Source: Lytechinus pictus
Lineage: Eukaryota
Reading direction: 5' to 3'
Assembly: GCF_037042905.1 (NCBI RefSeq)
Contig: NC_087258.1
Location: 558,001-622,000 of the forward strand
DNA: 64,000 bases
Positions within the stretch are counted from its first letter, which is position 1, and every line of letters starts with the position of its first letter. The position numbers and the translations under genes were made by a program. The notes beneath the pieces are model-generated. The model was given only the letters and a program-made list of their open reading frames with translations. It did not search any database and was not told the DNA's origin. Shown here piece after piece: positions 1 through 64,000 of the stretch.

Positions 1-1722
1 TTAATTGAATATTTTTGATATATTTACCAGAGTTACAATTCTATATATTTCTTTTTCTTTGAGTTATTTCTTTCGACAAACTGTAATTGAAGTATTGAAG
101 AGTATATAGGCTGTTATGCCTGCTGATCATGATAGAATGTGGATTATTTTGCTGATTCATTAGATCTTAACATGTGTTCTTTAAATTTGGTAATTTGGGT
201 ACATGTTAGAAACACAGGCATTGTGCATTCAGATGCACATTGTGGAAATGAGATTCAGTATTCCTTGCAGCTAAGAAAGGTTTTGAAAATGACACTACTC
301 TCAATTACATGTATACTGTGTCCATAGTTGCGAGTGTGTGAAAATGAAGGTGTTTGCAGTCATTAAAGTGTAGTTTTGGTTGGAAAACGTTAATAAAACT
401 GTCGAGAACGTACAGTATTCATGATTTCATTTATCTCATGTTCTGATCAGTAAATCAAATAAAAAATGATAATGACAAGAACTTGTTAAGTTTATCCTTC
501 TATTTCAATCCCATGAATAAACAGAAATCGCGATATTCAGAAATAATAAGTCATACACCTCCTTTTTTCCTCAAGCTCTCACTCACTCCCCCTCTTTCTC
601 TCTCTCTTTCCCTCCATAATCCTTTTCACAATCATGTTTGTTTGATTTCCGCATAAGCAAAACGACGACGACAATGGTAATGATGGTGATGATGAAGATG
701 CTGATAATGATGCTGATGATGATAATGGTGGTACAATGATAATGATAATAAGTGCATGAACACACGTTTTCTTCTCATATAGTTCATTCTTGGAAAATAC
801 ATAGGCGGCCATATACACATGAAGGTATATCATTTATAGAAGAAAATCTTGTTTGATTGATTTCTTTTTTGTTGTTGAAACTACGTGTAAAATTATATCC
901 CCCATCAACAACAAATTGTTACTTATATTATAACATCATAATGAATATAATTCGACTATTGGCGGACCATATTTAGATTTAGATTTATTCATTTTCCGTT
1001 CACAAAGCACAACAAAATCAAAGTAACAATACATAGTCAAATTTAAAGTACAATATCAATCGGAATAATGCACAAGAATTAGAACGTATAAACAATGAGA
1101 ACTAATGCAAACTAAAGTAACCTTGACTAATAACTATATAAAACAGAACATATGGATTTTATTTTTGGATTATTTCTAAAAATTTAATTATCCTTTTTCT
1201 ATCAGTGAAGAAAACAATCATGATCAACATAAAACAAAAAAGCAACTCACTATTCTATATTATCATAATCTAAAAACCTACGGTGTATTTGATGTGGATG
1301 AGGAGACCAAAGCACCGTGTATAAGAGAGGATATGGAAACAAGAGTGGAGGGGTGTGCCGAGAAGGTGACATAACATGTAGCCTTTCACAAGTTTGTATT
1401 TTCGTGAATATTAATTTTTACTTACTGAATGTCTTGGTAATGTTTGTGCGGGACAAAATTTGCCGACAGTAAACATTTTGCGTGACTACAGTACAGCTTT
1501 TCGACAAATAAGGTGGGGTACCGTTGAATTTCACCTGGAGCAAACATCTCCACTTCGGAGCATATTTCGCCAGAGCGAATTTGACGCTAAGAATGGGGAA
1601 TATCGATCTAAGTTTGTTGTACTGTTATAATAATTGCATGAAAACGCGATTTTTTTTCCATTTTAATTACCAGGCACGTAATAAAACTTACACAAATGCA
1701 AATTAAGAATATCTATCCTCCT

Positions 1723-1880
1723 GGGGAGCGTTTCATCAAGATTTTCGTCCGACAAGTTGTCAGATCTGACATCTTTCCTTGATTTTGATTGGCTGTGAGG
1801 CACTGTTACTATGGTAACTGTCGGATAAAACAGGACTTGTCGGATAAAACTCCGACAAGTCCTTTCATGAAACGCTCCCC
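1723..1880. mobile_element. MITE with GGGGAGCGTTTCAT terminal inverted repeats
   Basis: TIR pair visible; second copy in opposite orientation at about 15475-15631. Confidence 0.75.
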
Positions 1881-1881
1881 C

Positions 1882-2312
1882 GATGTCGGCGGAGCAAATA
1901 TTGACGGAGCAGATGTCGGCGGAGCAATTGTCGCGGAGCAATTATCGGCGGAGCAATTGTCGTATAATCGGAGCAGATGTCGGCGGAGCAATTATCGGCG
2001 GAGCAATTGTCGCGAAGCAATTGTCGTATAATCGGAGCAGATGTCGGCGGAGCAATTATCGGCGGAGCAATTGTCGGCGGAACAATTTTCGGCGGAGCAG
2101 ATGTCGACGGAGCAAATATCGGCGGAGCAAATATCGGCGGAGCAATTGTCGGCGGAGCAAGTGTCGACGGAGCAAATATCGGCGGAGCAAGTGTCGGCGG
2201 AGCAACTGTCGGCGGAGCAACTGTCCGGAGCAATTGTCGGCGGAGCAGTTGTCGTATTTTGCGTAGCAATTGTCGGCGGAGCAAATGTCGGCGGAGCAGT
2301 TGTCATGGAACC
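1882..2312. repeat. 15-bp tandem array (TCGGCGGAGCAATTG) ending in a TCATGGAACCG transposon-like terminus
   Basis: More than 20 units; a related element with the complementary end CGGTTCCATGA starts at about 15290. Confidence 0.85.
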
Positions 2313-5300
2313 GTGCGGTGGTGTGTATAGACTCTTCACTAGTCGCTTTGTAGCTATTTTTGCGAAGATTGCCTTCGCCAGGGTGTAAAACGGAAACGCG
2401 CACCCCGCGCGGGAATTGTCGCCGGGGAAAATGTTGGGTCACCGGGCCGGTTGGGGGGGGGGGGCATGTGTGCCGATGGAGCAACGGGGGCACTGATACA
2501 CAACACAAATTAACTCTTACTCTGCCAGGCTCAATACCCCTCTACTGCCAGGGATATTCGAGGGAATCCTAAATTGACCGAAACGTGAGCAGCGACTGAT
2601 TTAAAAACGGTCATAATTCTTTACCCGTACGTTGTATAAGAAAACCTTCTACACATGAAATGATGCATGGTTCATGGGCTTTATGGTCGTGTTATTATCT
2701 TTCATATTCGCGTCTGGAAAAATGGAGAAAATATGTAATATTTTACATCGTTTTTTTTTTCAATAAGTAAAACCTAGAAAATTATGATTTCATAAACATT
2801 TTAAAGAGTAAATAACCTGAGGAATTGTAGAGATACCAAGAAATTAAGAAGATAAAATGAAAGTTCAATGTTTACCCTTTCAAATGACGTATCTATTGAT
2901 GAAATTGAACAAACAGAAATAACGAAAAATAATGCTCTTTTGAATAAAATACTATTTTGCTATTCAAGTTATTTCCTCTGAAGTATGAGAGAGTATGTTT
3001 ATACACACGCAATTGAAAGCGACCTTTTCCAAAAAAGGGCATTGTCGTCGATCAAGTGACCAAACACAGCACAGCTGCGATCCCCACGCAAACACACACA
3101 ATAATATATTAGAGCCATGTGTCTTCAAAGTGCGGCCAACCGTACACTTTCATTCGTGTAGTCTTCAAAATAAGACTCTGTAATTTTTTTTATTCGTAGT
3201 GTAACAAACAAAGTTATTGCCAGTTAGAAGGAGACAAAATATAAAAGAACTAAAGATGATATATTGAAATATAGATAAAGAGGGGTCGGACAGATTCAAT
3301 ACTTACAAGTTTGGGGTATAAAATCCCACAAAATAATACGGGCGTTCTTGGCAAAGTGCACAGAAGTAAGAAAAAAAAAGTGTTCGTGAATCAAAGAAGA
3401 GGGAATGCAGATCAATTACAAACAAAAAAAGTCAATACAAATTTTCAAAAAGAAAATAGGCCTATTTGTTCTGTATTACTGGTCTGACCAAAGTAGCCAC
3501 CTGTTAAAATTCTACGCGACTACATCCTTTTGTTCATGCCCCCAAGTCATGAACAATAGATGCCCAGACTCTCTTTCATGAGGAATCTCTAATCCGCGCT
3601 CCCTCCTGACCTATTATCTACATGATCTAGGAGAGTAATTTAGCACAGGATGTTCATAGAAATCGGGGCTTACGCGCGTCTTTTGATTTGACTTTTGAAT
3701 ACTTTCAAGGGTTCCGGTATTGATTTCTTATGGGGGACCCAGGTAAAGAGAAAAAAATTTGCCCCCTACAGAAAAATCCTGCATCCGCCCAGGGCCTCCC
3801 CAGCTTGTAGCACTATCCGTGGTAAAAGAAATAATTTGTTCAGATAACATAGTGTACAATAATATGCGTGGTATAAAGAAATGTAATATTCAACCCGTTA
3901 TCATCGTTATCATTTTCATTTCTACTCTCTAAAGTCGTTTTAAAATCCCCTTGATAGTGACGTCAATGATGCAGCAACTAACAGGTCGGTCTGATCGGTT
4001 TTGTTAATGTATCCCTTTCTTTCTTTTCCTCAAAACATCTGATATTACTGTGTATACTCCGTTTACTTTTTCTCTGAACAATGGTTTGATTAAGCAAAGG
4101 AAAAACATCCACCTTGAAAAAAATAAATCTTGAGACGAATAAAGCGATATTATCGGCCGTTTTAATCATCACATTTTTTTTTTGCTTCTTCCTATTTTAT
4201 TAGAGGAGAATATTGAACGATCCATATTTTTGTGATAAGTTTGAATATGATATTGATAATGCATAACAAAGTCAGTTATTCATTGTTTTAAATGGTTTGG
4301 GCTATAAAAACACAAACGAATATGAACCGTCATTTACCTGATCTTAAGTTTATGAAGAGAGAGTTTGGCTGCAGAAGGAATGCAATTGATATGATTACAA
4401 TTATTTTTGAATAATAATCATAATGATGATTATGATGGCAATAACATTAATACTAATAAGAGAAAGGTGAAGGAGAAGAATAATGATAATAATGATAATA
4501 ATAATAACAATAACAATAATGATAATAATGATTACGATAATATTAATACTACTACTAATAATAATAATAGCAATAATAAATGAATAAATAAATAATGAGT
4601 GTGATGATTGCAGTGCGACGAGAGTTGGAAATGACAGCCTTCTTTACTCATATATTTATAACGAGAGCAATTTTGTGAGAATGCTAAAAAAACAAAGTAT
4701 AAGACCTTTCCCCCCGCCCCCCCCCCCCTCCCCCAAACCTTGCACATTTGCAGGCAGAAAAAAGCCTTGACACAAGAATACTACCATACCGGCCTGCAAA
4801 AGACCCGATCGATAGCTCATGAATATTCATAAAAAAAATAGCGAATGGGCGAGTAGCGTTGGGTGAGAGACATCGTACCGCTCTGTCATTGGTCAATTCC
4901 GAGCTGAATGCCTTCGCACACTCACCTTTGCTCTGCCCATAGAAGTACGTGTATTGCTACACACAACCTTTATATCACACGTGTCTATAGGGGAAATCTT
5001 GATTCAGATCGCGGCAATATCCGAAATCAACTCTTCAAAATAATGATGCAAAAATGCAATTTTACTCAAAAAATGCCTATGTAAACCACTATTATTTATA
5101 TGACAAAATCAATTGTGAATTCCTTGCCAATTATAACAACATAAAAAACACAGAATATGGTGTTGATTTTCTGGCTGTAAAATTGGTTAAACAAAAAAAA
5201 AGTTACTTGGGCAACTATAGCTGCCAATGGCACTAGAGGCCTATGGGCAACTATAGCTGCCAACGGCTCTTAAAGAGTTTTTAAACAGCAAAACTAGGGG

Positions 5301-6619
5301 TAGGGTGATACTGAAGAACAATTCATTTGAAACTTGAACACTGTAAACTTGGCAGAGTTGCATTTTTTTGTCATGCACCCCGGGTACTTTAATTCTTTGT
5401 AACGGACCCAGGTATACAGGGCAGCGTCAGACCGCCAAAGTCACGCCATTTTCCCTCTTAATTCTTTTTGCATTTTATTTTTTCAATACTTGAAAACTTC
5501 GAACGAAGAATAGGAAGTTTAGAAAAAAAATATGTATAGGCCTTTCAGAGCTTCAATCAGATCTGCAATGAGGAGAGGTAATTTTGATAGGCATCCAATT
5601 AATTTTTAGAATTTATGTTTGCTGCCAGTAGACCGAACATTCAACTTGACATCTGTAATATATAGTCGTGGGCTCTGCATGCAATGATTGTTGTGACAAA
5701 TCTGACGGGTAGTAATTGAATTTAATAAATTTCCTTTTCTCCACAAAATTAGAGCATTGTAATAATAATCTTTGTGTCCCACAAAGAAAATAGTAATAGC
5801 AAGGGAAGCAAATTTCCTCGAAACAGCTCTTGTAAAGATTAATCAAACAAAATGTTATGCTCAATAAAACAAAACAAGAAGGATACAATAAAACAGATAA
5901 GGGAACAATAAATAAAGGAGCAGGAATTAGACCATTTAGACTGCGTATATAATGAAGAATTACATAACACAGTCCAAGCTTCAAAGCACAGTATACCGAT
6001 AACTCGTATGGCTTTCTGCAATTCTTTAAAGCACGGAACAATATGCGATCATAAGTCTCCAAACAATGAAATAAAATTGATGTGTAAATGATAATACTTA
6101 GCTTAATTGAATCGATATATCACTCAGGTTTATGCATTGGATTCTGCATTCCACCAGGCATGCACTTCCGCTTTTGTGGAGATGTCGAAATGCCAGAAAA
6201 ATTGAAGAGGGTAGCGAAACGGGGCATTAGATTCAATTCCAGTGGGAAAAATATATTTCACAAGACATACGATTGCATATTTTATAAAGCATTGCATTAT
6301 CATACATGAAATTATAGAGTGGTAAAAACTAAATCTGACTATAATCTGTCACAGTTATCAAAGTATTCATATACTATAGGTTGCGTTCTTTGCTCGCTCG
6401 AATGTAATTCAAAAGTTAGTTCGGTATTGTTCATTACATAAACATGTATTTTTATGGTCAAAATTAGTCGTTATTAAAATACCATGAAAATATTCTTCTC
6501 TCGCTCGCTTCACTCGCGTATCAGGTGGTATCAGAAAGGTGTAAAAAAAAACCACTCAAATCACCAAATAAAAAGCTCGCTATTGTTGGCCCTACTGGAT
6601 CAGGGATGCCCTAACATAC

Positions 6620-6763
6620 CTTATCGAAATATTCTGCAAACTCATCATATACTCGCTCGACTTCTCCATGGTCCTTCATGGTGTGCAATGCTCTTACTTT
6701 CTTAACTTTCCATTGAACATTGCTCTCATCACATCTTCTACCATTCCACAAACTTTCAGTCAT
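6620..6763 (-). CDS. Isolated exon resembling the N-terminus of METTL27 (WBSCR27)-like SAM methyltransferases
   Basis: KVRALHTMKDHGEVERVYDEFAEYFDK then AAG/gtatgt donor. Aligns ungapped by eye with recalled human RVRAAHGIPDLAQKLHFYDRWAPDYDQ. Downstream exons not found in window. Confidence 0.45.
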
Positions 6764-6984
6764 GATTCCATCCAACAGTTCCTGATTCGATATGCCAATT
6801 GCGCCTATCAAATGTAGGTATATACAACAATATATTGGGACTCTGAATCATTGATGTTTACCAGAGCTAAATTGACCACTGACGATCCGAGATAACGCGA
6901 TATGAATGTTTATCAGGAACGTCGATCGCTCATACCACCGGACCCTGGGAGTTTTTTTTTTTTTTTTTACTGGGGTACTGATTT

Positions 6985-7142
6985 AAATTTGACAAGCAAA
7001 AAAAAAAGTTTTCACTTCAGACTTAAAGTTATTTCTGTCGCTGGAAATTTGACAAGCAAAAGAAAAAAGGGGTTTCACTTCAGATTTAAAGTTATTTCTG
7101 TCGCTGGAAATTTGACAAGCAAAAGAAAGAAGGGGTTTCACT
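6985..7142. repeat. About 2.5 tandem copies of a 60-63 bp unit
   Basis: AAATTTGACAAGCAAAA recurs at 6985, 7045 and 7108. Confidence 0.8.
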
Positions 7143-8491
7143 ACAAAATATAGCTCATTTGGCTTACATTTCTCATTTTTAACACCAACCGGAATTCTTG
7201 GGGGTGCTGCCTAGAACAATACACGCAGCACCCCCACGGAAAATCGAATTTCCTATATGCTTAGAACTCCGAAACCAAGTAGATTATTCTGCCCATATCA
7301 AGCCATCAGCATCGGAGACAGTGGCTGATGCATAATTATGTGTACTACACCTTTCCAATATTATGGACACTTACACTATTATAACTGATCATGTATTATT
7401 CACACTAACCATAACTGATACCAAAATGAATTGACTTTCCATAAAAATGAAGAATAATTAATGTTGGCATAAACTTAGTTATTTTTTTATTTTGTGTGCA
7501 TAATACCGTAATTGAATACCTGAACTTAGTTTTCACTTTTCAGAGTGATAATGTTCAAAAGACACAATAATAACAATAATCACGGTCACCTGCTCATGCT
7601 CAGCTTTGAATCAACTTATCGCTACATTTTAATAAACGATTTCGTACTATATTAGATTCCATTACATGATAGAAGATGACTAACTGCTTGATGTGTTTCC
7701 TGTCATATTAACTAATTTTATCTTTCACTGGTCTCTCTCATTACTATTGCTAAATGGTAATGTTTTATTGAAAAGTCATTCACAGCCAAAGGCTAAATTG
7801 CAGAATCTTAATAAAAAAATAAAAATTACAACAATATATAATAATCGAGTGCATAGTGACACAATGCTTAGGTATTTAACATATTATACTAGTTCTAATA
7901 ACAATCTTGCCTAAATAGATGGATACGGGATTCTTTTATCATATGTTATCAAAATTAATATAGACAGTTGGCTTTTTCATACATAAAATGAGAATATTTA
8001 TTTAAAATACACACGCCAAATTTATCAAGCAACACTAAAAATCATATAAGTAGGTTGAGCAGAAGTGAAAGGGGAGCAGAGATAGAACAGAAATGCGAGA
8101 AAGGAAAAAGAGAGAGATGAGGAGAGAGATGGGCAGATAGAGAGAGAGGGGGAGAGAAAGGGGGAGAGGAGCAGAATGTCGAAAGAAAAAAAGTAACGAA
8201 CATTATGAATGAAGTAAAAGCATCAAATTGTAAGGCTGCAAAATTTTTACGCTAGAAAAAAAAATTGAAGAATTTGAAAGTAAAATATTATCCAAAATAC
8301 GTATAAGTATAGTGGTCCAGATTGTTATTAATATACTCATTGTTGATTAATAACAAATGTCATAAGAAAAAAAATAGTAGTATCTACAACAATGAAGAGA
8401 GAGAGAGGGAGAGATATAGAGAGACGGATAGAGAAAGGCAAACAGCAGGAAGAAAGGAGTTGCAAAGAAGGGAAAGGAATAAAACACAGAA

Positions 8492-8778
8492 CATAGGCGG
8501 CGGAAGCGGGGGAGGGGACCTGTCTCCCCCCTACATTTGAGGTGGGAGGATGTCCCCCCCCCTAAATATTTTGATAACCTTCTTTTTTTTTTTTTTGCTT
8601 GTCAATTTTGTTTCCTGCGTCCCCCCCCCTAAATTCAGGTGGACCCCCCCTAAAATGTTTGTGTCCCCCCTAAAATTTAGGTTGATAACCTTTTTTTTTT
8701 GCTTGCAAATTTTTTTACCTGTGTCCATCCCCAAATTTCAGGTGGACCCCCTAATTTTTTTGGCTTCCGCCGCCAGTG
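8492..8778. mobile_element. hAT-like MITE
   Basis: TIRs CATAGGCGGCGGAAGC / GCTTCCGCCGCCAGTG; 8-bp flanks ACACAGAA / ACACAGAG. Confidence 0.75.
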
Positions 8779-8945
8779 ACACAGAGAGACCATTAGAGTT
8801 TTTAAATTTAATTAAAGTACATTGAATTATCTCGAGGATACTTTAAATTCCAACGTCGCTCTTAAAAATATCCATATACGTCATGCAAGTAGAAGAATGA
8901 TGACTGCAAATGATATCGTAAGATGAGAATAAACAAAGTAATATA

Positions 8946-9752
8946 CAGTGCGTATCAAAAAAACAAAACGGGACAGTTTTGAAAAGTCTATAAAAAATTT
9001 GTTTCAAATTATGATGTCTATATTTTGATGTTAATATATGCTATATGGCATAAAATTAGAAAATATTGGTCATCAGACTTCTTGCTAGTCTTTATTCAAC
9101 TTGCTCTCATTTCTTAATTTCTGCATCAATTATGTTCATGTTTGGTAAATATGAGCCTTGAGTATTATCACATGTGTCTACACGGACTATGAGGATGATC
9201 AGGTTTAAGATCAACTATAGGGATCAAAAGGTCAAATGATATTTGGTCATGTCCATCTTTTCTTTTGAAGTTTTTGTTCAACAAGCTCTCCCATTAATCA
9301 TAATGCGAGTCCCCTTACTGGGTTCATTTTGTTAGCTTTTACTTATGACAAAACAAACTGCTGAAAGATACAAAAAAAAAAAAAAACAACAGAACAATGT
9401 AAATAAATGATTAGAATTCGAAAAAAATGGCAGAGATAAGATAATGAAAAGATTTTAAAGAGGTTTGCTGATTAGATTCATATTTATTTCCAACAGAAAA
9501 TAAAGAACAAGCAATTAGCAAGAAGTCTGATGATTAATGTCTTATGCAAATTGACGCAAGCCTTTTTTTAACCCTTGAAAAAAAACGTTTCGTCTTCGCT
9601 CAATCATCCATGAACGAAACTCATTTTTTAAAATGGCATTTAAAAGATAAGACATAAACGCATCTTTTAACATCAAAATATAGACGTCATGATTTAAAAC
9701 AAAATTTTGATATACTTTTCAAAACTGTCCCGTATTTTTTTTATACGCACTG
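8946..9752. mobile_element. Tc1/mariner-like non-autonomous element
   Basis: TA-CAGTGCGTAT...ATACGCACTG-TA with about 90-bp imperfect TIRs. Confidence 0.8.
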
Positions 9753-9925
9753 TATAACGAAATTCTTGGAAAATACAATCTTAATGGAAATAAATGGATA
9801 TTCATTAATGAAATAAAAACAGTAAAGTCATTTCAGCGACGGTTCTTGCCAAGTCACTCAAAAAGAAACACATATGATAAAGTCAGAAGGGTACACCACT
9901 CTCGGTCGTAACCTTTTTTTTTTAA

Positions 9926-10455
9926 ACGGGAAGTTTACCCTGAAGAAAATTTTGTAAAAATAGAAAAAAAAAATATATATAGGTGAAGGTTTGAGGAAAA
10001 TCCATTAAAGATTAAGAAAGTTATTAAAATCTTAACTTTTGGATTTGTGACGTCATAAAGCAGCTGCCCCATATGTTATGTAGTATAAAATGCATAAATT
10101 TCATTATTTTAATGACTCGTGAAATGGTTTGTCTATGTTTTTTTTAATCAAATTTACTTTGTTTCATTTTCACAGAACAAAATAAAATTGTTGTAAACGA
10201 TTAAAATGTCTAATGATATACTGAAGGGAACAATAAAAGCCATTGTCAATTTTCTGAGAAAATGAGATTTCATTGATCTTTTAAACATATGGAATGTAGT
10301 AAAGCTCCTGGCATATGACGTCACAAATCAAATTATTAAAATTCAAATAACTTTTTATCCTTTGATGGAGTTTTCTTAAACCTTTGGCAATATTCTTTTT
10401 AATCATTTTTTCTGCTATTTTTGCAACAATTTGTTGTCAGGGTAAAGTTCCCCTT
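9926..10455. mobile_element. TTAA-type non-autonomous DNA transposon
   Basis: Ends GGGAAGTTTACCCTGA / TCAGGGTAAAGTTCCCC; internal inverted ATTTGTGACGTCATA / TATGACGTCACAAAT. Confidence 0.65.
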
Positions 10456-11068
10456 CAAAGCTCATTTGGTAGTCACACTTTTCTATTCGCTTGGCAACAT
10501 GAAAATACTACTCAGCATAGCATAACATTGCAATATATTTTCAAATATGCATTGTTTGTAAAAAAATACTAACATAATGAATCAATAAAATAGTAAATAC
10601 TATAATGACAAAGTATATGTTACCATAATTATTTATTGGTGAGACACACGTACATGACTAAAACTTAGCATCTTGCATATTGTATAATCCATTTGGCACA
10701 CAAGAGTGAATTTAGAAAGCGATCATAAAATTATGGACTACCAAACCTAAAATTAGAAATTCCATCTTTGAGTTCAGCTATGAAAAAAAAGATATTCCAT
10801 CAACAACAAAATCACGCGGATTAATAATAATAACAAAAATAATAATAATAATAACAATGATAATAATAATAATAACAATGATAATAATAATAATAATAAG
10901 AGATGATTATACAGCACATACTATTCAACGGAATCTCTTTGCGCTTTATAGAAAAGTAATTTAGTTTAATAATAGTATACTAGGAATAAGAAACAAAAAA
11001 TAGATACTTAATTGAAAATTACCAAACTAACATTGTAACCTACCTTTCAGTTTATGTAAACAAGCATG

Positions 11069-12140
11069 CTGATTTGAATAAACGGAGAAAATCATGAAAA
11101 TCAAACAAGCATAACAGTGAAAATTTCATCAAAGTCGGATATAAAATAAGAAAGTTATGACATTTTTAAGGACAAGTCCACCCAAACAAAAAGTTGATTT
11201 GAATAAAAAGAAAAAAAATCCAACGAGCATATCACTGAAAATTTTATTAAAATCGGATGAAAAATAAGAAAGTTATGACATTTCTAAACTTCGCTTGATT
11301 TCAGAAAATAGTTATATGCACATTCCGGTCGGTATGCAAATGAGGAAACTGATGACATCACTCACTCACTATTTTTTTTTGTATTTTATCATATGAAATA
11401 TGAAATATTCTAGTTTTCTCCTCATTGTCCTGTGAAACAAAGTTTTATTTCTCCCTGAACATGTGGAATTACCATTGTTCAATATTTTATTGTTCAGTCA
11501 AGTTGGTCCTTCTGGTCAAATCTGTAAAAATCGAAATATTGTATAATTCAAACAATAAAAAACAAAATAAATAGTGAGTGAGGGACATCATCGATTCTCT
11601 TGCTTGTCTGATTTTTCTCTTTTGATTCAAATCAACATTTTTCTGGGGTGGACTTGACCTTTATAGTTTCGCTTAATTTTACAAAACAGTTGTATGCACA
11701 TCCTGGTCGTTATGCAAATAAACATACTGATGACGTCACACACTCACTATTTCTTTTGTATTTTACTATATGAAACATGAACAATTATAATTTACTCCTC
11801 ATTGTCATGTGACACAAAATTATAATCCTCCCTGAACATGTAGAATTGCCATTATTTCAACAGTTTATGGTTAAGTCAAGTTGATCCTTATTTTCAAATC
11901 TGTAAAAATTGAAATATTGTATAATTCAAACAATAAAAAAAGAAAAAGAAATAGTGAGTGAGGGACATAATCAACTCTCTCATTTACATATCACTGAGTT
12001 GTGCATATGAATGTTTTATGCAAAATAGGCGGAACTTAAAAGTATTATAACTTTTTTATTTTACATCTGATTTTGATGAAATTTTGATTTTTCTCTGCCC
12101 ATTCAAATAAAAAAAATTTCTGAGGTGGGCTTGACCTTTA
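11069..12140. mobile_element. Two nested copies of a TTAA-flanked (Kolobok-like) element; inner copy about 11169-11661
   Basis: Inner TIRs AGGACAAGTCCACCC / GGGTGGACTTGACCT; the outer copy resumes after the insertion and ends GGTGGGCTTGACCTTTAA. Confidence 0.7.
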
Positions 12141-12796
12141 AAGGACGATTCCATTCCGATAAAAGGTTGCATGATTTAAATAAAAAAGAGAAAAATTCAA
12201 CAAGCATAACAAAGTACATGTGCTGCTGACTGACTGAAAATTGGAATAATTATGATTTATAGATGGTTTCGAGTATTCCCCTATTTATATTTCTGCTATT
12301 TAACACATGTATGTTTCCAGGGGGTGCTGTCGATGGTAAATAACACACGCAACACCCCCAGCATCTCCACTTCCCAGAGCCATAAAGAGCGGGTGGTGTA
12401 CTTCTCAGTTTCATCATTTTATTAATGGTGTCACGCGCGTAAAACATTCCCCATAGACTTGTGTGTTAAAATGGAACATTAGAAAAATTCATAAAAAAAT
12501 AAACGTGAAATTAGAGGGTCGAATGTTTACTACCAGTGGATAGGATATCTGACATTCCATACCTGACCAGAGAAGGGTATCGTAGCCAGCTCATTTTAAA
12601 AATAAATCGCCATTTATGAAGATAACTTTGATTGGATCAAATTTATCAACTGAAACAGTACAATAGCCCTAATTCTTCCGCCAGTCAAAAAATAGTTCCA
12701 AAGTCATTATATATCTTCCCAATTTGAGCAAAGGAAGTTAAGTAAATACCATTTCTAGAATTAGTGTTAGATTTTCAATTATATTCATACACTTTT

Positions 12797-13580
12797 GTCA
12801 ATCAGCAATATCAAATTGAAAAAAAAAATCAAATGGGGTTGGGTCGAACGAATATATTTAGCCCTCCTGTTGTAATTAGGCTCATAGAACCTTAATAGTC
12901 AAAACGAACCACCAGCACCAGGACTCAGAAGAGGGCGCTGTTTCCAAAAACTGTATTTGCTGTTGGTATGCAGGACTTAAACGCAAGGCATGAATGACAA
13001 CTGGGCGTTGTGGCGTGCGCCTGTAATCCAAGCTATGCGGGGATGTTACAAATTGATGCAGAGGTTCGAGCCCTGGTCACGTCTTTCGGATGTGTTAAAG
13101 GTCGGTCCCAGACGTAAAAATTCATATCTGATTGATACACGTCTGACAAAACTCGAATACACACACACACACTTTTTTGTAGGTGCGGCACAGGATTCTT
13201 AATATCTTCTAGAACCATCAGCTCAGGTTGAAATCTCATATTTGTCAGGTTTTTAAAATAAAATGTTCATTTTTTTTGGTCAATCAGATCAGCAATATCA
13301 AATTGAAAAAAAATTAAATGGGGTTGGGTCGAACGAATATATGTAGCCCTCCTGTTGTAATTAGGCTCATAGAACCTAATAGTCAAAACGAACCACCAGC
13401 TCCAGGACTCAGAAGAGGGCGCTGTTTCCAAAAACTGTTTATGCTGTTGGTACGCAGGACTAAAACGCAAGGCATGACAACTCTTTTGTAAGTGCGGCAC
13501 AAGATTCTAAATATCTTTTTGAACCATCAGCTCAGGTTGAAATCTCATATTTGTCAGGTTTTTTAAATAAAATGTTCATT
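12797..13580. repeat. Local tandem duplication (12797-13270 and 13279-13580)
   Basis: Near-identical blocks; the second copy lacks about 170 bp. Confidence 0.85.
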
Positions 13581-13751
13581 GTTAGCAAATCAGAATTGAC
13601 AATCTAATTGATTTTCACCCGCTTAAACCAAGAGCCACTGTCTAAATGGTCTATGCCTGTCTTGTTATCGAGGGGCGGGCCATTTGAGTTCAAAGGAGAC
13701 ATACAGCGAGGCCTGATATCGGAGGATATCGTCAAATGATTATTGATAACA

Positions 13752-13961
13752 TTACTTAGCTAAAGGAACATATCTGTCATCGTGATCATAAGTAGATGAT
13801 CTATAGTCATTGAGATCGTACGACTCGATGTCGTTGATGTACGATTCCTTCCCTCTGATATTACGAGCACTGTTCAGCCTTCGAGCCTCCTGACCATCGA
13901 CCACAGGATGAGCATAAAAGATTTCCTCGTCTTTCTCACGATGATGCCATGGTATAATATC
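13752..13961 (-). CDS. Gene D terminal exon: Tyr-rich cytoplasmic tail
   Basis: ttactcag acceptor; DIIPWHHREKDEEIFYAHP...ESYINDIESYDLNDYRSSTYDHDDRYVPLAK-TAA; the early PW matches the gene C tail. Confidence 0.72.
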   Translation of the reverse strand, partial: DIIPWHHREKDEEIFYAHPVVDGQEARRLNSARNIRGKESYINDIESYDLNDYRSSTYDHDDRYVPLAK

Positions 13962-15212
13962 CTGAGTAACCAGAACAAAATAGTAGTAAAAGTCGGGATA
14001 TATAATGAGGGAGGGGGGGGGGGCAGAGAGAAAGAGAGAGGGGGCGGGTTAAGAAAAGGATATCCGGGAAAGGGGGCGTGGAGAGTGATGGCGGTATCTC
14101 TCAACATGGCCTGCTCCCCACTCGTGTCAAACACGAGTAAGAAGCGCATCTTTCATGGCGAAATATGTCAACGTAAATTGTACACGAAAGAAATCCACAC
14201 TTTCTTATAGCTAAGTTTAGTTATGTCAACTAGAAATCCCTAATCCTAAGTGGAGTATACAGTGAAAATAGACTAATAAGATAACCGACCAATATATATC
14301 CTGATCTAAAACAAACCAACAAACCAAACGAGTTTGCACTACACAACCAGATTACCTCAGATTGCTCATTAAAACATTGATTTTGAATGATAATGTGGTT
14401 AATGAAGAAGAGTTAGATTGCACATATAAATGGCGTGACGAGTGAGACGCGCTAAAATTAAATAGTTGCTGAGGAACAAAGCAAACCGTTTCCAAAAGAC
14501 GTCTTGGCTGCCTGAAACGGTACACATTCGACGCTTTTTTTTTGCGGACGCTGATGGGTAGCATACCATGTGGAGAAAGAGATTCATAACGCCGTTCAGA
14601 AAAAAAGAAAAGACTCGTCAAGAGATCTCTGGGGCATACTTATTAAAAATAGTGTTAACTTTCAGGCTAGTAGGTACGTAGGTGAATGAATATTCACCTG
14701 TCCCTCGACTCCCTCGTCAGTTGTGACGCCTACGTCCTGCTTCGGGCCGGGTCTCCTTCCACTGGTTACGTTTGTTGGCCTTCGACTACATCTATCGACT
14801 ATGTTGCTTCCGCAAACCAGGATCACGCAAGCCGCTAGGAGTAACGCCCCCGTACATGATCCAACGACAATGGTTATCAACTTCCAATTATCTAGAGAAG
14901 GCAGGAGAATGAAGACGAAAAAAAAAATAGATTAGCTTTTCCACTAATAATAACCGAAGTAGTTGCAATGAAAAGGAGGATAATGTGAAATTTGCAAATA
15001 ATAACATTTCTATCTATATACATGTAAATAATTCCATATGATCAATAAATAATTATCAAAATACTGGCGTTTGCGGGGTGTATGACGATGGGGGTCTGTT
15101 TAAATATGCGGGGCAACAAAATTAAACAAGCATATATCTGAGGACAAATGTATGCTCTCGTTACACAAGCAATGTCGAGTGATGAATTGATAATTTAAAT
15201 GCAGAATTCCGT

Positions 15213-15250
<38 letters not shown>

Positions 15251-18200
15251 GGATTCGGGGATAGTATAATACATTTTCATATTGTATTTCGGTTCCATGA
15301 TATTTGCTCCGGCGACAATCTCTCCGATGGAAAATATGCACGTTGAGCCATGCATGAAATCTTAAACCTCCGAGACTAAATAGACTCTTATCTTTACATT
15401 TTTCTAAAAATAAAATAAATAAACCCTCTATCACAATCCTAACTATAACCCTATACACCCTCTGAGAAGACCATGGGAGCGTTTCATCAAATGACTTGTC
15501 AGACGTTTTATCCGACAAGTCCCATTTTATCCGACAGTTACCATAGTAACAGTGCTTCTCAGCCAATCAAAATCCAGAAAAGTTGTCAGATCTGACAACT
15601 TGTCGGACAAAAATGTTGATGAAACGCCCCCCCCCCCTGATCAAATGTCCCAGGAGCAAATGTCGTGTCATATGTATTACAAATGTTGAATATGCACACA
15701 TTTTTAATGAGATTGTGATCTCTGTGGTATAATCGAATAATTATGTAGTCATACAATACAACATTTAGTATTTCAAGAAGGTGAAAAAAGCTTACATGCT
15801 GCACAGTTTCTACCGTCATAACCCTCGGGTGAATTATCAGCGTAACCATCCCAGCATTGACACGTAAATGATTTCTCAGCTAGATCTTTACAATCAGCGT
15901 GATGGGAGCAGTCGTCTAAGCCAAGTTTACATTCATCAGTGGCTGCAAATCAATTTGAAAGATTAAAATAGTTTAGTATGTCCAAAGCACGACGGCGGTG
16001 ATGGAGTTAGGGTACACAAAAAGTCAGATTCAGAATCAACATATTAGTATCAGAATCAGTTTTCTTAATCAAAGTTGCTGATTTAGGGGAAGAATGACAT
16101 AAGATCGTCTTCATAATCCGAATCCGATTCGGAACCTTATTAATCAAAACCACTATCACCCTAAGCGGTAATAGAATACTATTTCAAAATTAAGTGAGAG
16201 TCAGCGTCGCATCCAGAGTTGGAGACGGATCTACAATACTAAATTAAACAAGTTATACCATTTTAAGCAACAAAAAAAAAACATGATAAAAAACATACAG
16301 GCCCTGGGTGCCATATCGATTCCGATTCATGGTCAGTGAAAGGAAAATGCAAAGCGAAGAAAGAGAATGCAAAAAACAAATAAATCTACTATATATATAC
16401 GATTTTTTAACTTACGTGTGACAGACGTTTCGTTTGGATTAATTGTGAAATTAGAATTGGTAACTTGAAAGAGATCAGCCGTCATTACAGCATCGAGAAT
16501 ACTCTGCATCTCTACTCCTGTTGTATTAGTGAATCCCAGTCTGATATCAGCTATGATGCTCCCTGCACTAAAGCTAATAGCCGAACAGGATTTAAACCCA
16601 CTAACAATATCATCCAGTAATGCCGTTACCTGAAAGGCAAATGAAAAGGAATATTTTGAAAAATAAGTGAATTGAATAAAAAGAAAATGATATGGTTAAT
16701 CCAAGCCTGGGTTAATCTGACGAAGATGAACGCAAAATATTGATGGTACTTTAGGGGCGTAATCAGTCGACAATTTTGAGAGGGCGAAATATGGCGTATC
16801 GGAAAAAAAAATCATACAAGTTGCGAGAGGGCAACGCGATCGAGCAAAATGGTTTAACATTTTTATTACAAAAATCAAATTTTTTGATAGATTTTGATAT
16901 AATATTCATAAAATTATATCAAATTTCACCCTTCTCCCTTTCCTTTTTTTTTTTTACCTCGCTAGCGAGAAATGGGGTGGGGTGGGGAAAGAGCCCAAAA
17001 GACCCCTATCTGTACGCCACCGATCGATACTGGTGATGATGATGATGATGAAGAAGAAGATGAGGATGAAGGATGATGATGATGGATGATGATGATGGAA
17101 ACGATCATGATTTTCGTTCTTGTTATTGATGACGTGATCATGATTTTCCAATATAGGGGGCATTTTTTGTCCGAAAATTCTGACAAGATTAAAGAAAGGT
17201 CTTCACTACTTTTGCGTATGTATGACATTTTCCACTATATATATTTCTATATTTGATTTATTGTGTATATTGCTCTCAAGGATTCGCTACTGGTTGTGGT
17301 GGTACTGGTGATGAAGATGGTGTTACTGATGATGACTAGGAGAAAAGCAAAAAACATCAGAGAAGGAGCGAGAGCTGCATGGGACAGCATAAATGATGAC
17401 AAAACGATTAAACATAAAATTTTTCATGTATTAATATATAGATCAATTTCGAAGGGGGTGTAGGAGCTTTGGACAAATACTGGGAGGGCACTTACATTAT
17501 ACGAGCTGATGGAATTCTAAATGGTAAACAATTGTTCTGCAACTTCTACTTCAATGAAGTACTCGGGAATTCAATATTTGAATAAATCGAATGAAACCTT
17601 TTCCAGCTTACCGCCGTGCAAACAGTCAACTGCAATGTATTGAAAGCATCACTCCCAGTCGATTGAAGTTCGCTTGTAAAAATAGCAGTATCACCATCAA
17701 TCTCTAGTATGGTCATACTTATAGTGTAGTATGTTGTAGCTGAAACATGAATTATTTAAACAAAATATTAAGATAAGAAACTACCATTGCCACTGTGTTA
17801 TCATAACCAACGAAACTTGAAGAACATTTGATATCCAGGTAAACTGGACGCGGAGTGACATATCGGTTCAATAGAAATACTTGTTTGAAAAAAAAACCCA
17901 CCCCCGGAAAAAGTGGTGATATTCAGTCCCTACAACTTTTTAATTTACCGACAGTAAATGCATTTATTACAGAAACCCATCTAATGCCTATACTAAGTAT
18001 ACGAACGGTATTATTATTTTAATATTATGAACATACGGAATCGTCAGCACTCCACCAATTCTGCCTCCCCGTGGAAAAAAACGCTGTATCTACATTTTGC
18101 ACAGGTTAAGAATAAAGCATTTAATTTTTTTTTTTCAAAGCCGCTCAAAAGTATTTAATTTCTCGGTACTATTTTATCATCAAATTGTGCCTATTTCAGG

Positions 18201-21200
18201 CCACTCCAAAAAAATATTGTTGTTAAAAAAAAAATGAAGAAATGCTTTGGGGAAAGTCGAAGTGGATGCTCGGTTTCCCCATGGAAAAACATGAAAAACG
18301 CAGTATCTAAAGATTGAAAATCTGAAAAATTGAAATAAAAGAGAATTCCATTCAGATTATTTTCGTTTAGTCATTCTATATTTCTTCAATACTATGGAAT
18401 AATATATCAATATGTAATTCAAGGTAAAATAATATCTTAGAAACACAAAGGGCGCCTTCTACAAACAAAGGCGTCCTCTGTGGCAAAGTCCCTCAAAGTG
18501 GTAAAAAATTACACAAAACATTCATGTAAAGTTTGTAATTAATAATTTTCCTAATATAAGTTGCTGTGTATATATATTTTAACTCTGCGTTTTTACTTAG
18601 ATTTCAATGTAATACTACATAGAAAAAAACCGGGGCGACCTCTAAAAAATATGGCCCCCAGCCTCTGTAGTAAAATTCCAACCTTCAAGAGAAAATTTTC
18701 ATGAAGTCTGGGACTATACCACAGAGGGCGCCCTTGTAGGAAGATGGCGCCCTTCATGTTTCTAAGCTATTATTTCCCCTTAAATCACATATTGATACAA
18801 CATTTTTTTGGTAGTAAAGCAATATCGACTGAGTAAGTTATGATAAAAGTGAATTCAAATAACATGCTCTTCATTTGTAGATACTGTGTATATCCATGGG
18901 GAAACTGAGCATTCCCTTCAAATCTACAATTACGTCAATACCTAAAAATACAACAACAACAACAACATCATTTGTTCGGATTTTGGGGCCCTAAAATAGG
19001 CGCATATATAATGCACAATATGATGATAAAGGAACACTTGAAAAATAAAATAGTTTCTAGCGGCTTTGAAATAATAAAATAAAAATGCTCAATATCTCAG
19101 TGTAGATACTGCATTTTGCAGTACTGAAAAGTGGCTTTCCCAAAAGAATTTCTGAAAACTGGATGTGTCATCCGCAAAGGAATGGTATACTAACTACTTT
19201 TTTTGAAAAAAAAGCGAACATTGAAAATCATGTCCGATACTGCGTTTTTCTGATGGGGAGGGGGGGGGGGGCAGAATACACATACTTTACATACTTTACA
19301 CCTGTAGCCATATACACGTACTTTTACCTTGTCTATTATGATTTATGTAGGCCTACCCTTTTCTTAGGAAAAAAAATAGAGAATAACATGATAAAGAAAA
19401 CATTGGAATTGAGAAATCTTCATGATAATGACATGAACTTTTTCCAAGAAAAGCAAAAGAAAAAAAAAAGTTTTTTATTTATTTATTCATATTTTTAATA
19501 ATTAAATAATTTTTACCCGACAAATGGAAATAATAATACATGCTCACGTTCACAAGTCGATTCTCCATACGGTCTTTCGGAACCTTCTCGGCATATACAT
19601 GTTGTATCTACACAAATCTCTCTATCTACTTCACACTGACCATTGCAAGGATCTTCCACAGCTAAGGGTGGAAATGTTGAGAAAAATGAGAGAACATCAA
19701 AAAGCTGATAATGATAATAGAAATAACAATGTTTATAGATACCTCAATGGCACCATGATCCACTTATAATTTTAATGATAACTCAGACTTCAAGTCTGGG
19801 TAAAACTTTGTTACGATTGTGTTTACTTATACGTATGCAACGTTCTTCTAAAGTTTTCATTTGTACCAAGTAAGAATATTACTCACGAGAAGTAGTTTTC
19901 ATTGGAGTCACTTTTGCCTCAGTAGGCATTTGGCCTGTGGACGTTTTGCTTGGTTCCGTTACGGCATTGGTTGTAATGATTGTGAGGTCTCTTGTAGTAG
20001 CATCTTCTGTCACGTCTGTCACAGTTGTCAGTCCCTCGTTTGGTTCCTGGCTAACTTCATCAGAAATACCCATAGACACGGTTTTTATCATTGCTGTGGA
20101 TATTTCTTCTATCGGTGCTTTTGTACCTTCCGGTTGATCCGTGGTCATGATATCCTCTGTTAACATTGGTGTGAATGTTCCTGCAGATGAGGATGTGCTC
20201 AATGGATCCGATGATATTGATGTGCCTAATTCAGAAGTCATTGCTTGCATTGTTGTCACGCTAGTCTCTGAACTCGAAATAGTATTTGTTGATAGTTCTT
20301 CTGTAGATATTGTGGAACCATCTGTATGGCCTCCAGAAGTTATTTTGTATGCATTCGTAGCCTGGCTAGTCCAATCTGAAAGTGTGCTGGATGTGACAAG
20401 AGTTCCTGTCGACACGGTGATATGTTGTTCGGTTTTTGTTTGCTCGGATCCCAACGTTCCCGTGGTTGGAATATGGGTTTCATCGAGATTTGCTGAGGCG
20501 GATGTTGAAATAGTCTCTGTCGGTAAGATATCCACGGTTGGTGCAAATGTTTGTCCACTTTGTTGATCTGTTCCTTGTGTTAGAGTACCATCAGTCTGTG
20601 TACCTGAAGTATATCCTGTTGTTTGGATGCCTTCAGTCGAGATTGTCGCTTCACCTGTGATGTCAGTAGTTAAATCAGTAGCACCAATTAGCGTGATGCC
20701 TTCGGTTTGGAGAGTAGCTGATGAAACAATGTTATCCTCAGTTGGTTCATTTAGAGCATCAGTTACAGTACTCCTGCCGGTTTGTTCAGTAAGCACGGAA
20801 GCAGTTGTAACTTTTATTGGATTTGTAATGATGACTGCACTACTAGCTGTCACACCGACAACTGTACTGCTGCTGTCAGTTCGATCCAGGAAATCATTTG
20901 TAGTACTGCGTTCAGAACGATCTGTTGTTGCAGAAAATGCACTGACCGTCGTCATCAGCGATGTAGATTCTGAAACAATTGTGCTGTCAGTTTCATGTGT
21001 AAAAACAGTGCTGCCTTCAGTTAATTCCAAGGTAGGTGAGCCAGGGGTATCTTCCGTGGTCTGTCCGGAAATGGCAGTCATCGGTTCAGTTGTCGTTTTA
21101 ATCTCACTAACATAGGTTGTTAATAACAGTATGGATGTTAACAAATCCGAAATGGGGGCCACATCTGTTGGTGTTAGAGATTCTGCTGTTGTTGGATTTT

Positions 21201-23247
21201 CGGTAGAGCTTGACCTTCCTGATACTGGTTCCGTTTCTGCAATAGCAGTTGTAGTAACATATGTGGTGCCATCATGGGATGTTGCGACAGCTGATAAAGG
21301 ATTACTGGTTGCTGATCGCGAAGTTGTAGCTATTGTCTGTCGGCTGGTTGTTGGTGGTACTGTCCGAATTCCTACATGACAATTTATAAGAGAGATTGAA
21401 AGAGAGAGATAAATGAGATAGATAGATATATAGATAGATCGATGAACTCTTATGAAACTTGATCTGAATCAGACCCAGACTAGTATAGTTTTTAGATTAA
21501 TTCATTGAACATGGTCATCCCATAATACTCTTTGTGTATACATAATAATGTTAATGTTAAGTATCTTACCAGAACAAGACGGGTTAGCTGAGGTTGGTGG
21601 TGGATTCCAGACGCCATTTTCACAAAATGCCTGATTTGGACCAAGCAAGTCATTAGTTCCATCGACACACTCATACGTCACACCGGAGCCGTGTTCATAA
21701 CTATCCTGATCTGGGTCGTATGTGACGTCATGATATACTCCTGGTCGCTCGCAGTTACCTTTAAGAAAATGGACAGGGAAAGTGAGAGGGGGATAGAGAG
21801 AGTGAGAGTGTGCGAGAGGGGATGGGAGAGAGAGAGAAAGAAAGACGGAAAGAGAGAAGGTTGAGACGCGATTAGAATAGTTAAAACCAGAATAATATAT
21901 TGTAACCTAATATTAGGCAGACATTATTCGATTGACATTCAACTGGGAATAGAGGTTCCCTATTCATGACAAAAATTCACAAAAAAAATAATGAATCGGA
22001 AGAGAGGGCGGATCACCTCAACTAAATCAGTATTGGTAAGTGGAGACCTTCTTCAATTCATCCTCAACTTTTCTTGTTTCATGCTGGCAAATTATCTCTC
22101 AAAATACAAATTACCTAAAACCAAAACAAAACAGGGATGTACATGGAAGAGTGAAAATGAGAGATGCCTTAAGATTGAGAAAAAACAAAACAAAACAAAA
22201 CACAAATAAAAGAAAGTAATAAACAAGGGGAAAAACAAAAAATACAGTAATAAATGAATATGTGTGTACTGCGAATGAAGCATGGGGATATCGCTGTCAT
22301 GTCCGAATACTTCATGTTATTTATATACTCACTGTAACAGATGAGTGGAGATGGCTCCCAGGCTCCGTTCATACACAAACTAGTAGGTGATCCAGCTCCC
22401 GATGAACCGGGTTCACACGTCATTTCTATGGTTGTGAACTCCTCATACTCGGTATAATCGGGAATAAAGTTAGTAGACGCATACTGGTCTTCTGAAGGTT
22501 TCTGGCACACTACAAGACAAATTATTATAATATACATTGATAACCCTTGTTCGGGGACTATAGCAGTCCGTTTCAATGTCAGAAAAAATTGTTAACAATA
22601 TTCACTGTAAAAAAATGAAGCGCTAATTTAGCACTTACACTGCTTGCATAGTGACTGCACTACGAGTGCTGATTTTCTTGTTCAAATTTAAACTAGAAAA
22701 TCAGCACTCGTAGTGCAGTCACTATACAAGCACTGTAATTGCTAAATTAGCACTACATTTTTTACAGTGTAACTTCTTTAGTATAATGTTTTTGTATGTC
22801 CAATCTGTACTNNNNNNNNNNNNNNNNNNNNNNNNNNNNNNNNNNNNNNNNNNNNNNNNNNNNNNNNNNNNNNNNNNNNNNNNNNNNNNNNNNNNNNNNN
22901 NNNNNNNNNNNNNNNNNNNNNNNNNNNNNNNNNNNNNNNNNNNNNNNNNNNNNNNNNNNNNNNNNNTACTTCTGATACGGTCGTCATTGTTTTTATATCA
23001 TTATCACCATCACCACAACTACCACAATCATCATCACCATCATCATCACCACCACCATTCTTGTTATTAGAAATATAATGTTATTCTTATCCTTTTCAAA
23101 ACCTCATTAAGATTTAATAAAAACAACAATTATCATAAAATGCCATTCATTCATTCTGGTACCTGAATAGACTCCAGATGGCCGATGTAAGATAATGATT
23201 CCAAGGACCATGATAGCTGCACGTTTTCTCCACCCGAGATGTGTCAT
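13752..23247 (-). CDS. Gene D: membrane mucin, SP-CCP-CCP-Thr-rich stalk-EGF-SEA-EGF-TM-Tyr-rich tail; about 980 aa
   Basis: Exons 23247-23163, 22509-22333, 21758-21570, 21371-19887, 19661-19548, 17739-17612, 16629-16416, 15942-15796, 14891-14698, 13961-13752. All GT-AG and phase-compatible. Confidence 0.85.
14698..14891 (-). CDS. Gene D exon: TM helix
   Basis: WKLITIVVGSCTGALLLAACVILVCG; phase 1-0; CAG/gtgaat donor. Confidence 0.87.
15290..15670. mobile_element. CGGTTCCATGA-ended repeat carrying a nested MITE (15475-15631)
   Basis: TTTGCTCCGG / GGAGCAAATGTC subrepeats on both sides of the MITE. Confidence 0.65.
15796..15942 (-). CDS. Gene D exon: calcium-binding-type EGF domain
   Basis: TDECKLGLDDCSHHADCKDLAEKSFTCQCWDGYADNSPEGYDGRNCAA; paralogous to the gene A EGF exon. 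Confidence 0.88.
16416..16629 (-). CDS. Gene D exon: SEA second half with FSAGSII motif
   Basis: 214 nt, phase 0-1. Confidence 0.85.
17612..17739 (-). CDS. Gene D exon: SEA first half
   Basis: TTYYTISMTILEIDGDTAIFTSELQSTGSDAFNTLQLTVCTA; 128 nt. Confidence 0.85.
18068..19259. mobile_element. Degenerate foldback/palindromic element in a gene D intron
   Basis: Nested inverted matches, e.g. GCTCGGTTTCCCCATGGA (about 18268) / TCCATGGGGAAACTGAGC (about 18893) and CTTAGAAACACAAAGGGCGCC / GGCGCCCTTCATGTTTCTAAG. Confidence 0.7.
19548..19661 (-). CDS. Gene D exon: short EGF-like domain
   Basis: DPCNGQCEVDREICVDTTCICREGSERPYGESTCE; 6 Cys with CxC; 114 nt. Confidence 0.8.
19887..21371 (-). CDS. Gene D exon: 495-codon Thr/Ser-rich mucin stalk
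   Basis: ORF 19879-21162 extends to acceptor catgtag at 21372; donor gtgagt at 19886. Confidence 0.9.
21570..21758 (-). CDS. Gene D exon: CCP2
   Basis: NCERP...YEHGSGVTYECVDGTNDLLGPNQAFCENGVWNPPPTSANPSCS; 189 nt. Confidence 0.87.
22333..22509 (-). CDS. Gene D exon: CCP1
   Basis: CQKP...YEEFTTIEMTCEPGSSGAGSPTSLCMNGAWEPSPLICY; 177 nt. Confidence 0.87.
22603..22769. mobile_element. Palindromic CACTG-ended MITE (EnSpm/CMC-like)
   Basis: CACTGTAAAAAA...TTTTTTACAGTG; almost fully self-complementary. Confidence 0.8.
22812..22966. other. N run (gap or masked microsatellite)
   Basis: Ns flanked by TACT. Confidence 0.95.
23163..23247 (-). CDS. Gene D exon: signal peptide
   Basis: MTHLGWRKRAAIMVLGIIILHRPSGVYS with n, h and c regions; CAG/gtacca donor, phase 1; acceptor catcgcag at 23277-23278. 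Confidence 0.62.
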
Positions 23248-24458
23248 ATTCAATGAGCTATATTTTGAACCTCACGCTGCGATGAATAAAGAAGTTGCCT
23301 TAAGTCGAATTGTCATTTTGCCTATTTAGCAACATTTCGGATTTTTTTTACAGGATTTAGTTGGAATATGCCACTAAAACATGGGGAAAATCGAGCCTAC
23401 TCGTATATATTGTTCCCTCGAATACCCCCGGCAGTCAAGGGGTATTCGTATTGGCACAGTAAGAGTTAAAGGAATGCGAGAAGAAAATCAGCTATTCTCA
23501 GTTTAATGAAGTTAAATATAAAATCCCCTTTCACCGTTGCGTACTTCGCATCTAATCAAACACAAATGTAGATCATCAGTATTTACATATTCATCGAGAA
23601 ACCTGTGTTCTTTTGTATATTGGTATCATCACCTTTTATCAAAACAATGATTTTACTTGTAATGTTTCACAAACATTGCCCATGTAAGATGTGTTCTTTA
23701 AAAGGTTTAGTATTGGTTTGATTCTTTAGAAATTTTTTACATTTTTTATGAAAAGTTGGAACAATCTCACAAAAGTATAAAAAAACAGTGTGAAAAACTA
23801 AACATCATTTTTTTTATGGAAGGAATTGAAAATACATGTATCAAGAGTCACCCACATAATGATTAAACATGCCAATCATTAATGCCTCATACATTTATAT
23901 TTATTCTAGCATTCTTCTTTAGACTTCTGAACCTTTTTTTCTTATTAAGTTCACCTTATACATGTTATACACAAATAACACACACTTTATTGCAGGAATT
24001 TAAAAGAAATCAAGGTGGACTTACCTAGGAATTAATCGAATTATGTATGTAGTTTTAATGCTAACGATTTTTTTTTATTCTGAAAGGATTTGAATTCAAA
24101 TCCCCCAGATTTAAAAATAAACTAAAGATTAAAACTAAATCCAGAATCCGATTGGTTCCTGTACAGTCAAACTGTAATTCAATAAAGCTGAATCTATTTA
24201 AACAGTGTTTTGAAGCGAAATATACTGCATTAATATGATTTTAAAACAAGATTACCATCTAAATTATCAAAGCACTTGATGTATTTATAATCACGCAAAT
24301 TACAAAAGAAAAACACCTTCAACTGCCAGTAGGCACTATGACTATTTATTTCGGTGACAGTATACGGGAAAATATAGGCTACATCAGTATATCTTGGAAT
24401 GTGATACTCGACTCAAAATCATGCAAATAATTTTGATAAAAACAATTCGTATACTTAC

Positions 24459-24513
24459 CGAGCACAGATATAAACCTGAAACACAGTGAAATGGTAATAA
24501 AATAACTAATCAT
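24459..24513 (-). other. Gene D upstream exon end (5'UTR/uORF or alternative signal-peptide exon)
   Basis: ATG at 24513 gives MISYFITISLCFRFISVL then a consensus G/gtaagt donor in phase 1. Confidence 0.45.
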
Positions 24514-26529
24514 GAAGACTCGCAGTAACAGTTTTACTATTTTTCTCTGCCTTACGTAACAAACAAAAATAATACAGCTCTTCTCGAAAAGCGTAATTGG
24601 AAAGGTATGTTATTACACACCCTTTAATTTGCGATCTGGTTTCGGACTATTAAAAACGAGTATTCAATATGACAGAGAAAAAATATGACGGATTACCAGA
24701 ACGCAAATATTAGAAAGAAAAGCACACCCAGAACGATATCGCTTTGCCTCTCGAAGTGTATGCAGATCATCAACAACGTTCATATCCAAGTACTTCCACC
24801 CAAATCGCAAACATAAGGTTATTTTATTAAAGATCAGAGTCGTAATATCCAATAGCAAAGCGGTCAAATAGTCTTCAACGACCCGTACCCGTTCATGTAG
24901 ACAAGGCGAATAAGTATACATTAATAACATTATTGAATTTAAACCCCGTTGCCAATATACACAAATATGTATAGATACCGACAAATGTCACTACTAAAAC
25001 ATTTGGCATAAAAGAGAAAGAATCGTGTTTTTTTTTCATTTAGCTTTTAATTCAAATTTTGCATTAGATGACATTGCAGCAGAAAATGTAAAAAAAAAAA
25101 GTAGCTATGCCAAAATAATACAGAGGACCAAATTAGTTTCTATTAAATCACTTCACATCATATTTGTGAACGAAATTAGGTTCTGTTATCTGTATTCATA
25201 GTATTTGTGGACCTGTGATGATATTGGAAGGTACAATTGGGTGGAATTGGTTATGTATGGTTTTTTTAATAAAGTCTTTAGACGAGGTTTTATTTCTGCT
25301 CATCTCCTTTTTTGCACAATGTTTAAAGGAACACAATCTACGATACTTCGCAACATTCGTATCATGTTTATTATTTTTGATATATTCACTTGGTGGTATT
25401 CTAAAAGTCATTGTTTGGTTAAACCTAGGATAACTTAGACCCATTTTTTTTAGAGTGCCAGTTGTCTACATATTAACCAATTGAATTTTTTATCCTACTC
25501 TTGTCAGTAACACCAGTAATTTATACACGATAAAAACATGTTCAGCAGCATCTGTCTTTACATCATTCACTTTACTTCAATTTAATTCATGGTTCTGTTA
25601 AGTACATATAAAATACATTTAAAAATAGCAATAATCCATGGACAATTTGGGAACAAATACAAAGTCAAGGTGATCACCACAGAAAACATACAAATAAACT
25701 AAATCGTATAAATCATTCAGTGATAAAAAAGTACTAACACGGAAGTAATGAAATAAGGAGAATGCGCTTTTACCTTCATTATGAGAAATATGTACATTTT
25801 AGGTAATCTGATATATATGATGTAATATGAAGTTATAGCATGTTACGAGTGATGCAGGCCTGATTAAACAAGGAAATATCGAAACTTCTATGTTTATATA
25901 GTTTTCAAGTATTTCACATTTGAGTTGTGAAAAGGGAATAAAAGGAAAATACAAAAATGTTGTGAATCTTAATTAATGGAATCAAAATGATTGTCACGAA
26001 TATGGAGGAAATAATTAAGTCCAGCCTTCCGTAGATGTGTGGTTTGAAATTCTAGTTTAGACTAGGGTTAAACCTAGGTTAAATTATCAAAATACCACCC
26101 TATGCATGTGTATAATGGAAAGAGCGTACAGAATGAGAAGAAATGTCTAGTATGTTGTCACATGACATGCTAATGAGCAATTAGGATGTCTGAACTGTCA
26201 TCCATTACTACACTAGAATTAAGTTAATTAAAGCCAAGGGTGGCGCAACAGAGGGAAGGAATGACAAGACTGAAAACCCTCTAAGAATCGGTTTTCCTTT
26301 TATGAAAAAAATAAATAAATGAAGAAAAAAAATGTTGGGGAAGAAATGGGAAGAAATGGGGGGGGGGGGGTTATAGCTTGAACATGCCCAAATCGTGTAA
26401 CTATATTTTAATTTCCCCTATATTATTCAAATTGCCAATTATTCAACATTTAGGCCGTCTTTCCCTTGAATTGTATTCCCTTACTATGCAGACAATGCCC
26501 ATAAGATGTAGACGCGATCATTTTTGCTC

Positions 26530-27360
26530 GGAAAGCTTTCCAATCTGGGTGCCCTTGGTTCGAGAGGAACACAATACAAGGACACTTAAAACAAGTAGAA
26601 TCTGTATTGAACCTAGAAGCAAAACTGATCGCTACAGGAACAGCCCAGTCTCCTTCTTTACAAGACTTTTAAATTCCCATGTACTGTGAAGAACTATCTT
26701 TTTATATCTTTGTTTATTTTATTTGTCGCTTCTCTTGAACTGTAACTGACTCATATAAGTATTCTTGTAATTGTTAATTTCTGCAGAAATCACTGAACTT
26801 TCTTCTTCCAGACGTTTTTGGCTCATATGCTATAACCCACGTTACTCTTACCTTTTCTTTTGTAAAGGTGATATTACTTCAATGACATTTTTTTTGGTAT
26901 TTGATTCCATTTAAGTAATTCTTTATAATTATTATCCGTGGTTCCGTTTTTGCAACTATTATTACCATTAACACAATGTTTCTTTAGAATAGATATCATG
27001 ATCAAGCATACCGAGAACGATCCCAAACTAAATCGCTGTTACGATCCCAACCTAAATTATTATTTTGTACGGGATACATGTTTCCCATTTTTATTTTAAA
27101 TGTTCATTATCTTAAAAATGCTTTATATAACTTTAGTCTACTCCTTATCTTTTCTCATTCTTATTTCTAACATTAAACTTCTTCCTTTGTATACATTCTC
27201 TCTGTATCCCCTTCCCTATATTATACATTGATATACGTTGTTGTTTTACTGTTTTGGTTATATGTTTGTATACAGAAATTTTACTCTGTACAAAGTCATG
27301 TAATTCAGCCTTTGGCTGCTAATTGAATTTTATCATAATAAATACCATTTATCTATCTAT
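26530..27360 (+). mobile_element. 3' fragment of a non-LTR retrotransposon (L2/CR1-group-like)
   Basis: HNTRTL...PRSKTDRYRNSPVSFFTRLLN resembles LINE ORF2 C-termini; T-rich 3'UTR ends in a CAGCC-TTT-GGCTG hairpin, AATAAA and TCTA repeats. Confidence 0.5.
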
Positions 27361-30300
27361 AAAAGGAATGCTTTGCCTTTTAGTTGCAAACAAGTTTAAT
27401 CAGTTCAATATGCATGCAACTGTCTAACGATATTGTAATTGCATATTAAATAATATCATGTTTTACCATATATAGGGTTCTCTTTTTATCCTCATACGCG
27501 TTTATTGTTTGAAAGGTCTAGTGCCCCCAGCCCCCAATAATTTACCCCAGTGATATGTAAGATACAAAGGATATTTCTAGTCCACCATAATTACAACCCA
27601 TCGGAAGGGGAGTGTCCACACTTATTATGGGGGGGGGGGGGGCTGCCCAAAGACTCGCTGATCGAGTGAATCGGATATTTTGAAGTCCTACTTTCGGTCA
27701 GGGAAAGTCGGAGAGTTTGAAAATGGAATAGGAAGTTGTGTTAAACAGGAATAAATCAACGTAATTCCACTAAAATAATTCAGTCTAATTATGTGTGTGA
27801 GAAATGTTTTATTTTTTTTGTCAAGCATTATATATCAAGACACAAGTACACAATTCACAGTATACAATCAACTCATGCATAAGACGATTTTTCCATGTTT
27901 CACGCGAACTTAATAACGACGCACGAACGTAAGATTTTGTTTTAGGAAAACAAAATGATTTGATTACTTTACAATTTCTTCAGTTCATGAATTTATTTTT
28001 TTACCGCGATCAGTGCAAGAAAAAGAAAATGGAACCAAATGCTTAAAAATATACCAAATCCTTAACCATATAAACATGAAAAGCACTCTTGCGGACCCAC
28101 GTTTAATTAGTCAATCAAGAATCAATAATTTTTCAGATGAAAATTCTGAATAAAGTACACCATAAAGCATTTAGTACATGTAAATCTCACAGCACATGTT
28201 GACACATTAGGTGAGTGAACAAGAATTATAATAAAAATATCACAAAATTGGAATGGGAAAATCAGCTGTTTAAACGCTGAGGGAACACATTTACATCCTA
28301 ACATCTCAGACACATAAATAAAGTTAATTAAAAGATAGGATAAAAATACATACTACGAGCATTCATATCACCATATCCTTATCGCTCTTTCATGAAAAGA
28401 AATGAAATTACTATACTGAATGTATTTGATTTATGCAGATAACAATTTAAACATGAGCCAAATTCCATATGAGATGATACAATTTTCATTTCATTTTCTT
28501 TATCTCGTTCTTCCCCTTTTTATTATTCTTCTTCTCCTTCTTCCACTTCTTCAGGCTATTTCTTCTTCTTCTTCTTCTTTTTTCCTCTCCTTCTTCATCT
28601 TCTTCTTCTAATACAAATAATAATTATTATTAATGTAATTATTATTTGTATCATTACTATCATTATCATAATCATCGTCATCATTGTTTTTATTATTATG
28701 ATTAATGTTAACGTCATTATTTATAATAATTATCATCAAAATTGTTATCATTCATTCATACATTCAAGTGAATATTGTCTACACACACGTATATCTAATA
28801 TAGATCTGATAAATAAACAAATGAATGATTTTTTTAAGAAGTACTTCTGTCAAGCTATGAGCTGTACTATCTTTCCCTGAGATTAAAAATCTATTCATAA
28901 CTTTTGTCACATATCAACTCTCATCTCGTTCATCAAGTTCTATTAACATGTCAACGTAGAGGCGTCGATCCTGGGGGGGGGGGGGGGACAAGGGGGGCGA
29001 TCGCCCCACCAATGAAAATGAAAAATTATTTGGGTGGCAAGCATATCGTTAAGCCCCCCCCCCCCTCCGATTAAATCCGGAACTGCACAAAGGAAATAAA
29101 ATTGTAATTTTACACAGAAATCAGCAAATTAACAAAACACAAAATAAAATTTTGTTTTTACATCTATACTACATTACAAAATCATGATTTCTCCGCGCGG
29201 GAAACGATTCCATCTATCCTTGCAACTTTTGTTAAGGTAGGCCCTACATTTACGCAGGAATCTTATCAAATAGGCATAGAATTATTTTCTTCCAATAATA
29301 AACAAGAAAATGGCAAACCCCGTTTTCCATAGGTGGATCAAGGTTAGTTAAGTATATCTCTAAATTAATTCTAACAAAAAACTTAAAAAAAAAAACAGTT
29401 GATCAAAAATTTCGGCTCGAGATTTGCGCTCGCATCGATTGTTCAAAATACAATTAATCCATGCCTCCTATTCATAGTTATAAAGGTGCTTAAAATGTCC
29501 AGTTTTCAGGCCTTAATAGCAACAAATTTCACGCTCTCATTAGGCTTATAAGATTAATAAATAAGATAATAATATATCTACGAATTCATAATAATCAAAT
29601 TGTCTCAGATTGTTCAGATTGGAAAATCGAAAAGTTTCATCTCGAGCTTAGGAAGAGGAATAGGAAGATAGTCATCATTTTCATTTATGATGACATTATG
29701 TCTTTGAAATATCCCGGTCCTAAATCAAAATAACACTTATAATATATCAGTTCGCGCCTTGCGCTCGCACCATTTGTTCATTGCAATCCATATCCACTTC
29801 ACACTTGAAATAGTGCATAAATTGACCCTTCTTCAGATCGGAATACCTTTTTTTTTCAGCTCGCGCTTCGCGCTCGCATTAACTACTTTCATAAAAAAGA
29901 TGTATTTAGAATGCCCAAAATCCAGGTCGCATTATTAATGTAGGAAGATACCCAATTACCCGTTCTATTCATGATTTCCAAAACATTAATAGAGTGTCCA
30001 TTTTTTAGGTCTGTTAATTTTTTTCTCGCTCGCGCTTTGTGCTTGCATCGATTGTTTAGTGATATACTTATCTTGTTTATGATTACAAAAAGTGCAAATA
30101 CAAATACATTGTGAGATTTTACAAACACATGTGTGATTTTAAGGGTGTGTGTGTGTGTGAGTTTGTCTGTTTTGTGCAATCGAGCGCCTTTGCAATGTTG
30201 ATTTATGACTCATGATTTTGCCCCCCCCCCTCCTATGAAAAATGGTGTGTCCATGGAAACACAGTACATGATTATGGAAGCGTACTATATGTACATGAAT

Positions 30301-30927
30301 GTGGTAGCGGGGAATCCTATGAAGGAGTTGAATCAATAACCATCTAGCCAGTCTCCATTCTTTCAACATTCATTGGTGATCTTCCAGTTAATGCAAGGCA
30401 GTTCAGGATCGGAGGTCCCCCACGTTCTCTGATAAGAAAGGCACAAGTTACTCCTACAAACCCACTTACGAACCAGACTGAATAAAAGTACGGAGACCTC
30501 TGGCACGACCCGTCGTGCCAGAGGTCTCCGTACGCGTTCCAATATTGAAACAACGCTCTCTGACATGAGCGCAGTCTCCAATTTTTTCTTGCGACTCCCC
30601 AAGGTCTGAGGACCGCATCATTCTTTGGAGATGTCTCGGATACATCGATGAAACGTCTCAGAAACTAGCAAATCTAGAGTAGCAAATTGATTACGAACCA
30701 ATGCAAGACCACGCCCGTCAAATTGTGCCTTTCCCGGCCGCCTGTACACCGATATTAGTCACTGCCCCTGTCAGTTTCTCCCGAGACTACATATGCAATA
30801 ATAATAAGGACTACTAATTTCAAATCAATAGGCCTACTCTACTTCTCGTGCATACGTTTTTGCATTGCTCAACATATGAAATATTTTGAATACGAAACCC
30901 TGTCATAATCGTTTAACCTCAGAAAAT

Positions 30928-31248
30928 TCAGTCTGAAACCATGTCATATGTGGCATTATCAATGCCCAACTCAACATGGGCCGGATATGACTGCATCATG
31001 CCTTCGTTCTGTGATGACGTCATCATCGCCGACGGCGGTGGTGGAAATCGTGTATCATCAAATACTGTATCTTCGTCGTCGGAGTAGTCATCGTACTCGT
31101 CATCGACGTCGTGTACCTGACCTTCAATGGTCGTTCTGTCCTCCATCTCCATGTCAGGATGGTGGTCGTGTTCGTTGTCGGAGGCAGTCCAGGCACCAGG
31201 GAAGAAACCAAAATTATGGGACTTGTACGTTTGCCATGGTGAAAATCC
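30928..31248 (-). CDS. Gene C terminal exon: acidic cytoplasmic tail
   Basis: ctgcag acceptor, in frame with ORF 30928-31152; DDEYDDYSDDED, PPPP, GIDNATYDMVSD-stop. Confidence 0.8.
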   Translation of the reverse strand, partial: GFSPWQTYKSHNFGFFPGAWTASDNEHDHHPDMEMEDRTTIEGQVHDVDDEYDDYSDDEDTVFDDTRFPPPPSAMMTSSQNEGMMQSYPAHVELGIDNATYDMVSD

Positions 31249-34200
31249 CTGCAGATTTCATATTGAAAAAGATCAGTGAGTGTGAACGTATCTTTGTCAT
31301 CCATGTATTTTGTATGTAAGCATCACAAAATGAAGCAATTACATCAAATCAGTAATTCAAAGAAAGCTTTCGAAAGAAGGATGGCAGGAAAATTGAATCA
31401 CTACAAACTATATACTTGGTATTTTCGTCACCTCTCAGAGTGACTACTGTGACGCATTTTTTTGTTTTCAATAATATAATGCACTGTGAAGGAATACCAC
31501 AATCATTTTCCTGAGCCTGTATACAATTGTATTTCTTTTATTACGAAACGACCTCAAAATTTTCGGTGAAGAGCTTTTTTTTCGGAAATTACTTCTGAGA
31601 GGAGAAATTCAAATACAAACATTAATTGTTTGCATTTTTATTTTTGTAAAATGCATGCATTAGATTAAATCTAATTTAATGAAAATGACAAATTCATTTC
31701 CAACTGCACATTTGCATTATCAAATCTATCCCAAAATACCTACCTCTTCAGCAACTACTCCATCACTTATCGAAACCGGGTTACCATTGACCGATACGAC
31801 AAGCTTATCATTGGTTCGACATGATCTCAAGATGCGTTCACCGCAGCATACGAGAAGGATGACGACGAGGAGAAGAAATGCAACCGCTCCAATCATACTG
31901 TATGCAACAATCTGCCATTTATTTTCTACGGTAATGAAATTAATTGAGAGTTAGTTTTGCTTTAAATGATGCACAAATGACGATAAGCGTAGAATTCAAA
32001 TTTGTAGCACAGTCTATATGACGTCAGCTCATATGGATGAAACCCTCCTCATTATCATATTAAAACCTTTTAGTACCTTTAAAACATCAATCATGATATA
32101 CATTATTTAAGTTTTTGTCAACTGGTTTATGTTCTATCGAAGTAATAGATATTTAATAAAATAATAATGAATTTATTTATTCATTAGGTTAGTCAAGTAT
32201 TCAAAGGCAGCATACAAACGACTTTATCTAGTTAAAAATAAAATTATTTTCCCTTGTGACTTGATTATGCTTGTACGTTTAGTTATTTTACATGTAACAA
32301 TGTTTTTTTTATTTCTATTTCTATGATTTTCTGCAAATTATTTTTTATGGTTTTCAATGCGGTATAAGTGAAATGAAATTAAAAAATTACATGAATCGCT
32401 TCTAAAAAACTTTAAAAAATCGTTTTACCTGGTTCTTTAGGAGTAACCTCTGTTGGCTGTGTTGAAATTGGTATAATAGTTGTGAGCGCACTGATTTCTA
32501 AGAGGAAGAGAAACAATGCAAGATCGAATCAGATTTAATTGAATAATGATAAACGGATTTAATCAGTATAATCATTAAAACAATCTATTTTCATAATTAT
32601 GTAGTTAATACTAATACCTATTGGAGCGACAAATCACATTTTATCTTGCAAAATTATTATCGCATCCCCCATTGCGAATGCTTTGGCCACATAGTTCTCG
32701 TTTCTATTCTAGTTTTCGTTTCCTTTGTCACGTTAAAATAAATGAAATAAAAACAAACCAAAAAATATGTTTCAAATTTAATGTGTGATGTAATACTTTT
32801 TAGTATTTAATTTGCTTATAATTTTTACTATCATTTTTTTATATTTTTACAGTGTAAATGTACATTTCTTAAATACAATTCAAATAAGGGATTCAACGGG
32901 ATGAATTCAGTGTAAAGCATTAACTATTGATGTAGTCCCACAAAATTGTTTTATTGTTTTTATACCAATCCTTACCTGTAATGGAAATAGTGTTTTTATC
33001 GATGGTAAATTCGGTACCATTGGCTTCCAGACTCCCATTACCATTCTCAAGTGTGGTCAGTGTAATATTCAAAAGAGTGGCTTCTGTGACGTCAGATGAT
33101 GGTAAAAACTCAGTGTAGAACCACGCGATAATACTTCCAGATGTGAAGTTGTGCACATTGCATCCTGTGTATCCAGACAGATCTCCATAAACACCAAGAG
33201 CCTGAACATTGATTTCGTGGTCATTTAAAAAGAAATAAATTGATCGCAAACGTAACCGTTCATGTTACCATTTGAAGAGGGAAGTCCCCTCTCTGGAAAC
33301 CCAGATTTTCCTATTTTGGAAAAAGTTTTGATACAGAAAGTTTATTTTATTTAACATTGATACAATTTTGGGTTTATAATCACGAAGGCCACTTGAAAGA
33401 AAGTGTATCTGGATACGTGCTCTAGCTGGACAGCCTATATGTAGCAGAAATGCTGAATATATAGAGTAACATAATTTATGATCATTCTAATGGACATATA
33501 CTTCGAAACAAAAATGTTACGTTCTGAGTGTGAGAAAGGACACGTGGCTTGACTAGTGATGCTGATACTATTCATGGGTGTTGTAGTTGCGTAAAAATTT
33601 AAATTTAAAAAACAAATGTTTAGTTTCTGTTCAGGTTTTGTAACAACTTTGCCAAGTCAAATGCGTGTAAATTTTAACACGTATAGGTGACCTCGAAGGA
33701 CAATCTGGCTCTTATTCTTAAATAAATTGAATACTTAGAGTCATCCACCGTATTCACGGTGCTGACCCGTCACTTGTGGCGAACACTTTTCCTCGCCCAG
33801 GGTCATTGTGAAGAGCGCCATCTAACGAAATATGATTGTGCAGGCCTATCCAAAAGGAAATTAATTCATGTCATTCGAGTTTAAATATTACTTGCATTCT
33901 AATTCATTCAACTTCTTTCCACTAGAGCATACAATAACACTAACCTAATAATCATAATTCATTTTACAGTTTATACATGTATACATTAATCAAACACAAA
34001 CTAACACTTCTTCTTTAAAGGTTGTGATATCTACAAGATGACGTCTCGCCAAGAATTATTTTTTGAAAAGTTGATAATATTGTTGTCACTTGTATTCTCC
34101 GTCTAATGCCTCACTTTTCTCTACTTTGGGTATTCATGGTCAAGTGAACGTTTACTCGTCAAAATGCAGACCTCAACGATTTAAGCAAATAATAAAACAA

Positions 34201-37200
34201 ATATATACTTACCAAGTTACAAATTTGAGCTTCAAGTTGCTGATACAGGGAGCTTTGAGGATCTGTCAGTTCATCAGTGAAGTTGACCTCGTTGCCATCA
34301 ATTTCAAGAATCTCATAAACCATGAGGAAAGATAGCGAACCTGAGAAAGGAATAATATTGTTTGCGAAGACATAAAGATAAGAATATCGAGAATTTATTT
34401 GATCTTATGAATCAGAGATGTTAATAATAATAACAATAATAATAGGCATTTATATAGCGCCATCTATCTAGAAATATCATATTCCGAGGCGCACAAGAAA
34501 AGAAAGAATGAGAAAGTTTGGATGAGTGTCAAAGTGCCAATAACTATTAGTGTTGTAAAATACAAGACTTTAGTTTAGATTTGAAGGTGTCCAGTGATGG
34601 TATGATTCTTAACTTTAACGGCAAATTATTCCAGAGAGAAGGTGCTGAGGCAGAGAAAGCTCGAGCACCATATGCTACACGTTCACATGGAACTCGGATG
34701 AGACGGACCAAAATAATTCCCTTCTTAATCAAAACAATGCGCCTTCGTTTTTTTTTATTGCAAAGAGTATTAACAATTTCATTTATATAATAGTTTATAA
34801 TAGGAGTCCTTTATTGCGTGTAACCTACTTAAACTTGTTGTCTTGTATATACATGGATTTTGCAATTATTTTTGTTTGAAGTTAAAAAAAATAATTCTAA
34901 AATGAACTGAAAGTAAGCTCAACATACCAGGAATAGAAGTAGCTGCAGAAGCTATTTCGGATTGGGTTGTTCTCTTTGATGGTTCAGTTTTCTTGGACTC
35001 GGTAGATTTGATTGTCGTAATTTTCCCAGGAATCGTGGTCTTTCGAGATGTTGTTAAAGTACTTTGCGTGGATGTGACTTGCGCTTTATCTGTTGTAGCA
35101 GCTGACCCAGAAACTGTAGGTTGAAGTAATACCATAATTTAACTCTTATTATATATTTCAAGGTCTCGTATGTTATAGCAGAATTTGATACCTAATTGCA
35201 ATATCTAAATGGGCAAAAACGGTGCAGATAAATCTAATATCTGCCCTCGAAGTTACATCAAGGCAATATGCAGAGTCAATTACGTGATTAACAATTAGCA
35301 TTACTGTTTTATTATGTTTGTTGATAGATTTTTAAGTTATGAGGACCTGTCCGTATATTCATCGAAAAAAGAAAAGGAAACATGATTGCAGATTACAAAG
35401 CACCTTAATGTATGGGATTACTTTTTCACTTATATACATGTATATATGACTGACTATGTAAACAATTTCATGGATTAATGCATGTACAATAAAACAATAG
35501 CATAGATATATCCAGAGTGAGTAGTCGAAGCGTGGAATCACTAAATGTTGGAGTAAAAATAAGAAGAAAGACAATAGCCTACCAGTAGCAGTAATAGCAG
35601 TGGTCGATGGACCAGAAGAGTATTGTTTAGTAGTCTTTGGCGATTCAGTTTCCTTGGGTTCTGTCGGTTTCGCGGTCGTGACTTTCTCATGAACCGTTGT
35701 GTCGTAAGATGTCAAGCCATTCCTTGATGTACTCTCCATGAGACGTGATGTTTCGATTATTTCTGTAAGAGGTGTAGATGTTTCAATGGTTGTACCTGGT
35801 AGATATGTAGAAGTTGAAATAATGGAATCTTGCTCAGTTGTCGTGGAAACAGTTGACGTTGATGTCATATCAGTGTCGGTGACCATTTCAGAAACTGGTA
35901 AGTCTGTACTATGAGTTTCTTCAGTATATACCCTTGCTGTAGATGTGTCTGGGATATTAGTCCCTTCTCCGTCAGAAGTTCTTAAGTCCCCATTAGTTAT
36001 TTCAGTAGAGGTCGGGGAATACGTGGTCATGTTTTCCGTAAAGTCTAATATGGTATATGCCGTACTACCTGTTCCTTCTGATGTTCTCAGGTATGTGGTC
36101 TGAAACCCGTCATCTGTGGTAGATATAAAAGTAGTCACCATATCCACAGGTGGTGTAGTAAGCATATTCGTAGATGATTCTGAAGCAGCTCCTGGTGATC
36201 CTGTCAACTTTGGTGTCGTATAATCAAAAGTTACTAACTCAGTTGTGAAGAAATGCTCAGTGATGGGGATAAGACTGTTGGACGAGGAAACACCTATTTC
36301 ATCAGTTACTGTTCCTGTGGCGCTGGATTGCGAATCAGTAGTACCACCCGGAGATGATGAAGGTGTTATCGCATTAGTCGTATTTTCGTCTGTGGTAATA
36401 TACTCATAATCTGTTTCTAGAGTGGTTTGTAGCGAGTTTTGAAGCTCTGTTGTCCCATCACCATGTGTTGTACTCTGGGGGGTTGTTCTTGTTTCAGATT
36501 GCATTGCAGCACTTCCTGAAAACATCTCTTGCGTGGTATCATATATTTCAGTAGTATAAAAAGTATTGGAAATGAATTGATTAGTAGGTTGCGTATTGTC
36601 CACGACAGTTGTTGGGACAGTCTCAGTCATGACTGTATTTGGTATATATGTTGCCGGGATTAAATCTGTTGAATTATTGCCAGTGGTTACAACGTTATTT
36701 GTTGTGGGGTTCTCTGTGTCCGGCCTTTCTGACTTCAGGTCAGTAACAATTTCTGTCATATCTGGATAATCCGTTACAGATGTAAATGACGTTTTCCACT
36801 CTGTACTTGGCAGTACTGTGCTTATTGTGACACCGTCAGTTTTAGCTTCAAGGTATTGAGTTGCTTCAGAGATCAGTGTAGTAAATGCGATCTCCAAAGT
36901 AGGCAATTCCGTTGTTGAATGCGTTTCATCCGGTGATGTTGTTGGCCCATGTGATGATAGTTCGGCTGTTGTTGATTCGATCTCTGTTTCACCAGACATA
37001 TTAGTACGCAGAGTAGATTGGACAATAGTGCCATCAAGATATGATGTACTTTCGGGAAGCAATGTGGTGATCTCGGAAGTAGTTGCTTCACTTGACGGCT
37101 CATCTACATCAGTTGTGTGATTGTATAATGGTAGATCCGGCGTGGTTAGATGACGCTCGGTCGTGCTGAGAAAATCGGTACTCGCTGTAGGAGATCCTGT

Positions 37201-40200
37201 GGTGCCATACAAATATTCCGTGGAGTCGGGAACCCAAGTTGTCATGGGGGCTTCGGAAGTAAAAGCCGTTGGGTGATTTATTTCATTAGTTGTAGAACTG
37301 CGTAACGGTAGATCGGTAGTATTTTTATATAAGTCTGTCACTTCAGCCAAGTCGGTGCTCATAAATGGGGATCCACTTGTTGAATGCGTAGAGAAGTGTG
37401 AAACATGTTCATCTTTTAATGTAGAAAGGATATTTGTCCTTAAAGATGATGAGGCTGTCGTTTGCGTAATTTCTGATGTAGAACCGGATCCATGTGTTGT
37501 TGTGAAACTGTTTGTTGGCCTGGTAGGTGTAGGAGACGAAGTAGATGTCTCATTGGTTGGAGTGTCCGTTGTGTAACCTGGAAGGGAACATACAGATCGT
37601 ATCAGGCTAACTGTACTAGTTACACATTATGTGTCTTGCAACCCGAAAACCAAATCAAGGACGTTTTACCATGTTTACAGTTAAAATGAAATCCATGTCA
37701 TTTTCACCAAATTTTACATAAAGTTACTTTAGAACCCAAATATTCCCAAAATGCAAAAAAAAAAAAATAATGATAATAAAATATGATACTAACAACATGG
37801 GTTCATGTGCTTGATATTTTGCTATCGTGCTCCGAATTTCACCGAATTGACAATTGTCGAGAATTACGCACTCAAAATAACTGGGCAGTTTTAGACCTCA
37901 CATGCTCACAACGCAGAGTTTAAACCTTAATTACTCTCTGGAAATCAACGTAAATGTCATCAAATTTTACACTTTAGTTCAAGATTGTATACAAAAGACG
38001 GCGAATTAATTTATGTTGATATTCATTTGCTCCTTTAAGGTGATTGAATGCAAAAAAATTTAGTAAAAGCTTTAGAGAATAAGGGGGGAAACACACTTTG
38101 ACATTCGGAGTTCACTCGAGCATGAGATCTGCACACTGTGCAATCTCAGATAAACTTCCAATAGTCCGCAAAAATGGTGTCAAAGTCAAACTCTCGTATG
38201 TCTTGCCCTTTTTCAGCTTTTAAACTTAACAATCTTACAGTAGATATAGATAAGAATTAGTCTTTAAGATAAGCTAATTTTTTATTATTATTTTTTACTT
38301 TTTTGCCTATTTAAAGTGACTTATTTTTGGTTTTGGGGTGGCTAGTCACAAATATAAACCGTTGTCAAGCAAATGTGTAGAATAGCTCCAATTTCCTACA
38401 GGTTTTGGACCCCAAAAAGGGTCATAGTAGGTTCTTAATCTAGTAGAGCGAATATCATTATGACAGGTTATTATACACGATTAGAGTGACTATCATGATA
38501 TCCATGTGGTGTCATAACAGAGCAAGGGGTCTAATCTGAAGACTACTTTTGCCCAAAAGACAATGTTACGTTCATGACTCACCTGTACAGTAAGGTTCTA
38601 GTGAGGGTTCCCAAACTCCATTGATACATGTTGCCTGATCGGGGCCAACAAGAGTCCCGTCTACGTACCCTTCCGCACATTCGTATACGACAATGTCATT
38701 GTGATCGTAGGATTCTTGGGTCGAAGAGTATGACTCACCTATCGGATATTGAATCGTGTTCGAGGGGAGACTGAGGGCTGTACATCCATCTGATATGAAT
38801 TGATTACGAAATATTAAGAAAAAAAAAATGAGTCAGAGGGATCCATCGAAAAAGAAAGAGAGATTGGGGAGCGGGAGGATGAGAGTAAAGATTATCAGGC
38901 AAGAATAACAAGTCTGAACTTCATTAGATGAAAAGCATCCTCTAAATAATTCTTATTAAAAGAAAATCATGACTGATTCATGTTAACAGCCATCAAAGTT
39001 AAAACCAGTGATAAATCTTTTACTACTTTTCACAAACCCATTTGGGCACGGGGGAGTGGTACATGTATGCAATTGCCTCTCAAATAGTGCCGAAATCTCA
39101 TGACGCTATCTTCGTACACGGCTTTTTATGTTTCCCTGGATCTAAAAGAACCGGGTTCCAATTGCCTTTATATGAATAGGAATAACGTTACCATTTCTAA
39201 TATAAATTATTATCAATTTTTTAACCAAAACTCAGTAAAGTTTAAATGTTAACTGTAAGAGTATTAATGGTGTCATATTATCGACGAAACCGACACCGAT
39301 ATGACCAATGAAAATTGGTCCGTTGTGTCGGTATGACAGTAACATAAAATGTTATCTTACCGTAGCAAAAGAAGGAAGATGGATCGGGGTCCCATCCTTT
39401 TTGAGGATAGCAATAGCTGTAGTCGGACCCGCTAGGAGAATACATCTCATCACATGTGAGTTGAATATAGGACCAGTCACTGTACGTATTCTGTTCAGGT
39501 GACACAATGACACGGGTCTCATCTGACAAAATGGGGGCTTCACATTCTAGAAGAAATGTAAAATTATTAAAGGATAGTGCAAAAAAATATTTTTGTTCTG
39601 AAAGTCTAAATCGATAACGCAGAAAACAGCCCCTAGAAAAAAATAAACGTTTAGGCATATAGTCCCCCCCCCCCTCCGGCACAGTAGCATGTAGGCCTAT
39701 TAGTAAGTTTTTTTTTTATCTCAAGATGAATATCTCCCAAGCTACAACCGAAATTAATGATAGGACTTTTCTTTCATTTTTCTTAAACGTTTCTATATAA
39801 TAAAAGAATATCTAAAATATCTTTGTTATTGCTCCAATAGTTAGTTATGTTCCTTTTAAATTGACAAAAATGTTATTCCTAAAGTTAAATTCCATACTTT
39901 GTTTTCTCTCGATTATCTAGGCATTACAATTATAAATCAAGAACGTATCATGTGCCCTCAATCTAGTAAGATGTCTCTTTACAACATGTTCAATTCCAGG
40001 AGATTGTTTGCAGATTATACCAGCGAAATGCCCCAAAATACCGTATTATGAAAAAATAAGTGTTTAAACACGCTGAACTACTCATCAAAATTTTATTAAA
40101 CACTAATATATTTTAGATGACGAAGTTGAAGCTCGTGAGGAATTGTCAATCCCTTTTCATTTCATCGATCCCAGATATGTGAATAACATTTTAGCATGTG

Positions 40201-40658
40201 CCTAATATTGTGGATATTACTTTTATTTGACGGCTAATACAATATAAAATAAAATAATGCAATCATATGTTCTACATGATCTATGTATCTGTTTTTTTTT
40301 CTAGTGACTATTTCCATTATCCCAATAAACTGTGTTCTCGCCTGTAACCTCAAATGCTTATTTTTTTTTATTGTGAAACATGTTTATTGATAAGCCACTC
40401 AATTGATTAGAGTAAACTTTATTACATTGTCTTGTGTCAACTTTTCAACTTTTTTACCAGCAATGTCTGATATCATTACCGAAAGATTGGAGTTAAATGA
40501 TAAATACGCCATAAACTCTTTCAAAATATAACTGATGATTGTAAAAAAAAAGACGGGGACATTTACGTTAATAACTTACCTCCTTTAGATTGCTGAATAA
40601 ATATAACTGCAAAAATAAAGTCAATTATAAACGAGCGAAATAATTTATTGCTCTTCAT
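30928..40658 (-). CDS. Gene C: membrane mucin, SP-CCP-CCP-Thr-rich stalk-SEA-linker-TM-acidic tail; 1192 aa
   Basis: Exons 40658-40580, 39546-39361, 38789-38583, 37577-35583, 35113-34928, 34340-34213, 33201-32976, 32497-32429, 31925-31744, 31248-30928. All GT-AG and phase-compatible. Confidence 0.85.
31744..31925 (-). CDS. Gene C exon: TM helix
   Basis: WQIVAYSMIGAVAFLLLVVILLVCCG; phase 1-0. Confidence 0.88.
32429..32497 (-). CDS. Gene C exon: juxtamembrane linker
   Basis: EISALTTIIPISTQPTEVTPKEP; 69 nt; phase 1-1. Confidence 0.7.
32976..33201 (-). CDS. Gene C exon: SEA second half with FTSGSII motif
   Basis: 226 nt, phase 0-1. Confidence 0.85.
34213..34340 (-). CDS. Gene C exon: SEA first half
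   Basis: SLSFLMVYEILEIDGNEVNFTDELTDPQSSLYQQLEAQICNL; 128 nt. Confidence 0.85.
34547..34700 (-). mobile_element. LINE (L2/CR1-group) ORF2 C-terminal fragment
   Basis: YGARAFSASAPSLWNNLPLKLRIIPSLDTFKSKLKS matches the typical GxRAFSxxAPxLWNxLP tail. Confidence 0.75.
34928..35113 (-). CDS. Gene C exon: short Thr/Lys-rich stalk exon
   Basis: 186 nt, phase 1-1, ctacag acceptor, gtatgt donor. Confidence 0.78.
35583..37577 (-). CDS. Gene C exon: 665-codon Thr/Ser/Pro-rich mucin stalk
   Basis: ORF 35359-37362 extends open to acceptor ttccag at 37578; donor gtaggc at 35582. Confidence 0.9.
37658..37990. mobile_element. Degenerate partial copy of the 60179-61112 element (its right end, inverted)
   Basis: GAAATCCATGTCATTTTCACCAAA and TCATGTGCTTGAT match the reverse complement of about 60990-61110. 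Confidence 0.6.
38583..38789 (-). CDS. Gene C exon: CCP2
   Basis: GCTAL...YDHNDIVVYECAEGYVDGTLVGPDQATCINGVWEPSLEPYCT; 207 nt. Confidence 0.88.
39361..39546 (-). CDS. Gene C exon: CCP1
   Basis: ECEAP...YSDWSYIQLTCDEMYSPSGSDYSYCYPQKGWDPDPSSFFCY; 186 nt. Confidence 0.88.
40580..40658 (-). CDS. Gene C exon: probable signal peptide
   Basis: MKSNKLFRSFIIDFIFAVIFIQQSKG; donor GAG/gtaagt; phase 1. Confidence 0.68.
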
Positions 40659-42180
40659 AACTGTTGCAATAAATGGCCGTTCAACTTGAGGAGTCCAAAG
40701 CGCCAACCACAAAGCGATCCAAATAAATCGTCAAATCCTGTCTTGAATTCTGGTATCAACTGGACAATTAAACCGATATTAACCAGGACGATTCCTAAAC
40801 TAGGTTAGAGATATGATGATTCTGAACAAACATGCCAATCGCCAAGTACTATTTTTACTTTTGTTACCAGAATGCCATTACCAAGAGAGTGTGAGCATAG
40901 AAGTAAGGGGTCGAATGATGCGTTTATGAAGTCAATGAAATATTTTGAACGGAACGATGATAGGAGAGATAGAAGTACAAAATGACAACATGATAGCCTT
41001 GAGCCCATGACACACTGGAAAGATCGATATCAATAGGGAAAAGGGGGTCGTTTAGAAATGACTCGTGTATGGTTATGATAGGATGAAAAGAAGCGAGTAC
41101 TCTTTGGTTGAGTCCTGTTTAGTGTTGTGCTTTAGACTGGTTCATACCCTTGGTTCCAGAACCATGATCAATTCAATTCCCAGCACATCACATCAGTCTG
41201 CACCGCTATCCCAATATCTTAATTTGGACATGTTGGATACAGTATTCGTAATATTGAATACTTATTAAATCAGACACAATAAGCTAGTTATAACTAGCAA
41301 GAGTGAAATTACATTTTTTAACATCAACAGATATTACCAGTTTGCATGATTTGTATACACTGAATAGTTTGGTTACTGATCATGATTTCCATTTAACCGG
41401 TATACCTTTTTTTTGCATTTTGTTTTAATTACTTTTCAGCTAAAACCATACGGTTTTTTTGCAAGTGCCTTGACCATAGATATGGCGATTGGGTATTGGT
41501 GGTATAGTGTGACTGGCGTCTCTGAATCACCTCGCTAATCAGGAGTGCCAATCAGCGACACACCTTGAGAAGTATTCAAGAAATCTGTTATGTCAATATA
41601 TCATTTGTAATCGATCAAACTCATATTCCTACAGTTCTAAAACACCAATAAGTAAACATTTCCACACCTCTCTGTAACGACTATATTGCATTTGACAAGT
41701 ATCAATACAAGGCAAATATATAATTCAAAACACCTTCGTGTAGTGCCCACTCATTCTGTTGCTTTTTAGAGAAAAATGAAGTAGCATCACTCTGTTTCCG
41801 GTATTTCACGGTGAATTGATCAGTACATGACAGCTTTCTGAAGAGTCGTAGACTGAATCGAATATTCCATTCTATTCAATTCAATTTGCATTTATTTCAT
41901 TCTCGATAAAAACAATTATAAAGCAAGGTATGAGAAACAATATATTTACAAGCAAGAGTAAAAAATGAAAATGAAATGGGGAACTGCATAAATAAAGCCA
42001 AGTGGCCTTATGTAAGCGCAGTTCCCTAAACATTGATAACATGACGTGGTATAGAGGAACAATAAGATAAATAATTAAACATGATATATAAACAACAAAC
42101 AAAAACACAAACAGAAAAACAACATAAAAAGGCATCAATCTACAAGAAAGAAATAACTTTACATATTTAAGATATAGGAA

Positions 42181-42358
42181 GGCTCGATAGCTCAGTCGGT
42201 AGAGCTAGGGATTCGTATTCCCACTTGGTGCGCTAGTGCCCTTTGGTAAGGCATTAATCCTCAGTACCAGGTCCTTCGGAGAAGATCTTAAGCCGTCGGT
42301 CCTCTGGTTGCTTGCTTACAAGCATTCATGCTTCCTTAGCAATCAGGTAAAAAATCAT
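42181..42358 (+). mobile_element. tRNA-derived SINE (internally deleted)
   Basis: A-box TAGCTCAGTCGGTAGAGC followed by a non-tRNA body. Confidence 0.6.
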
Positions 42359-43996
42359 GACCTAACAGACCTGCTTTCAATTACATCTCTAGGGGGAGTT
42401 CCAAATTACAGGGAAATTATGTCGTACACATTTCATTACTCTTAATGAGTAATTATTTCATTTCACGTGAAGCTTTTTTTCTCAAGTTTGGTTTTTATCA
42501 TATTTACATTTATTGTCCCCTCGTTTTTAAAAAATCATTTTAGGGCTACCATTGGCACGTAACTGGGACAGATATCTCGAACCTATTAGACATTAAGATC
42601 AAATCTTAGGTTCGACTGTCGTTGCAGCAACTTACACATTCCACTGGTTATAGTTAGTTATTCCGCAAATATACAGTATAAGGTTTGCATTTTTTTTTTC
42701 TTATTATGTTTTTTTTCATCATATTTAACCATATTTAATTTTCGGTCTATTAAACCCTATTCAATTGTCTGATATTCTTTGTAGGGTCCATTGTCTGAGT
42801 AACAAACATTCGGGATACCTCATCCTATTCTCTGTCCGGAATAATCTACAAATAGCCGTATCAATGAACTTTTTCTTTTCTTGTTTAGACTAACGAACAT
42901 ATATATATATATATTCGTATACTCTGTGCAATTTGCAAGTATCGGAACAACGAACCTTTGGAATAACGAGTGCCATTCATTTCTTTTACCAGACTTGCCG
43001 ACCCAAACTCTGAACACATCGCAGATTTCAGTAAATCCAATACAAGTTACAATTTCATTGTCAGCTAGCAATACCCCCTCTAATATGCCTCAATTGAGCA
43101 TTGTGTGTATAGTATCATATGCGTAATGGAAGTTTTAAATAACATTCATCTTCAATAATTATGTAGCCCTTAAAGGACGTACGATTGTAGTAGCATTTCA
43201 ATTATGATAACTGCCGTGGTAACAGGTCTCAACCACGAACCAAGAACAAAATGTTTCTATGGTAAATTTACCATATTTGTAAATCTTTACGAAATTGGAC
43301 CAGTTATTGGCGCACAATTATCCACAATCTTCTCAATTTCGTATACATCCAAAATACGAGCGATTTGGACCTGTTTGATATTGATGGGAATTACAACAAT
43401 GTTTTTTAAACATGTTAAACAAAATCTTAGTACCATCTCATCTATCTTTTATTCGTTCTCCACTTTTTCTCTGTTACTCTCATATTCACTCTATATATAT
43501 CTCTCTCTTTCACACCTACCTAAACACACACGTACACCCCACACACATATTCTCCATGCTTTGTTTGTACCCTTGTTACCCCACCATACCTCTTTCCTCA
43601 CCAATATACCCCCTCTCCCCTTCTTTACACGATTTGCTATATCGCTATTTATCGTTCCTTGATCTATTTCACCCATCATTTTTTATTCATCTATATACTC
43701 ATTTCCGATCCAGTTATGTATAAAATTAATGTATATCACCTCCATAACATACAGGTAAGTATGCATTACGCTGCACGCTTATTACTCAATAAAACGTCCT
43801 TGAATCGAAAAAAACAACAAAGAAATCATAACATGTTCTAACTGCAATGCAAGTTATTCAAATTTCATTTTTTTATTACCAAATATTAAACAGTACTATC
43901 TCATACAACAAGGAAAATAAGTGATATATCAAACTTCGATGCACTATATCATTATTGTAGTTGAACTTTGGGAATGCTTCCTCGTCGTGAAATTAC

Positions 43997-44298
43997 TAGA
44001 GAGTTTTCGCATTTACTACGGAGCCGCTCTCTAAAACGCACCAGTTCCTTTGAAAATGCAAGTCAGATCACATTGGAGAGCTGGGAAACTTTTATTGAAA
44101 GTTGGCGGACCGGCGTTATCAGAAGGTTTGCACCGAACAAACAATTTCAAATATATCGTTGTCAGGAGTCAAGACACTACGCTGCTGTTCCCGGTCAACC
44201 AACTTTCGATAAAATCCTCTCCATTGTGATTTGACTTATTTCCAAATGAATTGATGCGTTGTAGAGAGCGGCTCCGTAGTAAATGCGAAAACTCTCTA
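43997..44298. mobile_element. Palindromic MITE with long TIRs
   Basis: TAGAGAGTTTTCGCATTTACTACGGAGCCGCTCTCTA and its exact reverse complement at the other end. Confidence 0.8.
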
Positions 44299-45108
44299 CT
44301 CTCAGTAATGAACACAATGTGTGATATCATCACAGAATAATATATGATATAAGGGATTGGGAGGGAGTGTAGCGACTGAGCAAGAATCAATCTTTAGCAA
44401 TCAGCATACGTGGTGTATGAAACATGACTTTTATGTACGACATTTAAGTGATTAGGTAAGAATGCATTGTGTGAAGTTACAATCTGTATACAGCGAGAGA
44501 GAGAGAGAGAGGAGGGGGGGGGGGAGATGGAGTAACTAGTGAGTAAGAAAAGGTCGGAGATGGGAATAATGCAATATCGGTTACCTTATAACAATATAAT
44601 ACATTGTGTGACAGCAATTGCCTTGGATTGCTTTTCTTGTCAATGATTGAATATGCAATAGTCTACTGATACATGTGTCAAAAGTATATGTAAATGCATG
44701 AATTATTGACAATAAAAATGAGTTACAACAATATCAAGTCAATAATTGAAGCATACTCTAAATGCAAAAGAGCTGATCTAGTCCCGAATCACACTCCTCT
44801 CATAGCATGCATAGTGAGACTGGGTTTGGACTGGGATTGGCATCTTTTGAGAGTGCATGATAGCCCCTTTGGGAGTGAAAATTACTAAACATACACTGTT
44901 CACTCTAACTAGGAGCAGCTATAATGCACTATCAAAAGATGAGTGGCCCTTCGTCTCACCAGATTAGCCCTTCTGCGTTTAGATAAGTTTCAAGTAGCAA
45001 GGCTGTGTTTCCAATATATAATATCGTCCAGAATTTTTACTTTTGACAAAGTAGAAAGCTATTGTGAACCTTTCCCAAATATTGTTAGAATACATCAACG
45101 TGACGCAA

Positions 45109-45311
45109 CTAGGTGCACACAACCTTCCGATCGGGTAGCCATTTTCCTTTAACACATCTCTGCGTGGTTGGTCCAACCAATACCTTTCCAGTAGGACAAG
45201 AGTTACTAATGACGGCATTGAATCGGGAAATCTTCGCATCTCCTTCAACGCTCGTCTTCCGTAGAGGGCGTGACTCGACCAATGCGTCGTGGGCTGGGAG
45301 ATGGCAGTTCT
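45109..45311 (-). CDS. Gene B terminal exon: basic CCP4 plus stop
   Basis: NCHLP...SCPTGKVLVGPTTQRCVKGKWLPDRKVVCT-TAG. Confidence 0.82.
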
Positions 45312-48300
45312 CTGTAATATGAAATATATAGATGTGGAATACATTGGACATTTCATTTCCTGCATCCAAAAAGTACACCCAGTTGTGTTCCTGGAAAGGT
45401 GCCCCCTTCCCGACACCATCTTGATTTCTTATTTTTTGGTTTGCTTAACAAAAAAAAAACTGTTATGCCATCGACCCTTTCCCCTGACGACATTTCCGTA
45501 AGTACGTCAGAAAGGGGACCTCTATGCCTCATTTTCATTATTTAGTGTTGTATTTCGCCTTACATAATAACTTTTTTTGAAAATCTGATATCTAAGAATA
45601 AGCTACTAGAATAAAGGAATTTGCAAAGTTTTAATTAATCTAGCAAGGATAAATTATGAAAAGTTTTCATTTACTGTTTATAGATGAATGGTAAATTATC
45701 TCATAGAACAAAATGTCCTGTGAAAGATCTTATGCAGTAAGATATTTGTATTGTTAAAAGTATAAAATTCTGTTCCATGCATTTCTTGCTTCCCTTTCTC
45801 CTATTAAATGGTGAAATCCAAGTTCTTATGCATAAATCGGGACGAAGGAAAATGTTTTGATTTTTGTACAAATCTTCGTAATCATGTTCATGTACAAGTA
45901 CTAGTTTTAAAAGGAGGGGTGTTCGAAGGGCTATCATTATAAGAGGTTACATCACCGCACGTGTACGTTGCAATACAAGTGATTGAAGTCTAATTTAATA
46001 TTCACAAAGGAGCAATCACATATTGATATAATAGTCACAACTTACAAAATTAAAAACAAATTAACTAATGATGTACATTTCATACTATTTAATTTTCAAC
46101 AAAAAAAACATAGAAATGTTTCACGTATTCCTGTTCCTCCCTATTCACCCAATCATATATTCCAAATCTTACCACGGCACATCATCTTTGTAGGGTCTGG
46201 TATCCACTCGCCGTTCTCTTTACAATAGGTAACGTTTGTTCCTACAGCAGTATACCTGACGTCATCAGAACATGATAAAATCACTTCGTCGTTGGTGGCG
46301 TAGGTCTGCCGATTTGGAGAAAGTTTGATGACCTTTGGATCCGATACAAGAGGAGGTGTACAGTCTGGTTGGGTCATGTGATTAGGAAATAATGTGAGAA
46401 AATATATTACTTTTAATTTGAATATTTTTGTAGAAAGTGCGGTAAACAGAGCTCACTAATATTGACCTGACTCAAATCTTTTTAATCATGATGCAATGAT
46501 GATGATGATAATATTATTATTATTAAAAATAATAACATTTATAATAATGATTACTAGCATGATAATAATTATGATACTTAGGAAATCATAATATCAATAA
46601 AATACTACTACTACTACACATATACTGTACTACTAGTATTAGGCCTAATATTAATAATAATAAAATATCATGTTTTGCAAGTAAAAAAAAATCGCGATTT
46701 ACAATGTTTTATACTTGAAATCATCGTAGTAAAATAATCAGTAATTTAAAGTTGGTCTTAGCACGATGTATAGTAATTGTGACAGAAAAATTGAAAGCGA
46801 TATACACCGTTAAAATGGAAATACAAACCACCTACGATTGCATGAAGGCATTGCTGCAGGTACCCATAATCCATTTTCACACGTTGCTTCATTTGGTCCC
46901 ACGAGGTTAGCACTGATTCCCTCCGCGCATGCGTACTGAATTACATCCTCATGATTATACACAGATTGTGTTGATTCCGAGTCATGACCAAACGGAAAAT
47001 GCACGACATTTGGTCCTACGTCAGGTTCAGCACAATTGGCTTTATTTTGGAAGAAAAATAAATACAAATAAAACTGAATAATTAGAGGGTAGGGGTTTAT
47101 TGAAGGCACTTCCTTTTGCGCGTTCATAGGGTATATTTGGTGACCTAAGAAAGCACTGCTGGGAGTACATCTAATGCTGAATACAAGGGTTATGAAATGG
47201 TGACATTCTTTGACACGATGGCAGATGGATATGTAACAAGGCTTCCATTGCCTCCCCCCCCCCAAAAAAAAAAAAAAAAATCTTCTCTGGATAATGCACA
47301 ATACGTTTTACATATCCTAATCGTAGGCCCATGAATTTGAAACATCACTTCTTTATGACCTCTGTATTGTAGCACACCTCTATTAATAATTATTATTATA
47401 TTAGGCCTATGAATTACTATATGTACACTCGCTAGGGGGAGGTACACATGAAATCATTTAAAAAAATCCAACAAACAAGAAATAATCTCAGAAAATAAAG
47501 AGGCAGAACATTATAAAACATATTTGAAACATATGAAGAACTGTCTCCAAGACTGACAAAATATGGGCTAAGGGTTGATGGAAAAACCAGTCGAATTGTT
47601 CTACCCATTAAAAATATGTTCTGGGCTGAGAATATTTATACATGTACCTAAATAAAATTAGTAAAATTCACAGGGCAAAATGCTGAAAATCTAAGAAAAA
47701 TCGGATAACAAATAACGTCATTGAATTCTAAAGATTTGCATTATTCCGGTGAAACAGTTCTAGACATGTCTTCATAAATATTCATTACGTGGGCTGATGA
47801 TGTCACATTCCCACTTTCCTTTTGTCTATGTTATAACATGAAATAATAATTGTTTCATTTTCATAAAATAATGTGTAAATGATGTGTCTCCATTATTATG
47901 ATATAAGTTGCAGCAAGAAATAATTAACATGACTAATGCACTTAATCAGTTATCAATCCAATTATTGAAGTTCTATGTAGAAAATTTTTAATAAACCTAT
48001 CGAATTTCATATGTAGAAATACAAAACAACAAGTTCGTTATCCGATTTTCATCAAATTTTTAGCATTTTTTCCTTGTGAATTTTACTCTATTTTTTTTAA
48101 ATATAAATGTATTCAGCCCGGAGCATCCTTTTATGGCACTCCTAGTGTTTGATTTAGATTTTGCAGGGTTTAACAAAACTTCATTCATTGGCGTGATCAT
48201 ATCATCTATAATCGACATGTACTTTCCTTACCCATACATATGGCATTATCTGGACTTGGGTCCCATACACCACCTTCCATACAGTACGAGTATTGACTTC

Positions 48301-49765
48301 CAACGTGACTGTATCCACCATCACATGAGAATGTGATTTTTGACCAAAGCGGGTAAGATGTTTCGCTGGGAGAAGTGATGACGTTGGATAACGTTACTGG
48401 TAGTCCACATTCTGAAAAAGGCAATTTCAAAATTAGGAAGTAAAAAGTTACATTTTATCCTTTCCACATTTTGCAGGAAATTGTAAAGAAAACAGGTAAC
48501 CACTTCAAACAAGGTTCTACTACATACGTGCTGCGCTAATGTATTTTTTTAAGAAGAGGCGGGAGGGGGGGGGGGGTAGAGGCTGCACGCCAACCTAAAC
48601 TTTATGTTTAAATATTTATATCTCTCTCAAAATGTATCTAACATAAAAATCCAGAGGTCTCTGCTGCTGCTACTACTGATATGACTAACGTTCTAATTCT
48701 ATCATCAAACAAATTTGTTCATTTCATTGTAACCTGTCATTTAAATACCAATAAGTTGTCAGGGAATGGTTTCTGTCAAGTTTGCCGTCAAAACAATGGA
48801 ATACCTTTGATTCAACTTTAGCGAGTAAAATGTTATCAGGGACCTTCCAGGTAAGGTTTAACTTAAATTATCAAGAATCATAGTGTTTCATAAACTTTCA
48901 AAAAAAGTTTATTTCAGTAAAGCTTTTGTTCATGGACCCGGGTTCGGTGTTAATTGTGTTAAAAGGATCTGAATTTTAATGAGCAGAGAAAACAATTCTT
49001 TCATGGGCAAATAATATACAAACGAAATGAGTTAAGAAGAATTATGAAAATCCTTAATAAACAAATAAAAATTATCCTGATGTAACAAAAATATTATATC
49101 ATTGCAATTATTGAGACGAACTGCTTTCTTCCTGCATGTCCTATAACATGTGGAAAGACATTTTTGTTTAGTTTGTACTGATTATGTGTAAGATAAGATG
49201 GTACTTCTGTACTACGCCAAAGAATTTCACCTTATTCCACCCAATTATGTCCCTCTCCCCTTAACAAATTCTATATATATATAAAAAACCACATACATTC
49301 GGGAAAAATAATGAATAAAATAGGCATCGTTACATTGTTACTCATATAATATCGCCATGACAAATCTGTAGAAAATGAACATTGATTTGATTGGAAGCAT
49401 TAATTTAAATGTTATTCATGCGGATGTTTTAGGACAATAGTGAACAGTAACCCTTTGCTCAGTATACATTGTCATTTTCAATTATCGAATATATTGATAA
49501 TACCAGGGTATGGAAAGCCTGTGAATGAAACTTGGTCAATTTAGATTTTAAAAAATGAAGAAGCCCATGTGTAAAGGCATTTGCAATACTACCCCAAGCA
49601 AGCAAAATTATCGTGTTTGAATCAAGTACAGACTACATTCTACGGGATATTTTTATTTTTTTAAATAAATACAACCAATTATAGATTCGCAAAGTTCTTA
49701 CCTGGTACAGGCGATCCCAAAGCGATTGAAAGAGTGAAGAATGTGATAAATAGATTGAGCTCCAT
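45109..49765 (-). CDS. Gene B: secreted protein of signal peptide plus four Sushi/CCP domains, 280 aa
   Basis: Exons 49765-49702, 48411-48232, 47039-46836, 46364-46173, 45311-45109. ACCATGG start context; TAG follows one residue after the last Cys; no TM or GPI segment. Confidence 0.8.
46173..46364 (-). CDS. Gene B exon: CCP3
   Basis: CTPP...YATNDEVILSCSDDVRYTAVGTNVTYCKENGEWIPDPTKMMCR; 192 nt. Confidence 0.85.
46836..47039 (-). CDS. Gene B exon: CCP2
   Basis: NCAEP...YNHEDVIQYACAEGISANLVGPNEATCENGLWVPAAMPSCN; 204 nt. Confidence 0.88.
47608..48133. mobile_element. Degenerate TTAA-type non-autonomous element
   Basis: Ends ATGTTCTGGGCTGA / TCAGCCCGGAGCAT; body resembles the 11 kb family. Confidence 0.5.
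48232..48411 (-). CDS. Gene B exon: CCP1
   Basis: ECGLP...YPLWSKITFSCDGGYSHVGSQYSYCMEGGVWDPSPDNAICM; 180 nt. Confidence 0.88.
49702..49765 (-). CDS. Gene B exon: signal peptide
   Basis: MELNLFITFFTLSIALGSPVP; donor CAG/gtaaga; phase 1. Confidence 0.75.
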
Positions 49766-50536
49766 GGTAGATGACAAAACCTGTATTATTGCATTGATAT
49801 TCGCAAAATGAAATTATTGTCTGATTGATGTTTTTCCTGACTCAGAGTCAGGTCAAAGGGCGAATATAGCCGGATGCATTTTTATGTTCGTATTGGTATT
49901 TGTATCGGCATAGATAATAATAACAGAAAAAGACGCAGTATTATACTATGGAACGGGCGAGGTATTTAATGGCAAGATTAATGGTTAACGCGACTACAAA
50001 CAAAACAAGAGAGAAGTTATGCATGCCCTGATCAAAGATCAACATGGTCACCCCAAAGTGTGGATTAATTGAAGATACTTGTTTGCTCTATGACGAGAAA
50101 ATACGCAAATCTACTTAACCATTTACCCAACCCTAATTTGTTAGAAACAATGGAGAGACTTTGATTTTTATTTAATACGTGTCGTAAACGTAGTAAAAAT
50201 CAATATTAACACTGAAATCACTGAATGATTTGGGAGCCATATCATATTTTTAGTGGAAAATGTTGTACATACACAAGTGTACACCTATTTTCTATTTCTG
50301 ATATTAATAGATAACCATCATTCGGGAAGGAAGACCTTTTAGTTTCATTTGCATTTTTTAAAAGAAACTCCCCCACCCCCTCGGAAAATCATGGATCAGC
50401 CTCTGAAATACAATGACGTACAGAGCCTATCGAAAGCAAGCGGTAGAAAGTATACGAATAGGACCACAAACTTTTAAAACAAATGATATATGATTTTAAT
50501 AATCTGACAAACGGAATACATTTGACAAGAATGACG

Positions 50537-50778
50537 CACTGCAAAAACTCCGGTGTTGATTTAACGCCAGCCCGGAATCTACATATGTCCACACCAGAGA
50601 AGTATTGAAACAACACCAGTTTGGAATCAAACCGATGCTGTCTTAATACTAACTGCTGTTGTATAAACACCTATCTGGTGTTAGACCAAAACGAAACTGG
50701 TTTTGTTTAACACTTCTCTGGTGTGGACATATATAGATTCAGGGCTGGTGTTAAATCAACACCGGAGTTTTTGCAGTG
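50537..50778. mobile_element. CACTG-ended palindromic MITE with 2-bp CG target duplication
   Basis: CG-CACTGCAAAAACTCCGGTGTTGATTTAAC...GTTAAATCAACACCGGAGTTTTTGCAGTG-CG. Confidence 0.85.
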
Positions 50779-52344
50779 CGGCAATGCAGTTAAATAAATA
50801 TATATGTACATCATTAAGTTGAAACTTTATTCTAAATTATATTTCATCAATTTTATATCTGCCACCTTTTCTGTCAACTCAAGAAATATGGACACATGAG
50901 TGTCAACATGGTCAATAATTTATCGTTTGCACTTTACTCTTTACAATATAATGTGGGTACGCCGAATTATCTCCTCTAAACATTAAATCATTAAAAGCAA
51001 CATGCAAACTGTACTTCATTATATCTTTTGTATGATCATTATTCTTTTCAAAATACACAGAAATGATAAGCGATGTTTTTAATTTGTTTATTCATTTATC
51101 AAATCAATTTTAAAAACTTAAAAAGCAAAATGTTGCTCTCAAAATTTTCAGAGGACTTCTGCTTATTAAAAAGATATATCGTATTTCTTTGTCTGTACAC
51201 AGATGAGTAGCTTACATAATCAAGGATTATACACAAAGGAACAACTTTGAAAAAAAATATAGCGTTTAAGTAGTTATCATTATTTTTTTTTCAAATCTAA
51301 GGAAATGTATAGTAGTCAAAACATACATTCGCAGCGGACAAGGAATATTGCACTCTATTGAAACACTTTTGGCTTGAAGAACATTAAAACTTAATTCAAA
51401 AGTCATAATGAGTAACCAATTACATATAAGATAATAGCAAATGATGGTCATATAGTATAAAAATATAACGTATATGATCCCAATAAGAAATATTGGGAAA
51501 AATGCCTCTACATTTAAACGTTTTTATTTTTTTCTGTCATTGTATTCTTCAAATCATATTGGCTGTTTAAAAAATTGATAAAGCCGCCTTGGCTTGCCTT
51601 GACTAATTCATTGACCTACTGCAACTTAGTAGGTCCATGGCCCGCAAATCATGTTGTTGTCATGTCCTTTGGCAGAAGAACACCACTGTCATAAAATTTT
51701 AGTTTACATTTATGAGAGTTCTGGAGGGGGAAATACATTTAAAAATAGTAGCTGCTGTACACGTTTCGTTTTATATAAACTAAATTTTGCATTGTTTTTA
51801 AATATAAACAACAGTATCGAGTCATTGCGGTTGAAAATATGAGAAGACATTATATTTTCATATCACACAATGTTACGATACAATCTATTCCATTAACAAT
51901 AAAACAATATATTTCACTTCATCATTTCCATACCGTCAGGATAGTAATTAAATCAGATACGAGCCAGTCGCCATCTCAAGTCTGGCAAGTTTTCCAACCC
52001 ATAATGCAACACTCTGAGCAGTGTAATCTTGTAATTGAGGCCCATTAGAACGATATCACATTGTTTCACTACTCAAAAATTACCTGTTAACAAACAGGTA
52101 AACAAGTGCTTAGCTCTTCTGTACTTGTAAAGTTGTCAGAGAACTTACATTTTTTGTTTATATTTGTTAATAAATTTAACATTTTCAGCCTGCAAGCTGC
52201 CTGTTCGATGCTGTTTTTAATAAACCAGTTAAATTTAAATAAAAAGACTAGGTATTAATGGCACTGTGAATTAAAGACTACATGCAGTTCGCTCCATCTC
52301 TTAGTCTGCTCGACTGTGAACTGATGATTCAGATGCCATTGTGA

Positions 52345-52431
52345 TCATAATGCTGTATCCTCGACAGAGTCTGCTGTTGACTCGTCAATTGATTCGTTAA
52401 AAGACGTGTAGTAGCCGCGATATGCCTCCAA
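52345..52431 (-). CDS. Gene A terminal exon: cytoplasmic tail ending DTAL
   Basis: tttag acceptor, phase 0; LEAYRGYYTSFNESIDESTADSVEDTAL-TGA. An N gap lies in the preceding intron. Confidence 0.7.
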   Translation of the reverse strand: MEAYRGYYTSFNESIDESTADSVEDTAL

Positions 52432-55400
52432 CTAAATGAAGAAAGAATGCAGAGGAAAGTAGAGAGTGGGCAGGGAAGGGGAATAAAACGGTAGCAATTA
52501 CATCATTAATCATGTTTTTGAAAAATTATAACATCAACAATTTCACTAATGATATTAATAAAAAAAATATAAAATTAACAAAAAAGCACTATTCATACTA
52601 CTACTACTANNNNNNNNNNNNNNNNNNNNNNNNNNNNNNNNNNNNNNNNNNNNNNNNNNNNNNNNNNNNNNNNNNNNNNNNNNNNNNNNNNNNNNNNNNN
52701 NNNNNNNNNNNNNNNNNNNNNNNNNNNNNNNNNNNNNNNNNNNNNTACTACTAATACTACTACAAATTATAACAACAATAATAATAATAATATGAATGTC
52801 TTTTATTACTTTCCCCAATATTAATGATCAAAGGATTTCGTATGCTTAATTACTTGACATTAAATATTTTACAACGTTTGGTTTAGTGAGCCCAAACTGC
52901 AGTTTTTACCTTTTCCTTGTTATCTTTTGGTACAACTATCGTATCTTCTGGGTGTGTTATCTTTCTTCTGCTTGTTTTCCTGATTACACAGAAAAGTGAC
53001 ACTAGCAGAATAATAATGATAGCGCCACCAACCGCCGAAACAGCTATTAAAATCCATGTTGCTGAAAGAAATGACAATGGGCAACCAGAAATTCAAATAA
53101 GTAAAACAAAAGAGACTATACGAAGTGATATTAGACAATAAAATGTCGAATGATAGAAATAATCCGTGGACAAGGTTTTTTTTCCTTTTTTTTTTGTTAT
53201 CTTGTTTTACAGGTGTTAAACTGCCTAGTTCTTATCATTTCAATACCCCATGCTCTTTTACTAAATCTTGTAACGATGATTTTGTAGATACACGTATTTA
53301 CGTTTTGACTGAAAGTCATGCATATCTTGTGACTTTAGGCTTTAAGCTTTTTATGATTTTTTAAGGTAAAGAGATCTTTTAAACCTTACATGCTTTTAGC
53401 TAAAGGATTAATCAGCGTAAGAGTTGTTTTAGGATGAATGGATAGAATAAATTCTTTGCTGATTTCGGTATTTCTCTTTTTTTAATATAAGCGAGTATTA
53501 CCTATAGTTGGAGTGTTTCTATTCGCCTCTTCGCTAGTCGTTGGAGTTGTAGCCGTTATAATTTCTAAACAAATCAAAATATAATAAAAGGAAATATAAA
53601 AAATACATCGAAATCTGAAATTACTTTAAATAGGACATAATCTCATATTTCACCTTTGATAACACGTAATCTTTGGAATGAGTCCCTCAGGGAGGATTGA
53701 GTTTAAAGAACGGTTTGAATAAAATGTGATATTCTTGAAGTATAATGATTGATATGCATTATACTCCAGAAGGCCTGCTGAAATCGGTTTTTTTTCTTTC
53801 AGAGTTGAATTGGTCATATTAAAAAGCAAACTTATCGATTGAATAAAAAACAGTGGAAATATCAGAATAGTTTTTCAATTATTTCAAGAGGAACAAAAAG
53901 TACAGTAATGGTGTATTCGTTAAAAAGACTCAAATGTAACCATTTTCATGTGACAGACATACATTCAATACGAGTCATCTTAGTATGTATAAGTAATAAC
54001 AGTAATAAGATGAAGTGAAATGCATATTTTATTGTTTTAGGACATACCTATCGTACACAGCAAACCAGGTGTGATAGACGTTGAACTATACCCTTCGATA
54101 CATGTGCAGTTAAAGCCACCCTCGTCCAGATCAGAACATGTCGCAAACGGAGAACAATCATCTATTCCTAATGAGCATTCGTTCGTTGCTGAATGATAGA
54201 AAATCAATGGCAAAACATGATAATAGAAGTTAACAATTAATAATCAATTACGAATAAAGAAATTTCCATGGAAAATATTGGGGGCGTCTTGGTCTAGTGG
54301 TCAAGACTCTCGTCCTTTAATCTGATGGACTTGGGTTCGATTCCAAACCATGACGTGTTTTCCTTCAGCAAGAAATTTGCCCACATTGTGCTGCACTCAA
54401 GCCAGGTGAGATAAATGGGTACCGGCAGGAAGTAATTCCTAAAATAATCTGTGCGCACCGGAATTGATAGACTACATGTAGCTTAGCTGGGGTAATATAG
54501 GAACGCCTTGAGCACATATCAAGGTGGATACGTGCGCAATACAAGTCATATATAATTTATTATCATTGAAACTCGTTGTGAATAAATAATATATGATTCA
54601 AATGAGTTATACTTACGATGACATTAAAATCGGCATGGGAATGACAGTTTAAGACATGCCGATTTTAATGTCATCGTAAGTATAACTCATTTTATTATCA
54701 AGGTTTATAGAAACAATATCAATAATATCATAAGGGGATTTCTGGCTTAGAAATGTTTATTTATTTTGGATTGGATGTGCCAAGAAATTCGGTGAATTAT
54801 TTGTTTGAGGGTGCTATATCCTTGGCCAGGCTATTTCCGAGCAATAACTCATTAATTATCAAAATCGTTTTAATTATCATATCCATCGTGTTCATATACT
54901 TACGTTCAACAACGATGGAACTTGCGTCTAGCGTATATGAGGAGTTATTGTTGATTATGAATCTATTGGATTCCGTGACATTATTAATATGATTTGACAG
55001 ACTATCATTGGTGACGGGCGAGCTTTGTTCAAAGTAAACCACAGATATAGTGATAATGCTTCCAGACTGGAAAGAGAATACTTCTGATCCAAGAAAGCTC
55101 GTCATCCCCTCAAACACAGAATTTATCTGAATACAGACAAGATGATGAAGCATTTTACAAAAGCAATTCAAATGTTGAATACTAATGATAATGATGTTCA
55201 GATGTTTACGAGGGATCGATTGAATTCACAATTATTTTCGGCGAACATTCTCCTATAATGCTCACATTTCTTTTAAAAGGATCGTAAAATTCTATTGATT
55301 GCAAAATTACTGATATCCCACCTTACCGACTTGACAAGATCTGTTTGAAGAAGTTGATAGGCTGAACTCTCTTTATCGCGAAGGTCGTTGGTGTAAAGGG

Positions 55401-58400
55401 CTTGATCATTATCGATTAAAAATATTCTGAACGTAAAGGTGAATGATCTTGTACCTGCAGAAATGATAATGAATACAACTTGAACAAATGCTTTCAATCC
55501 GAATATTAATTATGAAGAAAGAAAAGTTAGATAAGAGAGCTTGATTGATAAGCTTTTAAACACTACCAATAATGATCTTTCACACCCAGTAAGAAAACGA
55601 ACAAGGGAAAGATGAGTGCTGACTAAAGACAAATGGCTTCCTTATCAATAACATTAATAACTTGAAATAATATTTTGTTTCATATTCTATACACCATGAG
55701 ATATCATTGCATTTGCTTCTTCTAAACTGCATATATCTTCCACTCCCGATATGTTAAATTTCAATCACCTGAACATTGATTGTTGACGTGCGTTCGGTAG
55801 GTACTAGGTCGGCATTCACATCGTCCTTCTACGCAGGTCTCCGTTTCTTGATTACAGCTCTCACAAGGCTCTGAAATGTGACGTTTAATTATTATGTCAA
55901 TAAGTTATTTTAATAGGCCAGCAAAACCATGTGGAGAATACTATAATCTTCATAATGGTAAACGTCAAAGGGAAATCCATGCACGAACACAATGCAGGAA
56001 TTGTGAAGGGTATTATGGGAACCTTTGCATTATTGTTTTGATGTCAGACGTATTGGAAGGACGTTATTGACTTGCAGTAAGGACACAATTTCATTCATAA
56101 TTTGATAAAAAACTTTATATCATATGCCTACTCTACAACAAGAATATACATTTAAACAATGTAATAAGAATATGTAAGATTCAAATTGGATTTGAATATG
56201 TTTGCATTCACATACCCTTGGTACGAGTGTGAGTGGTAGGATTCTGTTCCGTTGCTTCAGTTGTGGTTGTTGACGCATGAGCATCTTCGGTTTGGGTTGT
56301 GTGAACTGATATACTCGTAATCTCAAGCGACGCTCCTTCCGAGTAGGTGGTAGACTCGTCAGTCACCATTCCTTGATTTTTAGTTTCTGTAAAAGCATTT
56401 TCTGTCACATGTATATCAGAAGGTGTTTCCAATGATTCGGTATAAGCACTGGAAAGATCATCTGTTAAGAAACCACGAGTTTCCTGAAACGTCGTAGATT
56501 TCACGGCGCCACTGGTGATAGGCGTTGTGTATATCGCCTCTGCGTAGGTTAGTGTTGAAACAGGTGGGAAGTCAGTATTTGATGTCATAGGGGAAGACTC
56601 TGACGTGGTATGCCCTGTTGTAGTTTCCATTGTTGAAGCATATGTAGGGGAAGTTATAAGGGCTGAGTATCCTGTTGTAGTGTATTCACCTACCGTCTGC
56701 TCTGCCTCGGTGGTGCCAAAATATGAAAACGACTGGTCGGTGCTTGATGGTTTCGATGTTGTTGAGAAAGTCATATCTGACGTCACGTATTCTTCTGGAA
56801 TTACCTTTCTAGTCGTTGGATGCATATCGTCTGCAGTTGGTGTTATCATGAGTGTCGTAAGATAATTTCTTGGTTTAGATGTTGATGAATCTGTCGTACT
56901 TTCATCTTTTATGGTCAAGGCCTGTGAGGAAAAATCATCTTCTGTTTGCAATACCCCTTCAGTGCTCTTCCAGGTAGTTACGTCTTGTAGTTTAGTCGTT
57001 GATTTATCTGTGAGAGGATTAAGCGTGGAAACTGCCCCAGAGGATATTGCACCAGAACTGTATTCTGTTGAAGTTATTGTCTTTAAGGTTGTCGTTTCAT
57101 CTGTTATAATGTTTATTGGAGTTGCGGTACTCGAAAATGGAAAATCACTACCTGTTTTTTTATCACTGATTTGACTGGTCCCAAGTTTTTCAGGAGACCT
57201 GCTCGCAAATGTTTCAGTTTCAAAAACAGCCCCCTCTGTTGATGCTGTCCTTGACAAAATGGCTAATTCTGATGTTGAATATTCGTCTGAAGTAAAACTA
57301 TCTTGAACAGTTGTGGCAGTATTATCACTCATTTTTATAGTGGACGTCATATCTTCGGTTTCAACAGTTGCCTGGTTCTGTGTTACCGTCCTGGCTGAAT
57401 CGGTTTGAAAGACTTCATCCGTATGATAACCGATAGTAAACGGTAGGGATGAGTATTCTGTACTAAGCAGATTCGTCGCTGTCGTTTCGTCTGCACCAAA
57501 ATCTCTCCTAGTTGTGATTATCGATTCTTTATTTTCGGTAGTTTCATCGAAATCAGTAACCATGTAGGTAGAGGTTGAGATAACACCTATATCGTAATTT
57601 GTAAGTGTTGGAGAGGTTTTCCAAACTGGTGTCTGTTGGGTAGTAAGTTGATCGTCAATGATCGAATCAGAGGTAGTTTGTGGATCAGTTTCCCAAACGG
57701 TCCCCGCGACTGTGGATTGACTTGGTGTTGACTCGGATCCAGGCAATGTAGTTAAATCTCGTACAGTTTGTTCAATGCCATATGTCGTGATCCCTTCATC
57801 CGTGCTGGTTATAGTTACATCAACAAGTGTGTATATCCCCTGTGTAGCTCCAGTGCCTTCTGATGTAGAGAAAGATGGCACATGCTGTGCAATAGTACTC
57901 ATTAGGTATTGCCCATCAGAGGTTGTATCTGAAGTGATGAGGGTGGCAGTCACAGACTGTTCAGGCTCGCTGACATCGGAAGGTCTTGATGGCACGTCTA
58001 TATATTCTGATGTGATGGAAATTGTACTGCCTGATCTTGAATTTCCATTTGTAGGATTTACATCGGTTGGTTTCAGATCCATTGTTTTGCTGTTTACTGA
58101 ATACGTGGGTGTTGGAAATGTTCCAACACTGGTCAATACACTACCACTTGAAATCAATGCAGACGATGTCATTTCCGTTGCCTTTGTTGCATGAAATGTT
58201 GATGAAAAATCCTCGGTCTTGTCATATCCTTCCGTATTATATGACACAGCATCTTCTGAAGAAGTAGATGAGACAGCAGAAGTAGTGGCATCTGATGGAT
58301 GGGAAGTTGTAATTATAGCTGTGTCATGTGGTTGCGTAGGCAAATGAGAAGCTTCTTGTGAAGTCGGCCTCTGTTGCGGGGAAACGTCGAAATAAGTCGT

Positions 58401-61400
58401 AGAACTGAAGCCTGTGGGTGACAAAGATGGATCGATCGGCATTTCACTCCAATATGTTGTCTGTGTTATTTGTGTAGTATCGCCTATCATGTCTGTTGAG
58501 ATCATGTGTGTTACATCTGTAGTATCCGATTCTGTATCTGATGAGATATTCTCTGTTATTTCTATGGTATCGGTTGTTTGGTATATTGATGTTATCTGTG
58601 TAATGCCTGTGCTCTCTGCTATCCTGTCCATTAATGTCGTCTTTAGCACTTCTGTGGTATCAACCATTTGACTTCCTGATGTTACATGTTCCATGTTTGT
58701 GTGATCATTTATCTTGTTTGTTGTCATATTGTCTGTCACCCCTGGATTATAATTTGCTTCTTCAGGTGCTGTCATCGGTGTTATTTTTGTGGTATCAGAT
58801 ACCTTGTCTACCAATGTTGTCTGCGTCATTTCTGTGGGATCAGCTTTTTCTTCTGTTGGTCTGCTCTGTGCTGTTTGTGTAGTAACACCTTCCGTAATGG
58901 TTAACATCGCCTTTGTTATGTCTGTGGCAAGAGCTCTGTCATCTGTTGATGTCATCTGTATCACTCTTGTTGTATCATATATCGTGTCTTTTGATGTTGT
59001 CTGTGTCATTTCTGTGCAAGCAGCTATTTCATCGGTTGTGGTTGTCTGTTTCATTTCTGTAGTTTCACCTTCCGTAACGGATACTGTCGCCTCGGTCATT
59101 TCTGCGGTATAAGCTCTGTCATCTGTTGATGTCGTTTGTATTATTGTTTTCGTGGTATCAGAAATCCTGACTGTCAATGTTGTCTGTGTCATTTCTGTAG
59201 TATCAGGTATTTCGTCTGTTGATGTCGTTTGTGATTCAACCGTGGTATCATCTTTCGTAAAGGTTAGTATCGTATGTGCCATTTTCGTAGTATCAGTTTC
59301 GACATCCGTTGATGCCATCGGTGTCATTTCTGTTTTATCAGATATCGTGTTAATTATTGTTGACCGTGTCATTTCTGTGCTACCAGCTATTTCGTCGGCC
59401 GGTGTGGACTGTGCTATCTCTGTAGTATGTCCGTCCTGAACAGTTGATCTCGTCTGTTCGATTTCTGTGGTATGAGCTCTTTCTTCTGTTGATGGTGTCT
59501 CTATTTTCTTTGTAGTATCAGTTAATGTGTCTAATGATACCGTCTGTGACATATCTTTAGAATAGGCCATTTCATTTATTGTTGTCATTTGTATATTTTT
59601 TGTAGTATCAGATACCATATTTGTTGGCATCGTCTGTGTGGTTTCCATGGTATCATAAGTTGGTAAATCTGTTGTTCTCCGTGTCATTTCTGTGGTCACA
59701 TCTTCTATGTCTGTTGATTTCGTCTGTGTTCTTTCTGTACCATCAGCCAAATCATCTGTTTCCATCTGTGTTAACTGTGTTGCTCGAGTCGCTTTATCTG
59801 TTGATGATGTAAGTGTACCTTCTGTATCAATTGTAATATGTGATGTAACAAATGTATTTGTTGTAATATCCCTTGTATTATCTGTTAATGTTGTCAGTAC
59901 CATTTCGGTCGTATCAGTTATTGAATCTGTAGTCATCTGCTTAATCTGTGTGGTCTCAGCAGTTTTATCTGGTGATGTTGTTTGTTCCGTTGATGTGCGA
60001 TCAGTCATCTCATCTATTAATGTTGTCCCAATCATATATGTCGTGTCAGCAGCAGTATTTGTCGATATCGTCGTAAGCAAATTTTCAGTAGTCCCAGCTG
60101 TGGGTGTAGTTTGCTTTTCTGATAATACAACCAAATACAATCAAATAACGTTTTGATTTGTCTACCTTTTGAACTTAAGGACGTTCCACAGTTATGTTTG
60201 TGCGCATTATGATCTGCGCATAGTTTACACTCTGCGCGCTGACGTCACAATGGATGAACAGGTGATTAATTAGCTGCGGGTATGAGCTGATTTTTCTCAT
60301 CTTCTGCACTTTAACTGCAGATCCGATGTGTTATTTCATGAAGCTAAAAAGTGGAATTATTCCATGGACGATTAAAAAAAATTCTCTACAATTTCAAAAT
60401 ACTTTACTCTCCAGTGCTGCCAAGAATCACGAATATTACCCCGAGTTTGAATAAATGGTAGAGTGGTTTTGATTTTTTCTTCACATAGATACAAAGTATT
60501 CGGTGCATTTTTGGTGTTTTAAAAAGCACATTTGCTCTAATAAAAATGCTGATAGTTTAAAAACAAGCACATGAACCTCTATTTTTTAATGTTTGTACCT
60601 CTTAGGTATACCTTCCTTTACAATTCTGCAAATTTTGGTGAAAATGACATGGATTTTGAATAAAGTGCAGCATTTTTTGTACGTTTGTAGTTTGTTACTG
60701 AAATTTCACATTTTTTAGATTGGGATTTTGTTATCTTTTACGCCATTTTTAAGAACTGGCAGTGCTGTTAAACTTAAAATTGCAAACAAATAGCACTATA
60801 AATAGATTCTAAATTCTAACGATACAATTATTAACTCTCTTGCGAAATTTGGTGACTTTTTCATGTATTTTGACTGAGTAATAAAGGTTTAAACTCATTG
60901 TAGTAATCTTAGGCGGTCTAAAAATGCCAAATTCTTTTCAATGCGCAATTTTTAAGAACATCAATTTAGGTGAACTTTGAAGCTCTATAGCAAAAAATCA
61001 AGCACATGGACCTATGTTAATTTTTGCATATTTCGAATATTAAGGTTCCAAAGTATCTATGTGCAAAGTTTGGTGAAAATGACATGGATTTCACTTTAAC
61101 TGTGGAACGTCCTTAAATTAGTAAAGATATCATCTAATTATCAAAATGTACAGAAGTGAAAAGTCAAATAATACTTGGAACAAGATGACTGATCAATTGG
61201 ATGAGTTTATGTTCACGTGTTACCAGAAAGATGCAATTTACAGGGCATTTGAGACTAAGATTCACATAAGAAAGGTAATTTTTAATCTTCATTGATCATA
61301 TTTTAACATTAGCCGATGGAAATACCGTCATGATTGGGAATTAACCCAGGTAGCCCAGGGGCTTACCGTGTATTTGACCATAGTCACCGGACTAGGGTGA

Positions 61401-63055
61401 TTTATGGTCTAAATATTTCTCCGACTGAATTGTGAAAACAGAAATTATGCACTTACCACAAATCTATGGATGAAGGTCTAACGAGTGGCAGTATCCTGAC
61501 ATCGAGGCACGGACTGGAACTTCAAAAAACCGAAAAGTTCTGTCGCGATACCTCTCTTAATTCTTTCAAAATTCATTGCAAAATGGCCGATCGAGACTGG
61601 TGGAAGGAGAGCTACCGCGACAGAACTTTTCGTGTTTTTTTTGGAGGTTCCAGTCTGTGCCTCGATGTCAGGATACTGCCACTCGTTAGACCTTCATCCA
61701 TAGAATCGTGGTAAGTGCATAATTTCTGTTTTCACAATTCAGTCGGAGAAATATTTAGACCATAAATCACCCTAGTCCGGTGACTATACACGGTAAGCCC
61801 CTGGGCTCCCTGGGTTAGATTGGGAATTTGACTTAATAATTATCAATAATAATAAATGTGATTTCTAAGGTGCCAAATCCATTTATATCTAAATTCTCAA
61901 TGCGCCAAGGTGAAACGAGAGAGAGAGAAAAAAAAAATCGTATATTTTATAATTATGCAGAGTTAATCAAATGAGTTATTGGTTTTACAGTATACAGGAT
62001 ATTGGTCACCAGTTGCGCTTTACTATCTTTGGAAGAAATAATATCGCTATGAACTATCACCCTGATACAAATAAAAGTATATTTGTACATAATTAGTACA
62101 AGGAATTTCTCTTTGTCTTTATTGCCAATCTGGTTAAGTTCATATCAAGTTTATATCGATGTTCCCGAAGAACGCGATGGCATATGCTTACCTAAACAGA
62201 TAGGCTCCCCCTCCGGTAGCAAATCACCTTGATTGCATATGAGCTCAGTGGGTCCATCAATCACATAGCCTTCCTCTCTGCATGATAGAGTGAAGACGGT
62301 ACTGTCCGGGTACCAGGCATTTTCAAGAGGCTCGTTTGAAGAATCAAAGTCGATAGCCTCATGAAGATCAGGAACATCACATGGCTCTATTAAAACAAGA
62401 AGAAGTAACGTACAATTGTTTACAGATGCGTATACGCCCAGAGTATACTACGAATGTTTTACCGAAAACAAAATATCACCATCGTCTTAGCGTGTAAAAA
62501 AGTCCATATTTAAGATTAATGACTATATGGACATGATCTGTATCCATTTATCGCGCTACTTTCCGCGACATTGTCATTAACTCGAAGGGATGCTATTTAC
62601 AAAGAGTGTAATTGGTCTGTAGGCTTCTCATATATTTTTTTCAATATTGGTTGCCAAGGGTAATAACTTCAATGATGTATGACTATACGAGCGGAACCTA
62701 TTCTAACTCACGAGACTTTATTTTGATCACGTATTGAAAACAAAAACAAATTGTCGGGAGGTAACCGGCGTAAGAAGACACAAGACCCGATCCCAGTTCT
62801 ATGAATGTTTATTCACTCACCTGAAACCAGAAGTGATTCAGCATCAAGGGTGAACCGGAGAGATAGCCCATTGATATTCGGATTCTGACCTAAGATGCGG
62901 TCACTCTCGGCCCTGACACTGTCGAGAGTAGTAGAGGCTGACGTTTTTAGTACGAACACGACCGCGGAGACGTCTATTCCATGTGTATCCGGTTGTGAGA
63001 GTGACACTATCTTTGAAAGCAGGTAACCGTCCAACATTTCGAAAATACTCCCTAT
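52345..63055 (-). CDS. Gene A (5' end outside window): membrane mucin, ...SEA-CCP-Thr-rich stalk-SEA-EGF-TM-tail; at least 1708 aa in window
   Basis: Exons 63055-62821, 62386-62192, 60118-56216, 55454-55327, 55126-54904, 54188-54048, 53564-53502, 53061-52910, 52431-52345. All GT-AG, phases compatible, open frame ending EDTAL-stop. Confidence 0.85.
52610..52745. other. N run within a (TAC)n microsatellite
   Basis: Ns flanked by TAC repeats. Confidence 0.95.
52910..53061 (-). CDS. Gene A exon: transmembrane helix and basic stop-transfer
   Basis: WILIAVSAVGGAIIIILLVSLFCVI-RKTSRRK; phase 1-0. Confidence 0.88.
53502..53564 (-). CDS. Gene A exon: short Thr-rich juxtamembrane linker
   Basis: EIITATTPTTSEEANRNTPTI; 63 nt; phase 1-1; tttag acceptor, gtaata donor. 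Confidence 0.65.
54048..54188 (-). CDS. Gene A exon: calcium-binding-type EGF domain
   Basis: TNECSLGIDDCSPFATCSDLDEGGFNCTCIEGYSSTSITPGLLCT; 6 Cys; 141 nt; phase 1-1. Confidence 0.88.
54281..54568 (+). mobile_element. tRNA-derived SINE
   Basis: A-box TGGTCTAGTGG, B-box GGTTCGATTCC, body, AT-rich tail. Confidence 0.75.
54600..54692. repeat. Perfect 38-bp inverted repeat with 17-nt loop
   Basis: AAATGAGTTATACTTACGATGACATTAAAATCGGCATG and its exact reverse complement. Confidence 0.9.
54904..55126 (-). CDS. Gene A exon: SEA domain second half with FQSGSII motif
   Basis: 223 nt, phase 0-1, canonical splice sites. Confidence 0.85.
55327..55454 (-). CDS. Gene A exon: SEA domain first half
   Basis: GTRSFTFTFRIFLIDNDQALYTNDLRDKESSAYQLLQTDLVKS; 128 nt; SEA-like YxxxLxxxxSxxY pattern. 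Confidence 0.85.
56216..60118 (-). CDS. Gene A exon: 1301-codon Thr/Ser-rich acidic mucin stalk
   Basis: ORF 56208-60140; acceptor tatcag at 60119-60120, donor gtatgt at 56215; 3903 nt, phase 1-1. Confidence 0.92.
60179..61112. mobile_element. Non-autonomous TTAA-flanked element (Kolobok-like)
   Basis: TTAA-GGACGTTCCACAGTTA...TAACTGTGGAACGTCC-TTAA; perfect 16-bp TIR. Confidence 0.82.
61342..61817. mobile_element. Young foldback MITE with 10-bp TSD (Mutator-like)
   Basis: About 215-bp near-perfect inverted arms; GATTGGGAAT duplicated at 61332-61341 and 61818-61827. Confidence 0.88.
62192..62386 (-). CDS. Gene A exon: Sushi/CCP domain (conserved Trp replaced by Leu)
   Basis: EPCDVP...WYPDSTVFTLSCREEGYVIDGPTELICNQGDLLPEGEPICL; 4 Cys; 195 nt; phase 1-1. 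Confidence 0.8.
62821..63055 (-). CDS. Gene A exon: second half of an upstream SEA-like domain
   Basis: IGSIFEMLDGYLLSKIVSLS...FTLDAESLLVS parallels INSVFEGMTSFLGSEVFSF...YTLDASSIVVE of the downstream SEA exon; phase 0-1; tttag acceptor, gtgagt donor. Confidence 0.75.
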
Positions 63056-64000
63056 CTAAACATAAGATGAAAAGGAGAGTGGAAAAGTAAAAATTGTATA
63101 AGAGGCGAGTCTTTGATTAGACACTCTCGCACAATCTTTATTACATTGTGAAATGGAAGTTACTTTTCTTGAAAATTGCAACTTTTAAATGCATAGTCAA
63201 CGATGGCTAAAGTGTACGTTTTACATGTGGGAAAATATTACAAGGTACATGATGATATACTCACGAGATAAGGTTTTTACTCTGTAACGATAAATGGGGT
63301 GTATAACAGTATACCATGTTACAAAGATCCATGCGATTATTGGATATTTTGTATTCCAAGCAGTTTGATTGTACCTAGCAACCGCGTAGCCAGGATTTCA
63401 TTTTGGAGGGGGCGGTAAATGCACGCGAAGCGTGCCATCACTTACAGAGCGCGCAAAGCGCGCTCCCTAGGGGGTTGGTGCAGGGAGGGGGATTTCAAGC
63501 TTTCGGTGTTTCATAAATTAAAATTAAAAGGAGCCGTCTCTCTTGTCTATAGTACCTATATCAGCTCCAATTCAGTTGACTATATTGTGATTTTGAACCT
63601 TGTTTTCAAAAGTGATTGTGAACGCACAAAAAAGGAATACAATGGCGGAAATTAAAATAATAATAACCCCGCGCGAAGCGCGGAAGCTAAAGCGTTTTAT
63701 CAATTTTTTTGCAAAGAAAAGGGTCCCGAGAAAAGGGTATTCTCTAAGATATATTGAATACTTCCCTTGGAAAGATCAGATTTGATTACAAACAATTTAG
63801 CGACAGTGCATATCTTTAACTCCCAAAACAGAGGAGAAGAAGTGTATATGCCGAGAGGAAGATATTTTTTCTCCGCGCAGAGCAATGTAACTCTGAAATT
63901 TCAAAGGGCGGACGTTTCATCAAATGCAGATATCTCTAATACCCCATCGGCTCTAATTCAATTGATTTTCTAAGATTATTGAACTTCATTACAAGGAAAA

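Follow-up and report, generated by a model that had tools for sequence, protein, structure and literature searches.

Four genes in tandem on the minus strand

The window, that is, the whole stretch of 64,000 nucleotides of Lytechinus pictus DNA analysed here (GCF_037042905.1, contig NC_087258.1, forward-strand positions 558,001 to 622,000), carries four genes, g1 to g4, all of which lie on the minus strand. Stop-to-stop open reading frames and a splice-site scan give uninterrupted frames for all four, complete as far as the window reaches, with g1 truncated by the window end, and every intron across the four models is bounded by GT..AG. The genes use common exon phases: CCP (Sushi), stalk (PTS), EGF and mini exons are 1-1, the two SEA exons are 1-0 and 0-1, the transmembrane exon is 1-0, and the tail exon runs from phase 0 to the stop codon. 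The first SEA exon measures exactly 128 nt in g1 (55454-55327), g3 (34340-34213) and g4 (17739-17612). A sequence-only reading of this DNA had already described four same-strand genes with common exon types and phases, and the 128-nt exon in three of them, and on both counts it agrees with the present scan.

The gene with the most direct support is g4, which encodes 980 aa. Its signal-peptide exon (23163..23247) is separated from CCP1 (22333..22509) by intron 1, which contains the first of two assembly gaps (22812..22966). CCP2 (21570..21758), a stalk exon of 495 codons (19887..21371) and a first EGF exon (19548..19661) follow, then SEA exon 1 (17612..17739), SEA exon 2 with the motif FSAG|SIIA (16416..16629), a second EGF exon of the calcium-binding type (15796..15942), the transmembrane exon (14698..14891) and a cytoplasmic tail exon with the stop codon (13752..13961), ending in ...DRYVPLAK. 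A 3703-nt contig from RNA run X1 joins the blocks 22511-22331/21756-21569/21370-19887/19661-19548/17739-17608 with CT..AC (equivalent to GT..AG) ends, thereby linking CCP1, CCP2, stalk, EGF and SEA exon 1 at the predicted splice sites, and extends a further 413 nt 5' and 1191 nt 3' of them. Direct RNA support is confined to g4, as one low-depth contig from one run reaching up to SEA exon 1, and g4 RNA is present in one of four RNA runs. For this gene, the splicing check suggested by the sequence-only reading thus turned out in its favor: RNA shows the CCP exons spliced to those for stalk and SEA. Three species have RefSeq proteins with the same joins: the 977-aa L. pictus protein P0062, which matches g4 at 98-100% identity, the 980-aa L. 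variegatus protein P0063 and, in S. purpuratus, where Sushi, SEA and EGF domains are combined, P0017 of 965 aa and the 2102/2103-aa models P0006/P0055. At the transmembrane/tail junction, the present g4 model and the RefSeq proteins differ by a three-residue mismatch.

The neighboring g3 reads as a frame of 1192 aa with the same order of parts, namely signal peptide, two CCPs, Thr/Ser stalk, (EGF)-SEA(G|SII)-(EGF), transmembrane helix and tail. It comprises a signal-peptide exon (40580..40658), CCP1 (39361..39546), CCP2 (38583..38789), a main stalk exon of 665 codons (35583..37577), a second stalk exon of 62 aa (34928..35113), SEA exon 1 (34213..34340), SEA exon 2 with FTSG|SIIA (32976..33201), a short pre-membrane exon (32429..32497), the transmembrane exon (31744..31925) and an acidic cytoplasmic tail exon with the stop codon (30928..31248). 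The SEA domain of g3 stands without EGF, in contrast to g1 and g4, where EGF flanks it on both sides. The stalks of g3 and g4 span 495-727 aa, and as a query the g3 stalk frame found a single match, its L. variegatus orthologue.

Between g3 and g1 lies g2, which consists of a signal-peptide exon (49702..49765), a CCP1 of the distal type (48232..48411), a CCP2 of the proximal type (46836..47039), CCP3 (46173..46364) and a final exon with CCP4 and the stop codon (45109..45311), without stalk, SEA or transmembrane exons. The product of 280 aa, equal in length to the L. variegatus model, bears out the proposal of a secreted CCP-only paralogue embedded among the mucin genes.

The remaining gene is g1, whose visible part begins with the second exon of an extra N-terminal, GS-less SEA-like domain (62821..63055, phase 0-1), followed by a CCP exon (62192..62386, phase 1-1) that matches CCP6 of its orthologue in S. 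purpuratus at 67% identity. A single stalk exon of 1301 codons (56216..60118; T 25%, S 11%, D+E 15%) leads to the first EGF exon (55769..55870), SEA exon 1 (55327..55454), SEA exon 2 with FQSG|SIIT (54904..55126), the second, calcium-binding-type EGF exon (54048..54188), a short Thr-rich pre-membrane exon (53502..53564), the transmembrane exon (52910..53061) and the last coding exon (52345..52431), which ends in ...SVEDTAL and a stop codon, the form of a class I PDZ ligand. The second assembly gap (52610..52745) falls in the intron between the last two exons, and the residues of the S. purpuratus orthologue are continuous across it. The sequence-only reading had placed the start of this gene at 63055, where the exon proves to be the second half of the SEA-like domain. 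The orthologue (2103 aa) has five further CCPs and an uncleavable SEA ahead of the part visible in the window, such that g1 runs on beyond the window end by about 414 orthologue residues containing these five CCPs; the six CCPs of g1 are interrupted by a linker and the SEA-like domain. The C-terminus is -DTAL in both L. pictus and S. purpuratus and -NTEL in Diadema, whose models begin inside the stalk and are uninformative on the heads.

By inspection, the N-terminal exons are hydrophobic signal peptides, and g1, g3 and g4 each contain a single helix of 20-23 residues followed by basic residues, as in type I, single-pass proteins. The order g2-g3-g4 recurs on one L. variegatus chromosome, so the cluster is syntenic; no g2 orthologue was found within 10 kb of S. 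purpuratus g1. Taken as a whole, the locus is probably best explained as a tandem family of type I membrane mucin-like glycoproteins in L. pictus.

Conserved folded domains and relaxed stalks

Pfam places five CCP exons above the Sushi cut-off and the second EGF in EGF_3. Exon by exon, SEA goes unrecognised, its coding sequence being divided between two exons; scored in spliced form, in the RefSeq proteins that match the window, it reaches 31.0, 28.3 and 34.3 bits at a cut-off of 26.4. In the AlphaFold model that includes SEA (pLDDT 75.7), the Gly-Ser pair sits in the beta2-beta3 turn, and the best Foldseek matches of the fold are the SEA domains of TMPRSS6 and MUC16. Pfam and fold searches together thus confirm the Sushi, SEA and EGF assignments made from the sequence. 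The motif F..GSI is invariant in eight of eight SEA sequences from four urchin species, and this invariance in the beta2-beta3 turn makes the predicted self-cleavage and shedding plausible.

Three genes carry CCPs N-terminal to a stalk and then SEA and a transmembrane helix, as previously read, with stalk exons of 1301 aa (g1), 665+62 aa (g3) and 495 aa (g4). Ser and Thr make up about 37-44% of these stalks (37-39% in the single exons of 495-1301 codons) and Pro 4-6%, and they are hardly repetitive, with one weak 180-nt repeat, unlike classical mucin repeats. Between L. pictus and L. variegatus, dN/dS is 0.08-0.34 for the mucin CCP exons and 0.03-0.26 for the EGF, transmembrane and tail exons, compared with 0.53-0.71 for the stalks; by these ratios, purifying selection acts on the folded exons and is relaxed in the stalks. 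Per-exon dN/dS between these two species, with small counts per exon, gave no sign of positive selection on the CCP heads. The three cytoplasmic tails are mutually unrelated, and each is conserved.

The SEA half-profile reaches vertebrate MUC1-type SEA repeats. When 43 proteins with a related SEA half-domain were scanned, 33 contained SEA, and Sushi was absent among the families occurring in at least two of the 43. Among the proteins examined, the combination of Sushi and SEA was confined to urchin orthologues, and the family is so far known only from sea urchins. Literature searches, accession queries included, returned no publications on these urchin proteins. The earlier statement that no characterised family joins both architectures therefore seems right for the literature searched; it needs tempering in that RefSeq already predicts the proteins and in that the EGF-SEA-EGF-TM base is widely reused.

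Domain-level likeness to membrane mucins and other SEA proteins

Among known systems, the layout is that of MUC3A/3B-MUC12-MUC17 and MUC13, which are likewise type I proteins with a stalk in one giant exon, an EGF-SEA(G|S)-EGF-TM base and conserved ends beside a poorly conserved stalk; the MUC3/12/17 genes are, furthermore, arranged in tandem. Language-model look-alikes are MUC13 and MUC3A. Only g1 has the class I PDZ-type C-terminus of the MUC3 cluster (PMC9578598), and g3 and g4 end otherwise. Little proline and hardly any repetition set the urchin stalks apart from those of vertebrate SEA-type mucins, and g1 differs further in its extra uncleavable SEA and six CCPs. Vertebrate membrane mucins are not known to carry CCP heads. 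A profile of EGF-SEA-EGF-TM-tail, searched in the MUC13 size range, reached urchin (Diadema) proteins only, with no sequence link to MUC13, and in the fold ranking MUC13 stands at 14-15 (14-15% identity) and MUC3B at 24. These results do not support orthology with vertebrate mucins, and the relation is at the domain level only. It is doubtful that the cluster and vertebrate MUC3/12/17-MUC13 derive from one deuterostome membrane mucin with a giant stalk exon, an EGF-SEA(G|S)-EGF-TM cassette, a PDZ-ligand tail and CCP heads that vertebrates later lost, the urchin heads and g2 forming a sheddable receptor-and-decoy pair.

The EGF-SEA-EGF module, juxtamembrane or in the matrix, is common by fold to C. 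elegans MUP-4, IMPG1/IMPG2, UMODL1 and HEG1 (ranks 2-11 and 25-29), which have other N-termini and lack the combination of a CCP pair with a mucin stalk. Taken as a whole, the urchin module finds its best structural match in Swiss-Prot in the 63 kDa sperm flagellar membrane protein of S. purpuratus, Q07929 (residues 36-251 against model residues 1-202; E 1e-11, TM 0.64, 23% identity), the founding 'S' in the name SEA. Like g4 and g1, this membrane glycoprotein of the same animal group has a contiguous, membrane-adjacent EGF-SEA-EGF.

Proposed working of the proteins and rival functions

In the probable model, each mucin presents, behind its signal peptide, a CCP pair (more in g1) on a long, acidic, Thr/Ser-rich stalk encoded in one giant exon. 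EGF-SEA-EGF, or in g3 SEA without EGF, lies next to the membrane and leads to a single membrane helix and a conserved, gene-specific tail. The stalk would be densely O-glycosylated and hold the CCP pair roughly 100-300 nm off the membrane. Self-cleavage of SEA domains, their proposed use as force sensors and the PDZ motif found in the MUC3 cluster have been described (PMC9578598). Along these lines, SEA would undergo self-cleavage in the ER, and the two resulting chains would stay together without a covalent bond; a pulling force could separate them, thereby releasing head and stalk. The tails may link the proteins with different intracellular partners: that of g1 ends as a class I PDZ ligand (-TAL, kept as -TEL in Diadema), that of g4 has a conserved terminal YxxPhi, and that of g3 is acidic and Tyr-rich. 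As two secreted CCP pairs of the mucin-head type, g2 could be a soluble binder of whatever ligand the mucin heads recognise. Most likely, the mucins belong to an apical glycocalyx or barrier and serve in addition as adhesion molecules or ligand sensors.

The sequence-only reading had instead proposed a recognition or complement-modulating system. Its observations that stalk heights and tails differ and that a soluble paralogue exists stand; complement modulation finds no support, given the few CCPs, the likeness at the level of the fold only and the purifying selection on the heads. In such a system, the heads would attach to microbes or to fragments of urchin C3, with the membrane forms shielding self surfaces or signalling and g2 serving as a fluid-phase regulator. 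Urchins possess C3 and factor B homologues, and a membrane-anchored, Ser/Thr-rich stalk topped by N-terminal CCPs resembles the layout of CD46 and CD55. The CCP-pair model (pLDDT 93.6) has as its best matches CCP pairs of factor H (CCP19-20), CD46 and C4BP, together with CCPs of C2/factor B; however, CCP structures in the PDB come mostly from complement proteins, and identities of 17-28%, as expected for any CCP pair, speak for no more than the fold. CD46 and CD55, furthermore, possess four CCPs each, their stalks are only tens of residues long, SEA and EGF are both missing, and it is the binding of C3b/C4b that defines what they do. The run of about four contiguous CCPs that characterises RCA proteins and forms their C3b/C4b site, a count typical of regulators, occurs in g2 alone and not in g1, g3 or g4; the membrane forms g3 and g4 have just two CCPs, fewer than known regulators. 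Complement-specific domains are absent from g1-g4, and the low dN/dS of the heads lacks the mark of an arms race. A complement role is not favored, and a complement-regulating or immune-recognition system appears improbable.

An equally improbable reading makes the urchin proteins relatives of the 63-kDa sperm protein that serve in gamete or cell adhesion, with CCP heads that mediate sperm-egg or cell-cell binding, as in the mouse CCP protein ZP3R. The structural ranking, with Q07929 first and the adhesion receptor MUP-4 second, points in this direction, and g4 RNA in a single run fits restricted expression. Yet the identity to Q07929 is low, its 470 aa leave no space for a CCP pair and a stalk of 500-1300 aa, and the heads lack the rapid evolution usual for gamete-recognition proteins.

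Least probable of all is that g3, and perhaps g1, is really two genes, one for a secreted CCP-plus-stalk protein ending just past the second stalk exon and one for a separate SEA-TM protein. NCBI annotations do split g3 into two models, L. variegatus P0001 (813 aa) ends by read-through of the donor after the second stalk exon and is followed by a separate 302-aa SEA-TM model, and RNA on g3 is too thin (at most 13% of sampled words) to decide. Against this, the first Met of the 302-aa model falls within strand 1 of SEA and no signal peptide precedes it, the more recent P0059 model of L. pictus runs with 100% identity from the stalk and second stalk exon through SEA and the transmembrane exon into the tail, using the predicted sites, and the phases of the full 1192-aa frame are identical to those of RNA-verified g4. 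An early-ending g3 isoform could exist alongside the full-length one.

The membrane-mucin family thus delineated has been poorly served by its RefSeq names, which are borrowed ('mucin-2-like', 'mucin-3A', 'serine-rich adhesin for platelets-like', 'cell wall protein RBR3-like') and misleading, and with at least one gene split by annotation, the corrected models are useful in themselves. Membrane mucins with a self-cleaving SEA 'fuse' have been studied almost only in vertebrates, where they are not known to carry a folded recognition head. The urchin genes offer the same base with a defined CCP pair on stalks of three widely differing lengths, and the cluster also contains the head in soluble form. 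They thereby provide a natural system for asking how a receptor head is served by a mucin stalk and an SEA break-point, in animals with easy embryology and transparent larvae. As such, the cluster also bears on when SEA-type membrane mucins originated.

Gene models and transcript evidence

The minus strand carries the large stop-to-stop open frames of the cluster. Scanning for frame-compatible GT..AG pairs between adjacent frames, followed by manual refinement, yields four gene models that are free of internal stops and whose junctions all have canonical dinucleotides: g1 (63055 to 52345, lacking its 5' end), g2 (49765 to 45109, 280 aa), g3 (40658 to 30928, 1192 aa) and g4 (23247 to 13752, 980 aa). 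The open frames and the splice-pair scan thereby bear out the sequence-only reading of four same-strand genes with common exon types and phases, of which g1, g3 and g4 are membrane mucin-like and g2 is secreted and contains only CCP (Sushi) modules. Specifically, phase 1-1 applies to CCP, stalk, EGF and mini exons across the genes, 1-0 to SEA exon 1, 0-1 to SEA exon 2 and 1-0 to the TM exon; as that reading had stated for the three mucins, SEA exon 1 of g1, g3 and g4 has a length of exactly 128 nt. The stalk exons encode 1301 (g1), 665+62 (g3) and 495 (g4) residues, with about 25% Thr, 11-18% Ser, only 4-6% Pro and almost no tandem repeats; Asp+Glu make up 13-15%, but 7% in the second, short stalk exon of g3.

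The joining of CCP exons to stalk and SEA exons, on which the proposed architecture had been said to stand or fall, holds for g4. In a public RNA run from the same species (X1, about 1% letter differences), positions 414-2512 of a 3703-nt contig map, with no letters left over between blocks, to 22511-22331, 21756-21569, 21370-19887, 19661-19548 and 17739-17608, which coincide exactly with CCP1, CCP2, stalk, EGF1 and SEA exon 1 as predicted. Every skipped stretch reads CT..AC on the plus strand, that is, GT..AG on the gene strand. Upstream, the contig adds 413 nt that correspond to the signal-peptide exon and 5' UTR; downstream it adds 1191 nt, a length compatible with the remaining 765 coding nt and a 3' UTR. 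Its depth is low (2.3), and the g4 transcript was not found in three other RNA runs.

Per-exon dN/dS between L. pictus and L. variegatus, based on small counts per exon, is 0.08-0.34 for the mucin CCP exons and 0.27-0.76 for those of g2. EGF exons stand at 0.03-0.12, TM and tail exons at 0.03-0.26 and the main stalk exons at 0.53-0.71. By these ratios, all exons behave as coding and the tails are among the most constrained regions; at these counts, the comparison of the two species gives no arms-race signal in the heads.

Conservation and gene boundaries

Existing predictions match the models closely. In L. pictus, P0059 (XP_054768722.2) contains the g3 exons at 100% and P0062 ('mucin-2-like', 977 aa) matches g4 at 98-100%. 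The L. variegatus orthologues are P0063 (980 aa) for g4 and P0001 (813 aa) for the 5' part of g3, and those of S. purpuratus are P0017 (XP_011671279, 965 aa) for g4 and P0006/P0055 (XP_030843424.1, 2102/2103 aa, 'mucin-3A') for g1. In L. variegatus, the order g2-g3-g4 is preserved across two neighbouring loci of a single chromosome, L001 and L002. Isoform X2 of the S. purpuratus g4 orthologue (P0057) lacks, relative to P0017, 45 residues in a repetitive part of the stalk and not an EGF exon, a difference due either to a repeat of variable length or to a cryptic intron within the stalk exon. Downstream of g4, L. variegatus carries a UbiE/COQ5-type methyltransferase gene (L002:30555-34039), whose DNA aligns with the window from about 7070 downwards, on the minus strand below about 7000; further on, 1860-2400 is a low-complexity repeat open in all six frames.

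The sequence-only reading had seen only part of g1, which proves longer. In the S. purpuratus orthologue, a signal peptide and three CCPs are connected by a short Thr-rich linker to a further two CCPs, after which comes a SEA-like domain without a GS site; the second exon of this domain is 63055-62821 in the window. It continues with a sixth CCP (62386-62192), a stalk of about 1240 aa and a C-terminal part comprising EGF, SEA with GSII, EGF, TM and tail. Alignment of this protein to the window begins only at residue 415, which places the 5' third of g1 past position 64000.

NCBI annotation divides g3 into two models. In L. variegatus, the 5' model owes its end to read-through of the donor that follows the second stalk exon, and the 302-aa 3' model starts at a Met within the first SEA strand and lacks a signal peptide. 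A newer L. pictus model joins stalk, second stalk exon, SEA, mini exon, TM and tail at the predicted sites; because of this joining and the uninterrupted 1192-aa frame, g3 is very probably a single gene. Directly after its second stalk exon (34869-34927), read-through of the donor gives a brief hydrophobic end that closes with a stop codon, as it also does in L. variegatus. Since the L. variegatus model uses this end as its C-terminus, a secreted, intron-retaining CCP-stalk isoform of g3 is possible. Another L. pictus entry, P0060 (XP_054768723.1, LOC129276367, 287 aa), shows 91-100% exon-wise identity to the SEA-TM-tail part of g3 and differs at the C-terminus; with only one copy in the window, it is probably a haplotype duplicate of an older assembly.

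Neither assembly gap is expected to hold coding sequence. The first (22812-22966) lies between CCP1 of g4 and the signal-peptide exon of that gene (23247-23163); the RNA contig leaves 22512-22790 uncovered, and the g4 RefSeq protein is continuous across this junction. Beside this gap, 22620-22790 in g4 intron 1 reaches a very high summed short-contig depth (about 300-2200) in all four RNA runs, which suggests a repeat or transposon fragment. The second gap (52610-52745), between the g1 TM exon and the last exon (52431-52345), is flanked by orthologue residues 2073 and 2076, and the intron containing it (about 480 nt) agrees in length with that of S. purpuratus. Proteins and genomic sequence differ at the g4 TM/tail intron (13962-14697; L002:22690-23860): the RefSeq entries for L. 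pictus and L. variegatus have ...GVTTDDTQDIIPWHH, and both genomes spliced at the sole GT..AG pair give ...GVTTDEGVEGQDIIPWHH. A DTQ micro-exon is absent from this intron, and a non-canonical intron would be required for the RefSeq version.

Heads, SEA domains and tails

Five CCP exons score above the Pfam Sushi cut-off and the two of g4 just under it. The AlphaFold model of the g4 pair (pLDDT 93.6) has structural matches in the CCP pairs of factor H, CD46, C4BP, C2 and C6; a role of the heads in complement is a minority possibility. Pairwise identities separate a distal type (g4-1, g3-1 and g2-1, 27-42%) from a proximal type (g4-2, g3-2 and g2-2, 40-42%), with weaker resemblance for the third (31-34%) and fourth (25-30%) CCPs of g2. 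Judged from these identities, g2, which has a stop codon immediately after its fourth CCP, is plausibly a doubled head.

The SEA domains escape exon-wise Pfam searches and, once spliced, score 31.0, 28.3 and 34.3 bits (cut-off 26.4). The EGF-SEA-EGF model (pLDDT 75.7) shows the beta-alpha-beta-beta-alpha-beta SEA fold, with SEA domains of TMPRSS6, MUC16 and TMPRSS11D as best PDB matches. F-x-x-G-S-I is unchanged in 8 sequences of four urchin species and lies in the beta2-beta3 turn of the model, the site at which MUC1-type SEA domains cleave themselves (PMC9578598). The closest solved sequence, the ADGRF1 SEA, has NGSIVA at the motif position. The second EGF exceeds the EGF_3 cut-off and has calcium-binding-type residues. 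The tails differ: g1 ends in -SVEDTAL, a class I PDZ-ligand form (-DTAL in S. purpuratus, -NTEL in the Diadema orthologue), the g4 C-terminus has a conserved YxxPhi (YVPL, YVPI, YTQV), and the g3 tail is acidic with Tyr. Any binding partners of these tail motifs are putative.

By fold, the EGF-SEA-EGF module is nearest to the S. purpuratus 63 kDa sperm flagellar membrane protein (Q07929), followed by C. elegans MUP-4, IMPG1/2 and UMODL1, with MUC13 at rank 14-15 and MUC3B at rank 24. Language-model look-alikes of g4 fall in the MUC13, MUC3A, HEG and IMPG2 clusters, and a sequence profile of the cassette, compared with proteins in the size range of MUC13, matched urchin proteins only. MUC13 and the mucins of the MUC3 cluster have the same layout, a likeness that does not by itself show common descent. 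A crinoid hyalin-like protein (P0012, Anneissia japonica, 1317 aa) with eight HYR and three SEA domains represents another echinoderm use of mucin-type SEA modules. In a sea anemone, 'mucin1-like' proteins are reported to combine signal peptide, PTS, SEA and TM (PMC9080433), so SEA mucin-like proteins of invertebrates are not in themselves a novelty; our literature search turned up no publication on these accessions or on a SEA mucin with CCP heads. Taken together, the cluster is a real, expressed and conserved gene family, best described as SEA-type membrane mucin-like proteins with a CCP-pair head and a secreted head-only paralogue, new within a known type.

Follow-up and report, generated by a model that had tools for sequence, protein, structure and literature searches.

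Gene B, carried on the minus strand of the 64,000-nucleotide stretch of Lytechinus pictus DNA analysed here (the window), is a euechinoid gene in its own right, and it is spliced and expressed. Its product, of 280 residues, consists of a signal peptide and four CCP/sushi modules, which alternate odd, even, odd, even, with no further domain. The two module types are those that form the heads of the mucins encoded by the adjacent genes C and D, so that B carries two copies of the pair that caps the mucins, as a reading of the sequence alone (the sequence-only reading) had proposed. We are highly confident of this anatomy and of the history set out below. That B is a soluble protein whose ligands are of the class bound by the mucin heads is put forward tentatively, as somewhat short of probable. 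For the whole account of B as a doubled cassette, free of a stalk and acting as a soluble binder, the chances appear evenly balanced.

A five-exon model of gene B was reproduced by a spliced RNA contig of 1497 nt (run X1, depth 33.7) when RNA was mapped to the window. The contig carries all four exon joints, each of which reads CT..AC on the plus strand and hence GT..AG in the introns, and every intron is in phase 1. A signal-peptide exon (ATG 49765) is followed by four CCP modules, one exon each. Exon 1 (49895-49702, minus strand as are all features below) forms one piece of the RNA contig, with the joint at 48411/49702, and holds at least 130 nt of 5'UTR and the signal peptide; the 5' end of the contig is not necessarily the transcription start. 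From the ATG (49765-49763) it encodes MELNLFITFFTLSIALGSPVP, then supplies 1 nt of the following codon and ends in a phase-1 donor. Exon 2 (48411-48232) is CCP1, of the odd type, comprising residues 22-81 with Cys I to Cys IV at 48409-48236. Exon 3 (47039-46836) is CCP2, of the even type, with Cys I to Cys IV at 47034-46840; the loop that separates Cys I from Cys II is long. Exon 4 (46364-46173) is the odd-type CCP3 (Cys I to Cys IV 46362-46177), and the coding part of exon 5 (45311-45109) is CCP4, of the even type but divergent (Cys I to Cys IV 45306-45115). Between the RNA contig and the genome the coding region differs at five synonymous and two conservative positions.

The stop codon, TAG at 45111-45109, lies one codon (Thr) past the last cysteine of CCP4, leaving a protein that ends in ...VVCT and in which no Ser/Thr-rich region or hydrophobic tail was found; the absence of a stalk and anchor claimed from the letters is thus borne out. 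Exon 5 in full (45311-44585) is one piece of the same RNA contig and includes a 3'UTR of at least 524 nt (45108-44585), the contig ending right before a simple repeat. Neither AATAAA nor ATTAAA occurs from 45108 to 44097 in a sequence scan, and the first canonical AATAAA (44096-44091) lies 1012 nt past the stop. The interval 44584-44091 is probably further 3'UTR; positions 44100-44482 are covered by X1 contigs at a depth of 26-38, similar to that of the gene B contig. Rfam and tRNA scans of 44000-50500 returned no match. When about 6% of each of three further raw RNA runs from the same species (X5-X7) was searched, no reads fell on the B exons, which indicates at most a sample-specific expression of the gene.

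B is flanked by two same-strand genes with related exons, a setting in which its exons might be alternative exons of A or C, or B itself a decaying duplicate. The chance of this is negligible, as a single X1 contig gives B a signal-peptide exon, a stop and a 3'UTR of its own, no joint leaving the locus and no read linking it to gene C were seen, the frame is intact in all six orthologues, and dN/dS values fall far short of 1 (0.29-0.34 in the comparison with S. purpuratus, 0.38-0.42 in that with L. variegatus). The transcript, the intact frames and dN/dS rule out both versions. The sequence-only reading, which took B for a separate secreted gene, had named two outcomes that would count against it: B exons always spliced into gene C, and no expression together with dN/dS near 1. 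What was found instead is a transcript with its own stop and 3'UTR and a dN/dS of 0.3-0.4.

The spliced translation is identical over 280 aa to the RefSeq protein XP_054768721.2 (Lytechinus). Orthologues were found in Lytechinus (XP_041479974.1 and XP_041479953.1), S. purpuratus (XP_003730753.2), Diadema antillarum (XP_071505057.1) and D. setosum (XP_072174500.1), the species being L. variegatus, S. purpuratus and the two Diadema species. In our set (P0157/P0158, P0152, P0154, P0017 and P0151) they are 277-280 aa long, contain 16 cysteines and end directly past CCP4, and their exon sizes are alike at 64, 180, 204 (198 in Diadema), 192 and 200-203 nt. Pfam scans of P0152 and P0017 gave no match above the cut-off other than Sushi. 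Gene B is thus already in public databases as a predicted sushi-domain gene, a well-supported but ordinary annotation. The RefSeq names of these models (SVEP1-like, coagulation factor XIII B chain-like and CFHR5-like) were borrowed by the pipeline and imply nothing. In the library searched, no mention was found of XP_054768721.2, XP_003730753.2, XP_071505057.1, XP_072174500.1 or SRR31798689, and no literature on sushi-headed sea urchin mucins was found. A profile search, confined to proteins whose length was 0.55-1.75 times that of the query, gave no orthologue from beyond the euechinoids, a result that says little as the search was limited by both word and length.

Scanned as single exons against Pfam Sushi (PF00084, cut-off 20.7 bits), B-CCP1 scored 33.4 bits (E 6e-8), B-CCP2 24.8 bits and B-CCP3 24.9 bits, and B-CCP4 gave no match. 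B-CCP4 is the weakest of the four modules in pairwise comparison (best z 3.7-4.6). Its profile nevertheless aligned over the full length with that of the even type (hhalign 96.8%, E 2e-10); with the odd type the alignment was partial, at 75.9%. The LVGP motif is present as quoted. Each module has four Cys and, between Cys III and Cys IV, a Trp. All 16 cysteines occur in each of the seven gene B sequences compared, and an alignment of 70 rows shows no variation in its Cys and Trp columns. The AF2 model of the protein is all-beta, with four CCP modules and a mean pLDDT of 91.3, a value reached after four-CCP windows of other proteins were added to an alignment that with four orthologues alone gave 29. 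Because the alignment consists of such non-orthologous windows, the inter-module angles of the model are unreliable.

The earlier suggestion that B-CCP1 and B-CCP3 resemble C-CCP1, and that B-CCP2 is close to C-CCP2, was confirmed against shuffles in which Cys and Trp were held fixed. B2 and C2 are 43% identical (z = 12.3), and z was 7.2 for B1-C1, 8.4 for B3-C1 and 6.4 for B1-B3. These similarities go well beyond what the shared CCP scaffold contributes. Across all 812 Mb of the genome, nothing is closer to B-CCP2 than C-CCP2. The window had been said to hold nine CCP exons; eight fit the Cys/Trp pattern, and the ninth (62196-62381) lacks the Trp. The odd and even clades that had been predicted were recovered in a tree of 30 domains, in which one branch separates odd from even modules with a support of 88/100 and B-CCP1 falls in the odd clade; the split occurs in 92% of bootstrap trees and in none of 500 shuffles. 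An exhaustive profile search for even-type CCPs was flooded by long multi-CCP proteins, and its useful matches were the few that spanned the full length.

The B3 modules form a clade with a support of 100/97 and the B4 modules one of 100/100, and since each of the two holds all four species, the doubling predates the split between Diadema and the camarodonts. Judged from these clades, the doubling of gene B is ancient, not recent. AU tests of a B1-B3 grouping, and of a grouping of either module with C1, gave p values of 0.35-0.49 on domain trees and the pair-unit tree, so that a doubling inside B is not distinguishable from the acquisition of a second pair out of another gene. The B3-B4 pair sits on a long branch (2.2) and is highly diverged from all mucin heads, and its specificity may differ from theirs.

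The neighbours A, C and D contain Ser/Thr-rich exons of 427 to 1310 aa, with transmembrane exons in A and C, in agreement with their earlier description as Ser/Thr-rich single-pass membrane proteins. B shares with them the head alone: unlike these SEA-type membrane mucins it has no Ser/Thr-rich stalk, SEA module or transmembrane segment. A Pfam scan of the single exons 32920-33249 and 54797-55171 found no SEA; for the upstream gene, precomputed matches to SEA exist in both S. purpuratus and L. variegatus. Downstream of B, on the same strand, a C-type CCP pair is present in S. purpuratus, L. variegatus and Diadema, the adjacency of B and the C-type gene being kept in four species. A comparison of exon ends places the B stop where the even exons of C and D carry a phase-1 donor.

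We propose, as a model, that B derived from a two-exon cassette, one odd and one even CCP, which is also the N-terminal head of the adjacent single-pass mucins. Modules are encoded one per exon and both borders of the exon are in phase 1, so the cassette can be copied in tandem without a shift of frame. Where an even exon comes to be followed by an odd one, the linker would be exactly two residues long, as between CCP2 and CCP3. Truncation would have followed from a stop at the donor-site position of the other even exons, one codon past Cys IV. Both the doubling and the truncation would predate the Diadema/camarodont split, with the gene adjoining a C-type gene ever since. A mucin of Diadema antillarum, XP_071494366.1, likewise has 3-2-3 linkers and a doubled odd-even cassette, but it is of the D type and its doubled head is still on a Ser/Thr-rich stalk; doubling and stalk loss are therefore separate events. 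On this model the B locus is a clean example of how symmetric phase-1 exons let a two-module cassette double and then detach from its stalk.

Four contiguous CCPs in a secreted protein, encoded one exon per CCP with phase-1 introns, recall vertebrate RCA regulators such as factor H CCP1-4, DAF, MCP, Crry and the viral VCP/SPICE, which have the same fold, and soluble and stalk-anchored relatives stand in tandem at the B locus as they do in RCA clusters. B might be a fluid-phase regulator of sea urchin C3, in the manner of factor H, C4BP and poxvirus VCP/SPICE. The mucins with CCP heads would then correspond to DAF and MCP, membrane proteins in which a Ser/Thr-rich stalk bears the CCPs, and the locus would be an echinoid analogue of the vertebrate RCA cluster. 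Sea urchins do possess C3 (background cited in PMC6683126). Foldseek with the gene B model returned multi-CCP proteins only, with beta2-GPI as the top match and a probability of 1.00 over about 270 columns to beta2-GPI, CD46, Crry, FH1-4, DAF and SPICE. The sequence and fold matches in the PDB are all complement receptors and regulators, beta2-GPI or FXIII-B, yet these dominate the solved CCP structures, and such searches return all sorts of CCP proteins without discriminating function. Sushi domains are common in non-complement proteins, and B is only about 20% identical to any solved regulator.

The linkers between the modules, the one hallmark of regulators that was checked, speak against such a role. 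RCA criteria ask for at least three contiguous CCPs, of which B has four, and for Cys-x4-Cys linkers with basic residues, which are found neither in B nor in its six orthologues. In supplementary data 2 of Ojha et al. 2019 (PMC6683126), the linker-spanning motifs M3 (Cys at positions 3 and 8) and M2 (Cys at 8 and 13) are both Cys-x4-Cys, and the Lys/Arg mutants of DAF, CR1, C4BP, SPICE and Kaposica described there fall between these cysteines and point to basic residues as needed for activity. The linkers of B, by comparison, are non-basic and of 3, 2 and 3 residues (Cys-x3/x2/x3-Cys), with NH between CCP2 and CCP3. Across species the sets are MAN/NH/REN, LAQ/NH/HEN and LAQ/HE/HDN; no basic cluster was seen in those of the six orthologues, and two-residue linkers were found at 3 of 1285 junctions in other multi-CCP proteins. 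The mature protein, of about 28 kDa, is acidic (pI 5.1, with a range of 4.4-5.1), and the positive charge of CCP4 is not conserved. On sequence grounds, the linker part of the complement-regulator signature does not fit B, and a regulatory role is improbable. Slightly less probable still is an independently arisen echinoid counterpart of the RCA cluster, in which the mucins shield epithelia from the animal's own C3 like DAF and MCP and B is a soluble regulator or de-regulator whose tight-linker geometry lies outside the vertebrate and viral signature. Invertebrate complement self-protection is poorly known, and the conserved pairing of secreted B with the CCP-tipped membrane mucins provides a candidate set for it in Lytechinus pictus.

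The factor H-related proteins offer an analogy to B, and no more than that. CFHR1-5 are small, secreted, CCP-only proteins that arose when exons of a neighbouring, larger CCP gene were duplicated, and they may compete with the product of that gene. B is likewise small, secreted and CCP-only. It shares no sequence with the CFHRs past the domain, is hundreds of millions of years old whereas they are recent, and neighbours mucins, not a soluble regulator. In the tentatively preferred role of a soluble binder, B would recognise ligands of the class bound by the mucin heads, and in the fluid phase it would thereby rival those heads or add to their action.

Alternatively, B could bind the mucin CCP heads themselves and organise the glycocalyx, as a bivalent cross-linker, cap or partner. 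A single chain in which just two residues separate one head cassette from a second would suit this role, CFHR1/2/5, which dimerise through CCP pairs, provide a precedent, and the kept adjacency to the C-type gene agrees with it. That adjacency is also expected from tandem duplication, however, and we regard such a partner as improbable.

A less remote alternative, though still unlikely, is a function unrelated to the neighbours, with ancestry as the sole tie to the mucin heads, such as an extracellular CCP scaffold or carrier like LEV-9/Hikaru genki, beta2-glycoprotein I or factor XIII B. The divergence of B3-B4, a B/C split older than that between Diadema and the camarodonts, beta2-GPI as the best structural match, and expression that was seen in one study but not in another are all consistent with it. 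On the other side, B1-B2 is still the nearest relative of the C head, and nothing points to any particular other partner.

Among sea urchin proteins, SpCRS has four CCPs (bioRxiv 10.1101/2022.04.21.489004, citing Multerer and Smith 2004); as described in that source, SpCRS/SpCRL contain a FIMAC/Kazal domain, whereas B ends after CCP4. Runs of N in the window lie at 22812-22966 and 52610-52745.

Gene B occupies 49765-45109 on the minus strand of the AT-rich, eukaryotic window DNA, as one short exon followed by four longer exons. The short first exon encodes a signal peptide, MELNLFITFFTLSIALGSPVP, and each longer exon encodes one Cys-x-Cys-x-Cys-x-Trp-x-Cys module (CCP1 to CCP4, here B1 to B4). 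AG/GT is present at every exon border, every intron is in phase 1, and the spliced open reading frame comprises 843 nt (280 codons). Scored as single exons, CCP1, CCP2 and CCP3 passed the Pfam Sushi cut-off and CCP4 had no Sushi match. Profile comparison gave CCP4 96.8% over the full length against the even type (B2- and C2-like) and 75.9%, partial, against the odd type (B1-, B3- and C1-like); by its sequence profile, CCP4 is of the even type.

Transcription of gene B as modelled was observed in one RNA run (X1), in which a 1497-nt contig of depth 33.7 maps to the minus strand at 49895-49702, 48411-48232, 47039-46836, 46364-46173 and 45311-44585. Its four joints span gaps of 1290, 1192, 471 and 861 nt, all with CT..AC on the plus strand, equivalent to GT..AG on the minus strand. 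The introns are without depth in X1 except at repeats, indicating that this run consists of spliced RNA. Compared with the genome, the contig has seven coding differences, of which five are synonymous and two (D184N and R186K) conservative. In the spliced frame a TAG lies one codon beyond the last cysteine, bearing out the sequence-only reading, which placed the stop directly after CCP4, and the contig continues for 524 nt of 3'UTR. With its own stop and 3'UTR, the transcript is not one whose exons are spliced into the neighbouring mucin gene C, the outcome that reading had named against itself, and no X1 joint runs from the gene B locus to gene C or gene A. X1 contigs of like depth extend past the 1497-nt contig to ~44100 and the first AATAAA past the stop is at 44096-44091; the 3'UTR is therefore probably ~1 kb. 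Three raw RNA runs from this species (~6% of each read) gave zero reads on gene B exons, so that expression is sample-specific at most.

The 5'UTR (49766-49895, minus strand) contains two upstream ORFs, both very short (8 and 2 codons). At 44100-44300, an X1 contig has an "opposite strands" joint and reads of the three raw runs continue into dissimilar sequence; another repeat probably lies here, in or just past the 3'UTR. Intron 2 contains an interspersed repeat of ~310 bp (47628-48019) with 2630 genome candidates at first look, some copies lying as inverted pairs; scored copies were 81-86% identical, most 83-85%. RNA contig depth over this repeat reached 16,900, the reads of all RNA runs overlap it only partly, and it had neither an Rfam nor a tRNA match.

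An exhaustive profile search, using the even-type CCP, returned a protein of 277 aa matched over four stretches, Diadema antillarum XP_071505057.1, and an 835-aa protein with a CCP pair and a Ser/Thr-rich region, S. purpuratus XP_030843430.1. Further searches yielded three 280-aa Lytechinus models, the 279-aa S. purpuratus XP_003730753.2 and a Logan RNA contig (SRR31798689); the spliced product of gene B is identical to XP_054768721.2. All seven sequences compared have 16 cysteines in the mature part and stop one residue past Cys IV of CCP4. Exon sizes are 64/180/204/192/200-203 nt in all four species examined, the third exon being 198 nt in Diadema. RefSeq already contains the gene B model from five species, with borrowed names; among the papers of the library searched, none mentioned the five accessions looked for and none on this family was found.

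Pairwise module scores were compared with shuffles in which Cys and Trp were fixed. Same-type z scores were 12.3 for B2-C2, 9.1 for B2-D2, 8.4 for B3-C1, 7.2 for B1-C1 and 6.4 for B1-B3, and cross-type pairs mostly scored 1-4. Thirty modules, namely B1-B4 and C1-C2 from each of four species, the window D pair and the four D-type modules of Diadema antillarum XP_071494366.1, were placed in a maximum-likelihood tree that excluded the long-branch gene A module. One branch (support 88/100) separates 15/15 odd from 15/15 even modules; the split occurs in 92% of bootstrap trees, and 0/500 label shuffles were as clustered. Both the predicted odd and even clades and the proposed likeness of B1 and B3 to C1, and of B2 to C2, were thus recovered. 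B2 and B4 group together (84/85) with C2 as sister (95/88). The B3 (100/97) and B4 (100/100) clades each contain all four species, and the doubling is therefore older than the Diadema/camarodont split, on the order of 200 Myr ago or more. An AU test on the order of B1, B3 and C1 did not pick one order (p 0.35-0.49), and the second pair may either have been copied within B or taken from another gene. dN/dS was 0.29-0.34 against S. purpuratus (dS 0.7-0.8), 0.38-0.42 against L. variegatus (dS 0.11-0.12) and 0.22-0.46 for single CCPs against S. purpuratus. The whole-gene values lie away from the ~1 that the sequence-only reading had named against itself, and point to a protein that evolves fairly fast and is clearly constrained.

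Odd exons begin two nucleotides ahead of the Cys I codon and even exons finish one codon and one nucleotide past Cys IV; joining an even to an odd exon therefore yields a two-residue linker. The CCP2-CCP3 linker of gene B is two residues (NH; HE in Diadema), and within-pair linkers are three. Among 147 other multi-CCP proteins, two-residue linkers occur at 3/1285 CCP-CCP junctions, and the commonest linker is four residues (53% of junctions). The cassette would have been doubled by joining an even exon end to an odd exon start. In all four species the stop is the second codon past Cys IV, coinciding exactly with the phase-1 donor position in the even exons of genes C and D and in that of B2. 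XP_071494366.1 is a mucin with a doubled D-type pair (four CCPs, 3-2-3 linkers, SV between the pairs) still on a Ser/Thr-rich stalk, and doubling and release are therefore separate steps. Gene B is an uncharacterised addition to the secreted multi-CCP proteins, with a tidy evolutionary history and an unusually tight middle linker.

An AF2 model, from a 70-row alignment of orthologues and four-CCP windows from other proteins, had a mean pLDDT of 91.3, the sole soft spot being the CCP4 Cys I-II loop. Foldseek matched only multi-CCP proteins; global TM-scores were low because inter-module angles differ, and the model's angles are not to be trusted.

By analogy with RCA regulators, gene B could encode a putative complement regulator. 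In the regulatory CCP-string signature both linker-spanning motifs are Cys-x4-Cys, and basic linker residues are required for activity in DAF, CR1, C4BP, SPICE and Kaposica (PMC6683126). In contrast to these four-residue, basic linkers, those of gene B are 3, 2 and 3 residues with a basic cluster in no species, and the mature protein has a pI of 4.4-5.1; both lower this claim, which we consider improbable. Of all sequences in the genome, B1-B2 is the one most closely related to the C head, linkage to a C-type gene is conserved and the modules are constrained, and for these reasons we tentatively prefer a putative soluble binder of the mucin heads' ligand class. A function unrelated to the neighbours is rather unlikely, and a putative direct partner or cross-linker of the mucin heads, as first suggested, very improbable.

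The neighbouring genes are mucins. The CCP pair of gene C lies at 39544-39365 and 38784-38587 (minus strand); the gene also has a Ser/Thr-rich exon of >667 aa and, at 31911-31840 (minus strand), a transmembrane exon followed by basic residues. In gene D a CCP pair is combined with a Ser/Thr-rich exon of 427 aa. Instead of a pair, gene A seems to contain a single aberrant CCP: this ninth CCP exon (62381-62196, minus strand) is missing the Trp, had no Pfam match and sits on a very long tree branch. It is accompanied by a 1310-aa mucin exon and a transmembrane exon (53062-52982, minus strand), again followed by basic residues. The exons upstream of the transmembrane exons of C and A (32920-33249 and 54797-55171, minus strand) carry G-S-I-I, a motif resembling a SEA cleavage site; Pfam SEA was undetected on either, tested as single exons. 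SEA is present in the precomputed annotation of the upstream gene in S. purpuratus and L. variegatus.

In S. purpuratus a SEA-domain gene, B and the 835-aa C orthologue follow in that order on one strand. In Diadema, B is followed 7.5 kb downstream by a C-type pair of like orientation. L. variegatus CM031028.1 carries the whole mucin-B-C block twice, at 4.03 and 5.46 Mb (1.4 Mb apart). The adjacency of B and C is therefore as old as gene B. The two L. variegatus B copies differ by 18 nt and 5 aa, and the doubled block represents a retained haplotype or else a segmental duplication of recent date. Beyond the window, more even-type CCP exons were found at contig positions 642133, 689509, 692829, 697452, 699850 and 735268, so that the CCP-mucin cluster continues well beyond it, through 640-735 kb.
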